This document shows, piece after piece, positions 1-60,264 of a stretch of DNA of 60,264 bases. The translations under genes were made by a program, and so were the position numbers. Numbering within the stretch: the first letter of the stretch is position 1; every line of letters starts with the position of its first letter. This DNA is from a virus (Duplodnaviria > Caudoviricetes), in IMG/VR virus record IMGVR_UViG_3300035198_000074, positions 1 through 60,264 of that record. One strand, written 5' to 3'. A model generated the notes under the pieces. That model ran no database searches, was not told the origin of the DNA, and worked only from the letters and a program-made list of their open reading frames with translations.

Positions 1-1
1 T

Positions 2-187
2 GATTATTTAGGATGCCAAGTAATTAGTTTCTATCTAATTTGTCCGAAGTGTAGAGTCATATTCAGGGGTGAGCCATATCCAGTGATGGAATTCCCAGCT
101 GGTGCATACAGGGTGTATCCGAAGACTTGCCCTAATTGTGATACGCCACTAACCCCTGTTCTTAATAAGCAAGAACCATTGGAATAA
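2..187 (+). CDS. 5'-truncated Zn-ribbon protein on the alternative upstream branch
   Basis: Open frame DYLGCQ...CPKC...CPNC...EPLE followed by TAATAA; not in the ORF track because it has no start codon. Confidence 0.6.
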   Translation, partial: DYLGCQVISFYLICPKCRVIFRGEPYPVMEFPAGAYRVYPKTCPNCDTPLTPVLNKQEPLE

Positions 188-202
188 TAAGAAAGGAGAA
201 AA

Positions 203-329
203 ATGGAAGCAAGTGAAATTGAACAAGCACGTAAGAAACAATACATTCACAAGCGTGCAGAGGACATTAGAGCAAGTTGGTTATTGTTCTGTCTGGTTGG
301 AATTCCCGTCTTAATTGTTTATCCTTTCT
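203..329 (+). repeat. 127-bp exact direct repeat of the window end (circular overlap)
   Basis: 203-329 is identical to 60138-60264; identity begins exactly at the ATG. Confidence 0.95.
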
Positions 330-385
330 TGCTTGTTTGGTATTGGATAAAGAACGATGAGGAGGAGCGAAATGAGTCTTTATAA
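203..385 (+). CDS. small membrane protein
   Basis: AAAGGAG RBS; one hydrophobic helix (WLLFCLVGIPVLIVYPFLLVWYW). Confidence 0.7.
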   Translation: MEASEIEQARKKQYIHKRAEDIRASWLLFCLVGIPVLIVYPFLLVWYWIKNDEEERNESL

Positions 386-791
386 CATGATGTTCGGAGT
401 TAACAAAATATATTCTATTTTATTGAAAGTGTTAAATTTGACACTTGAAGATATTGGTAGGTTCAGAAACGCTGTTGTTACAAAGAATGATGAAATAGCT
501 ATTTACACCAGATTGGGAGGTGGGAATAGAGAATATTATCAAGAAACTATTGCAAATCTTAGATCTCACCCAAATTATAAATACGATGAAGATGATGATT
601 TTGATTGCACGTATGCAACTTTTTACTTTTCAATACCAAAAGGTGCAGAATGGTTGAAAGTATTTAAAGAAGATTTTGAGCCTAATAAAAAGTGGAAAGA
701 AAAAATTGAAGAAATAAAGACAATGTCGAAGGAACAGATAGAGGAGAATTTTCCAGAAGTTGTAAAGGTGCTTAAAACACTTTTAGAGTGA
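372..791 (+). CDS. conserved phage hypothetical protein
   Basis: GAGGAG RBS before MSLYNM; motifs YTRLGGGNR and DDFDCTYATFYF. Confidence 0.7.
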   Translation: MSLYNMMFGVNKIYSILLKVLNLTLEDIGRFRNAVVTKNDEIAIYTRLGGGNREYYQETIANLRSHPNYKYDEDDDFDCTYATFYFSIPKGAEWLKVFKEDFEPNKKWKEKIEEIKTMSKEQIEENFPEVVKVLKTLLE

Positions 792-897
792 GGCAGGTTG
801 GTGGCGTTCTGTGGTCTGATAGCCTAATGAATGTCAGGACGGGAATACCGACTATCAGCGGAGACAAGTCTTGCCCGACCTACCTTATTGAAAGGAG
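789..897 (+). repeat. intergenic hairpin element, copy 4
   Basis: AGGCAGGTTGGTGGC...TTGCCCGACCTACCTTATTGAAAGGAG; starts at the stop codon and ends at the next RBS; inner CTGATAG/CTATCAG stem. Confidence 0.85.
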
Positions 898-903
898 AGA
901 AGA

Positions 904-1302
904 ATGAAAAGCGAAGAGATAAATCAAATTATAGCCTCTTGGGATGGAAAAGATAATTTGCCCTATGAATCATTTGGAGGTAAAGCGATACCCTATATAG
1001 GTTGGTTTTGGAGAGATGTTGATTTTGATAGCAATCATTGTTGGCTTGGAATTTTACCTATTTGTCAGGATGTATTAGATCCAAATGACAAAAGACGAGC
1101 TGGTTTTATGCAAAACAATAAATGGGGCTATGAAGAATATATTGTAGAAGGTGAAATTTGGAAAGAAATTAAAAGATTAATTGAAATCGCCGTTCAGAAC
1201 CCAACAAAAGAAAATTTAGAAGCAGTAGATAATTTTATTCAAGAAACATTACCTAAAGAAAAAGAGGCAGGTCGGTGGCGAAAGTCGCCAAGCGTTGAGT
1301 AG
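904..1302 (+). CDS. hypothetical protein
   Basis: 132-aa ORF with strong RBS. Confidence 0.7.
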   Translation: MKSEEINQIIASWDGKDNLPYESFGGKAIPYIGWFWRDVDFDSNHCWLGILPICQDVLDPNDKRRAGFMQNNKWGYEEYIVEGEIWKEIKRLIEIAVQNPTKENLEAVDNFIQETLPKEKEAGRWRKSPSVE

Positions 1303-1379
1303 CCAGAGCGAGAGGCTTATTAAAAGCTCTACGAGCAGGAGTTAAAGGCAGCCTGCCCGACCTGCCTAAATGAAAGGAG
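1264..1379 (+). repeat. intergenic hairpin element, copy 5
   Basis: Perfect 11-bp inverted arms AGGCAGGTCGG/CCGACCTGCCT, then AAATGAAAGGAG. Confidence 0.85.
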
Positions 1380-1389
1380 ATGATTTGGA

Positions 1390-1569
1390 ATGAAAGTAGA
1401 ATTTAAGAAACAAAGCATTGAAATCATTCCACAGAACGATCAAGATGAAGTCTATCTCGAATCGGTTTTAAACCTGCATAAAAAAGGTGATAAAGCTGTA
1501 GCAATACGAGTTGCACCAATGAATCTTGATCATGCATGGGCTTATCTCGAAATAAAGAAAAGTGAATAA
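1390..1569 (+). CDS. small hypothetical protein (MKVEFKKQ...)
   Basis: ATG after the element's RBS; 59-aa ORF below the track cutoff. Confidence 0.6.
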   Translation: MKVEFKKQSIEIIPQNDQDEVYLESVLNLHKKGDKAVAIRVAPMNLDHAWAYLEIKKSE

Positions 1570-1585
1570 AGTGAGGTGATGTGGA

Positions 1586-1780
1586 ATGAAAATTAAAATT
1601 ATAAAGAGTAGTAAGCAAGGATCCCCCTCTGAATATTTCTGCAAGAATTGTTTGCAGCTTAGATTATCGTTGACAGATGAAAAATCTAAATGTGGAAATT
1701 GTGGGAGCACTCGAATCATAAAGGGAGAAGTTGGGACTCTTAATAAAGCAAATTTAATTAGATTAACTATGATGGAGTAA
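1586..1780 (+). CDS. Zn-ribbon protein
   Basis: CKNC...CGNC; GAGGTG RBS. Confidence 0.6.
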   Translation: MKIKIIKSSKQGSPSEYFCKNCLQLRLSLTDEKSKCGNCGSTRIIKGEVGTLNKANLIRLTMME

Positions 1781-1955
1781 ATGTAAGATGAACGTTATTC
1801 AAGAATTAGAACAACTTGAGAAAGACAGACATAATTTAGGGCCTGACTTGACGTTGTATGCTCTAATTAAGATATTAATAAAATACTTCTCTTTGGAGGA
1901 GATAAAAGAAAGAGAACAAATAATCTTACCAGAAGGGTCAATAGATTCTTAAATT

Positions 1956-2864
1956 ATGCAAAAAAAGAAATTTACTGCCCAAGATGTAGATGACCTATGC
2001 CTTCCTACCTCCAAGCAATTGGAGACATTTGACGTTGAAATTGAGTGGGTAGTGGAGGGTATCATCCCCAAACACGCCAATACCATGATTTATTCCGAAG
2101 GGGGGGTTGGCAAGTCTCTTTTAATGCTCCAAATGGCTACAGCAGTAGCCAATGGCGAGGAAATATTTGGCCTAAAAGTGGAAAAAATGCCCGTAATTTA
2201 TATAGATTTCGAGAATCCATTGTCAATTGTCGTGGACAGGGTCCGGAAAATTGGGGGATCATCTAACCTAAAAGTATGGCATCTTGATAATATTCCTCCT
2301 CCTTACCGATTAGACACTGACAAGTGGGAGATTTATCGTGTATTTGACCCAGGACTGTTTATTATTGATTCCCTAAGGTCATCCCATAGGCTTGATGAAA
2401 ACTCTTCTCAGGACGTATCCTTGTTGATGGAGAGGCTAAAATTTATACGGGGAGGCGATTCTACCATCGTCCTAATACATAATGAGAGTAAAACGGGAGA
2501 TTTTAGGGGTAGCTCATCGCTTGCCGACCTATGCGATCAAGTGCTCATGTATGGATGTGTCGAGGAAGTTGGCAGTGAGCGGGAGATTTCAGTCGCCAAT
2601 ACAGTAAGCACAATCAGGAGGCTTGGGATTGGGGGGAAACATAGATTTGATACTCCCATTATTAAATTTCCCCTTTATTTGACGTTAAATGATAATGGAA
2701 AGCTCGAAAAGGCTGAATTTGAGGAAAGGTTATATCAATGTATGGAATTGTTTCAAGAAGGCATTCCCCAGGCTGAAATAGCAAAAATATTTGGAGTTAC
2801 GCAGCAGACTATTTCAAGGTGGCTTCAAAAAATTAAGAAACTACAGGATAAGTGTAAGCTTTAA
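1956..2864 (+). CDS. RecA-fold AAA (RepA/AAA_25-like) replicative helicase with C-terminal HTH
   Basis: Walker A YSEGGVGKS, Walker B FIIDS, LIHN and FRGSS motifs; C-terminal QAEIAKIFGVTQQTISRWL HTH. Confidence 0.8.
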   Translation: MQKKKFTAQDVDDLCLPTSKQLETFDVEIEWVVEGIIPKHANTMIYSEGGVGKSLLMLQMATAVANGEEIFGLKVEKMPVIYIDFENPLSIVVDRVRKIGGSSNLKVWHLDNIPPPYRLDTDKWEIYRVFDPGLFIIDSLRSSHRLDENSSQDVSLLMERLKFIRGGDSTIVLIHNESKTGDFRGSSSLADLCDQVLMYGCVEEVGSEREISVANTVSTIRRLGIGGKHRFDTPIIKFPLYLTLNDNGKLEKAEFEERLYQCMELFQEGIPQAEIAKIFGVTQQTISRWLQKIKKLQDKCKL

Positions 2865-3325
2865 AAAATATGTCTAAAATGCAATTTTTGGTTAAGCCTT
2901 GCGTCTCACGCCCTAACTTTCAAACAACTACTTTCCCTCAAAGGAAAGTAGTTGTAGTTAGGGTGTGAAGGTAACCCGTGAATTTTTTGTTTTATATATA
3001 TATAGGGGCCGTTGTAACGGCGTAGTTATTGAAATCATTAAGGAATTTAGGCAAGTTTCCAAAGTAGGCATGTGTAGGGTTTAAGCTATGGAAATTATTA
3101 ATGTTTTGGTCAATTTTCAAAAAGGGCTACACTTTGGTTTACACTTTGATGAGAAATTAGCCTACAATAGGACTACACTTAATTTTACAACGCTCAAGTG
3201 CTTGTATTTGTTCATTCTACAACAGGCTACACTTGATTTTACAATTTTAGGGTAAAAATGGCAATTTTATGTGTAAAAGCTGTTGTAAGGCCGTTGTAGC
3301 AAGTGTAAAAAAAGATAAATTTAAG
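2865..3325. promoter_or_regulatory. putative replication origin
   Basis: Non-coding, directly after the helicase; long inverted repeat 2906-2968 with perfect 13-bp core arms; (TA)n tract near 2992-3004; many TACAC/TACAA iterons in both orientations. Confidence 0.6.
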
Positions 3326-3452
3326 TGAAAGGAGGTAGGAATTGCATTAAGTTTTTACTGGACATTGTCCGCAGAAAGGAGGCAATTGCGTCTAAATTCA
3401 AAGCGTGTAGAAGGAAGTTTATCAATCCACAAAATTCAAAGGAGGAAGTATT

Positions 3453-4199
3453 ATGGCAAAAGAAGAATATGCAAGTTTTAGTAGTGAGGATGATTTCTCG
3501 GAAGGTGGGGGATTGATTCAGGGAAGGCTTAAATGGAACAATCCCAGGTTTGTGATTTTTGATTACAATGGCGCAGGACCAGAGACACCATCCTTTGCGG
3601 TGGATCTGGAGCCAGAAGATGGGGAAACGGTGACTCAGTATTGGTCATGCGGATCGCTTGACGAATGGATTCCATCAAAGGATGGGAAACGGCTTCTTAA
3701 GGTCGGGAGAATGTCCAAGTTGAGCAAGTCCTGTAAGTATTACCGACTATTGACCTCGCTTTGGGAAGCCAAATTCCCAAAGGATAAAATGGTTGATGAT
3801 GTATCGGTATTGGATGGCATGGTGTGTGATATGGTGCGAGTCCCTGACGTAGAGAGAAAGGGGCTTGAACCAAAAAAGGATAAGAAGTATGCCGCTGATG
3901 TCCTTGTGGTGGATGCCATTGTAACCTTGCCATGGGATCAAGAAGGTAGTAAGTCTGCTGGTGATGATTTGACATCCGAAGCCACTTCCATCATTTTGGA
4001 GATATTGCCAGATTATAAAAATGGCATTGCCAAAATGAAGCTTGCTGGCGAGGTATTCAATCGACTCAAGAAAACCCTTGGCACGGGCAAAGAATCCATG
4101 ACCAAAATTAACTCTATCGTTCAGTTGATCACGGCGAAAGATGAAGAGCTGCTGAAGTTGGGGCCATGGACGTATGAGAAAGGGATAATCAGTCAGTAA
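3453..4199 (+). CDS. putative ssDNA-binding / recombination protein
   Basis: Acidic N-terminus, aromatic beta-rich core, located next to the Sak4-like ATPase. Confidence 0.45.
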   Translation: MAKEEYASFSSEDDFSEGGGLIQGRLKWNNPRFVIFDYNGAGPETPSFAVDLEPEDGETVTQYWSCGSLDEWIPSKDGKRLLKVGRMSKLSKSCKYYRLLTSLWEAKFPKDKMVDDVSVLDGMVCDMVRVPDVERKGLEPKKDKKYAADVLVVDAIVTLPWDQEGSKSAGDDLTSEATSIILEILPDYKNGIAKMKLAGEVFNRLKKTLGTGKESMTKINSIVQLITAKDEELLKLGPWTYEKGIISQ

Positions 4200-4210
4200 T
4201 ATAGAATAGG

Positions 4211-4308
4211 GTTGGCGGCCAATAGATTTATCGTTGCCGACAGGTAAACAAGGGTTTATAGGAAGTAAGATCGGCATCTTATAAATTCCTTGGCTATTGG
4301 CCGTCAAC
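4211..4308 (+). other. structured intergenic RNA/DNA element
   Basis: 15-bp closing stem GTTGGCGGCCAATAG/CTATTGGCCGTCAAC with nested stems. Confidence 0.6.
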
Positions 4309-4321
4309 ACAAGAGGTTATC

Positions 4322-4594
4322 ATGAAAAAATATATTGATAAATGCTTAAAAAATGATCATTGGATTATCAAAAAAGTAGTAGATGAAAAAAGTAACCAAC
4401 TTCTTAAATGGGGCATCCAATCTCGTTCTTCATTTGAATGGCTAACTTATACTACTGAAGAACTTGGAGAATTAGCTAAAGCTATTGGGGAATATGAATA
4501 TCGAAATGGAACTAAAAATGATGTAGTGAAGAAAGCTATTCAGACAGCAACACTTGCCCTTACTATTGCAGAAATGTTTGAAATGGAAGATTAA
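4322..4594 (+). CDS. MazG-like all-alpha NTP pyrophosphohydrolase
   Basis: WG.Q...WL...TEELGELAKAI...AIQTA pattern. Confidence 0.65.
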   Translation: MKKYIDKCLKNDHWIIKKVVDEKSNQLLKWGIQSRSSFEWLTYTTEELGELAKAIGEYEYRNGTKNDVVKKAIQTATLALTIAEMFEMED

Positions 4595-4651
4595 ATAACC
4601 AATTACGGGGAGACTACTTAAGAAACATCTAAAAAATAGAAAGGAGTAATT

Positions 4652-5395
4652 ATGGCCATAATCAAAGGATTTGTAAAGGCAAAAAAGGATAGTAGGGCGA
4701 AGCGGTGTCTAATATCAGTCGAGGGCAAGGAAAGGACGGGGAAAACTACCTTTGGATTATCAGCGCCAGGCCCCCTTGTCTATCTTCCTCTCGATCCTGG
4801 TATGGAAGGAGTAATTGATAAGGTAATAGGCACAAAGGAGATTCTGCTGCCAATTAAAGAAAATGGGGACATTGAAACGTTTAACTATCGGGATGCAACT
4901 TCCCAAAAGGATTATGAGAGGCTATGGGAGAAATTTAAAGCTACCTATGAAATGGGGTTGGCGTCTAAAGAGGTTAAGAGTCTTGTGATTGATACAGGAA
5001 CTGAGGCTTGGGAATTAGTGCGATTAGCCAGACTTGGGAAGTTAACGCAGGTTATGCCCCATCATTATGGCCCTGTTAATGCCGAATTCCGAGACCTCAT
5101 TAAACGTGTCTATGAAACGGACAAGAACCTTATTATTATTCATAAAGTCAAGAAGGAATATGTAAATGATAAGGCAACAGGGGAAATGGAGCGTGCAGGA
5201 TTTAATGATATTGGCTATCTTGTTCAGATTAACCTTGTGACATGGTGGAGTCAGGAGGAAGGATTCGGAATGAGCGTAAAGGATTGTCGCCAGAACATGG
5301 ACATAGCAGGGAATAAGTATAATGAACCTATGAATACATTTCCATTTCTGGCTTCGCAAGTCTATCCCGATACCGATCCCGAAAACTGGGAGTAG
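4652..5395 (+). CDS. AAA_24 / Sak4-like ATPase
   Basis: GKERTGKTT Walker A, LVIDT Walker B, NLIIIHK. Confidence 0.75.
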   Translation: MAIIKGFVKAKKDSRAKRCLISVEGKERTGKTTFGLSAPGPLVYLPLDPGMEGVIDKVIGTKEILLPIKENGDIETFNYRDATSQKDYERLWEKFKATYEMGLASKEVKSLVIDTGTEAWELVRLARLGKLTQVMPHHYGPVNAEFRDLIKRVYETDKNLIIIHKVKKEYVNDKATGEMERAGFNDIGYLVQINLVTWWSQEEGFGMSVKDCRQNMDIAGNKYNEPMNTFPFLASQVYPDTDPENWE

Positions 5396-5430
5396 TTAGA
5401 CATAGGAAATGATAAGGACGAAAGGAGTAA

Positions 5431-5751
5431 GTGATGAAGTGTAGCTTCTGTGATATGGAGGCAGTAACTGGTGTTGGGCTTGCCTATTGCGAGGATCATC
5501 TTGGTAACTTTGAGTCTGGCTTCTTTGAGAAAGCGATTATTGGAAAGCTTAATGGTAAGGAGGAGCAAGAGAAGTTCTTTGTATGGGCCTTCGGGAGCGA
5601 AAAGCCTAAGTTGTCGGATTTGCAGAAATGGCATGATAGACTACCACGCAAGGAACGCCCGCATGGAAAACAAAATCAAGGTATTTATATGGAAGAGCAA
5701 GACACTTATATCCAAAGGATTTTGGAAATATATTTAAGGCCAGAAGTATGA
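5431..5751 (+). CDS. hypothetical protein with N-terminal Zn finger
   Basis: CSFC...YCEDH. Confidence 0.55.
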   Translation: MMKCSFCDMEAVTGVGLAYCEDHLGNFESGFFEKAIIGKLNGKEEQEKFFVWAFGSEKPKLSDLQKWHDRLPRKERPHGKQNQGIYMEEQDTYIQRILEIYLRPEV

Positions 5752-6482
5752 TATATGTTGATGATAGAGTAGGGAGTAAGGAACTTGCTGACTTGATAGA
5801 GGACAGTATCTTAGTGCACCTCGACTATGCCGATATTGCATTTGAGGGAAATGGGCCAAATGGAAAAGTCCAGATTGGTATTGAGCGAAAAACATGGGGA
5901 GACCTCATTAACTCCTTCAGGACAGGAAGACTCGTAGGACATCAGGTACAGGGGCTATTGGATAATTACCATAAAGTTTATCTGGTGTGTGAAGGCATTA
6001 TACGTGAGAACCAGAAGACAGGCGAGATAAATGAATGGAAGCATGGTAAATGGAAGAAGGTGGATTATTCTACATCAGAATCGGCAAGGAATAGATTTAA
6101 TTATTCGTCTATATGGAAACATTTGATTACACTGGAGAGTAAAGCAGGCATAGAATTGCGTTCTTCTTGGAATATGCAGGAGACTGCCCGGATGGCGGAA
6201 ATATTGTATGCCTGGTGGAGTAAGCCATGGGAAGCACATAAAAGTCATCTACAGCATTATAGCAGTATTCAGACTGCATTATTGCGACCCGATAAACCAT
6301 CCTGGCCAGTGCAGTTTGCCGCAAACCTGCCTGGATTTGGGTGGGATAGGGCGGTTAAGGCAGAAGCATATTTTGAAACTGTTCCCCGGATGATAGGTGC
6401 AAGTGAGCAAGAATGGAGAAAGGTAGAAGGGATAGGGAAGGTGTTGGCGAAAATGGCATGGGAAGCGTTGCATAAAGCATAA
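5748..6482 (+). CDS. ERCC4/XPF-type structure-specific nuclease with HhH
   Basis: VDDR, ADI...IERKTWGDL, C-terminal LPGFG and VEGIGK HhH motifs. Confidence 0.85.
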   Translation: MIYVDDRVGSKELADLIEDSILVHLDYADIAFEGNGPNGKVQIGIERKTWGDLINSFRTGRLVGHQVQGLLDNYHKVYLVCEGIIRENQKTGEINEWKHGKWKKVDYSTSESARNRFNYSSIWKHLITLESKAGIELRSSWNMQETARMAEILYAWWSKPWEAHKSHLQHYSSIQTALLRPDKPSWPVQFAANLPGFGWDRAVKAEAYFETVPRMIGASEQEWRKVEGIGKVLAKMAWEALHKA

Positions 6483-6500
6483 TATATAGGGAGGAAAACA

Positions 6501-6800
6501 ATGCAAGGTTATTATATCCATTTAGAGAACGGTGAATGGCAAAAGGTTAAGGGTCATAGAATTAAAATTGAAGGCTTTGAAGACCTTGATCTATTTTGCC
6601 ATAAAGAGGATAAGTATTATCATATTTCGGAAGGAAAGACAGGAATGGAAATTATTCCTGAATTTGGATTTTTAAAGATTGCTAAAGAATGTGCTCAACA
6701 TGCTCTAATAAAAGCAAAGAAAAAAGGTGTATTGGATAAGGCAATAAGCAGGTCCATCAAACAATATGGGTTATCTCCAAGATGGAGGAAAAAAGTCTAA
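6501..6800 (+). CDS. hypothetical protein
   Basis: GGAGG RBS; ISEGKTG motif. Confidence 0.6.
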   Translation: MQGYYIHLENGEWQKVKGHRIKIEGFEDLDLFCHKEDKYYHISEGKTGMEIIPEFGFLKIAKECAQHALIKAKKKGVLDKAISRSIKQYGLSPRWRKKV

Positions 6801-6951
6801 TAAATTCACAGGAGGTGACAATATGAGAAATTGGAATTGGGGTCTGATAATTATGGTCGGTTGTTTACTGGCATTTTGGGGTTGGGTAGCTACTCAGTTA
6901 ATTCCTTTTGCCTTAAAAATTAGCAGGATGTTCTAATGAAAGGAGTTTGCC

Positions 6952-7191
6952 ATGACTAATTTCGATGAAGGTAGTTACAAAAAGTGTCCATGTTGCGGTG
7001 AATTATACTTTGTGCCAGAAGGGCCCTTATGCGATTGCTGGGAATGCTCAAACTGTGGGGAGTGGTTCTCAGATTTTGACATGCTTGCCAATAGAAATGA
7101 GTGGCTATGTTTGTATTGCGAAGATGAGAGATATCAGGAAGAAATGAAAGTTGCCAGTAGTGATTGGGTCGATAAACTTTGCGACTGTTAA
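6952..7191 (+). CDS. Cys-rich Zn-ribbon protein
   Basis: Several CxxC pairs; AAAGGAG RBS. Confidence 0.6.
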   Translation: MTNFDEGSYKKCPCCGELYFVPEGPLCDCWECSNCGEWFSDFDMLANRNEWLCLYCEDERYQEEMKVASSDWVDKLCDC

Positions 7192-7382
7192 AACAACCTA
7201 AGAGGAGGTAAGTAAAATGAAGCCCAAAAGGAAGTATGTGGTGCTTGAGGTGGAGACAAATTTAACTAATAAAGAACTAAAAAATAGAGAATTATGGAAA
7301 CAGACGTTGGAGGAAGAACCTACATTTTACAGAACTACATTGATTCAGATTCAAGTAAATACTGTAAAGCCTATAAAATAAG

Positions 7383-7700
7383 ATGGAGACAACAATGAAT
7401 GTAGATGCATTTAAGAAACAATATGGAGAACAATATCTCCACGAATTATTCAAGCATGACATAATTGCAGAGACTATCCAGGCCATTAACCGAATCTATA
7501 TTCCCTATACTCTTAAATGGATTATTCAAAAGAAGCCAAAGGTATGGAGACAGATTAGGGAGATTGAGGAAGGAATAAATGTAGCGGTGATGTGTGAAGA
7601 TGAAGAATATTTGAAGGTAGAATTAGACCTTTATTATCATGCATGGGGAGATGCCATTATGGAGTTTGATGCAGGGGGAAGGAGATACGTGCCATTTTAG
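7383..7700 (+). CDS. hypothetical protein
   Basis: 105-aa ORF near the end of the + arm. Confidence 0.55.
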   Translation: METTMNVDAFKKQYGEQYLHELFKHDIIAETIQAINRIYIPYTLKWIIQKKPKVWRQIREIEEGINVAVMCEDEEYLKVELDLYYHAWGDAIMEFDAGGRRYVPF

Positions 7701-7798
7701 GCGAGATTATATGAACCATTCACTAATGTTGGCAATTATATTAACAATAGTTACACTTTGGTTGGGAGTAGTCTTGGCTTGGTGGATATATATACTAT

Positions 7799-8116
7799 TC
7801 ATGCTGTCGTAACTGGTATCTTCTTACGGGAGACTTTCTTCTTCGGCCTGATTATTCGCCAGATGAACCTTGGCCATCGCATGGCTATCGCACGTGTAGC
7901 AATTACACTTCCCGCAATATAGGAGAGGGAAAACGGAAGGTAGAAGAGGTCCACCACAAGTAGGGCAAGAGCCAGAAGTCCCAGAGATTCGTCCAGCCCA
8001 TCGAGTATCATGGAGATATTCCCTCGTTTGCTGAGGGTAGTGAAAGTCCCCAACCTCACGAGGTAGGTTTCCATGAACTTGGAAGAGAAAATGATCAGCA
8101 TCCAGAGGAATATCAC
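7799..8116 (-). CDS. small integral membrane protein (DUF5698/UPF0316-like)
   Basis: Three hydrophobic segments, YIAGSVIAT, basic tail; last gene of the - arm. Confidence 0.5.
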   Translation of the reverse strand: MIFLWMLIIFSSKFMETYLVRLGTFTTLSKRGNISMILDGLDESLGLLALALLVVDLFYLPFSLSYIAGSVIATRAIAMRWPRFIWRIIRPKKKVSRKKIPVTTA

Positions 8117-8167
8117 TTGTCATCCTTTACTTATTCCCTTTCTTAATCATCTATTATGCATCACTGC

Positions 8168-8506
8168 CTAATTTACTATGCATCGCTTCTCCCACTGGAG
8201 AATGACATTCTTAAATGTCTTGGGTTCAATGTAAATTGCCTTAACAGGCTTGTCTAAAGCAATGCACATTCCCAGATCGAACATTGTGCCAAATGAGCGC
8301 TGATCCCAGAACAGATGCACTTCATCAGCCCATTGTACAAGACTTTTATTATATAGGCAGATACCAAGCTCGACATCGCCCTCACCATAACCATCATCAT
8401 CATCGAAAGCGGGGAGGCGAACCTCATGTCCTTTTGCTTCTAATTCTCTTTTATGCATTAACATGCGAACCAAGTAACTTGTAGTGCCTATAATAGCTAC
8501 TTTCAT
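8168..8506 (-). CDS. nucleoside 2-deoxyribosyltransferase-like protein
   Basis: GHEVRLP, ADEVHLFWD..S.GTMFDLGM..AL.KP. Confidence 0.65.
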   Translation of the reverse strand: MKVAIIGTTSYLVRMLMHKRELEAKGHEVRLPAFDDDDGYGEGDVELGICLYNKSLVQWADEVHLFWDQRSFGTMFDLGMCIALDKPVKAIYIEPKTFKNVILQWEKRCIVN

Positions 8507-8522
8507 ATAACTATCTCCTTTC

Positions 8523-8726
8523 TTAAGGCTTCATAAATACCAATTCCTGTATTGGCTTTACTCCCCATTGCACTTTTAATTGACGTAAATCTAATTCAGC
8601 ATCTTGGATATCTTCTTTATGGCGTTGTATCTCGTTCCAAAGGAAATTGCAAAGAGCTTGAGCTTCATCCTTGTTTTGGCAGTGTTTAATAGCTACACCT
8701 CGGCCTTCCACTGACTTCAATGCCAT
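8523..8726 (-). CDS. hypothetical protein
   Basis: In operon, with RBS. Confidence 0.55.
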   Translation of the reverse strand: MALKSVEGRGVAIKHCQNKDEAQALCNFLWNEIQRHKEDIQDAELDLRQLKVQWGVKPIQELVFMKP

Positions 8727-8729
8727 TAT

Positions 8730-8969
8730 CTATTTCTCCCCTTCATGGTATTTGCCATCTGTCATTGATCTCTCGTCTATCTCGATTTTGTTAAGCGGAG
8801 CAAAATCAGAGCCAAGTATCCAGCACGTAAGGCGAAGAGCAAAATAAGAAGAGTCAATATTGTATGAATTGACATGATTCTCGAATGCTTCAATCGCCTT
8901 CTCCAACGCCTCGAATACAATTTGCTTATCGGATTTTTCTTCTTCTATTTTTTTATTAACTTTCCCCAT
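8730..8969 (-). CDS. hypothetical protein
   Basis: Overlaps the upstream gene, in operon. Confidence 0.55.
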   Translation of the reverse strand: MGKVNKKIEEEKSDKQIVFEALEKAIEAFENHVNSYNIDSSYFALRLTCWILGSDFAPLNKIEIDERSMTDGKYHEGEK

Positions 8970-9889
8970 GGTGTATTCTCGCTAAAGAGAATCGGCTTAT
9001 TGCCATCAAAAATGACCACAAATCCTGTAACCCATTCATTATGACTGGTATCCCAGATGTTCTTATATGGGACTTTCCGCTTGTCCACCAAGCACCCAGG
9101 AGCAATTAAATGATGGATACCATCTGGGGCATATTCATGTCCCCACCAATGCCCATGACCAAATATCAGACTTTTGTGATGTTTGGCAAATAACCTAATA
9201 GAAGACAAGCCCCCAATCTTCACCACATTCTTGGGGTGACTCACCCTCCATTCTTTCCCTATATCGCAATACCTATAAGAGGATATTTTAATTTGTTTCT
9301 TGGCAGTCAGTAATTGCCAAATATCATCAAATGCTGTTGCCTTTCCCTGATCATATAATAATTTCCACATACGAATATCATGACTTCCGAGAAAGAAACG
9401 AACATCACTGAAGCCCGATACCAGTGCATTCATTAAGACATTGCTATACTCAACCTCCTTGTTAAAATCTACCATGTCTTCCTTTGATACCCACCACGTG
9501 GAAAACTGATCCTGATTCCAGAAATCGCCAGCATGGAGAAAATTCTTAATCCCATAGTGATTGGCTACCTTGAGCATCAAGTTAATGATTTCTTCATTTG
9601 TGAATGGGGAATGGGCATCAGCCGCAACGATCGCCTCATCCCAATTAAGCTTCCAGTAACCAGCCCAGTAATCTCTTGTAGCGAAAGGTTCTACAAATCG
9701 CTGATTAAGAGAATTGGGATGACCAATACCCAAAGCATGTTGAATTTCCGATAAGGAATAGCGTACATCATGATAGGATAATCGCTTTATTGATAGATTA
9801 TGCTTTTGGGCTAATTTGGAAACAGTGGCTCTATCAATATTTAATCGCTTACTTATTTCTGGCGATGTAAGAAAATCGTTTTTGATCAC
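8945..9889 (-). CDS. HTH-fused calcineurin-like metallophosphoesterase
   Basis: N-terminal HTH (EISKRLNIDRATVSK); DAH, GDFWN, GSHD, SH and GHGH motifs. Confidence 0.8.
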   Translation of the reverse strand: MIKNDFLTSPEISKRLNIDRATVSKLAQKHNLSIKRLSYHDVRYSLSEIQHALGIGHPNSLNQRFVEPFATRDYWAGYWKLNWDEAIVAADAHSPFTNEEIINLMLKVANHYGIKNFLHAGDFWNQDQFSTWWVSKEDMVDFNKEVEYSNVLMNALVSGFSDVRFFLGSHDIRMWKLLYDQGKATAFDDIWQLLTAKKQIKISSYRYCDIGKEWRVSHPKNVVKIGGLSSIRLFAKHHKSLIFGHGHWWGHEYAPDGIHHLIAPGCLVDKRKVPYKNIWDTSHNEWVTGFVVIFDGNKPILFSENTPWGKLIKK

Positions 9890-10395
9890 AATGCAGCCCC
9901 TACTATAAGGCCAAGAAACAGAAGTAATTCACCTATAGCCAATGATCGCCAAAATGTTTTCTTGCTCGCTTCCTTGGTAAGCCTATCTATTAGAGCACTC
10001 TGTTGTTGAATAATAGTATCTTTAGCTATTCCCTGCTCAATATAGAATTGAGCACGCTCATGCTCCAGTTCTGTCCTCTTCTTTTCAATATCAAGCAGTT
10101 GTTTGGCAATCTCTACTTGTTGCGTCAAGTTGGCATTCTGTTCAGATAGGTTTATATTGGATTCCTTTTGGGCAGCCAATTGTTCTTCAAGATTGTGCAG
10201 GCGTTCTTCAAGAATAGGAACCTTCTCCAAATCACGTACAATCTTCTCGCTGGATTCGTCTCCAATAATCAAGCCCCCGTAAGGAGAAGGTTTTCCTTCC
10301 TCAATTGTCTCAATCTGGGCAGAAACTTCAGTATCCCAAGCTACGTAGCAAATCCCTGCGATCAGGACGAGAAGTAGGAACAACAATCGAATCAT
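9886..10395 (-). CDS. spanin-like coiled-coil membrane protein
   Basis: N-terminal signal-like helix (MIRLLFLLL...), coiled coil, C-terminal TM helix; overlaps the Rz-like gene; lipobox not canonical. Confidence 0.5.
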   Translation of the reverse strand: MIRLLFLLLVLIAGICYVAWDTEVSAQIETIEEGKPSPYGGLIIGDESSEKIVRDLEKVPILEERLHNLEEQLAAQKESNINLSEQNANLTQQVEIAKQLLDIEKKRTELEHERAQFYIEQGIAKDTIIQQQSALIDRLTKEASKKTFWRSLAIGELLLFLGLIVGAAL

Positions 10396-10738
10396 ATTTT
10401 TTCTTAAGGTCAGCATATTTTCGCTCCAATTCGGTACTCCTTTTTTGTATCTCTGTATTCTGTGCAATTAGGGCAGTATTGCGTTTTTGAAGCTCAGCAA
10501 GACGCTTTCCAGCATCTTCTGCCTCCTTACTTAATTCACTTATGGACGTTTTATAGTCTTTTTCACGCATCTCTGCCTCTGCCTTCATTTGCTGCATCTC
10601 TTTTCTCAATTTATCTACTTCCTGTTTATAGGGGGAAGTGGATAGGATGCCACTAAAATATAAGAATAGAAATACAACGACAGGAATTGCCACTATCCAG
10701 AACCACTTACTTTTCAGGATTGCCATTACTGCCTCCAA
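10328..10738 (-). CDS. Rz-like i-spanin
   Basis: N-terminal TM followed by a long coiled coil, downstream of endolysin and holin. Confidence 0.55.
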   Translation of the reverse strand: MEAVMAILKSKWFWIVAIPVVVFLFLYFSGILSTSPYKQEVDKLRKEMQQMKAEAEMREKDYKTSISELSKEAEDAGKRLAELQKRNTALIAQNTEIQKRSTELERKYADLKKKYDSIVVPTSRPDRRDLLRSLGY

Positions 10739-11036
10739 TATGGATATTAGGACCCACTTGCTTTAGACCATATAGCATTGCAATTAACCCAGATAAAGCA
10801 ACAGGTAAATCGGGAATTATGCCTTTTGTCAAAACAATATAGCCAGAATAGTAGATATAGGAGACAACCAACAAGAAACACATGAGCCTACCCGAACTTA
10901 GCACTTTTGTCTTATCATCCTGTAGAAATTCTTTCAGTGTATTGGAGTAGGCAATTAGAATGACTAATCCAATCATCATACAAATGAATAGAAAAACGAT
11001 AATTGGCTGAGAATTGCTTATAAAGAAAGACAGCAA
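10707..11036 (-). CDS. putative holin
   Basis: Three TM helices, LSSGRL motif, lysis context. Confidence 0.6.
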   Translation of the reverse strand: MLSFFISNSQPIIVFLFICMMIGLVILIAYSNTLKEFLQDDKTKVLSSGRLMCFLLVVSYIYYSGYIVLTKGIIPDLPVALSGLIAMLYGLKQVGPNIHIGGSNGNPEK

Positions 11037-11051
11037 TTAACACCTCTATGA

Positions 11052-11100
11052 GAAAAAGAATGGCAGGGGCAAAACATAATATGCCCCCTGCCAGAAAAAG
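11052..11100 (-). terminator. intrinsic terminator-like hairpin
   Basis: TGGCAGGGG(C)...(C)CCCCTGCCA stem; U-rich tail on the - strand. Confidence 0.6.
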
Positions 11101-11106
11101 CAAGGT

Positions 11107-11295
11107 TTACTTTAATGCGTCTTCAATCTTCTGCTTCAAGTCTTCAAGTTTAGCTTTTCCGAGGCTAAGTAGTTGATCTCGTTCTGCCTTGAGCATCTTG
11201 TCAATCCCGAAATACTTTGGATTGTTCCGCATTACAAAGAAACTTACCACAAATCCAATGACAAAACAAACAATGCAAGTTATTACATACCACAT
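11107..11295 (-). CDS. small single-TM lysis-region protein
   Basis: N-terminal TM, RNNPK motif. Confidence 0.6.
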   Translation of the reverse strand: MWYVITCIVCFVIGFVVSFFVMRNNPKYFGIDKMLKAERDQLLSLGKAKLEDLKQKIEDALK

Positions 11296-11319
11296 ACTTC
11301 TTCCCTCCTTTCTTTGAAT

Positions 11320-11733
11320 TTAGACCTGTATCCACCTTACGTGGAGCACAAATTCGTCCACGTCTTTAGTGCGAGCAAGAAATTCTTCAAATGCCTTGCC
11401 ACTTGAGACTACCCCGTAGCTGCCCAATACTGGTTCGTATTGTTCCCCCACTATTACGCATCCATGTGAATCATCATCAATATTCCCTTTATGAAAGAGA
11501 CAGGCAGTGCGGTTAGGAATATTGGTAATTTCAAACGTATTACCAAACTTGGGTGAAGTGACTCGTTTGCATATATAATCCCCGTCCGGGAAGCAACTAA
11601 TATTCTTCTGGTTGTCAAGCCATTCCCTTTCCAATGTAAGACAAAAAGGAATATTACCATCCAGTAATACGCCAAATGTGCCAAACAACGTGCTTGGAAA
11701 TCTATATAACCATATTTGCTTCACTTCCACCAT
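11320..11733 (-). CDS. DUF5675-family putative endolysin
   Basis: TFGVL, TLEREW, SCFPDGDY, FHKGN...DSHGCVIVG. Confidence 0.75.
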   Translation of the reverse strand: MVEVKQIWLYRFPSTLFGTFGVLLDGNIPFCLTLEREWLDNQKNISCFPDGDYICKRVTSPKFGNTFEITNIPNRTACLFHKGNIDDDSHGCVIVGEQYEPVLGSYGVVSSGKAFEEFLARTKDVDEFVLHVRWIQV

Positions 11734-11942
11734 CCTTTCTTCCTACCAGCCTCATCAGATGTGTTAATTAACAAGAAAAGTTCTTTATGACTTTTGCCAA
11801 TATTTGTTACAAGGGTAGCAAGTTCCTTCTCCTTTTGTTCAGGTAAATGTCGTGCCTTATGCGATAGCATTTCAATGACTACAAGTTTATCCCTTATCTT
11901 ATCTATGCGTTTCGGGGAATGATTAGATTGATTGCGCTCCAT
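11721..11942 (-). CDS. hypothetical protein
   Basis: Overlapping operon gene. Confidence 0.45.
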   Translation of the reverse strand: MERNQSNHSPKRIDKIRDKLVVIEMLSHKARHLPEQKEKELATLVTNIGKSHKELFLLINTSDEAGRKKGWWK

Positions 11943-12321
11943 AGGCTTCCAATAACATCTGATGAGCTACTTCAATGGCATCTTCTTTCGAAATCTCAAC
12001 ACGCTTCCCGTCATTATATAGAGCAAATCTATTTTCCTTAACCCAATATTCTATCGCAAGAATGTTAAATTTAGTCGTTGCCACAATAGCAATCATTTCC
12101 TGTTTAGGGAAATAACATGCCCAGATGTCAATCCCACTTTCTGTCGTTGCGAGTTTGGCAACATAGTAACCATTGGCGTTTTTAGGTTGTAATAATGCGG
12201 TCGCTTTTATTTTATCAAATGGGGTAGTAGGAGTGTCCTGCGCCGAAACTATTGTCAAACAGAAAAGGAAAATTATGGTAGCAATTATTAATTTCTTTCT
12301 CATTGACATCTTCTTACCCAT
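11923..12321 (-). CDS. exported protein with signal peptide
   Basis: MRKKLIIATIIFLFCLTIVSA-Q. Confidence 0.6.
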   Translation of the reverse strand: MGKKMSMRKKLIIATIIFLFCLTIVSAQDTPTTPFDKIKATALLQPKNANGYYVAKLATTESGIDIWACYFPKQEMIAIVATTKFNILAIEYWVKENRFALYNDGKRVEISKEDAIEVAHQMLLEAYGAQSI

Positions 12322-12562
12322 GGATTAGTTTATATAAAGTGTAGACAATACCAAGGGCAACAGTGAATCCACCACTTATGGCAGATAGTAATTTAAGCGT
12401 TCCATTTCGTCTTCGCTTCCTTGCAAACTCACATCCTTCATCATCAATCTTATCTATACATTGCCTTACGGCAGTTACTCCCTGAAATAATATCCAGTTT
12501 TGATCTTGGACAGGCTTTTGCTTGAAGTCCTGCTCAGTAATGTTGATCTCGAATCCGCTCAT
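12314..12562 (-). CDS. small protein with C-terminal TM (holin/antiholin-like)
   Basis: C-terminal hydrophobic helix, upstream of the lysis genes. Confidence 0.5.
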   Translation of the reverse strand: MSGFEINITEQDFKQKPVQDQNWILFQGVTAVRQCIDKIDDEGCEFARKRRRNGTLKLLSAISGGFTVALGIVYTLYKLIHG

Positions 12563-12581
12563 GGGCGCTTCTCCTCTTTTC

Positions 12582-14018
12582 TCAATATTTTTTCATCTTG
12601 TATCCTTTCTGAAATACTACTCCTTCAGGCGTTTGGGCGGTAGTAGCTCCCAATGATGGCCCCATTTCACTTTCAGCCTGTTGCAATAATGATGTAGCTA
12701 CTCCTTGCCGTCTACTTTTGGGAGCTACTTCAATCTTGTTAACTGTAAATCCTTCTGGCTTCTTAGTATACCATAGATAGCCTATATCATTGCCCTTAGT
12801 ATCTTTTGCCACCAGCATCCCATCATCAGGGCCAAATAGGGAAGTCTTGCGTTGGCCTCGGTAAGTATTAGATTCAATAATCTTAAAAGGTGGAGGTTGT
12901 TCAATGGGAGCCCTAAGTTGAGGTTGTTCAATGGGAGTGCCTAATTGTAGACTTCCTTTCTCACTTTTTAGAAGATTTGTTGGCCCGCCTTTTGGAAGCT
13001 GAAAGGTAGGGCCAGCAATCGTAGACTGGAAGAAGGGACTGGTTTCATCTACAACCTGCCACATATGCATAGCATCTTGTGAATATGGAGTGAATTTTTG
13101 CAATCCAACATATTCGAGATTTTCGGGCTTTACTCCCACCTTCTTAGCAGCTAATTGGGCATCTCTACTTAGTTCTGGTACCTTCATCCATTCAGATGGA
13201 GGCATATAATGACGCACTTCTTGTAACAATTCGGGGGTTTCCATAATATTCTTTTGTGCCACATTAACCCGACTTTCGGGTTCTGTCAAGACATTTTTTT
13301 GTCTTAATGGCTCAAGCATTTGACCAGTAGTTTCCAGTTCAGGTGTACCTTTACGAAGATCGAATAGTTCTGCACGCCCAACTTTGGCTTTAGGTGGCAT
13401 AGGTTTTTCAAGCCATACATCATAAGGATTAGTTTCATAAGCAGAACCAAGAGTTTCGATCATTGGGGATTTAGTAGAGGATGGAGGTATGGCAGGTCTC
13501 GCAGTTCCTTCTGGCATTCGAGTAATGAGACCTGGGGGAGTAACAGGATAAGGTGAAGGGCCTTTTGCCATCGCTTTGAGTCCTAATATCCCCATTAGGA
13601 TTTCAGGTGCCCCAGAAACGACAGTTCCAGCGCCTGTGGCAAGGAGAGGACTACCTGTTTTCTCCTGCACCCAATCAGCAACCTTCGGCCCAGTTTCCCT
13701 GGCAAGTTCAAAAGGTAATGCTATGGTGCGTTGAAGAGCTTGACCAGCTTGAGTTTTTGGCTGGTAGATTATTTCTGGTCGTGCAAGAAATTCTGATGCC
13801 TGTTTTAGGCCAATTTTTTCAGGTAGGCCAGGAGCGACTGCCTCTACACCTTGATGTACGCCTCCCACAATAAAAGAAGGAAGCCCAGATACCATACTTA
13901 AGGCAACTTCGGCAGGCCCGTAACCTGTAGCGACGTTTTTGACTGTCTCCAGAGATACGAGATAAGGATTATCTTCCTCTTCCCGCTTGATTTCTGGTGT
14001 CATCCAGGGTAACGCCAT
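12582..14018 (-). CDS. putative ejected internal virion protein with C-terminal GNAT acetyltransferase
   Basis: Gly/Ala amphipathic N-domain; IEVAPKSRRQGVATSLL acetyl-CoA motif A and TPEG. Confidence 0.7.
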   Translation of the reverse strand: MALPWMTPEIKREEEDNPYLVSLETVKNVATGYGPAEVALSMVSGLPSFIVGGVHQGVEAVAPGLPEKIGLKQASEFLARPEIIYQPKTQAGQALQRTIALPFELARETGPKVADWVQEKTGSPLLATGAGTVVSGAPEILMGILGLKAMAKGPSPYPVTPPGLITRMPEGTARPAIPPSSTKSPMIETLGSAYETNPYDVWLEKPMPPKAKVGRAELFDLRKGTPELETTGQMLEPLRQKNVLTEPESRVNVAQKNIMETPELLQEVRHYMPPSEWMKVPELSRDAQLAAKKVGVKPENLEYVGLQKFTPYSQDAMHMWQVVDETSPFFQSTIAGPTFQLPKGGPTNLLKSEKGSLQLGTPIEQPQLRAPIEQPPPFKIIESNTYRGQRKTSLFGPDDGMLVAKDTKGNDIGYLWYTKKPEGFTVNKIEVAPKSRRQGVATSLLQQAESEMGPSLGATTAQTPEGVVFQKGYKMKKY

Positions 14019-14027
14019 TATTTTACC

Positions 14028-15293
14028 TCAAAATTTAATCCCAATTGAATTAAGCTTATCTATTTCTTTATGCACATCATCAAAGCAATCAGGAAATAAA
14101 TCAATATAATATCCCTCTATTTCCCTTGAATACTCTTGAACCTTCCCGATTGCTTCATCTAAAGTGTTGCCTACAGCCACTATAGCACCTATTTCGGGTA
14201 ATCCCACATTCTGTGGAACAACATAATATTCTTCGTTTATTATAGTTAAGTTTCTAAGCTTTACATTTTCCCGCAAGTGCTTTGGAAATTGTACAGCCTG
14301 CCAATTCTTATCTGCCCAAGAGGAGTGAATTAGCATTTCAGCACCGTAGTTTCCTAAAAATTCGGGATCGATACATTTTCCTTCAGCGCCATACCATAAA
14401 ATGTCAGGCAAATTGGTAATAGAGAAAAGTTGTAATTCTCCAGGCGGAGAGCCAAATCTACAACACGGATCAGTTACGAATGGCATCCTATCGGCAAGTC
14501 TAATTCTCATTTCAGGTGAAATAAAATTACGATACTTGGCTCTCTTTAAAAAGGGAATCAATCGTTTGTTTACTTCAATTAATTGTTTTGGTAATTGTTT
14601 ATATTCACAGACAACGCCAACATATCCCTTATCCTTAACTTCAATTCCATACATTGTCTTATTTGGAAATATTCCATCTATGCAGGGTCCATCATAAGCA
14701 ATTTCAATAGCGTCATCTATAGAATCCTCTACGATAAACTCCGTGATTAATTTTTTTGCGCCAAGACTATGTTCCAATTCATCAAGTCTTGGTTCTATAA
14801 GTTTATAGTTCTTTGAATGAAATGATTCCATGTCCCCACGGGTAAGACTTATTTTAACCCATACATTATCGTGAGACTTCAGGTAAGTTCTAAGATTAGG
14901 AAGACCTATCACTATCTCATATTTTCCAATAGGGATACCTGCATTTTTGAGAAGTATTTTAGCCTCATGCCTTAATAACTCTAATTTTTCCCCCAGTCTG
15001 CTTCCCCATACTCTTTTTTTATATTTTTCCTCAAGTTCAAGTTGCAGACTTCCATGATAAATATCTGGAAAAACAAATAGATCGGTCTCGCTTATAACGC
15101 TGCTAACATCAAATATACGCATTACATCCGCAATCCCATATCCAACTAATCGCTGATTTGATTTTGGGAAAGGGCCTTCCCATGGGGAGTAATAATTAAC
15201 TTTCCCGAAATGCTTTGACAGGGTAATAGCCAATTCCACAAAAAGGCCATTATCAACAACAGTTACACATTTTGTTTTATAATTCTGTAACAT
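14028..15293 (-). CDS. PurD/GARS-like ATP-grasp ligase
   Basis: VWGS...LEL.R.EAK..L..AGIP, VWVK, FIVED...IEI, E.KDK, D...RFG.P. Confidence 0.7.
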   Translation of the reverse strand: MLQNYKTKCVTVVDNGLFVELAITLSKHFGKVNYYSPWEGPFPKSNQRLVGYGIADVMRIFDVSSVISETDLFVFPDIYHGSLQLELEEKYKKRVWGSRLGEKLELLRHEAKILLKNAGIPIGKYEIVIGLPNLRTYLKSHDNVWVKISLTRGDMESFHSKNYKLIEPRLDELEHSLGAKKLITEFIVEDSIDDAIEIAYDGPCIDGIFPNKTMYGIEVKDKGYVGVVCEYKQLPKQLIEVNKRLIPFLKRAKYRNFISPEMRIRLADRMPFVTDPCCRFGSPPGELQLFSITNLPDILWYGAEGKCIDPEFLGNYGAEMLIHSSWADKNWQAVQFPKHLRENVKLRNLTIINEEYYVVPQNVGLPEIGAIVAVGNTLDEAIGKVQEYSREIEGYYIDLFPDCFDDVHKEIDKLNSIGIKF

Positions 15294-15666
15294 CGTCTAG
15301 ACATAATCCTTCACAAAAAGTTTGTGTAATTTTCAAATGATTTGATCTAAGTATCTTTGCTACAACCGATGTCCAAAAGAGTTTGCAAGAACATATAATG
15401 AGATATCCTCCTCCTAAATCTTCCCACACATCCCAGGCAATGAATGAATCCGTGATTGGTTGAATAAAAGTATATCCATTGCCTCCTCTCCCTTTATGCG
15501 GATATTGATAAGTAACTGCGCCTGGAACTCTTCTTAAACCGACCTCACTAATGATATTGTCCACAATCTTTCTGCTTTTTGTTAAGGGAAGGTCTCCCTT
15601 AACAACAAATGAAGCGAGAAGTAACTTTGATCCGAATTTATCCATGTTTTTCTTGTAAATAGTCAT
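15277..15666 (-). CDS. divergent S-adenosylmethionine decarboxylase (AdoMetDC/SpeD-like) proenzyme
   Basis: G.TFIQPITDSFIAWDVW...YLIICSCKLF resembles the GxTxxxxxxESHxxxHTWPE...FSCK signature. Confidence 0.6.
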   Translation of the reverse strand: MTIYKKNMDKFGSKLLLASFVVKGDLPLTKSRKIVDNIISEVGLRRVPGAVTYQYPHKGRGGNGYTFIQPITDSFIAWDVWEDLGGGYLIICSCKLFWTSVVAKILRSNHLKITQTFCEGLCLDDVTEL

Positions 15667-16057
15667 TGTATTCCTTCCATGAAGTTCCAGTACAGGCACA
15701 GATCAATGCCTCAACTGCATTGGCGATAAGGTGTTCCTTCTTGTAAGGAGCATCGGAGTCTTCTCCTGGTTCGTCCATGCTTCCTGGATGTTTTTTGTCA
15801 AATTCCATGTCAAATTTATCAATATCTTCAAACTTCACTCCATCTATCTCACATAAAAAGCATTCAATTAAAGCATGAATTATAAGCAACTTGTTGTAGA
15901 TAGCGTTTCCTGTATCCGCAATGGTAATAAGTAAGCTTCCAGAGGGCAAACGGCGGTAATAATCATAGGTGTCATAAGGCATTTCATTCTTAGGCATCAA
16001 TACGATTCGTATATCTATCTTCTCTATATCCATTATTCTGGTTACCTTGCTGGCCAC
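15638..16057 (-). CDS. zincin-like / metal-binding protein
   Basis: IIHALIE...DEPGE...APY..EH. Confidence 0.45.
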   Translation of the reverse strand: MASKVTRIMDIEKIDIRIVLMPKNEMPYDTYDYYRRLPSGSLLITIADTGNAIYNKLLIIHALIECFLCEIDGVKFEDIDKFDMEFDKKHPGSMDEPGEDSDAPYKKEHLIANAVEALICACTGTSWKEYNDYLQEKHG

Positions 16058-17628
16058 TCTTCCCCTGTGCGTTGCTTAAACATTTGCTTGACCTTATCAG
16101 GAGATGCCCCTCTTGAAATAGCATCTTGCGCTTGAATAAGTTCCTTATCAACATTCACTGGAGGCGTAACCGTTTCCTTTTCTTGCGGTTTGCTTAATAA
16201 TCCACGTGTCGTGCCCTTCGAAATAGCTTCTTGAGCCTGTATAAGTTCCTTTCCCTTCTGTGGCACTCCTATTATCGTTCCAGCCATTAGACCTTTCTCG
16301 ACGGGAGGAAGCATTTTGCTTGCCCTGTCTAAAGCAATAGCCAACGCACTCTTGACTTTAGGAGAATCCAAAATGCCTATAACTAATCCAGCTATGGCTC
16401 CTGTTGCTGGACCACCCGCAGCATATCCAGCGCCTGCTCCACCAGCAACTTTCAGCGCTTTTCCAGCCATGGTTTTTAGAGGTATGCCGATTCCAATCAA
16501 ATCACGGTTCTGTATTCTCTTTACTGCTCTTTGGATTTCATCTTCAAGTTGAAGCATAGGCCCAACTTTTTCGTTTAATGTGGATATTTCTGGATATTGT
16601 TTTGCGATTTCGTCTTTTACCGCACGTGCAACAGTTTTTTGTGCTTCGTTAACAGCACTACTCAATTCTCCGTAACTTTTCCGTATAAGTTTATAGGTAT
16701 TCTGCTTAAATGCTTGGGCCTCCTCGGCAGACATATAATTACCCTGACTAAGCACTTTATTTCTTACGTCATTTATACTGGCATAAGTTTCTGGAGGCAT
16801 CCCCGACCTGTTATACATATCAATAAGACTATCGAGACTATCGGCAATATCCAAAGTTTTGATAGGTTTTGCGGTAACTTTTCCTTGTTTAATAATGGAG
16901 TCTATTTGATTCTCAATAGAGTCAATTTTAGTGGCAAGCTTATCCAAACCTCCCATAGTCGGAAGAATACCTTCCTCTACACCAGCCCGCATTGCTGATT
17001 CTCTTTTACCCACAGACAATTTCTGTCGTATACCTGGCTTGATAGCGCTTGTGTATAATCGCTCTGGAATGTTGAATTTCTCTATTGCTTTCCTACCGTA
17101 AGGAAACAGGAATGGCAATGCTTGGACACCAATGTCTGCTCCCGTGGCAACAATAGGGCTACCCGTAACATTTTCCGCAAATCTTCCTACTGTTTCAGCA
17201 GCTTTACCTAAATACCGAAACGGAATTCCCATCAACTCATATGCTCGTTGACCAGTTGGAGTTACTGGCTCAGGTGCAATGGCTTGCCCAATCTTAGCCA
17301 GTTTTTCCGTCCAACCTTCAGGTGAGGGTTCAACAGAAGATGCATATTTTTCATAAGATGATGGTTCAATAGGCGGTGCGTATTTTTCGTAAGTTGATTT
17401 AATCATGTGGGGAACCATAAATGGAAGGGAAGCAAGGCCAGTAGCCATCGAAACAAGATTTTCCCCAACACCTCTTGGTATTTCCGAATATCTGGTACTT
17501 GGAACCTGAGTCTCGGGTGGCTCTGGTGCTGGGGAAGCAATATTAAATGCTTGTGCGATTTCTGCTTTAGTAAGTGGAGTATCGGAAGAGATAGATTTAC
17601 CTGTTTCGGGATCAGTATATCTTGGCAT
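16042..17628 (-). CDS. putative ejected internal virion protein
   Basis: Helical; Gly/Ala hydrophobic hairpin near the C-terminus; N-domain paralogous to 12582-14018. Confidence 0.6.
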   Translation of the reverse strand: MPRYTDPETGKSISSDTPLTKAEIAQAFNIASPAPEPPETQVPSTRYSEIPRGVGENLVSMATGLASLPFMVPHMIKSTYEKYAPPIEPSSYEKYASSVEPSPEGWTEKLAKIGQAIAPEPVTPTGQRAYELMGIPFRYLGKAAETVGRFAENVTGSPIVATGADIGVQALPFLFPYGRKAIEKFNIPERLYTSAIKPGIRQKLSVGKRESAMRAGVEEGILPTMGGLDKLATKIDSIENQIDSIIKQGKVTAKPIKTLDIADSLDSLIDMYNRSGMPPETYASINDVRNKVLSQGNYMSAEEAQAFKQNTYKLIRKSYGELSSAVNEAQKTVARAVKDEIAKQYPEISTLNEKVGPMLQLEDEIQRAVKRIQNRDLIGIGIPLKTMAGKALKVAGGAGAGYAAGGPATGAIAGLVIGILDSPKVKSALAIALDRASKMLPPVEKGLMAGTIIGVPQKGKELIQAQEAISKGTTRGLLSKPQEKETVTPPVNVDKELIQAQDAISRGASPDKVKQMFKQRTGEEWPAR

Positions 17629-17630
17629 AC

Positions 17631-19979
17631 TTAGTCCTCCTCAATGATACGTTTACCGTTAATTATAATTTCTTTGCGTGCTGCTTGCGGAGTGCCTTGA
17701 CCTTTCCCAACTGACTCTCCCTTTATAGACCCGGTTAATTCTATTGGCACATCTGTAGTAACATCCATGTCGCCTATCTTAATTTTCACCTTTTTATATT
17801 TAGGTCTTTCAACAGGAGGAGTCGTGTTAGTCATTTCATAAATTTCTTTTCGCTGTTCTGCCTCCCTGTTATAGATGCTATTGGCAGCATGTCCAGCATC
17901 AGCTCTAATTGTTTGAAGAAGCGCCTTTAGCTGATCTATATTAGTTGACGCATTTAACAAGGCATCCATGTTTCTCTGCGCCTGGACACTAACTTCAGCC
18001 ATCCCCAAGGAACCAGAAGTAAGTTTAGCCCACTCTACAGCAACCCTACCTAATTGGGTTTTAAATGCCACCACGTCTGGATTACCTGCATTATGTTGCA
18101 TCCATAACTTGATGTTGTTCACGGCTGGATATTTTGTTCGTAGCACTTTTAAATTCTCTTGTTCGAGAAGATCTGTATTCTGTTTTAACATATTCTCAAA
18201 ATAGAGAGTTGCAGCCTTTCTCTTTGCCGTAGTCTGATATTCGGTTGTAAGTCCTTTGTATGCGGCTTCCCTAACTCCAGCTTCGGTTCCAGTAAATCCC
18301 TTCTCTCTGGCTCTGCGATATATTTCTGTCGCAACAAGAGGGTATCTATAAGCCATTCGAGAAAACTCAAAGGGTATAACGCCTTTAGTCATATAGCTCT
18401 CAACGGCTTGTTGCCAAGCATCTTCACTAATGTTTCTGATAACAGCTTCTTGCTGTCCCTGTATTGTTGCCCCTGCTTTTTGTTGAGTGCGATTAATCTG
18501 CATTTTGTCCCATGCTTTCAGAGCTTCATCTTCAGATAACCCTAACCCACCTTGCTCTTTTGGCGATTTAGCATGTCGCATAAAGTCCCTATATTCATTT
18601 TGTTCTTCTGGCGTTGTCTTTCCCATAATGCCCGCTGGAAGCACGCCGCCAGGGGTAGCCCATACATATTCTCCTGTGGAAGTCTGCACTAAATGAGGAG
18701 TAAAAGGCTTAGTTGGTGTTGGCTCCATTGCCTTTAGGTATTGAGGGCCAGTTGCTTCCTCTCTCGCTGTCGCTTGGGTTAATGCTTGAGTGAGTGAAGC
18801 AACGTCTTTACTGGCCTGAAGCCTTTCTGCTGCTGCTCTTTTTGGAGTTAGTCCCATTAACCCAAATCCCTGCGATTTAGTTCGTGCTTCTTCAAGAGCC
18901 TTCTGCATAGCGTCTGTAGTAGGTTTATTTTGCTCAGCGATAAGTTCCATCATTCTTTCTTCAGGATGGGCTTCATAGTAAGTTCTTTCATATCCAGGGA
19001 ACACGCCTATTACTGGTAATATAGATGGCCCGCCTTTGAGACTAATCGTGCCTTCCTTTGCCCGCTCCTCGGCCAATCGTTTCTCTGCATAACCAGGAAC
19101 AGCCCATTTTTCTCGTTCGGCAAGCTCCAGGCTTTCAGGGGTAGGTGGCCATACACTTCCACCACCCTGTCGTGAGAAAAGTCGAGAAAAATCCTGCCAC
19201 TTCTTATTGTAAGCAATTTCTTGATCTGACCCAAATATCGGGGAACGGGTATTTTCCTTAAAAGGAGGTGGCGTAAATGGAGACAACGATGTTTGATTGG
19301 TTTGGGTAGTGGGCAATAAACCTCTCATATGTTGGCCAGCTTCCTCGTATGCAGCCATGCCAGTCGGTGCAGATTCTCCTGGCGCCAATGCTGGCAATCC
19401 TCTCATTTTCCTCGCATTGGCTTCATATTCTGCCATACCAGTAAGAGGAGTTACTTCACCCCCCATTTGGCGAGAATAGAGTTTGAGGGTAGGGCGCAAA
19501 AATTCCACTAACTTATCAATAATATCTGGTTCTTTCTTAGGAGGAGGCGTAGACACAGGTTGTGGCGGGGGTGCAGATGTAGGTTGAGGCGGGTTAGTAT
19601 CTTCATCAATACCAATGTCTGCCTGTCCCCATCCCCCTCCTTGCTTCTTCTCCATTTCAAGTAAAGTAGGGGCTACAGTTCCTCCACTTTGTCGTGGAGT
19701 ATACTTATCCTGCCATAGAAAGTTACTTCCTCCAAGTTTTGACGCTTCTGGCAGCATGGAGTAACTTCTACCAGTAGGCGCCTTGGGCAATCCTGGGATT
19801 GGAGGAGGCCTTAATGGTATCACCTTCCCATTCTCGGCAGGAAAGTAGACTCCAGGGGCAGTTACCACTTCTGGGGCAGTTTCAGCTACTGTGTATCCAT
19901 GTGAAGGCTTGGCAATTCCCAAAAGGGCGATCAGCCTCTCTAAATTCGGGTTAGGCTTCTTATAATTTGCAGTTGCCAT
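17631..19979 (-). CDS. large putative ejected internal virion protein
   Basis: Low-complexity Pro/Gly N-half with repeated RQxGG motifs; helical C-half. Confidence 0.6.
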   Translation of the reverse strand: MATANYKKPNPNLERLIALLGIAKPSHGYTVAETAPEVVTAPGVYFPAENGKVIPLRPPPIPGLPKAPTGRSYSMLPEASKLGGSNFLWQDKYTPRQSGGTVAPTLLEMEKKQGGGWGQADIGIDEDTNPPQPTSAPPPQPVSTPPPKKEPDIIDKLVEFLRPTLKLYSRQMGGEVTPLTGMAEYEANARKMRGLPALAPGESAPTGMAAYEEAGQHMRGLLPTTQTNQTSLSPFTPPPFKENTRSPIFGSDQEIAYNKKWQDFSRLFSRQGGGSVWPPTPESLELAEREKWAVPGYAEKRLAEERAKEGTISLKGGPSILPVIGVFPGYERTYYEAHPEERMMELIAEQNKPTTDAMQKALEEARTKSQGFGLMGLTPKRAAAERLQASKDVASLTQALTQATAREEATGPQYLKAMEPTPTKPFTPHLVQTSTGEYVWATPGGVLPAGIMGKTTPEEQNEYRDFMRHAKSPKEQGGLGLSEDEALKAWDKMQINRTQQKAGATIQGQQEAVIRNISEDAWQQAVESYMTKGVIPFEFSRMAYRYPLVATEIYRRAREKGFTGTEAGVREAAYKGLTTEYQTTAKRKAATLYFENMLKQNTDLLEQENLKVLRTKYPAVNNIKLWMQHNAGNPDVVAFKTQLGRVAVEWAKLTSGSLGMAEVSVQAQRNMDALLNASTNIDQLKALLQTIRADAGHAANSIYNREAEQRKEIYEMTNTTPPVERPKYKKVKIKIGDMDVTTDVPIELTGSIKGESVGKGQGTPQAARKEIIINGKRIIEED

Positions 19980-19994
19980 ACTTCCTCCTTATTG

Positions 19995-21005
19995 CTAACC
20001 AGCCTTAATTTGTGCAACTTCTACATCACTTGAACTGTAATTATAATTTGCTGCGTTGCTTGCAGAAATATGGGCTGCGGCACTTACGCTTGCTAACGCC
20101 CCTGCAACTATCTGGGAATTGATCCTTCCTATTGAATCCATTGCAGCCAATCGTAATTGCTTCATAACCTCATAGTTTTTAATATCAATTTCAGCATTCT
20201 TAATGAGCAGGTCAGCCCTTGCTAATTCATACCGCAATTCAGTATCAAAACTCTTAATATCAATATCTGCAAGAGCGGAATGCACCTGGGCAGATGTGCG
20301 ATAAGCATCCAATTCTCCCAGGTAGGTCTTAACTATGGCATCTATACGAGCGGCTTCAGCAGCAATTTCCGCCTGGTAAATCTGGATTCGCTGGAGAATG
20401 AAGGCAGTTCCTTGCTGAATCGCAAACTTAATGTTAGCATCTGACATTTCAAAGTTCTTAATAAGAATATCCCTGCTCTTGTCAGTGCGTTTATTGCCGT
20501 GTTCAGTAATGGCCTGCTGTAGATTAGCCATTAACATGGCATTAGGAAGAGAAAATCCCCGTTTACTCCACTCATCATTAATCCTATCCAGAGTATCTTC
20601 CAGTATTAAGGCATCTCTTTCACTATCTTTTGCAATAATGGCATCCTGGATATTTTCAGGTATGCCCTGTGACTCTCCCTGCACAAGTGTCATAAGCTTG
20701 GACTGGATGAGGTCTTCAAGTTCACTCGCAGTAGGAGCAGTAGGGAAATTAGTAGTTGTATCAGGTTTAGTAGGCTTGGTGTCGGTGAAATCAGATATAA
20801 CAGGAGGGGTAATGGTTCCTAAGTTGGCATCAACATCTATTGCGTTCAATTCCGATGCAATAGTTTGTATGTTATTCATTATTTGAGTGGCTTGGCTTAA
20901 AGCACTGGTAGCATAGGTTCGACCATCCTCAAATTTCTCATCAACAATGGTCATTGATTGATTAAATATAGCCCACCTGTAGGCAATATCATCAGCTACT
21001 GACAT
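19995..21005 (-). CDS. coiled-coil internal virion protein
   Basis: Helical, Ala-rich, SKRGFSLP motif; lies between tail and ejection genes. Confidence 0.55.
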   Translation of the reverse strand: MSVADDIAYRWAIFNQSMTIVDEKFEDGRTYATSALSQATQIMNNIQTIASELNAIDVDANLGTITPPVISDFTDTKPTKPDTTTNFPTAPTASELEDLIQSKLMTLVQGESQGIPENIQDAIIAKDSERDALILEDTLDRINDEWSKRGFSLPNAMLMANLQQAITEHGNKRTDKSRDILIKNFEMSDANIKFAIQQGTAFILQRIQIYQAEIAAEAARIDAIVKTYLGELDAYRTSAQVHSALADIDIKSFDTELRYELARADLLIKNAEIDIKNYEVMKQLRLAAMDSIGRINSQIVAGALASVSAAAHISASNAANYNYSSSDVEVAQIKAG

Positions 21006-21016
21006 CTTACTACCTC

Positions 21017-21484
21017 CTATTTGAGTCCATCATCTGTTATCGTCTTGATTCCAAAAGCTTTTTTGCTTCCATTAGGGATTTCTATGCCCATTTCATTCAA
21101 TACCTGCGTCAGAAACTTCTCTGACTTTTCCATTATAACACCACATTTTTGACAAGTCCATGCTGAATGATACTTGCCACCCTCGGAATCCTTGCAGGAG
21201 GGACAGAGGGAGACAAGGATAACGGTATTCTTCTCATTGCAATTTGGGCAGTCCTTTCTGGGGATAGTAAATGCTCCCTTATCATTTACCATTTCGGCAG
21301 GGGACGGTAAATGGTTCACGTCTCTGGAACTCATGGTGCGGACAGGGATGCCAAGAAGCGGAGCAGTTTCATTGTAAAGTGTTGTGATATTCTTCTCTTC
21401 TGGCAAGCCTTTTAATTGTCGAATAATTGCCCCTGCCTTCAATACTATTTGAGTTATTTGGTGTGGACATGGATCAAAAGCCAT
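21017..21484 (-). CDS. Zn-ribbon protein
   Basis: CPNC, CPSC, CQKC. Confidence 0.6.
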   Translation of the reverse strand: MAFDPCPHQITQIVLKAGAIIRQLKGLPEEKNITTLYNETAPLLGIPVRTMSSRDVNHLPSPAEMVNDKGAFTIPRKDCPNCNEKNTVILVSLCPSCKDSEGGKYHSAWTCQKCGVIMEKSEKFLTQVLNEMGIEIPNGSKKAFGIKTITDDGLK

Positions 21485-21502
21485 AATCTTCTCCTCTTAA
21501 TA

Positions 21503-21970
21503 CTACAAGTTTGTCAGTCTATGAAATTCCATTAAATATGCCACCGCTTGATTTAAAATCTCTGGATCATCTCCAAAAAAACCAAGTCCTGTATTACAAG
21601 ATCGGCACAAAATTCCCCTAATTTTATTACTTGAATGTTCATGATCTATAACGGTTGTTTGATCTGAAAGGGAATTTTTACAGATAGCGCATTTATTATC
21701 TTGCTTAATTAATAGATATTCAAATTCTTTTAATGAAATTCCATATTTATATTTCAACTTTCGGTCTTTATATATTGATTTTCTTTCTTGATAATACCTT
21801 TGATGATATTTATGCTTTCGTTCTTTAATTTGAACCTTATTTTCCATGGCATAAACCTTACCATTCTCTGACATTTTCTTCCTATTCTTTTGATACCATG
21901 CTCTTGTTCTCTGTAACTGTTCTTGCTTGTGCTTTGCATACCATTTTTTTCTTTGTTCTGCGGTATTCAT
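21503..21970 (-). CDS. endonuclease VII-family HNH (homing-type) endonuclease
   Basis: Basic N-terminus, KYKYGI, Q..KCAIC, IDHEH, IRGILCRSCN.GLG.F.D. Confidence 0.85.
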   Translation of the reverse strand: MNTAEQRKKWYAKHKQEQLQRTRAWYQKNRKKMSENGKVYAMENKVQIKERKHKYHQRYYQERKSIYKDRKLKYKYGISLKEFEYLLIKQDNKCAICKNSLSDQTTVIDHEHSSNKIRGILCRSCNTGLGFFGDDPEILNQAVAYLMEFHRLTNL

Positions 21971-21972
21971 AA

Positions 21973-23859
21973 TCAAAATGGTAATCCCGTCCATGGATTA
22001 ATGGGACAGCAACCTTGATCTTTCATTGCCTGCGTTCTTTTATCGCAAGTATAGCCACAAGGATGTGCATAGGAGCATGTTGGTGGTTGGCATTGATATG
22101 CACCACAATTTATTCCAGAATTAGTAATGTAATCGCATGGATCTCCAAATATATCTTCACATGAAGCCCCCAATTGGTTACAGGAAAACGTCACTTGAGC
22201 ACAATTTCCAGGATTATAGCCTGGACAACCAGGCCCAAGAGTTTCAGAAATAAAACTTCCATCGCAACGATAGCTGTAATATTTATAGCCGATACCACAT
22301 ACCCTCAAAACCCCACAACCATAACAATCTGCCCATCCACATATCCCCGGCCAGTTTGCCCATTGCTCATTATAGGCAATCTCATCGGGTGTATAACAAT
22401 TTACGGCTATCTTAATATCCGCACTGTCACCGCAACAGTCTGTAACTGTAATTGTAGGATTAAAAGCACATCCAGCATTTGAAGCAGGGGCTGTATATGA
22501 CGCAGATGAACCATCGTCGCTTTGTGTCAGTGTGCCACCACCTGCAAGACTCCATTCATAGGGACCGATCCCGCCATTAGCTGAGAAATTTTGGCCTTCG
22601 CTACATTCCATCATCAGCGATGTATATCCTATTGAAAGAGGCTCATGTTGACCACTACAAGCATCAACTGTTTGAACAACATACTGGACTCCACAACGAT
22701 CTGTCAAAGTAATAGTCACTTTATCATGACAGTCTTCTGATAGATTAGTAATATAATAAGCAACCGTTTTATACCCGCTCTCTGGAACAATAAGCTCTCC
22801 AGGGCCAGATAAAGTCCATTCAAACGGAATACAGCTTCCTTTAATATCAGGAATGGCATATAAGGGAGCGCGGTCATAAGGACTTAATAATGAATATAGC
22901 CTTAATTTCGGTTGGTCTAAATCTTGAGGCATTTTACAAAGTGCAACATCTCCATACATAATAAAAGGTGAGCACGTCCCAAAATCTTCCCACCAGATTT
23001 CTACTTTTCTATCATCCGCCGCTTTTTCGCAACAATCCACCTTCACGATGGTTTCGACTTGACAAAGCTCATTTCCACCATACTGGATAAACAATTTTAA
23101 AAGAAGGTATCCCAAACCAGTTCTTGAGAAAATGCCACCTTCCCATTCTGTATAGGCTTTCCATAAGAAATAAGTACCTTGCGCATCATGATCAAACTTT
23201 AGAATTTCGGCTTGCCCAGAGTCATAGAAACTGTAGATGAGGTGATTTTCAGGATCGGGCGGAACAGGGGGAGTACTGTCTGGATGACCTTGAAAATAAG
23301 GAACAGCCCCACCCAGATAAAGGCGTTTTGAAGCATCATAAGTATAGGGATGACATTCAGGCGAACTTATACTATCTGTCTCGCATACAGTAGAAAGAAC
23401 GGAGGAACAGGTAGTACAATTCGTCAAACTGAGACGATAATATGTTTTAAGATAATCCACTCCTTCTACCTCAGTATTGCCCTCTGGGTCTTTAATTATC
23501 CACACATCGCCTTCCTTTGTAAATATCTCCTGACCTGGGGCATACCACTTCATCGGGGGTATTTTTTCTGGTGGATTTATAAATTCAATAACACATGCAG
23601 GCGCCAAAGCCGCCACTGCCGCCAGAGTTGTATCAATATTGACAAAGTCTTGTCCGAATATTGACCATGCCGTGATGATGGTTCCGTCTGTGAAATAGCG
23701 GGTCATCTTCAACTGACCGAGGGCATTAAACTTCATTTGATTCTTGAGTTCATAGAGGAGTTTATCCGCCTCGCCCCGAAATTGACTCGCATAAACCTTA
23801 TCGCCCTTGACGGTTCGAGTGAGTGCTGTGCTTGGATACTGGAATTGCCATTCCTTCAT
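21973..23859 (-). CDS. Cys-rich tail-associated protein
   Basis: About 36 Cys counted by eye; Ig-like GGIGPYEWSL segment; tail module position. Confidence 0.55.
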   Translation of the reverse strand: MKEWQFQYPSTALTRTVKGDKVYASQFRGEADKLLYELKNQMKFNALGQLKMTRYFTDGTIITAWSIFGQDFVNIDTTLAAVAALAPACVIEFINPPEKIPPMKWYAPGQEIFTKEGDVWIIKDPEGNTEVEGVDYLKTYYRLSLTNCTTCSSVLSTVCETDSISSPECHPYTYDASKRLYLGGAVPYFQGHPDSTPPVPPDPENHLIYSFYDSGQAEILKFDHDAQGTYFLWKAYTEWEGGIFSRTGLGYLLLKLFIQYGGNELCQVETIVKVDCCEKAADDRKVEIWWEDFGTCSPFIMYGDVALCKMPQDLDQPKLRLYSLLSPYDRAPLYAIPDIKGSCIPFEWTLSGPGELIVPESGYKTVAYYITNLSEDCHDKVTITLTDRCGVQYVVQTVDACSGQHEPLSIGYTSLMMECSEGQNFSANGGIGPYEWSLAGGGTLTQSDDGSSASYTAPASNAGCAFNPTITVTDCCGDSADIKIAVNCYTPDEIAYNEQWANWPGICGWADCYGCGVLRVCGIGYKYYSYRCDGSFISETLGPGCPGYNPGNCAQVTFSCNQLGASCEDIFGDPCDYITNSGINCGAYQCQPPTCSYAHPCGYTCDKRTQAMKDQGCCPINPWTGLPF

Positions 23860-25091
23860 GATGTCTTAATAGGCTCCACAAGCATACTCATGTTATCAAT
23901 ATCAAAATCTGCACCATCATTATTCATGATTCGGATTGTGAAATAGTATCCCTTCAAACCAGTAGGCATCTTAAGCCGCTCTTGCGCAATCACGCTACCT
24001 GTTATTGTAGATGCTTTACTTACTTCTTGAGTTACATCTTCATCAGGGTAGACGTAGACAGTAAGAGTGCCTGTTGCCCTAAACATAAAGGTTATATCCC
24101 GCAAATATTTGCGCAAGCTTGTCCCGAAGTCAGTAGAGCCAGTCTTGAGCTTGGCAGATATAGTCGTTCCATTATCATCTGTCCCGCCTATCTCATAAAT
24201 ACCAGTCGGAGTAGCCCCCAATATTCTTCCGTTAAAATTAGCAATGGAGTTAAAGTTGAAGCCACTGTAGGTAGAGATTGCCTTATTCTTTATGTTGATT
24301 ACGATTCCAGTATATACCTCAGCAGGAGCTTCGCTGGGGCTGGCGCTTGGGGAAGCGGAAGGGCTGGCAGACGGAGACATGGAAGGACTCATTGAAGGCG
24401 AGGGAGAAGGACTTTCCGATGGGCTTCGTGAAGGAGAGGCTGTGCCACTTGCGCTTGGGCTACGGCTTGGGCTTGCGCTGGGAGATTTACTGGGGCTTTC
24501 CGAAGGCGACATGCTTGGGCTGGGAGAAGGAGAAATTGATGGACTCTTACTGGGACTCATACTTGGCGAAATACTTGGGCTTTCAGATGGCGATTCACTT
24601 GGGCTTCGACTCTTGCTTGCAGATGGTGATAAGCTTGCGGAAGGTGATAAGCTTGGGGATTCGCTGGGCGACATACTGGGGCTTCTGCTGGGGCTTAGCG
24701 ATGCTGATGGCGACAAACTGGGACTTGCACTGGGACTCATGCTTGGACTTTTGCTTGGTGATTCACTGGGACTAATACTCGCTGATGGGGATAAGCTTGG
24801 GCTTGCAGATGGCGATCTGCTTGGACTGGCAGAGGGAGAAGCACTTGGGCTTATACTGGGACTCATAGATGCAGAGGGAGATAAACTTGGACTCTTACTG
24901 GGGCTTACTGATGGAGAAGCGCTGGGACTTCTGCTTGGACTGACAGAAGCCGATGGAGACAAACTTGGGGAGGCGCTTGGACTCTGGCTTGCAGACGGAG
25001 AGAGACTCGGTGAGACACTGGGGCTCATCGAAGGGCTTAAACTTGGAGAAGCGCTTGGGCTTGCTGATGGGCTTTCACTTGCACTTGCCAT
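23856..25091 (-). CDS. tail protein with ~250-aa N-terminal (SPSX)n tract
   Basis: GGGAGG RBS before MASASESPS; C-domain VINIKNKAISTY...FNS...TG.TDFG typical of podophage tail proteins. Confidence 0.75.
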   Translation of the reverse strand: MASASESPSASPSASPSLSPSMSPSVSPSLSPSASQSPSASPSLSPSASVSPSRSPSASPSVSPSKSPSLSPSASMSPSISPSASPSASPSRSPSASPSLSPSASISPSESPSKSPSMSPSASPSLSPSASLSPSRSPSMSPSESPSLSPSASLSPSASKSRSPSESPSESPSISPSMSPSKSPSISPSPSPSMSPSESPSKSPSASPSRSPSASGTASPSRSPSESPSPSPSMSPSMSPSASPSASPSASPSEAPAEVYTGIVINIKNKAISTYSGFNFNSIANFNGRILGATPTGIYEIGGTDDNGTTISAKLKTGSTDFGTSLRKYLRDITFMFRATGTLTVYVYPDEDVTQEVSKASTITGSVIAQERLKMPTGLKGYYFTIRIMNNDGADFDIDNMSMLVEPIKTS

Positions 25092-25095
25092 ATTA

Positions 25096-25986
25096 CTACC
25101 TCCCAATAGCTAAAAATTGCTGAAATGGGGAATTTCTGATAATAGCAGAACCAGACGTGAGTCCAGTCTTTTGGAATAGTCCTTCCTGCACCTTGACTAC
25201 AACCCCCTGATTATAGCCTGCATATACGTAACCATCTTCCGCAAGCCAGTAAGCTACCCTTGCTGCTGGTGCGCCTTTGGGGACCAATACCGCAGACATG
25301 CCTTCAATAGCAGGATAATCTAACTTTGGAGTTTCTACCCACTCTGATATTGGACTCCTGCCCGCTTCAAAATAGACTTTTTCACTATCGCTTACATAGA
25401 TGCCATTATCCACAGCCTTTACCATGGTAATCCTGCTTTTGAAAGAAATGGCATTTTTTCTTGTATCCATACGAGTAGGGATAGTGGCATCTGAGAAGAA
25501 TAGGTTGGTATTGTTAGCTGCATAAAGTCTGCTATTATACCATTCAAGTATCTGACCACCCACCATTCTTACTTTATAATCTTCTGTTGGGGTCGGAAAT
25601 GGATAGGGCAATCCTGTTCTCACATCAATATAGCCAATGATACTCATATTGGAGAAGTAGACGTAATTGCCGTTAAATGTGTAGGCAAAATCGTCATCAC
25701 CACTCACATCCTCAATCAGGATAGTGGAAGTATTGTCGGCATTGAGTCGTTTGAAAGTTGTGCCTTGCAGGTAGAGACAAATGTCGTCATTTGCCCACAG
25801 GCTTCTTATGTTAGTGCCTGATACTATTGCACTCCCGAAGCCATCTCGTAAGTGAGGCTTGCCCATATCATCAATATCCACATTCTCAATCTCGTAGAAG
25901 TAGGCTCCATCCTTGCGAAGTCTGTTGGTTGCAAGGTCAGATACATTATCAATTCCATAGACTCGTGTAATTTTATAATCAGGCAT
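25096..25986 (-). CDS. tail nozzle / tubular-protein-like beta-propeller
   Basis: AGGAGG RBS before MPDYK; GIDNV...NVDIDD.G...R.G; beta-rich. Confidence 0.6.
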   Translation of the reverse strand: MPDYKITRVYGIDNVSDLATNRLRKDGAYFYEIENVDIDDMGKPHLRDGFGSAIVSGTNIRSLWANDDICLYLQGTTFKRLNADNTSTILIEDVSGDDDFAYTFNGNYVYFSNMSIIGYIDVRTGLPYPFPTPTEDYKVRMVGGQILEWYNSRLYAANNTNLFFSDATIPTRMDTRKNAISFKSRITMVKAVDNGIYVSDSEKVYFEAGRSPISEWVETPKLDYPAIEGMSAVLVPKGAPAARVAYWLAEDGYVYAGYNQGVVVKVQEGLFQKTGLTSGSAIIRNSPFQQFLAIGR

Positions 25987-27079
25987 CGAGGAAGCCTCCT
26001 TTATACCCATAGTATGACGCATTTGAATAACTTGTGCCATTATTAATTCTAATGTCTCTTACCCACCCAGCATAGGGAGGTTCCGTTATTGCTTCTGATG
26101 GCGATGGGGAAGGACTCATAGATGGACTGACGGATAGACTTAAGCTTGGGCTTAATGAAGGAGAAATGCTTGGCGAAGCGCTCGGCGAAACACTGGGCGA
26201 TAGACTTGGACTAATACTTGGACTCTTAGACGGCGATCCGCTTGGAGAAATACTTGGACTTAATGATGCACTGGGGCTGAGTGAAGGACTCACAGATGGA
26301 GACGCAGAAGGTGACTCAGACGCAGAAAGTGACGCTGAGGGACTTAGCGAAGGACTCATGCTCGGCGATATAGAAGGCGAAGCCGAAGGGGAAACACTTG
26401 GTGAAAGCGATGCAGAACCTATTGCCACACTTGGGCTTGCAGATGGAGACTCGCTTGGACTTATTGACGGAGATAGACTCGGAGAAATAGATGGAGATAA
26501 AGACGGAGACACCGATGCTGATGGACTCAAGCTTGGGCTTTCACTTGGAGAAATAGAAGGAGAAATGCTTAGACTAATGGATGGGCTTGCGGATGGAGAA
26601 ACTGAAGCTGATGGAGATAAGGAAGGACTTGCCGAGGGCGACATAGATGGTGACAAGCTTGGTGACTGCGAGGGCGATGCTGAAGGAGAAAGCGATGGCG
26701 ATTCGGAAGGTGACTCACTGGGACTCATTGAGAGCGACATACTTGGAGAAACTGATGCTGAAGGACTTAATGAAGGACTTTCAGATGGAGACTTACTGGC
26801 ACTTAGCGAAGGAGATGCGGATGGCGACAAACTCGCACTCTCAGAAGGTGATTTAGAAGGTGATAGACTCGGACTTTCTGATGGCGAGGGTGAAGGGCTA
26901 ACAGATGGAGATATTGATGGGCTAAGGCTTGCACTTGGCGAAAGCGATGGACTGGCACTTGGCGATTCGGATGGACTTACCGATGGAGATAAGCTTGCCG
27001 AAGGGGCACTAATAATCACCTCATCGCCAGCATTACTGATAACTTGATTGCCTAAATTGTCTATGACATATAAAGCCAT
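25979..27079 (-). CDS. protein made almost entirely of (SPSX)n repeats
   Basis: About 300 aa of Ser-Pro repeat between a short VIDNxGN N-terminal peptide and a WVRDIR C-terminal peptide. Confidence 0.75.
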   Translation of the reverse strand: MALYVIDNLGNQVISNAGDEVIISAPSASLSPSVSPSESPSASPSLSPSASLSPSISPSVSPSPSPSESPSLSPSKSPSESASLSPSASPSLSASKSPSESPSLSPSASVSPSMSLSMSPSESPSESPSLSPSASPSQSPSLSPSMSPSASPSLSPSASVSPSASPSISLSISPSISPSESPSLSPSASVSPSLSPSISPSLSPSISPSESPSASPSVAIGSASLSPSVSPSASPSISPSMSPSLSPSASLSASESPSASPSVSPSLSPSASLSPSISPSGSPSKSPSISPSLSPSVSPSASPSISPSLSPSLSLSVSPSMSPSPSPSEAITEPPYAGWVRDIRINNGTSYSNASYYGYKGGFLDA

Positions 27080-27099
27080 AATTCTCTTTTATTTACCTT

Positions 27100-27269
27100 T
27101 CAATCATTTCCCATACCTGACCCACAATCAATGGCCATACCCTTTTCCGAATTCCCTACATTGTCAATCACATCGTTGGTCAAGTTATCTATCACTTGTC
27201 TTGGAATAGCCATTTACTCTAATTCCTCAATGCTCGACTTGTCTCGTCCCATGAATAGGAATAAGCCAT
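27100..27269 (-). pseudogene. two tiny gene stubs (16 aa and 37 aa)
   Basis: GGAGGAG then MAYSYSWDETSRALRN* (27219-27269); MAIPRQVIDNLTNDVIDNVGN... (27100-27213) resembles the N-terminus of 25979-27079. Confidence 0.45.
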
Positions 27270-27334
27270 TTTTCTCCTCCTATAATTGTTTTCTCATAAC
27301 AATTCTATTATGAACTTAAATATTGTTCTCATTT

Positions 27335-27883
27335 TCAATACCATTCTACCCAATAATTTAGAGATGCAGAACCAGAAGTGCCAATCTTATAATAGTTATT
27401 TGGTAAAACCATAAATGCCAACGTAAAGGCAGTACTATTATAAGACACTCCAGCAACTATAGTTGTTGGGGGATTACTGGCGTCTGTATAAGCATACTGC
27501 CAACCAGAGGTAGATACCAAAGTAACCACTACAAATATTGTTTTACCTGTTGTGTTCTGATACACTGTTCCAATTGCACGTGAAGCAGTAACCACATTTT
27601 GGGTAGAAAATGGAGCAGCTGTTATTGTTACGTCAACCTCATCATCAGTGGCATCATCTGCAACTGTTAGGGTAATGTTAGTTCCTTCAACTAAGTTAAG
27701 CCTTTTTCTTGTTCCAACGTTCGCTCCGCTATTCTTTCTTACCGTAACTTTCTGAGCATCAGCTAAAAGTCCTGACAATCCTGCTACACTAATCTCATCA
27801 CTTCCTCCATCCTGATGGGAAGTTGAATGAGCTTTTGGACTATGAAGATCGGCATCAGTCAAATCTTTATGATATACAGTCAT
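27335..27883 (-). CDS. short tail fibre / collar protein
   Basis: H.PKAH..SHQDGGSDEI; C-terminal RAIGTVYQNTTGKTIFV...VLPNNYY fibre tip domain. Confidence 0.65.
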   Translation of the reverse strand: MTVYHKDLTDADLHSPKAHSTSHQDGGSDEISVAGLSGLLADAQKVTVRKNSGANVGTRKRLNLVEGTNITLTVADDATDDEVDVTITAAPFSTQNVVTASRAIGTVYQNTTGKTIFVVVTLVSTSGWQYAYTDASNPPTTIVAGVSYNSTAFTLAFMVLPNNYYKIGTSGSASLNYWVEWY

Positions 27884-27898
27884 TTGTTATTACCTCCC

Positions 27899-30496
27899 TT
27901 AATAAATATAATAAATTGCTGGTACATAACTACTTCCATGACTTTCCCTAATATCCCTTACCCAATCCCCGAACTCGAAATCCCCTGCAACCTGTGGAGA
28001 AGGAGATGCGGAAGGAGACGGTGATGGTGATTTAGATGGAGAACGAGATGCCGACATGGATGGGGAGCGACTCGGACTCTCCGATGGACTCTTACTTGGC
28101 GATGCAGAAGGCGACATAGAAGGAGAGCAAGAAGGCGATGCAGAAGGTGATGCGGATGGACTCTTAGATGGAGATATAGATGGAGACAAGCTTGCAGACG
28201 GCGATAGACTTGGCGATATAGACGGCGATAGGCTTGGCGAGATGCTTGGACTTAGTGAAGGAGATGCGCTTGGCGAAATTGATGGCGATAAACTTGCCGA
28301 GGGAGATAGGCTGGGCGACTCCGAGGGAGATTCACTTGGAGAGATGCTTGGGCTAAGCGAGGCACTGGGGCTAAGTGATGGACTCTCACTGGGGCTAAGT
28401 GATGCAGAAGGACTAAGCGATGGGCTTGGCGAAGGTGAGAGCGATGGACTGGCAGATGGAGACATTGATGCCGATCCAGGAGTTTCTTCCGCTCCCCAAC
28501 TTCCCCAGGCTGGTTCTGGATCAAGATATTGTCGAACAAAATAATCATCAATACTATGTGTAATATAATAAGCATCAGTATAAAAATCTCCCCAAGCTAA
28601 ACATTTGCCACTTGCAAATGCTTTCACGGAAGCAATGGCAATAGAAGCGGGTGACGTAAAAAGACTGACTCCACCAGAAAAAATATCACAAAGAAAATTT
28701 GTGCCGTCTGACCAAATTTTAACCACAAGGTTGCTGTTAGCAGTAAGTACAGTTGCGGTGGTAGTCCATGCACTCCCTGTCCAAAAATGAAATGTGCCAC
28801 CTGTATCTTGGTATAGAACGGAAATCTTATTCGGATTAGTAGCAGCATTGGAATTATATCTCATAAAGTAAAATCTTCTCTTCGGCCCAGCAACGGCAGC
28901 GGTTCCTATTAAGTGAGCAACTGTATCTGAATCAAAAAGACCAACTATACTTTGATGACCTGCGGTTGTACCACCAATGTGTGTGTTCCACTTATTGATA
29001 GTAGCTTCAAATGCCCAATCGGCAAGAATAGCACCAGCAATTCCGCAATCGTCAGTACTATCTTCTGTAAGTGTATACTCTCCTGATCCATGTGATAAAG
29101 CACCTGTTCCAGATACAGCTTCCGTAAAACTGCCAGCAACCCCGTCATCACCCTTTATAAAAGTATTTATAATATTTGAAACAGAGGTTGCGTCTGCCTT
29201 TCCATAATACATATAGAAAGTCGTTGCACCTGTTCCAATGGAATCAAATTCAATGAAGAATTTTGCTATGGGTCTCTCGCTGGTAGCTTGTCCAATAAGT
29301 GGATAACCTGTACTTGCATACCCAGAATAAAAAAGAGTAAACTGCTTATTTGCATCAACTACAATATTCTTTAATGCATCTGTAAGAGGACTACTCCTAT
29401 AAATATGTAATGCTTCCCAAGACCAATCTGCATTTCGAGCTAATACCTTACCCTGATATATCCACGTCTTCTTATCAGTACAAGTAAATAGAGCAAGTTC
29501 AAAATTCACAGAAGCAACTATCTCACGAACACAATACATATAGTAAATGCCATTGTAGAGCGAAACATGTACATGGCCTAAACCACTTTTAAAATCGCTG
29601 TCTTCAGCTGGGTAAGCGATTGGATTCCCCCCATCTCTGGTAAAGTTCTCAACAACATTGGTTGTATTATTCCAAGTAAAAGTAGCTAATAAAAGTTTTC
29701 CTCTATTATTTCCTAAAAATGTTGTTCCTCCCGCAGCCCCCGTCACATACCAGAGATAAAAAACTCCACCTTCATAAGTAAGACTTGGTTGATAACAATT
29801 CCTTTCATTTGTATCTGAATACTTCTCATAAGAAGCCGTACCATCAACCAAGACTCCCAATTTTGTCCAACTCTTTCCATCAGACGAATAGGCCAAACCA
29901 ACTGTCGTATTATTATGCAGCGGTTCTTTGCCTGCTCCAGATTTCGACCCAGCATAGGCAATGAACCACTTTGAATAATCAGAAACGTAAACCATGGATG
30001 GATCGGCGCAATGGTACTCATCCCATTCACCAGTACCACCCAAAGAAATGACAGGATTTGTAATTCCAGTCTCCACCCATGTTATCCCATCATTACTTCG
30101 AACTATACAGGGAGTTTCACTTGCATCAGGCGGATATGGAGTATAAACCATCCAATATTTATAACCATCTACCGCAGAATCAAAGTAGAGTACATCTGGA
30201 TGAACAACCCCATTTGCACCCTGCAATGGCAAAGTCAATGGATTGAATCTATATTTTAGAAACGATTTACCAAATAATGAATAACTTTTGAGAAAATAAT
30301 CCAGAAGAGTTTCACCATCAGCCTTTGTAAATCGAAGATCACCAAAATCAGCAAGGCAGTGGTCATTGCAATCAACATCCGCACCGGCATCTGCATTCTT
30401 ACCAACCAGCAATTTCATCTGGTAATTGGTGACAGCACCAGAGGCACGACTTAATGTAATACTCTTACGATATGCCCAACCAGTTAACCACGCCAT
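27899..30496 (-). CDS. DUF2341 / glycoside-hydrolase-like 5-bladed propeller / (SPSX)n appendage protein
   Basis: W.YRK.IT, DFGDLRF and YMYYG (DUF2341); HPDV, SNDGITW and SSDGKSW Asp-box blades; ~160-aa SP tract; WVRDIR tail. Confidence 0.7.
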   Translation of the reverse strand: MAWLTGWAYRKSITLSRASGAVTNYQMKLLVGKNADAGADVDCNDHCLADFGDLRFTKADGETLLDYFLKSYSLFGKSFLKYRFNPLTLPLQGANGVVHPDVLYFDSAVDGYKYWMVYTPYPPDASETPCIVRSNDGITWVETGITNPVISLGGTGEWDEYHCADPSMVYVSDYSKWFIAYAGSKSGAGKEPLHNNTTVGLAYSSDGKSWTKLGVLVDGTASYEKYSDTNERNCYQPSLTYEGGVFYLWYVTGAAGGTTFLGNNRGKLLLATFTWNNTTNVVENFTRDGGNPIAYPAEDSDFKSGLGHVHVSLYNGIYYMYCVREIVASVNFELALFTCTDKKTWIYQGKVLARNADWSWEALHIYRSSPLTDALKNIVVDANKQFTLFYSGYASTGYPLIGQATSERPIAKFFIEFDSIGTGATTFYMYYGKADATSVSNIINTFIKGDDGVAGSFTEAVSGTGALSHGSGEYTLTEDSTDDCGIAGAILADWAFEATINKWNTHIGGTTAGHQSIVGLFDSDTVAHLIGTAAVAGPKRRFYFMRYNSNAATNPNKISVLYQDTGGTFHFWTGSAWTTTATVLTANSNLVVKIWSDGTNFLCDIFSGGVSLFTSPASIAIASVKAFASGKCLAWGDFYTDAYYITHSIDDYFVRQYLDPEPAWGSWGAEETPGSASMSPSASPSLSPSPSPSLSPSASLSPSESPSLSPSASLSPSISPSESPSESPSLSPSASLSPSISPSASPSLSPSISPSLSPSISPSLSPSASLSPSISPSKSPSASPSASPSCSPSMSPSASPSKSPSESPSRSPSMSASRSPSKSPSPSPSASPSPQVAGDFEFGDWVRDIRESHGSSYVPAIYYIY

Positions 30497-30497
30497 T

Positions 30498-31418
30498 TTA
30501 GTATCCTATCCCCGACCCTGACCGTATCGTAAAAGTCTTATCAGGTTTATTGAGTAATATTCCCTTCCGCTTGGCATTGCGCTTTGCTTCCTCAAATAAT
30601 CCACGATGGTATTCTGCCTTTTGAGGAAAGTAGGTATACTTATCGGGCTTGAGGAAGGCACGTTTGGCAATCCCATCTACCAAGTCATCTATTAAGTCTT
30701 CCTGGATGTCAGTTATTTCTGTCAAGGAAGTAATATCAGATACGGCGAATCTTGCAGTAGGCAATCTGCTAACCGTCATAAGCAACGTATCTCGCACCTT
30801 GCGCAATATGGCGTTGGTATTTGCTTCACAGACAAGCGCATCAGTTACTGTAATCGAGGTTGTGCCTTCAGTGGCTACTGTGTAGTAGCCGTCATTACTT
30901 GTTGTGCCAGACACGTAGAACTCATCACCCACTGCGAAGTCCGAGAAGTCTCCCCCAACCTGGGAAATGGTTACGCCATTAAAAGTAATGTTAGAAGCCC
31001 CTGTTACCTCGCCTTCATCGTCAAACTTTGGGTAAATGGATAAGTAGCCAGAATACGCCCCTGGACAGAAGCGAGAAGGTATCCCTGTCGTGCTGCGCCA
31101 ATCAGAGATAGTTTTATCGAGGACGGATTCAGTTGTCCGTAGTAATGGACCAAATGAAGAGTTAGTCTCCAGTCTTGCGTCATGCACACTGATGACACGT
31201 GAATCGAGGGCATAAACGCCTACATTGCTTATAAGCTTGATAGTGCGTATCGCCTCAGTTGTCTGATCCCTGATTGGTAAAGCGGACTTTACCAGTTCAT
31301 TGATAGCACGATTTAGAAGGTGGATAAGCTCCGTATTGCTCCATAAATATTTCTGGCTATCTGTATCATCCAACACCTCTTCCCTTGTCCAATTTATTAC
31401 ATCAGCTACGGTTGACAT
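30498..31418 (-). CDS. head-tail adaptor-like protein with inserted beta domain
   Basis: LDD...YLWSNTELIHLLNRA, GVYALD, G.PS, AFLKPD. Confidence 0.6.
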   Translation of the reverse strand: MSTVADVINWTREEVLDDTDSQKYLWSNTELIHLLNRAINELVKSALPIRDQTTEAIRTIKLISNVGVYALDSRVISVHDARLETNSSFGPLLRTTESVLDKTISDWRSTTGIPSRFCPGAYSGYLSIYPKFDDEGEVTGASNITFNGVTISQVGGDFSDFAVGDEFYVSGTTSNDGYYTVATEGTTSITVTDALVCEANTNAILRKVRDTLLMTVSRLPTARFAVSDITSLTEITDIQEDLIDDLVDGIAKRAFLKPDKYTYFPQKAEYHRGLFEEAKRNAKRKGILLNKPDKTFTIRSGSGIGY

Positions 31419-31668
31419 TTTCTTCCTCCATGTATCTATATTCCTTTAAATTTAGCTCTTCCTCCATTTGCTTGTATTGCTTCAATTTCTCGTGCATAGC
31501 CTTCGTCATGGCCATCGCTTCTCGACACTTCAACTTCAATCCTGCATCATCAGTCATATGGTAAATGTCCCGCAACGTTTGACAGATGGAATGATGCCCT
31601 TCCCACCTCGTCTTATCCATTTCCTCTAATGGAGCAGGTTCACGCTTGGGGAGATGCTTAAATCCCAT
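31402..31668 (-). CDS. small helical protein, paralogue A
   Basis: CQTLRDIYHMTD...KCREAMAMTKAM. Confidence 0.7.
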   Translation of the reverse strand: MGFKHLPKREPAPLEEMDKTRWEGHHSICQTLRDIYHMTDDAGLKLKCREAMAMTKAMHEKLKQYKQMEEELNLKEYRYMEEENVNRS

Positions 31669-31891
31669 CCTGATACTCTGGTTTGCCGAGTCCATATTTC
31701 TCCTTGTATTTTGACAACTTCTCACACATAGCTTTCCCCATAGCCATCGCCAGACGACACTTAAGTCTTATTTCCTGGTTATCTGTCATATGATACATAT
31801 CACGTATCGTTTGACACAAGGTATTTTCCCCTTCGTAAATCTTGCGATCCATGACCCTTTCTGGCACAGGGTCTCTACGTTTGTAGGGCAT
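31658..31891 (-). CDS. small helical protein, paralogue B
   Basis: CQTIRDMYHMTD...KCRLAMAMGKAM. Confidence 0.7.
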   Translation of the reverse strand: MPYKRRDPVPERVMDRKIYEGENTLCQTIRDMYHMTDNQEIRLKCRLAMAMGKAMCEKLSKYKEKYGLGKPEYQDGI

Positions 31892-33632
31892 TTGCTGCCT
31901 CCTTCAGCCATTCATTAAAACGCCCCTTACATCTTCCCCAAAATGGAATCTCATCTGCCATAGTCCAATCCACCACCTGACCTCGGTAGCCACTTGGGTC
32001 AAAAATGTTGCGAGTTAGGGCATCCCCATGGCGAATATCAACATAGGGAATTTCAGACATCCATGTGTCAAAACCATGAGGAGTTAATTGCCTGTATTCT
32101 TCCCTGCAATGCCCGCCTGGTTCAAAGTGCCTGCGTCCTCCTATCACTCCTTGCTCAATTAATCTTACCCTATTGCGGTAATATTCAATAAGAATATCTC
32201 GGTATGCACACAATCCCGACACCTGCTTAGCTTTAAAATGGAGCGCTTGACCATCTCCTGCCCTCACTTTCCACCAATTGAGGTTATAATAGAATGTATC
32301 CTTTCTTGGAGGCGTAAATTCAAAATGGCACTTCGGGTAGAGGATGTCGTGTTCGACCATAAATGCAATGTCAGTATCAAGCGCCTCCAATCCAGCCAAC
32401 TGTTGCTTAGCCATGGTAAGGTATCCCCTCTTCATATTTAATACTATATTTTCGCCAAAATTGATAGGGGATAAGGAGACAGTAATAAGTCTATACCCAT
32501 TTGAGGAAGCAAGTAACTTTGTTTTCACAGCTTCAAAAATCGTAGGATCAATCCTGTTATCTGTGTAAAAACACAAGCCTTTTGTGGGATGGGATGCACC
32601 TTTTGGCACAGGAGGAGGGATGCTTTTCCTTGATTCCATGCTATATGGCACAAATGACTTACTGGCCTCCCGCAACTGTCGCCTGTCTTCTTCCGACCAT
32701 CGTGGCACAGGCCAAAATTTGTCAATAAGCCAAATAAGTGGGTATTTTTGGTGAGGCCATTTATTGCCAAAGAATATTTCCCTGGCCCGCTTCTTGGCGA
32801 ACTCAACCTGTTTACCAGAGAGTGTATAAGGAAACCCAAAATCTCCCCCTTGTGTCCTAAACATATGGGCATACCAGGTATTGTGATTACATACAACTCT
32901 ACCCCCTGATAGCCATGTTTTTACTGCTACCTCTATCCCCTGGCTTCCCCATGATCCAAAATCCTCATCACACAAATTAAGCTCCCAAAATTTATCTCTG
33001 GTTACCATGAAAAAGGAACCCTGAAGCGACATTGTTTCGGTGAGTTGCTTCTTCCTTGCTTCTGGACGGGACTTAAACTCCCGAAAATATTGAAAATGGG
33101 GTTCTGGGTCGAAGCAGTAGGAAGTAGATTGAGGGTTAGTTTTGGCGATCCAGCATATATCCATGGTGGTGGCCTTACCGCATAATATCTCCTGCCCACT
33201 TTTATCTTTCCCTATTACCTCTCTGCATGGCCCTGATGGACTCTGGTAACGTCTATGGCCATCTGGGCATACCCAATCAAATGCATGCAGATTGCGCATT
33301 ACTGGCACCATAGTCCAGTCATCCTGCATATCTTTCATTAACTTAACATCGAACCCTTCATCGAAGGCGCAATGGGCGTCAACTTTTGCGATATACTTGG
33401 CCTTAGATAGCTTAACGCATTCGTTGGTAATTGCCCTTTGCCCAATGGGGGTACTATGATAAATCATGTGGACTAAGGGATGATCGTTAATTGGCGGGTC
33501 AGGCCAATTGCCATCACACCCTATGATTATCTCAGTATTCCCCCTGATATTCTTGAGTAAATCCTCCACGGTGCGGGCAAGAAATACCTCATTTCTCGCA
33601 GGAATGCAGATACTCAAATCAACCTTTGCCAT
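31875..33632 (-). CDS. two-domain GT-A glycosyltransferase (GT2-like plus a second GT domain)
   Basis: LSICIPARNE, KVDAH (as in ppGalNAc-T-like DxH), WGSQGIE..KTWLSGG; C-domain with EHDILY. Confidence 0.85.
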   Translation of the reverse strand: MAKVDLSICIPARNEVFLARTVEDLLKNIRGNTEIIIGCDGNWPDPPINDHPLVHMIYHSTPIGQRAITNECVKLSKAKYIAKVDAHCAFDEGFDVKLMKDMQDDWTMVPVMRNLHAFDWVCPDGHRRYQSPSGPCREVIGKDKSGQEILCGKATTMDICWIAKTNPQSTSYCFDPEPHFQYFREFKSRPEARKKQLTETMSLQGSFFMVTRDKFWELNLCDEDFGSWGSQGIEVAVKTWLSGGRVVCNHNTWYAHMFRTQGGDFGFPYTLSGKQVEFAKKRAREIFFGNKWPHQKYPLIWLIDKFWPVPRWSEEDRRQLREASKSFVPYSMESRKSIPPPVPKGASHPTKGLCFYTDNRIDPTIFEAVKTKLLASSNGYRLITVSLSPINFGENIVLNMKRGYLTMAKQQLAGLEALDTDIAFMVEHDILYPKCHFEFTPPRKDTFYYNLNWWKVRAGDGQALHFKAKQVSGLCAYRDILIEYYRNRVRLIEQGVIGGRRHFEPGGHCREEYRQLTPHGFDTWMSEIPYVDIRHGDALTRNIFDPSGYRGQVVDWTMADEIPFWGRCKGRFNEWLKEAANALQT

Positions 33633-33653
33633 CTATCCCTCACTAAATTTTAC

Positions 33654-33681
33654 TTGACAAATTAGAACTATATGCTATATT
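33654..33681 (+). promoter_or_regulatory. sigma70-type promoter of the Tad2 moron
   Basis: TTGACA-16 nt-TATATT with extended TG. Confidence 0.6.
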
Positions 33682-33705
33682 TCCCATATCAAATATCCGC
33701 TATGA

Positions 33706-33759
33706 AAGGAGTCAATAATGTCAGACAACGATAAGGAGTCAATAATGCCAGACAACGAT
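33706..33759 (+). repeat. 27-bp tandem duplication of RBS plus start codon
   Basis: AAGGAGTCAATAATG(T/C)CAGACAACGAT twice. Confidence 0.9.
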
Positions 33760-34017
33760 TATTATAAACTTGAAGTATCACCTACGCATCCAACTACCCC
33801 AATACTTAATAACTTTGGGATTGCCATGGACCGAATTCTAAGCGGCTTTGTCATGCGAAGGTTATCATGGCCCGACGATGGAACTGTAGTAGCCATGCAT
33901 AATGACATATTGTCCATATTCATCCCAACCGATAAACAGTGGCATCCCCTTATGGTATCCATCGCTGACATAGCTGGGGAAGACTGGGTAACTGCATCAC
34001 CCCCAAGAGTTAATTAA
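33718..34017 (+). CDS. DUF2829 / Tad2-family putative anti-defence nucleotide sponge
   Basis: NF..AM..I..G..MRR.SW...S.ADI.GEDW pattern. Confidence 0.65.
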   Translation: MSDNDKESIMPDNDYYKLEVSPTHPTTPILNNFGIAMDRILSGFVMRRLSWPDDGTVVAMHNDILSIFIPTDKQWHPLMVSIADIAGEDWVTASPPRVN

Positions 34018-34733
34018 GGTTGAGCCAAACTTAATTTATGAAATAGTCCAAATGGATTGTTGTCTCCATCTGTCCTGAATTTACTCACAGGATAACAATA
34101 AATCTTAGGGCCTATTACTTGCTCTTTTGCCTTTCCCAACCTTACCAATCTATCAAAACTACCATTGAATTGCCCTTCTTCAGAAATAAATCTTCCTCCC
34201 ATATGAAATCCTTGCTCACAGAAGCGCACATCGTAGCCCCCGATAGCATTGAAAACTGCCTTGCGGATTAAGTAAGTGTTGCCATGAAAACCTCCACAAA
34301 GGTGTCCTCTTCTGGTACGCACTCGTGCAGGATTTAGTCCAAATTCCAGCATAGACTTCTCATCGCATACGATATCCCCATTTTCATCGAGAATCCCGTA
34401 GTAGCGTGGAAATACCATCTTATCAGAAGTAAATGTTAGGGAAGCGTCTATTGCCTCTTGTGTGATGATGTGGTCAATATCAGTAAAAAATAGGTATTCC
34501 CCTTTGGCGTTGGTTGCACCGAGGTTGCGTGCCAATCCCTGTGTCCAGGGACGCTTATCGTGAGTATAGTAGAAGGTTAGATTCCGCATCTCGCCAGTAA
34601 GTGGTGGCTCACTCCCGTCATCCACGAAAATAAACTCCACCGAATCGGGCAAATCCATTTTCTTGAAATGTGCAATCTGTCTTCGCACAACTTCATGACT
34701 ATCCAGAATTGCGATAACAATGGATATCTTCAT
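34014..34733 (-). CDS. GT2-family glycosyltransferase
   Basis: ISIVIA, FVDDGS, ARNLGA..AKGEYLFFTDID, IGGYD..F. Confidence 0.9.
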   Translation of the reverse strand: MKISIVIAILDSHEVVRRQIAHFKKMDLPDSVEFIFVDDGSEPPLTGEMRNLTFYYTHDKRPWTQGLARNLGATNAKGEYLFFTDIDHIITQEAIDASLTFTSDKMVFPRYYGILDENGDIVCDEKSMLEFGLNPARVRTRRGHLCGGFHGNTYLIRKAVFNAIGGYDVRFCEQGFHMGGRFISEEGQFNGSFDRLVRLGKAKEQVIGPKIYCYPVSKFRTDGDNNPFGLFHKLSLAQP

Positions 34734-35404
34734 CTATACCTCACAAGTGTCAGGTAGGGTAATTTGAAGTCATGATGATGCTCGGTGGGGATTACCTTTA
34801 CCATACAATTGTGCTTAAATAGTACATAGGGAAAGGACAATTGATCCACTGAGTGATACCTTGACGTATGATACCACCAGTCTTTAAGCATTACCCGATT
34901 CTTCTCAATATTGCGGTAAACGAAGGCAGTAGAGGCGTAGAGTTTATCGTCCACGTACTCCTTATCGCTAAAAATTTCTGATAACTGATCATCTATCAAT
35001 TCATTGTCATATCTAAGGGTTACGTATTGATCCATGCCTGGATTTTTGCGCTCCTTTTGCAATCTCTGCTTGAGATATATCGCCTCCTCCCTGATGGAGT
35101 TTCGTATGGGGTGCTTCAGGACAGCAATATCCACTCCACTGCATTGCTCTACGAACCATTTCACTGAGTCAATATGCTGTAGTGAAAAGGAAGCATCTAT
35201 CCATATATAATAGTCGTAGCCTGGCACCATCTGCCATGCGAACATTTTTGGGATACGTGCCTGCAGTCGTGGTGTCATGGAACAATGCCGTAGTGGGAAA
35301 TTAGCATCTGTGAAAATGTGGAAATCATAGGGGATACTTTGCGGAACGTAGGGCACAAGTTTGTCGAAATCTCCCATGTTGGCAGTAACCACTGCGATTC
35401 GCAT
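34730..35404 (-). CDS. DUF616 (TOD1/MUCI70-like) glycosyltransferase
   Basis: VVTA.MGDFD, FTD, AR.PK, YDYYIWIDAS, HP.R, DQLSFPYV. Confidence 0.75.
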   Translation of the reverse strand: MRIAVVTANMGDFDKLVPYVPQSIPYDFHIFTDANFPLRHCSMTPRLQARIPKMFAWQMVPGYDYYIWIDASFSLQHIDSVKWFVEQCSGVDIAVLKHPIRNSIREEAIYLKQRLQKERKNPGMDQYVTLRYDNELIDDQLSEIFSDKEYVDDKLYASTAFVYRNIEKNRVMLKDWWYHTSRYHSVDQLSFPYVLFKHNCMVKVIPTEHHHDFKLPYLTLVRYR

Positions 35405-35712
35405 TATCCTCTCCGTCCTGGCATTACGCATCCTGGTTTACCAGCTTCCCACCAGGGAGTCAATGGATACACCTTCCGCCCCCATCCTCTACCTTCATGC
35501 ATAGTAATTCTTTTTGCCATAGATTTAGACATGGTTGTAGCTATTCGCAATAAACGCCTTATTTCAACTAAATCTACATTTTCCTCTTTGGTCAATTGGT
35601 AAATATGTCGTAAAACCTCGCATGGAGAAAGTAGGCGATATGACCCATGCATCAATTCTTCTTTCTCTGGCTCACAATGAAACCAGTCAGTAGGGTATCT
35701 ATTTTCCTCCAT
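35404..35712 (-). CDS. small helical protein, paralogue C
   Basis: CEVLRHIYQLT...LRIATTMSKSM. Confidence 0.6.
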   Translation of the reverse strand: MEENRYPTDWFHCEPEKEELMHGSYRLLSPCEVLRHIYQLTKEENVDLVEIRRLLRIATTMSKSMAKRITMHEGRGWGRKVYPLTPWWEAGKPGCVMPGRRG

Positions 35713-36373
35713 TCCAGTATTGCTCCCACAATTCTGTCGCCTTTCCCCAATAAGGCAATTCTCGCTTTATCTTATCTTTTCTACGAATAATTCTTACTCC
35801 TCCTACGCTGGGACGATGGTTAAAAACAATAGTAGGAGTTCGAGTCTGAAATCTCTCAATTCCCACTATAGGCAATCCAAGTTGCTCCTCAAATCTTCCA
35901 GGCTCCCCAAACCCAATAAGTTCTCCCTTTTCCCTACTAAGGGGATTGGGAAATTTCTTGAAACGTGTTTCAAGAGTATCTACCATTAGCTCAGTTGAGG
36001 CAATGCACATAGACATATTTGCCCTATTGCGCCAGAAAAATAGGTCTCGATTGGCATTCCATCTATTAACATTATAGGAGAAGGTTCCATCAGGGGGGCG
36101 GTGTCGGAAATGCTCCTCATTATAGAGTGCATCGTCCTCGCAACATGCTACATACTTGGTTTTTGCCTCTATTGCCCCAATAAGCACCTGCTTATAGATA
36201 TTGTAGATGGATGCCCCAATGTCGCCTACACAGATATTGTAGCCAAAGTCGAGTGGCTTCTGGGAGACAGAGATAATGGGAAGACCGAAGGAGAGCAGGG
36301 ACTGCCTGATGTTATTAGCAAATTTCTCATCCACTAAGTTGGCAGTATAGTAAATGAGGGTTAAGTCCGTCAT
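35699..36373 (-). CDS. GT-A glycosyltransferase, paralogue of the C-domain of 31875-33632
   Basis: YYTAN, ISVS.KP.DFG.NI, EDDALY..HF, EPG, LPYWG. Confidence 0.7.
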   Translation of the reverse strand: MTDLTLIYYTANLVDEKFANNIRQSLLSFGLPIISVSQKPLDFGYNICVGDIGASIYNIYKQVLIGAIEAKTKYVACCEDDALYNEEHFRHRPPDGTFSYNVNRWNANRDLFFWRNRANMSMCIASTELMVDTLETRFKKFPNPLSREKGELIGFGEPGRFEEQLGLPIVGIERFQTRTPTIVFNHRPSVGGVRIIRRKDKIKRELPYWGKATELWEQYWNGGK

Positions 36374-36963
36374 GGCTTCACCCAGAAAAAGCTATGTAAT
36401 TCATCCTGTGTAATGTACCACTCAAGTATCGAATGCCCTCGTGTATACCCCTCAACCGCTGGCACTACTCCGCAACCATGCAAATTGGTATAGTCATGCC
36501 CCGACACTATTCCTCCCCTTCTTACCTTCTTGCTCCATCCAATAATGTCCATCATGACATTGTCAAAGTCATGCATAGCATCAATATAGACAAAATCAAG
36601 CGATTCATCCTCGAAGTCGGCCAGCGCCTCCATGCTTGGCTTTCTTATCAGAGTAGCACCAAGCGGAGTAAGTACCTTATTAGCTCTTCTAAATACTCTC
36701 TCCTGTCGAATAGGTCCTATTCTGCCATAAGGTGCCCATGAGTCGATGCAAAACATCTTAACCCCTGGATTCTTACGAATTATCATCTCTGAATACTCTC
36801 CCCACCTAACTCCTATTTCTGCCCCTACCTTGAACCCAGCTTCAGCAAACAATTCCGCAAGATTTTCACGGGTACTTTTCAACCATCCCGCATAAGGGAT
36901 AGTCGATATACCCTTTACTCTGAATTTTGCCTTAATATAGGCATTTAGTTCGGATGCGTTCAT
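36370..36963 (-). CDS. class I SAM methyltransferase (Methyltransf_24-like)
   Basis: GAEIGV..G, IDSW, SLDFVYIDAMH, GGIVSGHDY. Confidence 0.85.
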   Translation of the reverse strand: MNASELNAYIKAKFRVKGISTIPYAGWLKSTRENLAELFAEAGFKVGAEIGVRWGEYSEMIIRKNPGVKMFCIDSWAPYGRIGPIRQERVFRRANKVLTPLGATLIRKPSMEALADFEDESLDFVYIDAMHDFDNVMMDIIGWSKKVRRGGIVSGHDYTNLHGCGVVPAVEGYTRGHSILEWYITQDELHSFFWVKP

Positions 36964-36964
36964 T

Positions 36965-37963
36965 CTATACCTCCTTAAAGGGCAGTGCATCTATGCCGTC
37001 TGGATCAAATATACGGAAATTTGTATTGAATTGTGGGTTCTCCTTCTCAAATCTTACCTTATCTTCCTTCCAGTTGGCTGGCCAGCTTGGGATAGGCCAG
37101 AAATGCTCCACAAACCACTCCATCTTACGGGTTGCAAGAGGCCATAGATCATTCATCCAGTAGTAGGTCTGGAAGCGCCCCGTTTCCCGCATGGCCTGCC
37201 ACGACAATTTCCATGTCCTGCCGTGCGAATCCTTTTCCCGTTCGCTTTTGTGCATATGGGCATACCACGTATTCTTATTCACAATGCACCTACCACCTGA
37301 TAGCCATACCTTAAATCCTAACTCTTGCGGCTCGTTCTCCATTAAATCGCAATGCTTCTCGTCAAGTCCGCCTATTGCGAGATACTTCTCCTTCGTCATC
37401 ATCCAGAAGGAACCCTGAAACGTCATCATGTCATCTATGGGCTTATCCTTATTGTGTATCTCCATCCAGTAAAATTCGCTTACTCCCATATTCTTTCCGA
37501 ACCCATCTTTCCCTATCCACTTCCTGCCATGGAGTCCATTGCCATACATATTGTCAGGAGTATAGGGGTAAGTGATGAAGAGATATTCGGTAGGTCCCCT
37601 TCCCCTTTCCCATTTTTCGGCATCCATTGCATATCGACTGGGGTTAACAAGCCAATCATCTTCCATGTCCTTCTGTAATATTTCATCGAACCCTTTTCCA
37701 AACATTGTGTGATCATCGCATTTTGCGACATATTTACCTTTGGCAAGTGCTACCCCAAGGTTGACACTTTTACGCATTCCTGTAACTTGTGGTTTATGAA
37801 CAATGGTGAGATTTGGGTGGGGCTTTATTTCTGGGACGGGCCAGTACCCGTCGAGAATTGCGAGTACTTCAATTTCCCCCGTGGCGTTTTTGAAAATATC
37901 TTCAACAGTATTCGATACATATTTGCAATTCCGACTTGGAATTATTATGCTCAGCAAGGCCAC
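36965..37963 (-). CDS. GT2-like glycosyltransferase, paralogue of the N-domain of 31875-33632
   Basis: LSIIIPSRN, KCDDH, FQGSFW, ELGFKVWLSGG, TWYAH. Confidence 0.85.
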   Translation of the reverse strand: MALLSIIIPSRNCKYVSNTVEDIFKNATGEIEVLAILDGYWPVPEIKPHPNLTIVHKPQVTGMRKSVNLGVALAKGKYVAKCDDHTMFGKGFDEILQKDMEDDWLVNPSRYAMDAEKWERGRGPTEYLFITYPYTPDNMYGNGLHGRKWIGKDGFGKNMGVSEFYWMEIHNKDKPIDDMMTFQGSFWMMTKEKYLAIGGLDEKHCDLMENEPQELGFKVWLSGGRCIVNKNTWYAHMHKSEREKDSHGRTWKLSWQAMRETGRFQTYYWMNDLWPLATRKMEWFVEHFWPIPSWPANWKEDKVRFEKENPQFNTNFRIFDPDGIDALPFKEV

Positions 37964-38468
37964 TTCGTCTTCCCCATGGATAGCAATATTCTTTCACAAT
38001 CTCTCTTACTTTCATTCTTCGGCCAGTTATATTCATTTCGCACGACCATGGTGGGATTTGATTAATCCAATACCGAAACTCATCTAAATCAACAATGTAG
38101 CGATACACATCCTGGATATTGGGCATTTCCCCACGCCTGATCTGATTTCGGATAAAATTTATAAGCGTATGGGGATTGTTACCCCATGTAATGTTACCAA
38201 CCCTGACAATAGTGTAGGGATGAAAAATACTTTTTACGATATTCTCTACTGTCCTCTTGTGACGTGCATAGCGAGAATCGGAATAGAATACGCATAGAGA
38301 GCTAAAATAGACAAGGTGCATGGATCTGTCTTGCTTATACAGTAATGCTATTTCTCTTTGGTATTCTGATTCTCGTGTCTCGTTGCTATTGCTTACGCCT
38401 GAAGCGAAATAAATTAAGTCGGAGCGGTCAGTTAGGGCACTGGCCAGATCTCCATATCCAACTATCAT
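37902..38468 (-). CDS. short NAD-dependent epimerase/dehydratase-like protein
   Basis: MIVG.G.LA, FASGVSNS, YFSS, Y..HK. Confidence 0.65.
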   Translation of the reverse strand: MIVGYGDLASALTDRSDLIYFASGVSNSNETRESEYQREIALLYKQDRSMHLVYFSSLCVFYSDSRYARHKRTVENIVKSIFHPYTIVRVGNITWGNNPHTLINFIRNQIRRGEMPNIQDVYRYIVDLDEFRYWINQIPPWSCEMNITGRRMKVREIVKEYCYPWGRRSGLAEHNNSKSELQICIEYC

Positions 38469-38803
38469 AAGGTGCGGGCCTTCTTTGATTGGGTCATGGC
38501 ATCCAACATAGACTCATGCTTATTGCTTTCGCATCCAACTTCATGAAGTTGCACTTCCACTTCCCAACTTTCCTTCCCCTCTTTCTGCTCGCTCATGCGA
38601 ATCTCAGTAACTTCTCCAACTCCTTGCACCGTTACCTTCTGCCCAATCTTCATGTCCTTCAAATGGGGGAGTTTGTCTACCTGGTCGGTCTCAAAGTGAA
38701 GTCTCAAGCCATACGGCCAGCGATCCCCTTCTTCTATAGCTGGCATTTTGCCCATCATTTCCTTTTTCGTCTTTTTGGGTAACTTGACATCCACCATCTT
38801 CAT
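38465..38803 (-). CDS. capsid staple/cement-like protein
   Basis: WPYGLRLH...V.VQL pattern, head module position. Confidence 0.5.
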   Translation of the reverse strand: MKMVDVKLPKKTKKEMMGKMPAIEEGDRWPYGLRLHFETDQVDKLPHLKDMKIGQKVTVQGVGEVTEIRMSEQKEGKESWEVEVQLHEVGCESNKHESMLDAMTQSKKARTL

Positions 38804-38927
38804 AACTGTCTCCTACGCCTTGGCCCCACATTTTGGGCACGTTCCCTGATAAATATCGTGGTCAATGTAGATTGCCCCACATTTCTTACACCGCTTCACT
38901 TTGCCTATTGCCATCTCCTACTCCGCC

Positions 38928-39584
38928 CTACTCAACAGGAGCCGTTTCTACTGCGTTCTCCTGTTCCTTCTTTACACCACCCCGCATTCTTTCTCTAAAG
39001 GCCGGGTCTTTCCAACGTTCCTTCAATGTTGCGCTCTGTTTCTTGTGAGCCATGCCCAGTTTCTTTGGTAATACCTCTAATTTAGCAATCCTTTCCCCTT
39101 GAGATAGGACGGCTGTAGTGAGATTGCTAATCGCTCCAAGCACCTTATCGAGCCTATCATCTACTTTCTCGATATTGGTCTCACCTACCTCTTCACCCCC
39201 TATAGCTTCGATGATGTCTGGTCTCTCATCTGATCGCACCCAGTTTGGTTCTGGGGGCTTCAACTCTTTAGGAGGAGGGGCGTTAACGATTGCTTCTTTG
39301 GGGATGGCGGTATTTTCTGCGTCAAACCATGCCAGTGCCTTATCCCGCATGGCTTCTGGCAAGTTTTCCAGATGGTTTCTCTTGTTAACAATCTGACCAG
39401 AACTATAACAAAATGCCCCGCCAACTAACTCATAAATGGTGGGGGCTGGTTCAAGCATCTCCGCTGATCCATCGGCATGACGAATCCTCTTGGGACCGTC
39501 TGTCCAAACTCTTACAACCTTCAATCCTTTCTTTGACTTCTGGGGGTAAATAATACCGTATCCAGGATACTTACCTTTTTCCAT
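38928..39584 (-). CDS. hypothetical head-module protein
   Basis: AAAGGAG RBS; NUMOD-like basic tail (QSATLKERWKDPAFRERM). Confidence 0.55.
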   Translation of the reverse strand: MEKGKYPGYGIIYPQKSKKGLKVVRVWTDGPKRIRHADGSAEMLEPAPTIYELVGGAFCYSSGQIVNKRNHLENLPEAMRDKALAWFDAENTAIPKEAIVNAPPPKELKPPEPNWVRSDERPDIIEAIGGEEVGETNIEKVDDRLDKVLGAISNLTTAVLSQGERIAKLEVLPKKLGMAHKKQSATLKERWKDPAFRERMRGGVKKEQENAVETAPVE

Positions 39585-39701
39585 AATATCTCCTTTACAG
39601 CGAGTAATCGCATATGCCTTATCCGAGTCGCTGTGGTTAAATTTGGGGAGGGGTGAATGTCACATGACACTTCCCTCCCCAGTTTGATTAATTGCTACTT
39701 A

Positions 39702-40160
39702 CTATCCAGCCACCATTGCGGAATTGTTACCTGGCATTTCAGGGAATAACTCTACGAGCAACCAGGGAATTCCTTTCCCTGCGACAGTAGAAGCTGTTGT
39801 TACTTGAACTACGACCTGCTCGCCTTCGTCAAGGTAATCAACCCATTCCCCTGTTCCAGCGTCAACATAGTCGGTGTTCTCATAGTAGGCTTTCCCAGCC
39901 GCAGCAGTCGAAGCAATGGTGATTGTTCCTACATCGCCATCGCCACGACTCGTATCTGATCCTGCAGTGGGTCGTCTATCAAACTTCACAACCACAGACG
40001 CAGCAGAACTGACGGTAGTGGTAATGGTGACTCCTGCCCTAATGGGCTTGCATTTGAAGGGGATTGTAAAAGTATGGATGTCGGCAGCGCTGGTAAGCAA
40101 CTGTTCCGCACCCGCAGCCCCTCCACCAATAAAAGCGAATAAAGGCTTTCCTCCAATCAT
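39702..40160 (-). CDS. capsid decoration protein (putative)
   Basis: Small beta-rich Ala/Thr/Gly protein directly after the MCP. Confidence 0.55.
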   Translation of the reverse strand: MIGGKPLFAFIGGGAAGAEQLLTSAADIHTFTIPFKCKPIRAGVTITTTVSSAASVVVKFDRRPTAGSDTSRGDGDVGTITIASTAAAGKAYYENTDYVDAGTGEWVDYLDEGEQVVVQVTTASTVAGKGIPWLLVELFPEMPGNNSAMVAG

Positions 40161-40270
40161 AACTTTTCCTCCTTAACTGACAAAAATTGTCAGGTATTAG
40201 TTGTCACTGACACCTACCAATGGTCAGTAATCAATGACCACTTACGAGATGCCAGTAATATGACCACTAA

Positions 40271-41227
40271 TTATGATGCTTCACCAGTGATGTAAAGAAC
40301 TCTAACTTCACCTGCGGTGCTTGTCTCATTCCAGATCAACCCGTATCCAAGCACCCCATACCAGGCCATTCCCTTCCATCTACCGTATCCACCAGGGATT
40401 GCGGCACGAAGTTCAGGGGTAAGAACCTCAGCAATGGCCACTCCATCTTCCCCAAATACAAGGCCCTCACCAAGAACTCCACCTGATCCAACTGACTCAT
40501 CCAGTGAATCGGTATTGGTAATCTCGATCCACCTGATCTGCTCCACCATCCCTACCTCGGACTTGAAAAGCACATCGCCAGGCTTCAGCCAGTATCTCCA
40601 TGCCTGAAAATCAGGATCATTCTTGATACCTCTTAGAAGTTTGGTTGTGCCAAGACCAATGTAGTTTCCGGCTTCGTAGAAGGGGATTTTATAAGTGGAT
40701 CGCATTGCGTCCCGAATGGCGCCACAATGGGTGATGTTGAGGTTATTGGTTGCAACCTCCGCAAATGTCGGAGTATCGAATGTTACTGCCGTTGCGGAAG
40801 TAGGCACTGCCCTTACATAAGTCGTCTTGAAAGCGGTAGCCGCAAGGGCGTCATTGACTGCTGCCAACTGATCCTTCAGCCTTCTCTGGACAGGAATTTC
40901 CAGGTCGAATCTCGCAAAATCTTGTGCGAGACTGGTATACTGCACCGCCCTACCAAGCTCTTTAGCCTCAATACCAACTGTCCCGATGGAAATGGTATCC
41001 ACTGGGATGTCGGTATTTTCATCCAGAAGAGCAGAAGTAGGAATAGAGATATTTTTGATTTTGGTGATATTGATGGTATCGCCCATCTTACGACCAAAAC
41101 CTGGCTCTTTGCGGCAAAACTGAGCGATTTCAAAATCGTCAACCGCCGCATACCTTAACTCTTTTGACATCTCTTCACACACCGAATAACCAGTGGCGAG
41201 AGACCCAGTCCATGTAAATGATGCCAT
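40271..41227 (-). CDS. major capsid protein (HK97 fold, N4-gp56-like)
   Basis: GDTINITK, E.G..V..T, L...E.G....IR.IE, G.AWYG; follows the scaffold gene. Confidence 0.85.
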   Translation of the reverse strand: MASFTWTGSLATGYSVCEEMSKELRYAAVDDFEIAQFCRKEPGFGRKMGDTINITKIKNISIPTSALLDENTDIPVDTISIGTVGIEAKELGRAVQYTSLAQDFARFDLEIPVQRRLKDQLAAVNDALAATAFKTTYVRAVPTSATAVTFDTPTFAEVATNNLNITHCGAIRDAMRSTYKIPFYEAGNYIGLGTTKLLRGIKNDPDFQAWRYWLKPGDVLFKSEVGMVEQIRWIEITNTDSLDESVGSGGVLGEGLVFGEDGVAIAEVLTPELRAAIPGGYGRWKGMAWYGVLGYGLIWNETSTAGEVRVLYITGEAS

Positions 41228-41250
41228 AATCTATCCTCCTTAGAGACGGG

Positions 41251-42135
41251 TTAGAATTTTAGGTCTTCTCTTTTAACCCGCCTGTTTTCCTTTAATTGCC
41301 TCAATGCGTCCGTCATGGTAGCGGGCTTATCGCTGCCAGACGTCTTCTCTCCTTCCTTGCGACTGGAACCTCTACCTAACACCTTCAGAGAATTCTTTTC
41401 ATCTTTGTCTTGCATCTGACGTTTTGTAAATCCTTCCCGCAGGCGAGACAATCTGGATTTGGTAACTTCAACGGCCTGACTAATCCTGTCCTCTAAGTTG
41501 CTAATATCAGATAATCTGTCAAACGCCGTAGCTACCATGTCCATCTCATCATCTGAAGTAAGTCCCTCATCTTTGGCTTTCTTCGTCAACTTAGTTACTG
41601 TGTTTCGCCAGTTGCTTGTCTCTTTTTCCCTCTCATCTATCTCAAGACGAGCAATGGTGCGCTGCGCCTTGGCCCAAATAATAGCTGAATCCAGATCCCG
41701 CTTAGCAAGGGATTCTGCGGTAGGCTTACCTTCCGCATCATATTGGACAGGCAAAGCGCTGATTGCCTTAAGTGCCTCCTGGGTAATTTCAGTAATCTTG
41801 TCGTCAATAGTGGGAGGTTTAGGCTCAGGAGGCTTGCGGTATTGCGCTAATTCCTTTTCGAGATTAGCTGCACGAGTAGTTGCCTCATGCATCTTTCTCT
41901 CTGCTTCCTTATAAGCCTTATCATATTCCTCTATTGACTTATGCTTATACTCTGTTTTCTCTGAAGGTTTAGGTTGAGGTTCCTCGCCGCCTTCCTTCTT
42001 CTCCGCTTCGGGTTCCTGCTCAACTACCTGCCCATCTTCGCCAATCATGGCATCAGATGGAATCTCTTGAGTAGAAGTATCCTCTGCAACAGTTTCTTCT
42101 TCCTGAAAATCCTCCTTCTTTAATACTTTTGGCAT
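41251..42135 (-). CDS. capsid scaffolding protein
   Basis: Acidic N-terminus, KS.EE..KAY.EAE coiled coil, basic C-terminus, precedes the MCP. Confidence 0.75.
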   Translation of the reverse strand: MPKVLKKEDFQEEETVAEDTSTQEIPSDAMIGEDGQVVEQEPEAEKKEGGEEPQPKPSEKTEYKHKSIEEYDKAYKEAERKMHEATTRAANLEKELAQYRKPPEPKPPTIDDKITEITQEALKAISALPVQYDAEGKPTAESLAKRDLDSAIIWAKAQRTIARLEIDEREKETSNWRNTVTKLTKKAKDEGLTSDDEMDMVATAFDRLSDISNLEDRISQAVEVTKSRLSRLREGFTKRQMQDKDEKNSLKVLGRGSSRKEGEKTSGSDKPATMTDALRQLKENRRVKREDLKF

Positions 42136-42231
42136 ATTGTCCTCCTTATCCGTATCCTGCATTGCCTTGCAGGGGGTAGTGCCAGTAGGGTGTCCAGTTA
42201 TGGGGCCTGCTGGGGTAATGTTACTTGTCTC

Positions 42232-42285
42232 GGCAACAAAAAAGGGCTGATACGAAGGTACGGCTCCGTACAGCCCTTTTTTGCC
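42232..42285. terminator. bidirectional intrinsic terminator-like hairpin
   Basis: AAAAAAGGGCTG...CAGCCCTTTTTT. Confidence 0.7.
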
Positions 42286-42330
42286 AATTATTTGAATCGT
42301 TAGGGGATCAGACTAACGACTTGCCTTTTA

Positions 42331-42774
42331 TTAGAATCCTATTGCCATTACCTCCAATGTGGTAGATGATAAATATGCACCTTCACTCACCTCTGTTCCA
42401 TAGGTAGTGAAAACTCTAATGGTATTGGCCGATCTATCCCATTCATAATTTATTCCCGCTCCATTAGCTTCAAGAATGACTACTGCGTCAATGTTACTCA
42501 TCCCCAATTCTCCAGCGGTTAATGGAACCCCGCCAGATGGATAGGATGCTGGCGCACCCCCAAAAGCAATCGTAGCAAATGTCAACCTTTTCCTGCCTAT
42601 TCTCGATATTTTACCATGAAGAGTGTAAGTAACGTCTCCAGCAGGGATAGGTGATGGCGAAGCGCTGGGGCTTGCGCTGGGGCTGGATGAGGGAGACCTG
42701 CTTGGGCTCACACTTGGTGATGCACTGGGTGATGCACTGGGGCTAATGCTTGGGCTTTCTGATGCTGATGCCAT
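42331..42774 (-). CDS. head decoration-like protein with N-terminal (SPSX)n tract
   Basis: AAGGAGG RBS, MASASESPS plus ~40 aa of SP repeats; SYPSGG.PL...LG beta domain. Confidence 0.7.
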   Translation of the reverse strand: MASASESPSISPSASPSASPSVSPSRSPSSSPSASPSASPSPIPAGDVTYTLHGKISRIGRKRLTFATIAFGGAPASYPSGGVPLTAGELGMSNIDAVVILEANGAGINYEWDRSANTIRVFTTYGTEVSEGAYLSSTTLEVMAIGF

Positions 42775-43011
42775 ATTTCCTTCCTCCTTATTCCCCTTGG
42801 TATTTGTGGGCAATTACGTCCCACGTTAGACTTCGGAGATAAATTTTAGTTGTGTTTCAGCAAACGCTGAAATGTTCACTATTTGTGAACGAATACATTT
42901 AATGAACATCAGAGTGTCCCTTTCGGGGTCTCACCTGCCAAAGTAGGGTATCCTCACTGGGGCCTACTACATCACATTACCTATATGACATAAGACACAA
43001 TAAGTTGTCAA

Positions 43012-43320
43012 TTATTTTTTTGTTACAAGGCTGACAAGCCTGTCTGCCGCAACCTTTCCCACATCAATTGTTACACCCATATCTATCAGAAGCCTCTTTA
43101 GCGCCTTGCATTCCCCATCATTGTTCACAAGCTCATTAACTCTTGCCATCAAGTGAGCGTGGATTTTATTAAGTATCTCCTTCCCCTTCTCACTCTCCAC
43201 CTCATGAAGCAATAGGTCAGCCTTAGCCTTCTGTGCGCCAAATCTATCGAGGAGTGACTGATTAGTTGTTCCTATAGGCTCAACTTGTGGCAATCCACTT
43301 ACTGGGTCTACAGTTACCAT
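43012..43320 (-). CDS. portal-adjacent hypothetical protein
   Basis: Helical 102-aa ORF in the head module. Confidence 0.55.
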   Translation of the reverse strand: MVTVDPVSGLPQVEPIGTTNQSLLDRFGAQKAKADLLLHEVESEKGKEILNKIHAHLMARVNELVNNDGECKALKRLLIDMGVTIDVGKVAADRLVSLVTKK

Positions 43321-43352
43321 ATACTGATCCTACCTTTCTGGCAATTTGCTGC

Positions 43353-43595
43353 CTATCCTACCTTCTTATACCCTTGTTTAATGTCTGCCTGGCTAAACTC
43401 CCCGCTACCATGTGCTGACTTCTTATGCATTCCGCTAAGAGTTAAGGCAAGTCTCGCCCTCTGTCCTACTTTTCCACCTCGCTTAGCTGCTGCCTCAAGG
43501 GTAGATTTAGGTATCTTCTTGCCTTGCGGAACACCCAAATCTTTATGTAACTGACCAGGTTTTCTAATCGCTTCTTGTATCCATTTCTTCGCCAT
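43353..43595 (-). CDS. small basic virion-associated protein
   Basis: KWIQ.AI.KPG.LH..LGVP.GKKIP...RARLA.TL; shared C-terminal tail. Confidence 0.65.
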   Translation of the reverse strand: MAKKWIQEAIRKPGQLHKDLGVPQGKKIPKSTLEAAAKRGGKVGQRARLALTLSGMHKKSAHGSGEFSQADIKQGYKKVG

Positions 43596-43674
43596 CTTCT
43601 TCCTCCTTTGGCCTTCTTGCAAGACCAATATCATCATCTACATCATCTTCTATCCAAATATCATGACAACACAT

Positions 43675-43872
43675 TTAAATCTTCCTATACCCTTGCGCAA
43701 TCTCGGCAGGGGTAAATTCCCCACTACCATGCGCCGATTTCTTCACTTTCTCTGGCAACTTGGATATGTTGGGAGTCTCGTGTGCCCATTTTCCCGCTGT
43801 ACCCTTGGGCAATTCTCCCCTATTTTCCATAGCAAAAAACTTCCGCATCTGTTTCTTGCTCTTAAATGGCAT
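43675..43872 (-). CDS. small basic virion-associated protein
   Basis: MPFKSKKQMR..FA...KWAHET...LPEKV; shared C-terminal tail. Confidence 0.65.
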   Translation of the reverse strand: MPFKSKKQMRKFFAMENRGELPKGTAGKWAHETPNISKLPEKVKKSAHGSGEFTPAEIAQGYRKI

Positions 43873-43883
43873 ATTCCTGCCTC

Positions 43884-44129
43884 CTACCTCAACCTAAACC
43901 GTCTCGCAATCTCTGTCTCAATCATCCTTAATTCGGTTGGACTTACTTCCTTCATATCCCATGCATCCCTGAATCTATTAAACTCCCTTATTCTTCTTGT
44001 GAAGAAACGTATCTCGCCAGAGTGGAAAGTATCATCTGGCTTCGTAACTTCCACTCTTCCCCCAATGTAGCCATTGTAATCAGGATTCATGATGGCTTCC
44101 TCTATGAAGGAAATGTGGATATTTTTCAT
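43884..44129 (-). CDS. hypothetical protein
   Basis: In operon. Confidence 0.55.
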   Translation of the reverse strand: MKNIHISFIEEAIMNPDYNGYIGGRVEVTKPDDTFHSGEIRFFTRRIREFNRFRDAWDMKEVSPTELRMIETEIARRFRLR

Positions 44130-44474
44130 TTATTTCTTTACCGCATAGACATAAACAGTCACTTGCGCCCCGCTTGCACCTGCATCCCCGCTCGGATCAA
44201 TCCCAATGCTTCCGCCTTCTATAAATGGCCATTCATGGTTTTCAGTTGTACTCGGCCCCAGAACCGTAGTCCCGTCATCGGCAATAGAAGCCTTCGAGAA
44301 TAGCGACACTCCATGGGAATTGCGGAGTGTCAATGTAAAAGTCACATTGTTATCAGTAGCCCCTGCCACAACTACAAATGTATGTGTAAGTCCATTTGGC
44401 ACACCTGTAAATGTCGAAGTCTGCTCTGCGTGCCCTGTCGCATCCCATGTAAACGCTGCTTTATGCTCTATCAT
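44130..44474 (-). CDS. small beta-sandwich structural protein
   Basis: GGGAGG RBS; Thr/Gly-rich beta composition. Confidence 0.55.
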   Translation of the reverse strand: MIEHKAAFTWDATGHAEQTSTFTGVPNGLTHTFVVVAGATDNNVTFTLTLRNSHGVSLFSKASIADDGTTVLGPSTTENHEWPFIEGGSIGIDPSGDAGASGAQVTVYVYAVKK

Positions 44475-44523
44475 GTCAATCCTCCCTGTTAACTTATGTT
44501 AACTATCAAATAGTAACTTAACA

Positions 44524-46416
44524 TTAGGCCGTAGGAGGCATCCCAGCAGGTGCAGTTTCCATAGGTGTCGGCGCAGGCTCTCCTGCCATTGGCGGTGGCC
44601 CTCCTGGTGCCTGTCCCCCTACTTCTGGCACCTGTCCCCCTACTCCTAATGAATCCAGAAACTCTTTTATCTTTGCCTGCACCTCTGGCCCGCCCGATGC
44701 CACAAGTTCCCCTAACTTCTCGACCAATTGCTCCCCAATCTGGGTCTGCTCCAACTCCTCTTTCGTTTTTATGAATGGGGCCTTATACATTCCTATTGCC
44801 CCCATTACTTCATCAAGGTATTCTTTTAACTTAAAGAAGGGCTGAAATTTCGGGTCATCTGTAAATGCCTTCATTGCCATTAGCAATTTCGACTTTTCTG
44901 CCTGTTTAAGTTGAGAAGAAATTCCCGTGATGCTCAAATCACACTCCTCTGACAAGAATTGCTTTTTCTCATCAAGACTTGCCCCTTCCAGAAATCTTGT
45001 AAATTCATTATCTCCCAATACCCTTGTCGGAGTGGGGTCAGACAACCCATTCCAGTTTAGCACCATTGTCTCAAAAAGGGAATATCCTACATTGACCGCT
45101 CCACTCTCTATTTCCGCCCCTATGGAATCAAATATGCCTAAACTTTGCTCAGTCTTAATCTCCACTTCCCCTTTTGTAATCTGCTCCCTATATCCAGGCA
45201 ACCCTGCCGCCATAGCATTTACAAAATCCCCTTCCTCAATTAGGCCAGTGACATATTGCGCCACGGCGAGAATCTTCTCAATATTGGAAGTTGTCAAGAC
45301 ATCCTTAACTACTGGATATTGTATCATATCTGTGGTGCGATAGACTTCCTTACCGGGATAAAAATCAAGGTCTGTGGGATCAAGCATCAGTTCAGGCGCT
45401 ATCTCCCGCATACGGTTCACCACCCACGAAAAGTCATCCATGGTGAGGCTTAGCATATTATTGAGCATTCTCCAAATATCAAACACTCCCTCAATCAACC
45501 CTCTTCCGTCATAGCGAAGAATATGGGGAATGGGAACAAAGGAAGTACCTGCCCAGCGCATTTTTACAAAAGGAATCACTTCTGGCTTTCTGATAAGCAC
45601 CTCACCCGCAATTGTATATTTTGCATTAGGGAGAAGCATATCCCCTTTCTTATCAAGCACTATGCCATTAAATTCCCGCACAAGAACCGACTTTCGATAC
45701 TTGGTGCGATCCCAGTACATTTTCTTCCTGCGCTCTATCTCCTCCTTAGAGTCCTGTAACCCAGTAGGCGCTCCCCCTTCCTTTACTTTATCAATGTTGA
45801 TATAGTAACCATCTTTTGCCGCTTCATGAAGCGTCCACATATCAAGCCACTCTTCATGGATGCAATAATTGCCCGACCACGGTTCCCCTGTCAGGGCATC
45901 TGGGTCACGCAATATTTTCCATGGCTCCGCACAATCAAGTAGCATTCCATTTTCCCAGCGAGGGATAAGCTCAAGGGAGGTGCCAGTGGCGAAAGCCATT
46001 CGGCATGAATTAGCAAATTTTCGGGGAAAGTCGATTTTTCGTGGGGCAGACCAGAAAAGTAGGGCGTTCTTTACCTCATATGACATGTTTTTATCATTAA
46101 CTTCTACTCCTTCCACATTAATGTAGTTGGGATCTCGGAAGGCCCTTCTGATGATGGACACTGCTCTTTCTACGGCAGTGAATGGCTTATTGGTGGTGAC
46201 TCGTGATTGCCATGCTTCCTTATCGCCAAATGCCATAATGTTCTGGTAGGCATCCCAGAGTAAGGTCATGGCGTCAAGTATATCTATTCTGGCTCTTCGG
46301 GATTCGGTAGCGCATTCTATGCAATAATCGACAAAATGTTGGTCATCCTCTCCCGCAATAGCAATCGCTTCTTCCTCTCTTTCCTTTAGTTCTTTATCAT
46401 CTATGACATCAGGCAT
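44524..46416 (-). CDS. portal protein
   Basis: 630 aa, between terL and scaffold; W.SRV, G.GLIE, Pro/Gly-rich tail typical of podophage portals. Confidence 0.8.
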   Translation of the reverse strand: MPDVIDDKELKEREEEAIAIAGEDDQHFVDYCIECATESRRARIDILDAMTLLWDAYQNIMAFGDKEAWQSRVTTNKPFTAVERAVSIIRRAFRDPNYINVEGVEVNDKNMSYEVKNALLFWSAPRKIDFPRKFANSCRMAFATGTSLELIPRWENGMLLDCAEPWKILRDPDALTGEPWSGNYCIHEEWLDMWTLHEAAKDGYYINIDKVKEGGAPTGLQDSKEEIERRKKMYWDRTKYRKSVLVREFNGIVLDKKGDMLLPNAKYTIAGEVLIRKPEVIPFVKMRWAGTSFVPIPHILRYDGRGLIEGVFDIWRMLNNMLSLTMDDFSWVVNRMREIAPELMLDPTDLDFYPGKEVYRTTDMIQYPVVKDVLTTSNIEKILAVAQYVTGLIEEGDFVNAMAAGLPGYREQITKGEVEIKTEQSLGIFDSIGAEIESGAVNVGYSLFETMVLNWNGLSDPTPTRVLGDNEFTRFLEGASLDEKKQFLSEECDLSITGISSQLKQAEKSKLLMAMKAFTDDPKFQPFFKLKEYLDEVMGAIGMYKAPFIKTKEELEQTQIGEQLVEKLGELVASGGPEVQAKIKEFLDSLGVGGQVPEVGGQAPGGPPPMAGEPAPTPMETAPAGMPPTA

Positions 46417-46504
46417 AGTTTCCTCATGGTAGAGCGTTATATTTATCTTAATTCATTTATCCCAGCGAATCAAGTCATAGTTTTGGCGATATGCCTTACT
46501 CGCT

Positions 46505-46726
46505 TTATGATAGACATGATCTTACCTCCACCAATGCTTTCCCAAAATCGCCAAGCTCTCCTATATTCCAGTAATCTATATCCTGAATAAATTCAGAATC
46601 CCTATCTGAATAAATGGTTACTTTCATCCACACACTATCATCATCATCTATATCCCGAATAAAAATATGTTTCTCTCTCTTTTTGTTAATTTCAACATAA
46701 GCCTCGATTGGTCTTAATTTCATCAA
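46505..46726 (-). CDS. hypothetical protein
   Basis: GGAGG RBS. Confidence 0.5.
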   Translation of the reverse strand: MMKLRPIEAYVEINKKREKHIFIRDIDDDDSVWMKVTIYSDRDSEFIQDIDYWNIGELGDFGKALVEVRSCLS

Positions 46727-46807
46727 ATACCTCCATTATTCCATCTTATGAAATCATCTATCTCATACTCATTCATAATCCGATATACCTACGGGCTGTA
46801 ATTTAAA

Positions 46808-47095
46808 TCAATTCTTGTCCTTCGACCCTGAACTATTCCACTTTATTTTTGAATAATTATTCCTATATGCCTCACTTGTTCCCCCAGTAGTCGGCACATA
46901 CCCATTATCGCACAATTCCCTTGGCGGGCCCTCGCTGTGCTTGCGGTGCGGTACCCGCTTATTGCATCCGCATGTACATGCCCATCCCTGGCCATGGAGC
47001 TTACCATCACTCAACTCCATTTCATCATGAATGACATCATGCCTACGGGTAAATATTTCTGTCCATTTACCTTTCTTCATTTTATCACCATCCAA
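46808..47095 (-). CDS. hypothetical protein
   Basis: CACTCGC-like Cys cluster; SEAYRNNY..I.W motif. Confidence 0.5.
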   Translation of the reverse strand: MDGDKMKKGKWTEIFTRRHDVIHDEMELSDGKLHGQGWACTCGCNKRVPHRKHSEGPPRELCDNGYVPTTGGTSEAYRNNYSKIKWNSSGSKDKN

Positions 47096-47182
47096 GCATA
47101 TGTAAGATTGTTCCGAGTATAAAGAGAGCCATTTCTATAGCTATAAAAATTAATTCTAACTTATTAGGACACAGTAATTTTA

Positions 47183-47464
47183 TCATTTTATCACCATCAT
47201 CTTCCTATCCTGCCTCTCAGCAATTGCCCTCATTGCTATATCTCGCTTACTCTCAAACTCTCTTGGAGCAGGATTAAATATTGAATTCATGTACTTACAC
47301 ATATCACAAATCTTCTCGCCTTCCCGAATCTTGCCTCCGCAGGGACACAGACGCTCCTCATCCATATTGCTTATGTTTGTCCCTATCTCCATATTACTTA
47401 CATTCACTTCCGCCCCCATATTGCCTACGCCTCTCCCCATGTCCATGTCAATGCCCCCTTCCAT
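47183..47464 (-). CDS. hypothetical Zn-finger protein
   Basis: CPCG...CDMC. Confidence 0.45.
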   Translation of the reverse strand: MEGGIDMDMGRGVGNMGAEVNVSNMEIGTNISNMDEERLCPCGGKIREGEKICDMCKYMNSIFNPAPREFESKRDIAMRAIAERQDRKMMVIK

Positions 47465-47759
47465 CCCCCATCATCCATAACCTCCACCACAGATAAGGGT
47501 ATCTTCATATCCATGATCATGTCAAATACCCATATAATATCTCCTACTTTTATTTCCAGGTCAGGGGAAGTATCGGTTAACATTTATCATTTCCTTTTCT
47601 TGATTCTATATGGACATTGCACATTACTGCACGATTTCGCCTCTGAGCATACACCATCATCAATCCATACGGTTATTATACTATGTTTACATTTTTTCGC
47701 AATATGGACACTCACAACTATCTCCTTTTACATAGATATTTACGCATGGATGTTTACTC

Positions 47760-49331
47760 CTACCCTCCATACAGTGATTGTACTGAACTTGCAATTGCTG
47801 CCTTCTTTCTACCTGCTGGTAACTTAATCCTCGCCTCCCTATCCATTTGAAACAATTTAGCTATGCCATGCGACAACCCTGCGGCTGGATGTGAGTTAAT
47901 ATCCCGATTATCAGGCTCATCTGATACCTTGCCACTGGCAGATTTATGATAGTGCCACCCACCTGATAATGCCCTATGGAGTATCTTCTCATGCTTGCTT
48001 ACCACAAACATAGGCTCCCCGCTTCCTATTTCTGATAGTAGAAGCTGCTTCAATGCCTCCTTTCTCGGCCCCCACCTCAACACTCCCCCTTCATATCTGG
48101 TATTTAACTCTTTCTCAATAATGGATGCTGCCGTCTGGGAACTATCAGATGGGTCACGATCCGCAAGAGTAGGATCGCCTAAATCTCGCCACTTAGTGAT
48201 TGCGTGATAGCGGTTCTGAATAAGTGGCTTTACCTGATCATCTAAGAATTGCTTCATCCCATATCCCAATATAGGCGCCCTCAATGTATCTGTGACAATG
48301 AACTTTCCCCTGGGCGTCCATTGAGCAAATACCACAGATGGGTGCATATCTCCATCCCAGAATCTATACGTAGTCTGATTTGGCATAGGGTCAAGGTCTT
48401 TATCAGACCTATGCCAGGGGCCATTATTCTTAGTTGCCTGGTATTCAGGGGTTACCGCAACCCCCTGCTGGACATGGGCAGGTCTACCTACAACCAGTCT
48501 ATCGAGCAAGTCAGGCCGCCCCCGAAGTGATGCTTCCATTGTCTTGCGGTAGACAATATCAATGTGCGGATTCTCTCCTCTTGGGATTCGGAACATCCTC
48601 CTATCCCATCCCCCCTCTTCATAAAACCTTACCCATGTCCAGTGATCTTCGGCAGGATAATTCTCTGTTATCATCCCGTGCCTTCGCTTTACCAATATCT
48701 CTGGTCCATTCCCGAAGTCTGTCCTTACCAGAGCTCCCATCCTCAGTCCCTCCTTGACCTCGGCAGGTGTCAGGCGCTCTTTTCCTCCCAATGCATCCAT
48801 CTTTTCTATAAACTCAGACGCCTCATTCGACATAATTGGATGTCGGAGTGAGGTAAGTCCAATTGTCCACACTTCTTCAGCTATCCCTCTCCCAATTTCC
48901 TCCTGCATGGCTGGGGCAGCTTCCTCCATCCATAGCCCGAATAATTGCATGGATTGTAACTGGTTAAGGTCGTCTGGGGAATCTACCCCAAAAAGGTAGG
49001 CTGTCCACCTTCCTGGAAGTTCTATATATCTGCCACCATCCCTTATAATTAGCATTTTCCGTATTTGGGCTGCGAATGAGTCTGGTTGAGGAAGAGTAAA
49101 GCTCTTAAGAGTGGTTCGGTCAAGGTTTGTCCATGTATCACGCACTATGGCCCAAGGAAGAGGCAGATATTGCTTATCAATAAGCGAGGCCCAGAAAGTC
49201 ATATCCATAATGCCTCCCTGTGTCTTACCTTCGCCTCTGGGGGAAACAATGAGCTTCTCAGGCGCATCGCATTTAATGAAATCCCATTGGGTAGGATTGG
49301 GAAGTAGCTTAACCTGTAATAGTTCAGTCAT
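47760..49331 (-). CDS. terL: terminase large subunit
   Basis: PNPTQ adenine motif, PRGEGKT Walker A, WMEEA Walker B, ENPH, RNase H-like FWD and GDP motifs. Confidence 0.85.
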   Translation of the reverse strand: MTELLQVKLLPNPTQWDFIKCDAPEKLIVSPRGEGKTQGGIMDMTFWASLIDKQYLPLPWAIVRDTWTNLDRTTLKSFTLPQPDSFAAQIRKMLIIRDGGRYIELPGRWTAYLFGVDSPDDLNQLQSMQLFGLWMEEAAPAMQEEIGRGIAEEVWTIGLTSLRHPIMSNEASEFIEKMDALGGKERLTPAEVKEGLRMGALVRTDFGNGPEILVKRRHGMITENYPAEDHWTWVRFYEEGGWDRRMFRIPRGENPHIDIVYRKTMEASLRGRPDLLDRLVVGRPAHVQQGVAVTPEYQATKNNGPWHRSDKDLDPMPNQTTYRFWDGDMHPSVVFAQWTPRGKFIVTDTLRAPILGYGMKQFLDDQVKPLIQNRYHAITKWRDLGDPTLADRDPSDSSQTAASIIEKELNTRYEGGVLRWGPRKEALKQLLLSEIGSGEPMFVVSKHEKILHRALSGGWHYHKSASGKVSDEPDNRDINSHPAAGLSHGIAKLFQMDREARIKLPAGRKKAAIASSVQSLYGG

Positions 49332-49571
49332 ACAAATCTCTTATACTATCTGGAGATGGGTTTGCTTTCCATGTAGCCATAATATTACCTTCCGCATCAA
49401 GGAATGTGCCATACATCCCCCATATTACCACCACTACCCCATTATTGTGGGCCTCCTTCACTTCTTCATTATTGCAGGTATTTTTATCCATATCCACCTC
49501 AACCACCTCTCCACCAAGTATCTAATATACTTAAGGATGTAGGCTCAGCAGAAGGGATAAAGTAGTGATTT

Positions 49572-49844
49572 CTAATCTTCATTAAAGTATTTGCATCCCA
49601 TATTTAATAGCCACGGCTGCGGGCCAATATTTAGCGGAAACAGCTTGCAGTATTCTGGTTTGGCATCCTGCACCGCACATTTGTTATCCTTCGTGAGCCA
49701 TTTACATACCGATGGCACATATACATGCTCCCCCACAACTCTCCCACCTCGCCCCTCCACCCACTTCAGATCGTAATTGACCTGTTCGAGACGGAGATGG
49801 GAAGTACGGCAGCATATCCCGCACTGACGGCAGTAATGCTTAAT
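49572..49844 (-). CDS. YkgJ-like CxxCxxCC (Fe-S/Zn) protein with probable ATT start
   Basis: CRQCGICC...C.WL...KC.V...KP..C..FP; frame extends 5' of the track ORF to an ATT after GAGGAG. Confidence 0.65.
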   Translation of the reverse strand: MKHYCRQCGICCRTSHLRLEQVNYDLKWVEGRGGRVVGEHVYVPSVCKWLTKDNKCAVQDAKPEYCKLFPLNIGPQPWLLNMGCKYFNED

Positions 49845-49995
49845 TTTCCCGCTCCTCTACAATCCACTTATAAATCTCTTGCGCTCTGTCTATAAGCTGA
49901 GACTCTCTTATTTTATCTGTTTTATCTGAGTCGTATTCTAACGCTAATTCTAATGCTAATTTAATACACATCAATCTAAGTTCATCTCTTTCCAT
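49840..49995 (-). CDS. small hypothetical protein (MERDELRL...)
   Basis: AAAGGAGG RBS; 51 aa, below the track cutoff. Confidence 0.55.
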   Translation of the reverse strand: MERDELRLMCIKLALELALEYDSDKTDKIRESQLIDRAQEIYKWIVEEREN

Positions 49996-50212
49996 TTGTG
50001 CCCTCCTTTTGGCGACGTACTGCCCTACACGCTTTCTCTGTTAGCTTCATCCACCCATCTTCCCGCCTATGCCATACTTCCATTACCTTTTCGCCATGGT
50101 CCAATGCCGATACCTTATACTTATATTGCCCCTTGCGGTTGGTGATTCCTGTATTGAGAATATCCACTCTATCAATTGCGAGATTGTTAATGAATGCTAC
50201 AATATGCAACAT
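49982..50212 (-). CDS. hypothetical protein
   Basis: ML.I...IN...I..V.I.N, H.R.DGW..L pattern. Confidence 0.55.
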   Translation of the reverse strand: MLHIVAFINNLAIDRVDILNTGITNRKGQYKYKVSALDHGEKVMEVWHRREDGWMKLTEKACRAVRRQKEGTNGKR

Positions 50213-50239
50213 GTTATTTCTACCTTAACATACTTCGCC

Positions 50240-50640
50240 AGTTTTTCAAGGTAAATTTTTCACGCCAATTTTCCAAGGTAAATTTTGCATACCAGTTTTT
50301 CCAGGTAATTTTTGTCTCCTAAATTTTCCAAGCAATTTTGTCCACAGAAATTTTCCAGGTAAATCTCGCCCCCTAAATTTTCCCCCAGAAATTTTCAAGC
50401 ACAAATTTTTAGGCCCAATTTTCCAGGTAGAAATTTTTAGGCATAATTTTCTGGACAACAATTTTTCGCCTCATCTGCGAGGTAAGAATTTTTTGGCGTA
50501 TGCAAGACATAAGAATTTTCCGACCTACCTGCCTGGGCAGAATTTTTGCCCCATTTATTTGGACAGAATTTTTGCCCCATTTATTTGGGCAGAATTTTTT
50601 GGCGCATGGCATCTAACAGAATTTTTTGGCGCATGGCGTA
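50240..50640. repeat. phased AATTTT array (13-14 bp then 26-27 bp period), candidate packaging (pac) site
   Basis: About 23 AATTTT-type cores at regular spacing in the non-coding gap between terS and terL. Confidence 0.75.
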
Positions 50641-50963
50641 GAGTTGGATGGGGGGAGACCTTGTTACCATATATATGCTCCCCGACCCAAGGGGGGTATC
50701 CATGGTTTTTTGATTTCCCACTATTCCCATAGATATGGTATGGTATCCTATTTGTCATCATCACTATCCTCCCCCTTCACCTAAACAGGGTATGATAATA
50801 TCTAATTCTGTCTACTTTGACTATAATATCCAAATTAGAAACATACATTATTTTAATAAGTTACAATCCATAATTAAAGTAAATTGTTTTTCCACAATAA
50901 ACCTGCCCGCAAATCCTTTATTTCTGGGCTATGTAGACTTTGCATAGATGCCAAATCTATCTT

Positions 50964-51446
50964 TCATAAGTCAATTTCCTTGCGATCAGTGGCCCGGCGG
51001 GGCGGGATAACCTGGAGAATTATATCTCCTCCATCTTTACCGGTATGTTCCTGGACGTCCCTAAAACGTCCTTTTGCTTTGCCTAATAATTCCGCAAACT
51101 TAGCTCTGGCCGAAAAATCTGGCGTTTCCAGGGTATCAGTGATCTTGCCCCGGAATGTTGCAAAATTGAAACGTGTCGAATTTAAGCCTTCCTTTAATTT
51201 CTCGGCCAATAAATTATCGGAAAGTCCTTTGATTTCGAGAAGTTGGTCGAACTCAATATTAAGTTTCTTTAATCTTCCGTACCCGGCCACAGCCAGAGAC
51301 TGTCTATTTTTCGACATACTCCCAGCATGTTTTTCGCATTGCCAAAGTGGTTTGCCTTGTAAATAGTAGTCAAGGAAACGGCGGTCTTTAAGGCTAAGTT
51401 TGCGTGTACCTATTAGTTTGGGTATATCCGGCGGTGATAATGGCAT
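50964..51446 (-). CDS. terS: terminase small subunit
   Basis: LS.K.RRFLDYY..G....AG HTH, ELLGK..G.F, EHTGKDGG.I tail; first gene of the late arm. Confidence 0.8.
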   Translation of the reverse strand: MPLSPPDIPKLIGTRKLSLKDRRFLDYYLQGKPLWQCEKHAGSMSKNRQSLAVAGYGRLKKLNIEFDQLLEIKGLSDNLLAEKLKEGLNSTRFNFATFRGKITDTLETPDFSARAKFAELLGKAKGRFRDVQEHTGKDGGDIILQVIPPRRATDRKEIDL

Positions 51447-51470
51447 AATGTATACTCCTCCTAAGCAGTT

Positions 51471-51499
51471 AATATAGCATAATATTTGATGTTAGGCAA
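51471..51499 (-). promoter_or_regulatory. sigma70-type promoter of the late arm
   Basis: TTGCCT-17 nt-TATATT with extended TG, upstream of the AGGAGG RBS of terS. Confidence 0.55.
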
Positions 51500-51588
51500 G
51501 GAGATAATGAGTAAATATAATTTTAGATGTTATTGGGCGCATACCGCAAAAATTGTTAGTTTGTGCATAAAATTTTTATCTTTTGTAG

Positions 51589-51601
51589 AATCAAGTAGTT
51601 A
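51589..51601 (+). promoter_or_regulatory. IHF consensus site
   Basis: AATCAAGTAGTTA matches WATCAANNNNTTR. Confidence 0.55.
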
Positions 51602-51707
51602 GGCGAGTTATCAACATTTCTACAGGACGTAAATTGTCAGTCTGATGTAAAATGCGACAAGTGACAAAGTTTGCGCTATTGAAATCATTGAGGATTTTTG
51701 TTTGGGG

Positions 51708-51724
51708 TTGGCATGAGGGTTGCA
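51708..51724 (+). promoter_or_regulatory. sigma54 (-24/-12) promoter of the early arm
   Basis: TTGGCATGAGGGTTGCA: TGGC-N-TTGCA with exact GG-N10-GC spacing. Confidence 0.7.
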
Positions 51725-51736
51725 GTATTAAATGTT

Positions 51737-52045
51737 ATGAAAAATTTAATAAATCTCATTTACCAGCGGGCTGCGGAGCAAAACATAAAGATAGAGTCCG
51801 CACCCTCCCATCGAAGGGATAAAGACCATATTAGTGCAGGCCGCCGCTCGGTTACAATGCCGAATGGCAGAGTGTATGATTACAGGGACACTCTGATCGG
51901 CATTGGCCTGCGACTCAACCTGATAACTCAGGCTGAGTACGAGGAGGCGTTATTGCGCAATCCTCGTAATATGCGCTGCCCTCGATGCGGCAGGGTAACC
52001 GAGAAAGAGGTAGTAACCCAATTTGGGTACTGCCTAAATTGCTAA
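51737..52045 (+). CDS. first early gene, Zn-ribbon protein (probably leaderless)
   Basis: ATG about 2 nt after the predicted sigma54 start site, no SD; CPRC...CLNC. Confidence 0.6.
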   Translation: MKNLINLIYQRAAEQNIKIESAPSHRRDKDHISAGRRSVTMPNGRVYDYRDTLIGIGLRLNLITQAEYEEALLRNPRNMRCPRCGRVTEKEVVTQFGYCLNC

Positions 52046-52055
52046 GGAGGAGAAA

Positions 52056-52478
52056 ATGAAAGTAATCGTACCACGGAAAGCAGAAGTAACGGTAAAACGG
52101 CCAGACGGGACGGTGGAAACCATCGTCCATCCTAAAATTGACTATTTTACCCCCGCACTTTTTGACCGTTTTCGGCAGGCAATGAAGGACGCTGGGCGAG
52201 GCGCAGCGCTTTCCTACCACAACATCGATGCGGTTGTCGAGATGGAAGAATCCGATTATCAAGGTCGCTGTGAGAGATGCGGTGCGAAGATTGATACTCG
52301 GAAAGCCTACTCCCAAAAAGAGTGGACCAGATTTGGTGGGCAGAAAGTTGGGGTAATCGCCCATTACTGTGACTCCTGCCATAACATTCTGACCACGGTT
52401 GGCGCCGGTGAAATCACAGACATGGAACATCGAGCTGGGTACGTCCCAAGCTACGAACCCTACACAAAGGAGGATTAA
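52056..52478 (+). CDS. early Zn-finger protein
   Basis: AAGGAGG RBS; CERC...YCDSC. Confidence 0.65.
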   Translation: MKVIVPRKAEVTVKRPDGTVETIVHPKIDYFTPALFDRFRQAMKDAGRGAALSYHNIDAVVEMEESDYQGRCERCGAKIDTRKAYSQKEWTRFGGQKVGVIAHYCDSCHNILTTVGAGEITDMEHRAGYVPSYEPYTKED

Positions 52479-52482
52479 TATC

Positions 52483-52761
52483 ATGAAAAAAGGATGGACA
52501 AAAAAGTCATATGATGCGCTGTATTTTTGGATTGATACCACAAAGAGGCCGAAAGTGCGCGAAACTCTATTGCAGGACGGACTCAACGACATTGTAAGTC
52601 GCCTGGAGTCCGCCAAGAACCTCGGAGAATGGTATAAGATTACGCAGGAGGCTGCTGCCGCTGTTGGTCCTAGAGTTGTCGAAAAATCTGCAATGGAAGC
52701 GGAGTTAGCTCTTGATAAGGCCGCCGCTATCGGTCGCAAGGGAGGTACAATAAGAAGGTAA
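52483..52761 (+). CDS. early hypothetical protein
   Basis: AAGGAGG RBS; C-terminal AAAIGRKGG (KGG motif). Confidence 0.6.
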   Translation: MKKGWTKKSYDALYFWIDTTKRPKVRETLLQDGLNDIVSRLESAKNLGEWYKITQEAAAAVGPRVVEKSAMEAELALDKAAAIGRKGGTIRR

Positions 52762-52874
52762 AGGGTTGGCTGGATACCCGATAACCAGCCCGTGTGGAGA
52801 TTAACCCACTCCGCACTCCACGAGACGGAGTGACACTTGACGGGTTGGCCAGTACTCCTGGCAGGGAGGAGAAA

Positions 52875-53276
52875 ATGATAATTTATTTAAAAGGGGATCC
52901 CAGTTGGGATATCCCCAAGAATGATCTTGGCGGCCAAGCTGGCTCTGTAGAGAGACGGCCTGACCTTGATCGGGATGGGTACAGAGCTTATGCACTGTAC
53001 CGAGAAAGCCACAACTTTGGCTATCCCCACCCAATAGGTGGAGAAGAAGGCCGCCCTTGCTGCAAGTGCGGCCGCATAACTCCGGTAAGATTACTGGAGT
53101 TATGTCCTGAGTGTGAAGAGGAGCTCAACCTTTTAGAAGAGGTTGAGCTAAAACCCCACGTAAAGAAGTGGGGTAACGTGGAAGAGATTGCTGACCGGTT
53201 TTTACACCGGAAGGCAACTATAGGGGAACTTCGGGCCGCCGTAAATGCGGCCAAGAAGTCCTATAAGGGAGAGTAA
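52875..53276 (+). CDS. early Zn-finger protein
   Basis: GGGAGGAG RBS; CCKC...CPEC. Confidence 0.6.
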   Translation: MIIYLKGDPSWDIPKNDLGGQAGSVERRPDLDRDGYRAYALYRESHNFGYPHPIGGEEGRPCCKCGRITPVRLLELCPECEEELNLLEEVELKPHVKKWGNVEEIADRFLHRKATIGELRAAVNAAKKSYKGE

Positions 53277-53300
53277 AACTCTCCTAAAATTTAGAGGTTA

Positions 53301-53410
53301 GAGGCTCCCCGTAAAGCCTCGACTTAGGCTTCAGCCTCGCCGTGTGGGTGATAGGTTGAAGCCTATTTTTTTATTTAGCTGTCCTATCGGCCATACGGGG
53401 AGAGAGGGAG
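53301..53410 (+). terminator. terminator hairpin nested in a larger structured element
   Basis: TAGGCTTCAGCCT/AGGTTGAAGCCTA plus T7, inside CTCCCCGTA/TACGGGGAG arms. Confidence 0.6.
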
Positions 53411-53419
53411 ATGACATAA

Positions 53420-54019
53420 ATGAGAACGTTAATTGTCAAATATCAAGGTACATGTAAAAAATGCGGTAAAACTTTAGATATTGGCGAACAAGCTATGTAT
53501 AAAAAATCTATGGGTATTTTTTGTATTGGATGCGAACCCAAAGAAATTGAAGAAATAAGAGCCTTTAGATTGGCTAAGGCTGAAGCGAAGGCTGAGCGGT
53601 ATAAAGAATGGGCAGAAAAAAGAGAACAAAAAGCTTTGGCTCAATTAAATAGCAACCCAGAAATAAGGCATGACTGGGCTTTTATTACTCAACCTGGGTA
53701 TATCCCAACGAGAGCCCGAATGATACAAGCCGATAATAAGGCACATGAAAGTTTACATATTGCTAAAGAAATGAGAAATAAAGCCGAAAATTTACTAAAT
53801 GTTAGGGTTGCGGGAGATGCCGAAAGAAATAGAGAAATCAAAAGACAAGCTAATGATGCGCTCATAACAAAAGGCTCAAAAGTCTATGATCCTGTTTTCG
53901 GGGAAGGAATAGTTTTAAGTATCCATAAAAAATCTTACCGTATCCAGTTTAATACTAAAAGTAATGATGGCCAATTGTTGGTTTATGCCAGGGATAAGAG
54001 TTATATTAAACCATTATGA
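53420..54019 (+). CDS. DUF3560-like early protein
   Basis: N-terminal KY.G.C..CG Zn ribbon; KAERY..WAEK..., QPG; C-terminal SH3/KOW-like segment. Confidence 0.6.
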   Translation: MRTLIVKYQGTCKKCGKTLDIGEQAMYKKSMGIFCIGCEPKEIEEIRAFRLAKAEAKAERYKEWAEKREQKALAQLNSNPEIRHDWAFITQPGYIPTRARMIQADNKAHESLHIAKEMRNKAENLLNVRVAGDAERNREIKRQANDALITKGSKVYDPVFGEGIVLSIHKKSYRIQFNTKSNDGQLLVYARDKSYIKPL

Positions 54020-54082
54020 ATAAGAAATCACTTTTAACTATAGACGGCCCGGCATAACACCGAGGCGAAAGGAGATAATACC

Positions 54083-54700
54083 ATGTATAATAAAGAAAAT
54101 TTTACAGTGGCCAAAGTAGCGTCAAAAGACGAACAAAGATATAGAATTAATTCTATCTATTGTCATCCCAAGTATACAGTTGGATGTGATGGCTATGCTC
54201 TAATGATTGTGACAGCCCCAAAAGTGGATATAAAAGATATGCCTACACCGCCTGAAGGTGAACTTACAGATAAATTTGAACCTTTCTTGCTGGATTTAAA
54301 TGACGCCAAAAAGGTCGAAAAGTCTATTCCTCAAAAGGTAACGTTTCCAACTCAAAAACATGCAGCCATTATTAAAACCAAAAATGATAATGCTTTTGCT
54401 AAGATATTTACGACTGATCTCCAAAGTCAAAACATTACAGTATCAAAGAAAGTTGAGGGTGAATATCCTCAATTTGGCAGGGTGTTTCCTAAAGGTAAAC
54501 CTGTAAAGACAATCCGAGTGCAAACTAAATTACTTAGAAACTTACTCAGTGCCATTGAAGAGGCCCAAGGACCGGCAAAAATGCCTTATGTTGATCTCCA
54601 AATATATGATAATGAAGAAGGGCCTATTAGGTTAAGCTCCATCAACCAGAACACAAATCAAAAGATTACAGCCGTATTAATGGCAATGAAAAAAATATAA
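54083..54700 (+). CDS. DNA sliding-clamp (beta-clamp)-like protein
   Basis: ASKDE.RY.IN, VGCDGY.L, EGEYP.F.RVFP, AVLM. Confidence 0.65.
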   Translation: MYNKENFTVAKVASKDEQRYRINSIYCHPKYTVGCDGYALMIVTAPKVDIKDMPTPPEGELTDKFEPFLLDLNDAKKVEKSIPQKVTFPTQKHAAIIKTKNDNAFAKIFTTDLQSQNITVSKKVEGEYPQFGRVFPKGKPVKTIRVQTKLLRNLLSAIEEAQGPAKMPYVDLQIYDNEEGPIRLSSINQNTNQKITAVLMAMKKI

Positions 54701-55240
54701 AGAGATAGGAGAAAATAAGGCATGATAATTCTTAAGGGTTTTATCGCTGTCATCCTTGAACCTTTTGCAGCATCACTGCTAATCGTTATACTGCAAGTCA
54801 TTATAAACCTGCTGGAAGGAGGTGATTAAAATGAAAGAAATAATCATAATTGAGCTATCAGAATCAGACAAAGAACAAAGCTCAGAAATAGTTAGGACAA
54901 TTGAAGAGCTTTTAGCAGGAAAAATCTCATATGATGAGATTCGAGTAGTAAAGTTATAAGATGCAATTAAAAGACTATGGTGAAATCAATAATGATACGA
55001 AAGAGGAAACAGACCCTCAACTTAATCTCAATATTATAAAAGGAGGTGAGTAGCATGGGAAAGTGTCATTACTGTGACCTATGTGGAAAAATTACTTGGG
55101 TTCTTTATGATATTATTACAATAGACGGCACAATTATCTCAGTCTGTAGGGAGTGCTTTTACGCAACCCCTATCGACAAGGTTGAGATTGGTAACTAATA
55201 ACATCCTCAATCAAATATTATGATAAAGGGAGGTGACATT

Positions 55241-55495
55241 ATGAGTGATTTCATAATGACCAATGTAAATTATTATCCTAAAGTTGGGGACCAGGTATCA
55301 GGCATGGCAGGCAAAAGACTTGTGTCTGGCAAAGTTATTGCTTCAAAAAGAAATCCGCTGAAGCCTGCTATTTTTAGCCGGCATGGATTTGTAGGGCTTT
55401 ACATTCTCTGCGAAGATGGAAAGCAGAGAGTGATTAATGAAGTATGCCCTAAAGATACAAATGAGAGAGTAACCTTTATTTCGAGGAATAGATAA
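55241..55495 (+). CDS. small beta-barrel (SH3-like) hypothetical protein
   Basis: GGAGGTG RBS; PKVGDQV. Confidence 0.5.
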
Positions 55496-55945
55496 GAAGA
55501 TGTATAAAATTTATTTGAAAGGTGAAGTAATTGGCTTTCACCCCATATATTGTGGCTGCTTGCATGAGAAAATCAAGGTATTGTTATTCTTTGCAAGCCT
55601 CATGCGAGACTATGAAAATATTTGGCTTTGCGCAATAAAAATACCTTGACAAAAGTAGATTTCTATTGTAAAAGGTCATCATTCAATTCATATGAAACTC
55701 CCGAAAGGAATACTTTCATGAAAGATCGAATATGTCCCCATTGTGGATTAGCAAATCTAAAATATCGCTTGACCTGCCAAAAATGCGGCGAAAGATTATC
55801 TCCTAAAAGTACAAAATTATTCTCCCCTAAAAAGATAAAGGCATTTGGTAAACGATTGCAACAAACCGAACAATAAGAAAGGATCCTCTTTTGACCTCTC
55901 ACACCCTCGCCAAATCTATTCAATCTATCCAGAAAGGAGAAAAGC

Positions 55946-56380
55946 ATGGAAAAGATATTTCATGTTAAGGGAGAAATATTTGAACAAATTGTCATTTTCC
56001 CTGATTATATTGAATGCAGAAATGGAACAATGTCAGTGGTGCTCCTGCCAGAAGATATTGGGTGCATTGATTATTTTAATGGTCAATTGTGCCAAGATAC
56101 TGAATGCAGGCATCATATTCATTGCATTGAACTTGGCAATTGTGTATTAAATAATGAAAAAGAAATGACCCTTGAAGAGATAGGGGAAGTAATGGGGTTT
56201 TCAAGAGAAGCGGCCAGGTTAAATGAAGCGCAGGCTTTATTCAATAGTAAAAAGAAGCTAAAAATCATGAATAAGCGTCTTGTTTGGGGTACATCTGATT
56301 TCATTGACACATATGATGAATGGCCGCCATATAATCGTATACCTAAATATCTAACAAGGGAGAGAAAATTTGCCCGCTAA
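55946..56380 (+). CDS. sigma70 region-4-like HTH regulator
   Basis: MTLEEIGEVMGFSREAARLNEAQAL preceded by a Cys/His cluster. Confidence 0.7.
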   Translation: MEKIFHVKGEIFEQIVIFPDYIECRNGTMSVVLLPEDIGCIDYFNGQLCQDTECRHHIHCIELGNCVLNNEKEMTLEEIGEVMGFSREAARLNEAQALFNSKKKLKIMNKRLVWGTSDFIDTYDEWPPYNRIPKYLTRERKFAR

Positions 56381-57011
56381 ATTGGATGGTAATTTTTACG
56401 TAATAAATGGTAAGAAATATCCTCGATTATCGGCAATTGTGGAGCAAGTACCTAATATTGCTCTGCGCAATTGGAAAAAGCGGGTAGGGGAAGATGCAGC
56501 AAGGGAAATAAGTGAGGAAGCCTCTACCTGGGGCAGTAAAGTGCATAAGATTACGGAATATCATGATCATCAAGATTGTATAAAAATTGATGATATGTTG
56601 AATGAAATTGGAGGCAAAAATCTTCTTATACCTTTACTTGCGTGGGAGTCATGGGTAGAAAAATTTGTAAGCAAATGGGTCGCTATTGAGAAGATTGTAT
56701 GGTCAGAGGAGTTAAAGGTAGCTGGTACAATAGACCGAGTTGGAAGGCTTAAGGGAGATAAGTGTCTATCTATTTGCGATATTAAGACAGGGCATTTATA
56801 TGATGAGATAGGGATTAAGTTATTTGGGTATCGCCTCATGTGGAATGAGAGAAATCCTAAGAGAAAAGTGACAAGATGTTTAGCGGTGAATTTGCCCAGA
56901 GAATCTCCTGGGGAAGTAAAAATTAGGGAGTATATTGATAATAGCAAGAATCATTATGAGGAAAGATTCAGGCAACTCTGCAAAGATTACCATGCATTAA
57001 TAGGGAATTAA
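56370..57011 (+). CDS. PD-(D/E)XK exonuclease (Cas4/lambda-exo-like)
   Basis: YP..S, L.NW, GS.VH, E....S....AGTID...ICDIKTG. Confidence 0.8.
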   Translation: MPAKLDGNFYVINGKKYPRLSAIVEQVPNIALRNWKKRVGEDAAREISEEASTWGSKVHKITEYHDHQDCIKIDDMLNEIGGKNLLIPLLAWESWVEKFVSKWVAIEKIVWSEELKVAGTIDRVGRLKGDKCLSICDIKTGHLYDEIGIKLFGYRLMWNERNPKRKVTRCLAVNLPRESPGEVKIREYIDNSKNHYEERFRQLCKDYHALIGN

Positions 57012-57149
57012 TGAAAGTCACAAGGCTCATTTGTTATGAAGGGGAAGATGAGTGGATTCGCAAGACCCTCGAAAAGTCATTACTTAAGAAGATAGGAATA
57101 AATTTCCGAGTGGGATTTAACACGATTAAATTACTAAAGGAGGAAGTAT

Positions 57150-57626
57150 ATGGAGATAATCAAGGAAGCGGGAAGAATATTGAATCTGAAAATGAGTGGG
57201 GATAGCTGGGTAAGGGAAGCGGCCCCTATTTTAGTGGAAATAGTAAAGGAAGTAAAAGAATTGGAAACTCGAAAGAAGGAGGAATCGGAACCTTTTAGGG
57301 TTCAGATCAATGATATTGCCTCCAAATATAAGCCAGCCCTCGAACCTCTGCAAGAAATTGAGGCAAAATATAGAGAGAGGATGGTGAAAGAAGCGGAAAG
57401 TGGGGAGAGTGTTGCTTGCGAAAACGGGGGAAAGATTGCCTTTGCCGATTCGTGGAAATATCGGGTGGTGGATTTTGCCAAAGTGCCTAAAGAATTGCGG
57501 ATGGAAGTAGTGGATGATAAGGCAATTAGGGATATGATTAAGAAAGGGATAAGAAATATTAAGGGCATTGCAATTGAACAGGTAAGACAATTGAGGGTAT
57601 TTACAAAGGAGGATATAAATGAGTAA
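57150..57626 (+). CDS. Gp157/Gam-like coiled-coil protein
   Basis: WK..VVD..KVP.E...VD.KAI...IK.G...I.GI.I tail. Confidence 0.55.
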   Translation: MEIIKEAGRILNLKMSGDSWVREAAPILVEIVKEVKELETRKKEESEPFRVQINDIASKYKPALEPLQEIEAKYRERMVKEAESGESVACENGGKIAFADSWKYRVVDFAKVPKELRMEVVDDKAIRDMIKKGIRNIKGIAIEQVRQLRVFTKEDINE

Positions 57627-57860
57627 ATATGGACATATTATAGCATTAAATGCTATTTTAGCTGTTCTGGCTATATCTATCATTGCTTCTGCCTACCCCA
57701 AATTCATTGAATTGGTAAATGTGATGTGGGGATGCTTCGCCATGACTGTATTGAATTGTGTTATTTTGTTAATGATAACAATAGACCATGAAATTAAAGG
57801 ATAAGAAATGAGACTATTGAGTAAAGTACCAAAAATCAAACGAAAGGAGGCGACATAAAA

Positions 57861-58070
57861 GTGGATAGTATAATTGAAATGTATGAAAATGCTATTGATG
57901 TAGATACCGAAGGAAATCCTACGCATATAGAAGGATATTACCGAATATGTAAAGGATGCGGAATAAAAAATAAGGACACAGACACACATTGCACTTTATG
58001 TGGTTCTGGATTATACCCCCCAAAGAGGAGACTTTCTCTAATTGAGAAAGTTCAAAAGATATTCAAATGA
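57861..58070 (+). CDS. Zn-ribbon protein
   Basis: CKGCG..N......C..CG. Confidence 0.55.
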   Translation: MDSIIEMYENAIDVDTEGNPTHIEGYYRICKGCGIKNKDTDTHCTLCGSGLYPPKRRLSLIEKVQKIFK

Positions 58071-58204
58071 GTAAGGTCCAAGCATCTAAGCGTGCAAGAC
58101 ACCATAAGCGCCTGGGCCTGCACCATCCAAGTCATGTACCAGGCAAGGCATGGCAAAAGTTTGTGCAAAATAAGATGAAGGCATTGAAGGAAAGTTACCC
58201 AGAT

Positions 58205-58274
58205 TGCATATCGCATAATGCATAGGGCATAATGCATGATGCATATGGCATAATGCGTAATGCATATTGCATAA
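58205..58274 (+). repeat. 10 x 7-bp tandem repeat (consensus TGCATAA)
   Basis: tgcatat cgcataa tgcatag ggcataa tgcatga tgcatat ggcataa tgcgtaa tgcatat tgcataa. Confidence 0.9.
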
Positions 58275-58286
58275 GGAGATAGCAAA

Positions 58287-58469
58287 ATGAAGGATTTACT
58301 TCTCGGTATTATCATTGGTATTCTTGCTACATCCTTATCCTTTATGCTTATTTTCCAACAGAATCAGATTAGCACGCTCCAAGAGAAGCAAAAATCTATT
58401 ATTAAGGATGTGGATAGTTTGGCGTTAAAAATAGGGCCTCTTCATGTAGATAAGAAGGGAAAGAAATGA
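58287..58469 (+). CDS. small membrane protein
   Basis: AAGGAG RBS; N-terminal TM. Confidence 0.55.
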   Translation: MKDLLLGIIIGILATSLSFMLIFQQNQISTLQEKQKSIIKDVDSLALKIGPLHVDKKGKK

Positions 58470-58756
58470 TGAAAATACCTTTTTTCAGATTCAAACATAG
58501 ACTTTGGAATACCAAAGAAGAAAGGAGGATAATGATGGTTGGTATTGAAGACATTACTTTTTATGTAGAGATAGTAACTGGTTTAAAAGAAAACTTTCCT
58601 GAGCTTGTCCTTACTGAATCCTTCTTTGTGTTTCCTAAAACCGTAGAAGAAATACAAGAAAAGTATCAAGAATTATTAGATAGATTGGGATTAAAAGTCA
58701 AAAGAATAGCAAGGGTGAGATTGAAGGAGTTGAAAGAGAATGAGAATAAAGAGTGA
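58466..58756 (+). CDS. hypothetical protein
   Basis: In operon. Confidence 0.5.
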   Translation: MMKIPFFRFKHRLWNTKEERRIMMVGIEDITFYVEIVTGLKENFPELVLTESFFVFPKTVEEIQEKYQELLDRLGLKVKRIARVRLKELKENENKE

Positions 58757-58952
58757 AGACGTGGATCAGCTTCTGCTAAAAGAATTAGCAGACCTGATAC
58801 ATAATACAGCAGAGTTGCAAGGTTGGGGATGTTACCACCCTGGAGCTGGCTTAAGTTGTTGTATAGGAATGGCAAGAGTGATTATTAAATTTTTTGAGGA
58901 GAGAAAGAAATGAAGAAACTTGAAGAAAACTGTAACCAGCCTGGGGTGCGCC

Positions 58953-59258
58953 ATGAGGAGGCCGAGTCAGATGCGTGATAGAGAATATGAATTGATTAAT
59001 TGTATCAAGGAGATGGTTAACCAATTTGCCTATCAGTTGGATAATCCTCCAAGGATAACCACTGGTGGCTTAAGTGCCTTAGAGACGGCTTTCGATATTT
59101 TGGGATATTCAGATCCAGAGCCAGCGCCTGAGAGAGGATGTCAGTATGGGAAATGTCAAAGGTTTGCTACCTGTGGCGTACCAACGAAAAGCGGCTACAA
59201 GTTTGTGTGTAATAAGCACTTTAGAAAACTGTATAAGAGGTATGCAGGTCGGAGGTGA
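58953..59258 (+). CDS. hypothetical protein with C-terminal Zn finger
   Basis: QFAY...TGGLSALE.AF..LG; C..G.C...ATCG...C..H; start position uncertain. Confidence 0.6.
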   Translation: MRRPSQMRDREYELINCIKEMVNQFAYQLDNPPRITTGGLSALETAFDILGYSDPEPAPERGCQYGKCQRFATCGVPTKSGYKFVCNKHFRKLYKRYAGRR

Positions 59259-59335
59259 AAGCCATTCTCCGTCATTAAATGCAGGAACAACGATATCAGT
59301 GGAGAATCCTGCCCGACCTATCCTATTGGAAGGAG
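59238..59335 (+). repeat. intergenic hairpin element, copy 1
   Basis: GCAGGTCGG...AATCCTGCCCGACCTATCCTATTGGAAGGAG. Confidence 0.8.
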
Positions 59336-59341
59336 AAAAAG

Positions 59342-59512
59342 ATGGTTAAAGTAATTTGTGAAATGACGCAATGTATCTATTATATCCATAAGCCTGAAGA
59401 TGGAGAAGCCTATCAACATCAATGTGGAAATGATGAAATAGAAATCGGGTATGGTGGCCAATCAGCCTCTGGAGATGTTGCCAAATGCTATACTTTTGAA
59501 GAAAAGGAATAG
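59342..59512 (+). CDS. small Cys-rich protein (DUF1540-like)
   Basis: V.C....C.Y...C....I.I...A.C.TF. Confidence 0.6.
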   Translation: MVKVICEMTQCIYYIHKPEDGEAYQHQCGNDEIEIGYGGQSASGDVAKCYTFEEKE

Positions 59513-59517
59513 GAAGA

Positions 59518-59546
59518 AATTCTGCCCGACCTGCCTTAAATGAAAG
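59518..59546 (+). repeat. hairpin element copy 2 (right arm only)
   Basis: AATTCTGCCCGACCTGCCTTAAATGAAAG. Confidence 0.8.
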
Positions 59547-59672
59547 AAAAAAATGTTTGAAGAATTATTTACTGATAAAGAATTGGAAATTATAGATGAG
59601 ATAACTCAAGATATGGAGCCAGAGACAAAGCTGGCAACCGTATTTTTAATTGCTATTAAGGAAGGTAGGCTC

Positions 59673-59721
59673 TGAGGAGGAGTTGGTGGCTATCCTGCCA
59701 GTCCTGCCTTAATGAAAGGAG
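59673..59721 (+). repeat. hairpin element copy 3 (minimal)
   Basis: TGAGGAGGAGTTGGTGGC-TAT-CCTGCCAGTCCTGCCTTAATGAAAGGAG. Confidence 0.75.
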
Positions 59722-59728
59722 GTAATTT

Positions 59729-59929
59729 ATGTGTGATTCTACTCATGCTCACTTACAAGTTCCCCCCTGTCCAGAAAGTTATGATGGGAGACACGAATAT
59801 CTGGTCGACATCAGGACACAACTCAAATCAGAGATAGAAGATGAAATTAGTGTTGGATTAGTGTGTGTTTGTGGAGCGAGAGCAAGAGCATATTATAAGC
59901 TTGTAGAGATTAGTGAAGGGGAAGTGTGA
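59729..59929 (+). CDS. hypothetical protein
   Basis: AAAGGAGG RBS; CP..H...CVCG. Confidence 0.6.
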   Translation: MCDSTHAHLQVPPCPESYDGRHEYLVDIRTQLKSEIEDEISVGLVCVCGARARAYYKLVEISEGEV

Positions 59930-59986
59930 GCCGTTTGGATCGACATTGTGGGGAGTCGATCAACGGCTAAAAGAAAGGAGAAGAAA

Positions 59987-60151
59987 ATGGAAGAAAGAAG
60001 ACTTTATTTTTATCCCGACATTGAAAGAATTCTTGATAGATATGGAGAGCAAGAAGGAAAGGACGAGTTAGTTGAAAGATTGTTATTATATTTAGCATCC
60101 TTAGTTAGTGACAAAAAAGAAGAGAAGGTTGAAGAAGATGGAAGCAAGTGA
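59987..60151 (+). CDS. small hypothetical protein
   Basis: AAAGGAG RBS before MEERRL; overlaps the start of the repeated gene. Confidence 0.55.
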   Translation: MEERRLYFYPDIERILDRYGEQEGKDELVERLLLYLASLVSDKKEEKVEEDGSK

Positions 60152-60264
60152 AATTGAACAAGCACGTAAGAAACAATACATTCACAAGCGTGCAGAGGAC
60201 ATTAGAGCAAGTTGGTTATTGTTCTGTCTGGTTGGAATTCCCGTCTTAATTGTTTATCCTTTCT
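60138..60264 (+). repeat. 127-bp terminal repeat of 203-329
   Basis: Exact match. Confidence 0.95.

Follow-up and report, generated by a model that had tools for sequence, protein, structure and literature searches.

Ser-Pro repeat tracts in phage virion proteins are linked to a mobile cassette of predicted mucin-type glycosyltransferase homologues

The 60,264-nt window analysed here (the whole stretch of viral DNA) carries four structural-module genes, SP1 to SP4, with Ser-Pro-Ser-X repeats ((SPSX)n, hereafter SP tracts) and, between its capsid and adaptor genes, a cluster of predicted glycosyltransferases (GTs), two domains of which are, by sequence comparison, homologues of polypeptide GalNAc-transferases (ppGalNAc-Ts, family GT27). 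Because the pairing of SP tracts with ppGalNAc-T-related GTs recurs in many unrelated phages, the tracts are probably sugar-coated stalks, and we put at about 0.65 the probability that phage-encoded, soluble, cytoplasmic protein O-glycosyltransferases glycosylate the tract Ser residues of virion appendage proteins. New here are the ppGalNAc-T homology of the two GT domains, the mobile cassette to which they belong, its linkage to SP tracts and the joint absence of both from GT-less relatives. The tract-bearing genes and two associated structural genes are located as follows.

23856..25106, minus strand: SP1 gene, N-terminal tract followed by a 150-aa C-terminal structural domain (translation)
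24333-25073, minus strand: SP1 tract, aa 12-258, 247 aa, S 123, P 59 (composition count)
25096..26040, minus strand: Hc3-like head-closure/connector protein between SP1 and SP2 (phrog_8040, E 5e-29)
25979..27079, minus strand: SP2 gene, almost pure (SPSX)n between tails of 30 aa (N-terminal) and 38 aa (C-terminal) (translation)
26096-26989, minus strand: SP2 tract, aa 31-328, 298 aa, S 148, P 66 (composition count)
27899..30496, minus strand: SP3 gene, 865-aa appendage protein (translation)
27998-28462, minus strand: SP3 tract, aa 679-833, 155 aa, S 78, P 38 (composition count)
30498..31418, minus strand: SU10-type head-tail adaptor, boundary of the GT cluster (PF24175, E 5e-11)
42331..42813, minus strand: SP4 gene, N-terminal tract and 100-aa beta-sandwich domain, in the head-gene block (translation)
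42652-42756, minus strand: SP4 tract, aa 20-54, 35 aa, S 19, P 9 (composition count)

Translation and a scripted count bore out an earlier note on this DNA, which had described four structural genes with (SPSX)n tracts; together the tracts hold 368 Ser, and a six-frame scan found no further tract elsewhere in the window. Ser and Pro make up 72-80% of the tracts (in ten other window genes, Ser accounts for 5.8% and Pro for 6.0%), with Ser almost purely as the hydroxyl residue, without Thr. AGY and TCN codons are mixed at both Ser positions of the repeat (AGY share 72/123 in SP1, 54/148 in SP2, 24/78 in SP3 and 12/19 in SP4), and Tandem Repeats Finder returned only short degenerate arrays (≤57 nt, 73-94% matches), indicating that the repeat is kept at the protein level, as the codon mixture had earlier been taken to suggest; recent slippage as the source of the tracts was ruled out on the same grounds. 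The minus strand is the coding strand: each of SP1, SP3 and SP4 joins its tract, in the same reading frame, to a domain with known relatives. Long ORFs that cover the tracts on the plus strand (24292-25113 among them) are by-products of the repeat.

SP1-SP3 are placed in the tail/appendage module. The C-terminal domain of SP1 matches phrog_26502 ('virion structural protein', E 6e-15) and is 30% identical (E 2e-22) to that of a 347-aa protein in the GT-less relative L001, the N-terminal half of which is not SP; on this alignment the two proteins appear to represent a natural swap of the N-terminal half. The adjoining Hc3-like connector is 33% identical to the product of L001 12330-13313. SP2 and SP3 have 13 of 27 residues in common in their C-terminal tails, and no counterpart of SP2 was found in L001 or in a second GT-less relative, L199. 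SP3 consists of an N-terminal carbohydrate-binding/DUF2341 region (aa 95-183 match PDB 6n1a, 'carbohydrate-binding protein', E 1e-13; DUF2341 detected by Pfam scan), the (SPSX)n stalk and a 32-aa C-terminal tail. For SP4, no informative structural match to the fold was found, and its association with the head is positional only, a capsid location not being established; the coat on both head and tail that had been proposed is therefore not established either.

The cluster between capsid and adaptor genes (31875-38468) was searched with Pfam, profile HMMs and AF2/Foldseek, which agreed with the earlier count of six GT domains in five genes plus a methyltransferase, here O-methyltransferase-like.

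31875..33632, minus strand: long GT, 585 aa, N-terminal ppGalNAc-T-like GT-A and C-terminal GT-A domains (HMM of A4, E 2e-105)
34014..34733, minus strand: GT2, 239 aa, accessory (PF10111, 49.5 bits; PF00535)
34730..35431, minus strand: TOD1/MUCI70 GT-like protein, 233 aa, accessory (PF04765, E 1.4e-8, 34.8 bits, above cut-off)
35699..36373, minus strand: 224-aa GT-A-fold protein, core cassette, without a Pfam family (AF2 pLDDT 93, Foldseek)
36370..36990, minus strand: Methyltransf_24 SAM-dependent methyltransferase, 206 aa, core cassette (PF13578, E 9e-13)
36965..37963, minus strand: short GT, 332 aa, ppGalNAc-T-like GT-A, cassette marker (profile search, 33 homologues)
37902..38468, minus strand: NAD-binding-like protein, 188 aa, accessory, weakly supported (PF13460, NAD_binding_10, E 0.0013)

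Glycos_transf_2 (PF00535, gathering cut-off 23.3 bits) was scored at 44.2 bits in the short GT, 35.2 in the long GT (aa 7-112) and 41.7 in the 239-aa protein. The 224-aa protein, whose top Foldseek matches in the PDB are GT-A transferases (for example, AvpGT, SpsA, TarP and WrtF; TM ~0.45-0.5), is modelled as a novel GT-A-fold glycosyltransferase-like domain; its family has invariant D81 and Y84 and occurs in 62/77 viral and 49/71 MAG loci. The C-terminal half of the long GT is paralogous to it and matches 60/77 viral loci, these matches overlapping those of the 224-aa protein. The methyltransferase is present in 54/77 viral and 56/71 MAG loci, whereas the accessory enzymes are sparser (239-aa GT2 in 15/77 viral loci, TOD1/MUCI70-like protein in 6/77). 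What had been called an epimerase-like gene exists and is conserved in the related locus L002, in addition to being present in 3/77 viral loci, but the call itself is weak (NAD_binding_10 at 19.1 bits, below the 27.2 cut-off), and the window holds no clear candidate for an epimerase that forms UDP-GalNAc.

Comparison of the GTs with ppGalNAc-T and GT2 structures, suggested earlier as a check, placed two domains closest to ppGalNAc-Ts over nearly their full length. With a profile of 33 homologues of the short GT, 14 ppGalNAc-T structures ranked first in the PDB (E 2e-14 to 3e-10), aligning over profile positions 4-257 of 285, that is, nearly the whole catalytic domain, whereas other GT2 structures aligned only to positions 3 to ~100. 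D83, H85 and H236, invariant in the 33 sequences, align with the DxH motif (seen with chains 6s22 and 6e4r) and the third metal-ligand His of ppGalNAc-Ts, and conserved E214, W220, G223 and G224 align with the second half of these enzymes (the Gal/GalNAc-T motif region). The family is unnamed, and its only full-length solved relatives appear from these alignments to be the polypeptide GalNAc-transferases, initiators of mucin-type O-glycosylation. For the mobile cassette, a survey of 1.84 billion proteins gave ~536 representative clusters (E 1e-30 or better). The short GT is more conserved than the MCP between the window and L002 (77% versus 66% identity). Since the acceptor sites preferred by ppGalNAc-transferases have Pro at -1, +1 and +3, the period-4 SPSX repeat would offer every Ser a Pro at a favoured position.

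Linkage was counted outward from loci holding a member of the short-GT family, with a tract sought within 10 kb. An SP tract was found at this distance in 54 of 78 viral loci, in 50 of 69 clusters after dereplication at 90% identity and in 20 of the 23 dereplicated loci flanked on either side by 8 kb or more of sequence, and Thr-Pro-Ser variants occurred in three further loci. The GT and the tract ORFs run in the same direction in all 74 cases, with 22 ORFs ending no more than 500 nt upstream of the GT and no ORF starting in the 500 nt downstream of it. The cassette (short GT, long GT, the novel GT-A domain of the 224-aa family and methyltransferase) travels as a block between phages whose MCP, portal and TerL genes are not related, and L204, found through the SP-tract pattern, contains both GT paralogues, the methyltransferase and the 224-aa family. 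GT-tract pairing is not obligatory: five GT-positive records (25-76% complete, up to 112 kb) are tract-free throughout their remaining sequence, so the enzymes must have other acceptors in some phages. On MAG contigs, a tract lay within 10 kb in only 24 of 71 GT loci; the cassette, together with giant SP-tract proteins, also occurs in cellular-looking sugar islands of CPR MAGs, which hold GtrB-like and nucleotide-sugar genes, and a phage-only system is thereby ruled out.

Relatives without the GT served as controls, although this set is small and drawn mostly from a single lineage (160 kb in 14 loci, to which a cultured podovirus adds 50 kb). Neither GT nor tract was found in the 14 loci of MCP/portal relatives; the GT was found in none of five whole related records (and in 5/5 positive controls), and three GT-less records, scanned whole and in two cases ≥96% complete, had no tract. 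Two GT-positive records examined alongside have five tract ORFs in one and at least two in the other. In L199 (EndoVII 80% identical), the synteny from adaptor to EndoVII is kept without tract or GT. Fisher's test of the tract-GT association against the control set gave p 3e-7, uncorrected for relatedness. The co-occurrence proposed for testing was seen as joint presence or absence in most viral loci, with tract-free GT loci (24 of 78) as exceptions. The earlier view of the tracts as dedicated acceptors of the phage's own GTs is strongly supported by the ppGalNAc-T homology, the linkage and the joint absence, and needs softening in that pairing is not strict.

These data bear directly on whether SP tracts might instead be unmodified flexible or polyproline-II-like linkers, comparable to the Pro/Thr linkers found in modular enzymes, with the cassette acting elsewhere, on phage DNA, a small molecule or a glycan of the host envelope. 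We consider this unlikely, though it would accommodate the Pfam match of SP1 to PT ('PT disordered repeat', 37.3 bits, above cut-off), the AF2 model of SP4, which gives the tract no structure (pLDDT <50, the domain being confident), the tract-free GT-positive records and the PHROGs label of the methyltransferase family, 'DNA methyltransferase'. It leaves unexplained why, within this phage's lineage, tracts occur only where the GT family does, and why they end so close to the GT in unrelated phages; moreover, among solved structures the enzymes come closest to protein O-glycosyltransferases. An envelope target is further disfavoured in that no flippase, Und-P enzyme or membrane segment suited to envelope work was found, and a DNA target in that no base-hypermodification enzyme was found in the window.

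SP proteins of other phages can carry receptor-binding-type domains (among 57 scanned, Laminin_G_3 in four, Beta_helix in two and Sipho_Gp37 in one), which, with the mobility of the cassette and the sugar-island setting of its CPR MAG copies, would suit a mobile module of receptor-binding fibre plus receptor-modifying enzyme, akin to tailspike genes adjoining O-antigen-converting enzymes; the GTs would then alter the host surface against superinfection and the tract would be a habitual linker. This we hold to be very unlikely, given that the GTs are soluble and the window has no lipid-carrier or export component, that fibre heads vary from phage to phage while SP composition stays constant, and that SP4, a small protein in the head-gene block and not a fibre, always bears its tract (8/8 family members, 45-65% identity).

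For glycosylated stalks, the observed tracts, enzyme families, homology to mucin-type initiators and conserved genomic linkage can be assembled into a scheme in which glycosylation would take place before or during particle assembly. Tract Ser residues are the predicted acceptors: glycans would be started on Ser by the short GT (332 aa) and the N-terminal half of the long one (585 aa) and lengthened by the accessory enzymes (GT2 and TOD1-like) and the 224-aa family of GT-A domains, and the Methyltransf_24 enzyme would probably O-methylate a sugar; the sugars used, the order of enzyme action and the methylation target are likewise predictions. A methyl cap is plausible because the methyltransferase belongs to the conserved cassette, and the absence of any predicted membrane helix from the GTs, methyltransferase and SP proteins fits cytoplasmic modification of virion proteins. 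The predicted physical role of the product, stiff, extended, protease-resistant 'bottle-brush' stalks, would be to hold a globular, carbohydrate-binding head (in SP3) or a structural domain (in SP1 and SP4) off the particle.

GT27 ppGalNAc-Ts initiate mucin-type O-glycosylation in animals and some protists. The phage enzymes share with them the GT-A catalytic domain over nearly its whole length, with the DxH and later His, and presumed acceptors that are Ser in Pro-rich tandem repeats. They differ in having neither a ricin-type lectin domain (Pfam gives only PF00535 in the 332-aa and 585-aa proteins) nor a type II (Golgi) membrane anchor (peak 19-residue hydropathy of 0.67 and 1.04, hence no membrane helix), in the fusion of the long paralogue to a second, novel GT-A domain, and in belonging to a presumably cytoplasmic system of a prokaryotic virus with Ser-only acceptors, whereas animal ppGalNAc-Ts generally prefer Thr. 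The Pro/Thr/Ser linkers of modular glycoside hydrolases are glycosylated and, like SP tracts, are low-complexity, extended, Pro-rich inter-domain spacers, but SP tracts are much longer, with strict period-4 Ser and their own enzymes alongside.

Mycobacteriophages such as Che8 reportedly O-glycosylate their virions (the work is ascribed to Freeman et al. 2023). The two systems would have in common that phage-encoded GTs modify the phage's own virion proteins, here as predicted from genes; they differ in GT family (tblastn with the 332-aa GT against 50,697 deposited phage genomes gave no match at E 1e-3) and in the presence of a methyltransferase in the present cassette. In Che8-type phages, this modification takes place in the host cytoplasm and involves capsid-subunit sites (PMC11256854, PMC13445384), unlike the acceptors presumed here, dedicated tracts that reach 298 aa and belong to appendage proteins. 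The same capsid O-glycosylation, along with the tract-free GT-positive records, lends something to the idea that our cassette glycosylates virion proteins outside the SP tracts (capsid or tail surfaces), the tracts serving another purpose. That idea seems highly improbable to us, as the tract-GT association would stay unexplained and the MCP of GT-less L001 is 85% identical with an identical C-terminal ending, giving no sign of a capsid acceptor extension; the MCP's terminal Ser (GEAS), to which the earlier note had drawn attention, is for this reason not relevant.

Glycosylated SP tracts would also resemble the Gram-positive bacterial serine-rich repeat glycoproteins (GspB, Fap1, SRRPs; PMC7948813, PMC5578698, PMC6973325), which have long tracts with Ser at alternate positions (here ~50% Ser in (Sx)n register), are glycosylated intracellularly by dedicated neighbour-encoded enzymes (here predicted from genes) and use the tract as a stalk bearing a binding domain (a role that is inferred here). 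Among 29 + 32 window proteins, Pfam found no GtfA/GtfB (GT4) and no accessory Sec SecA2/SecY2. The phage tracts further differ in having Pro at every fourth position and a product that would be built into a virus particle instead of being exported to the cell wall.

Beyond this phage, it is tempting, if rather doubtful, to see SP tracts and ppGalNAc-T-like initiators as a widespread, undescribed O-glycosylation system of uncultured phages, CPR bacteria and some other lineages, with the tracts as 'proto-mucin' domains; its enzymes would be GT27's nearest relatives in prokaryotes or viruses, and in phages its single-chain glycosylated stalks, reaching hundreds of residues in length, would replace the usual trimeric fibre shafts. 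To our knowledge, particle glycosylation by phage enzymes is known only from a few cultured mycobacteriophages; our finding points towards another, far more widespread solution, a mobile cassette built around homologues of animal mucin initiators, with dedicated putative acceptor tracts that offer hundreds of Ser per protein set. If true, mucin-like stalks would be a new principle of phage fibre building, and the cassette would serve as a compact set of soluble, cytoplasmic enzymes with which designed peptides could be densely O-glycosylated in bacteria, as a prokaryotic/viral outgroup for the origin of GT27 and as an explanation for the very long low-complexity ORFs of viral metagenomes that annotation pipelines leave unnamed.

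Four proteins of the window, here SP1 to SP4, carry (SPSX)n tracts, which were delimited by translation and a script:

24333-25073, minus strand: (SPSX)n tract of SP1, 247 aa
26096-26989, minus strand: (SPSX)n tract of SP2, 298 aa
27998-28462, minus strand: (SPSX)n tract of SP3, 155 aa
42652-42756, minus strand: (SPSX)n tract of SP4, 35 aa

Together the tracts hold 368 serines, with Ser plus Pro accounting for 72-80% of their residues (versus ~6% each elsewhere) and X being mostly A, L, I, V, M, E, K, R or P and almost never Thr; no further SP tracts occur elsewhere in the window. Both Ser positions mix AGY and TCN codons and Tandem Repeats Finder returned only short, degenerate arrays, so the SPSX period is kept at the protein level, and the four tracts and protein-level repeat described in an earlier note are real. 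The minus strand is the coding one, as the tracts share their reading frame with domains for which relatives exist; plus-strand open reading frames (ORFs) at 24292-25113, 26166-27047 and 28056-28544 (273, 293 and 162 aa) were rejected as genes, being by-products of the repeat's codon pattern.

The IMG/VR virus record (60,264 bases, with an estimated completeness of ~65%) has a minus-strand structural block from about 8 kb to 50 kb, which includes:

47760-49331, minus strand: TerL
44524-46416, minus strand: portal
40271-41227, minus strand: HK97-type major capsid protein (MCP)
30498-31418, minus strand: SU10-type adaptor
same block, minus strand: scaffold-like gene, Hc3-like connector protein, and large tail and internal proteins

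By MCP, the closest cultured kin are podoviruses at ~27% identity (Escherichia phage PTXU04 and Vibrio phages). A search of the window detected no tRNA genes, and weak matches to an Rz-like spanin, RusA and Sak4 suggest a bacterial host. Elsewhere, a 478-aa protein of the virion/internal block (12582-14018, minus strand) has a C-terminal GNAT acetyltransferase domain (weak match, E 5e-5), and non-coding tandem repeats at 50242-50600 (26-28-nt units upstream of a small-terminase-like gene) and 58205-58274 (ten copies of a 7-nt unit) might be packaging or replication sites.

The sugar cluster (31875-38468) consists of five genes with six glycosyltransferase (GT) domains and a Methyltransf_24 enzyme; domain, profile and fold searches thereby matched the earlier count of six domains in five genes plus a SAM methyltransferase, whereas the gene called epimerase-like has an NAD-binding match that falls below threshold. 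The 332-aa short GT is a paralogue of the long GT (585 aa) in the latter's N-terminal half. When a profile of 33 family members was compared with all PDB sequences, the top matches were 14 structures of polypeptide GalNAc-transferases (ppGalNAc-Ts, GT27; E 2e-14 to 3e-10), which span profile positions 4-257 of 285, whereas matches to other GT2 structures were restricted to the nucleotide-binding first third of the profile. D83, H85 and H236 are invariant among the 33 sequences and align with the ppGalNAc-T DxH motif and later His. Unlike animal ppGalNAc-Ts, the window GTs have neither lectin domain nor membrane anchor, and no membrane helix was predicted in the GTs, the methyltransferase or the SP proteins. 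A 224-aa protein, which shares homology with the long GT's C-terminal half, has no Pfam family, and its family profile retrieved nothing significant from PDB sequences (best E 0.015); its predicted fold is GT-A-like (pLDDT 93), with glycosyltransferases as best PDB neighbours, so that this family is put among GT-A enzymes by fold search only. For the two ppGalNAc-T-like proteins, NCBIfam gave no family above cut-off and source-database names were generic, none specific; the GT family had no match among 50,697 deposited phage genomes, and comprises ~536 representative clusters (E <=1e-30) in 1.84 billion proteins. Also within the cluster are two small helical proteins (31402-31725, 107 aa; 35404-35712, 102 aa; both minus strand), which look like weak paralogues by sequence (13 identities over 41 residues, E 2e-4) and might serve the cassette (short GT, long GT, 224-aa family and methyltransferase) as chaperone or regulator; of 77 viral loci with the GT, 8 have the 107-aa type.

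Scanning IMG/VR with the GT alignment yielded 78 distinct loci (29-78% identity), in 54 of which an SP tract lies no more than 10 kb from the GT; three more have a Thr-Pro-Ser variant. All 74 tract ORFs share the GT strand, and 22 of the 74 end less than 500 nt upstream of the GT (0 start less than 500 nt downstream). Among dereplicated GT clusters, 50 of 69 have a tract, rising to 20 of 23 where each flank is 8 kb or longer. The window's MCP, portal and TerL were matched in 0-1 of 77 GT loci, and GT-bearing phages are, as judged from these genes, otherwise unrelated to the window. The short GT is accompanied by the long-GT C-domain in 60, the 224-aa family in 62 and the methyltransferase in 54 of 77 viral loci; each of five whole GT-positive records searched has both short and long paralogues, like the window, and the sole locus found from the tract side (L204) also has the cassette. 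A search for loci with the SP2 protein gave 281 pattern matches, of which tblastn confirmed none, presumably owing to its low-complexity filter.

Relatives lacking the GT show the converse. In L001 (MCP 85% identical), the adaptor follows directly on the head genes, and both GT and tract are missing. The gene order is also preserved in L199, which is closely related at the module's tail end and likewise has neither. Both retain a Cys-rich 628-aa tail-module protein of the window (21973-23859, minus strand; Cys densest in the C-terminal third), to which neither Pfam nor PHROG assigns a family and which is 37% identical in L199. GT and tract are both absent from 12 distant portal relatives and another related locus (L005), from three EndoVII loci, which were the whole of the neutral background set, and from 50 kb of PTXU04, the closest podovirus in culture. 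The GT was found in 0 of 5 whole related records and a tract in 0 of 3 whole GT-less records, whereas two GT-positive records have five and at least two tract ORFs. L002 (MCP 66% identical) has both; its sugar cluster is larger, and one of the genes there encodes a full-length NAD-dependent epimerase/dehydratase. As read from the translation of L002 (3-1553 and 1590-2705), its TerL contains a long insertion that looks like an intein, and adjoins a putative opposite-strand IS605 OrfB/TnpB-like ORF. The co-occurrence that the earlier note proposed to test is borne out by the 54 tract-positive loci and by the tract-free GT-less relatives. A strict pairing is contradicted by the 24 of 78 GT loci with no tract; in five of these, no tract turned up in the remaining sequence either, which amounts to as much as 112 kb in records only 25-76% complete. 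As GT-less controls are few and come from a narrow phylogenetic range, the association (Fisher p 3e-7) is indicative only.

This joint presence, joint absence and adjacency would fit best, with a probability of roughly 0.65, with the ppGalNAc-T-like enzymes O-glycosylating the tract serines in the cytoplasm; other GT-A domains would lengthen the glycans, the methyltransferase would probably O-methylate a sugar, and the product would be extended glycosylated stalks on virion appendages. The same three observations are fitted less well by tracts acting as unmodified linkers with the GTs aimed elsewhere, which is unlikely, by a fibre combined with a receptor-modifying module, which is improbable, and by glycosylation of other virion sites instead of the tracts, which is marginally more improbable. 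The MCP's C-terminal Ser, which the earlier note had hinted might matter, was rejected as an acceptor, since the GT-less L001 has the same MCP ending.

The architecture of the tract proteins varied. The SP1 C-domain is homologous to an L001 protein with a different repeat as its N-terminal half, making SP1, on this homology, a natural swap of tract for another N-terminal half; SP2 and SP3 have no counterparts in L001 or L199. SP3 has an N-terminal region of carbohydrate-binding type, and after their tracts SP3 (27899-28000) and SP2 (25979-26095; both minus strand) share a C-terminal module of ~27 aa (13 of 27 residues identical), absent from all other SP proteins in the 78 loci, which may be a docking peptide fixing stalks to the particle. 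SP4 belongs to a small family with the tract at the start in 8 of 8 members, and from where it lies, among the head genes, it may be a head component. Foldseek gave no PDB match at E <=0.001, the top BFVD match was an uncharacterised Haloarcula tailed-virus protein, and Atlas gave viral hypothetical clusters only; these searches lend no support to the head or capsid coat proposed earlier. Among 78 tract proteins of other phages, 40 have an N-terminal globular part, then the tract, then a short tail, while the tract is internal in 14 and N-terminal in 9, and 15 are almost entirely tract. Pfam domains were few among 57 tract proteins scanned (ConA-like lectin in four, beta-helix in two, also Sipho_Gp37, DUF2341 and DUF1349) and are typical of fibres and receptor-binding proteins.

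Mucins are Ser-rich glycosylated stalks. Bacterial SRRP adhesins are also described as such (PMC7948813, PMC5578698 and PMC6973325). Phage-encoded virion glycosylation is already known for Che8 (PMC11256854 and PMC13445384). The literature searched gave no description of ppGalNAc-T-like enzymes or SPSX tracts in phages, nor of this enzyme family, of virion proteins with putative dedicated SPSX acceptors or of such a mobile cassette.

Finally, the genome-collection scan confirmed 214 relatives, and 71 loci were retained, mostly from CPR/Patescibacteria metagenome-assembled genomes (MAGs); others carry the labels Gammaproteobacteria, Anaerolineae and Planctomycetota, and a few are labelled as archaea. 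A tract is present in only 24 of the 71, which also counts against a strict pairing. In this collection, the closest relative of the window's GT (L084, 76% identity) is on a contig of 4.5 kb that was assigned by binning to a Methanomicrobia MAG and on which an SP-tract ORF stops 364 nt upstream of the GT; the contig is probably a phage fragment, and its binning is a weak host lead. On two CPR MAG contigs, L117 and L100 (240 and 119 kb), the cassette lies amid nucleotide-sugar genes and several methyltransferases, together with giant SP-tract proteins (1129 and 1751 aa), and phage structural genes had no matches. These cellular-looking sugar islands hint that Patescibacteria may have a form of the system that acts at the cell surface, and the MAG loci, together with CPR contigs that carry the cassette with no phage structural matches, indicate that the system is likely to be common to cells and their viruses.
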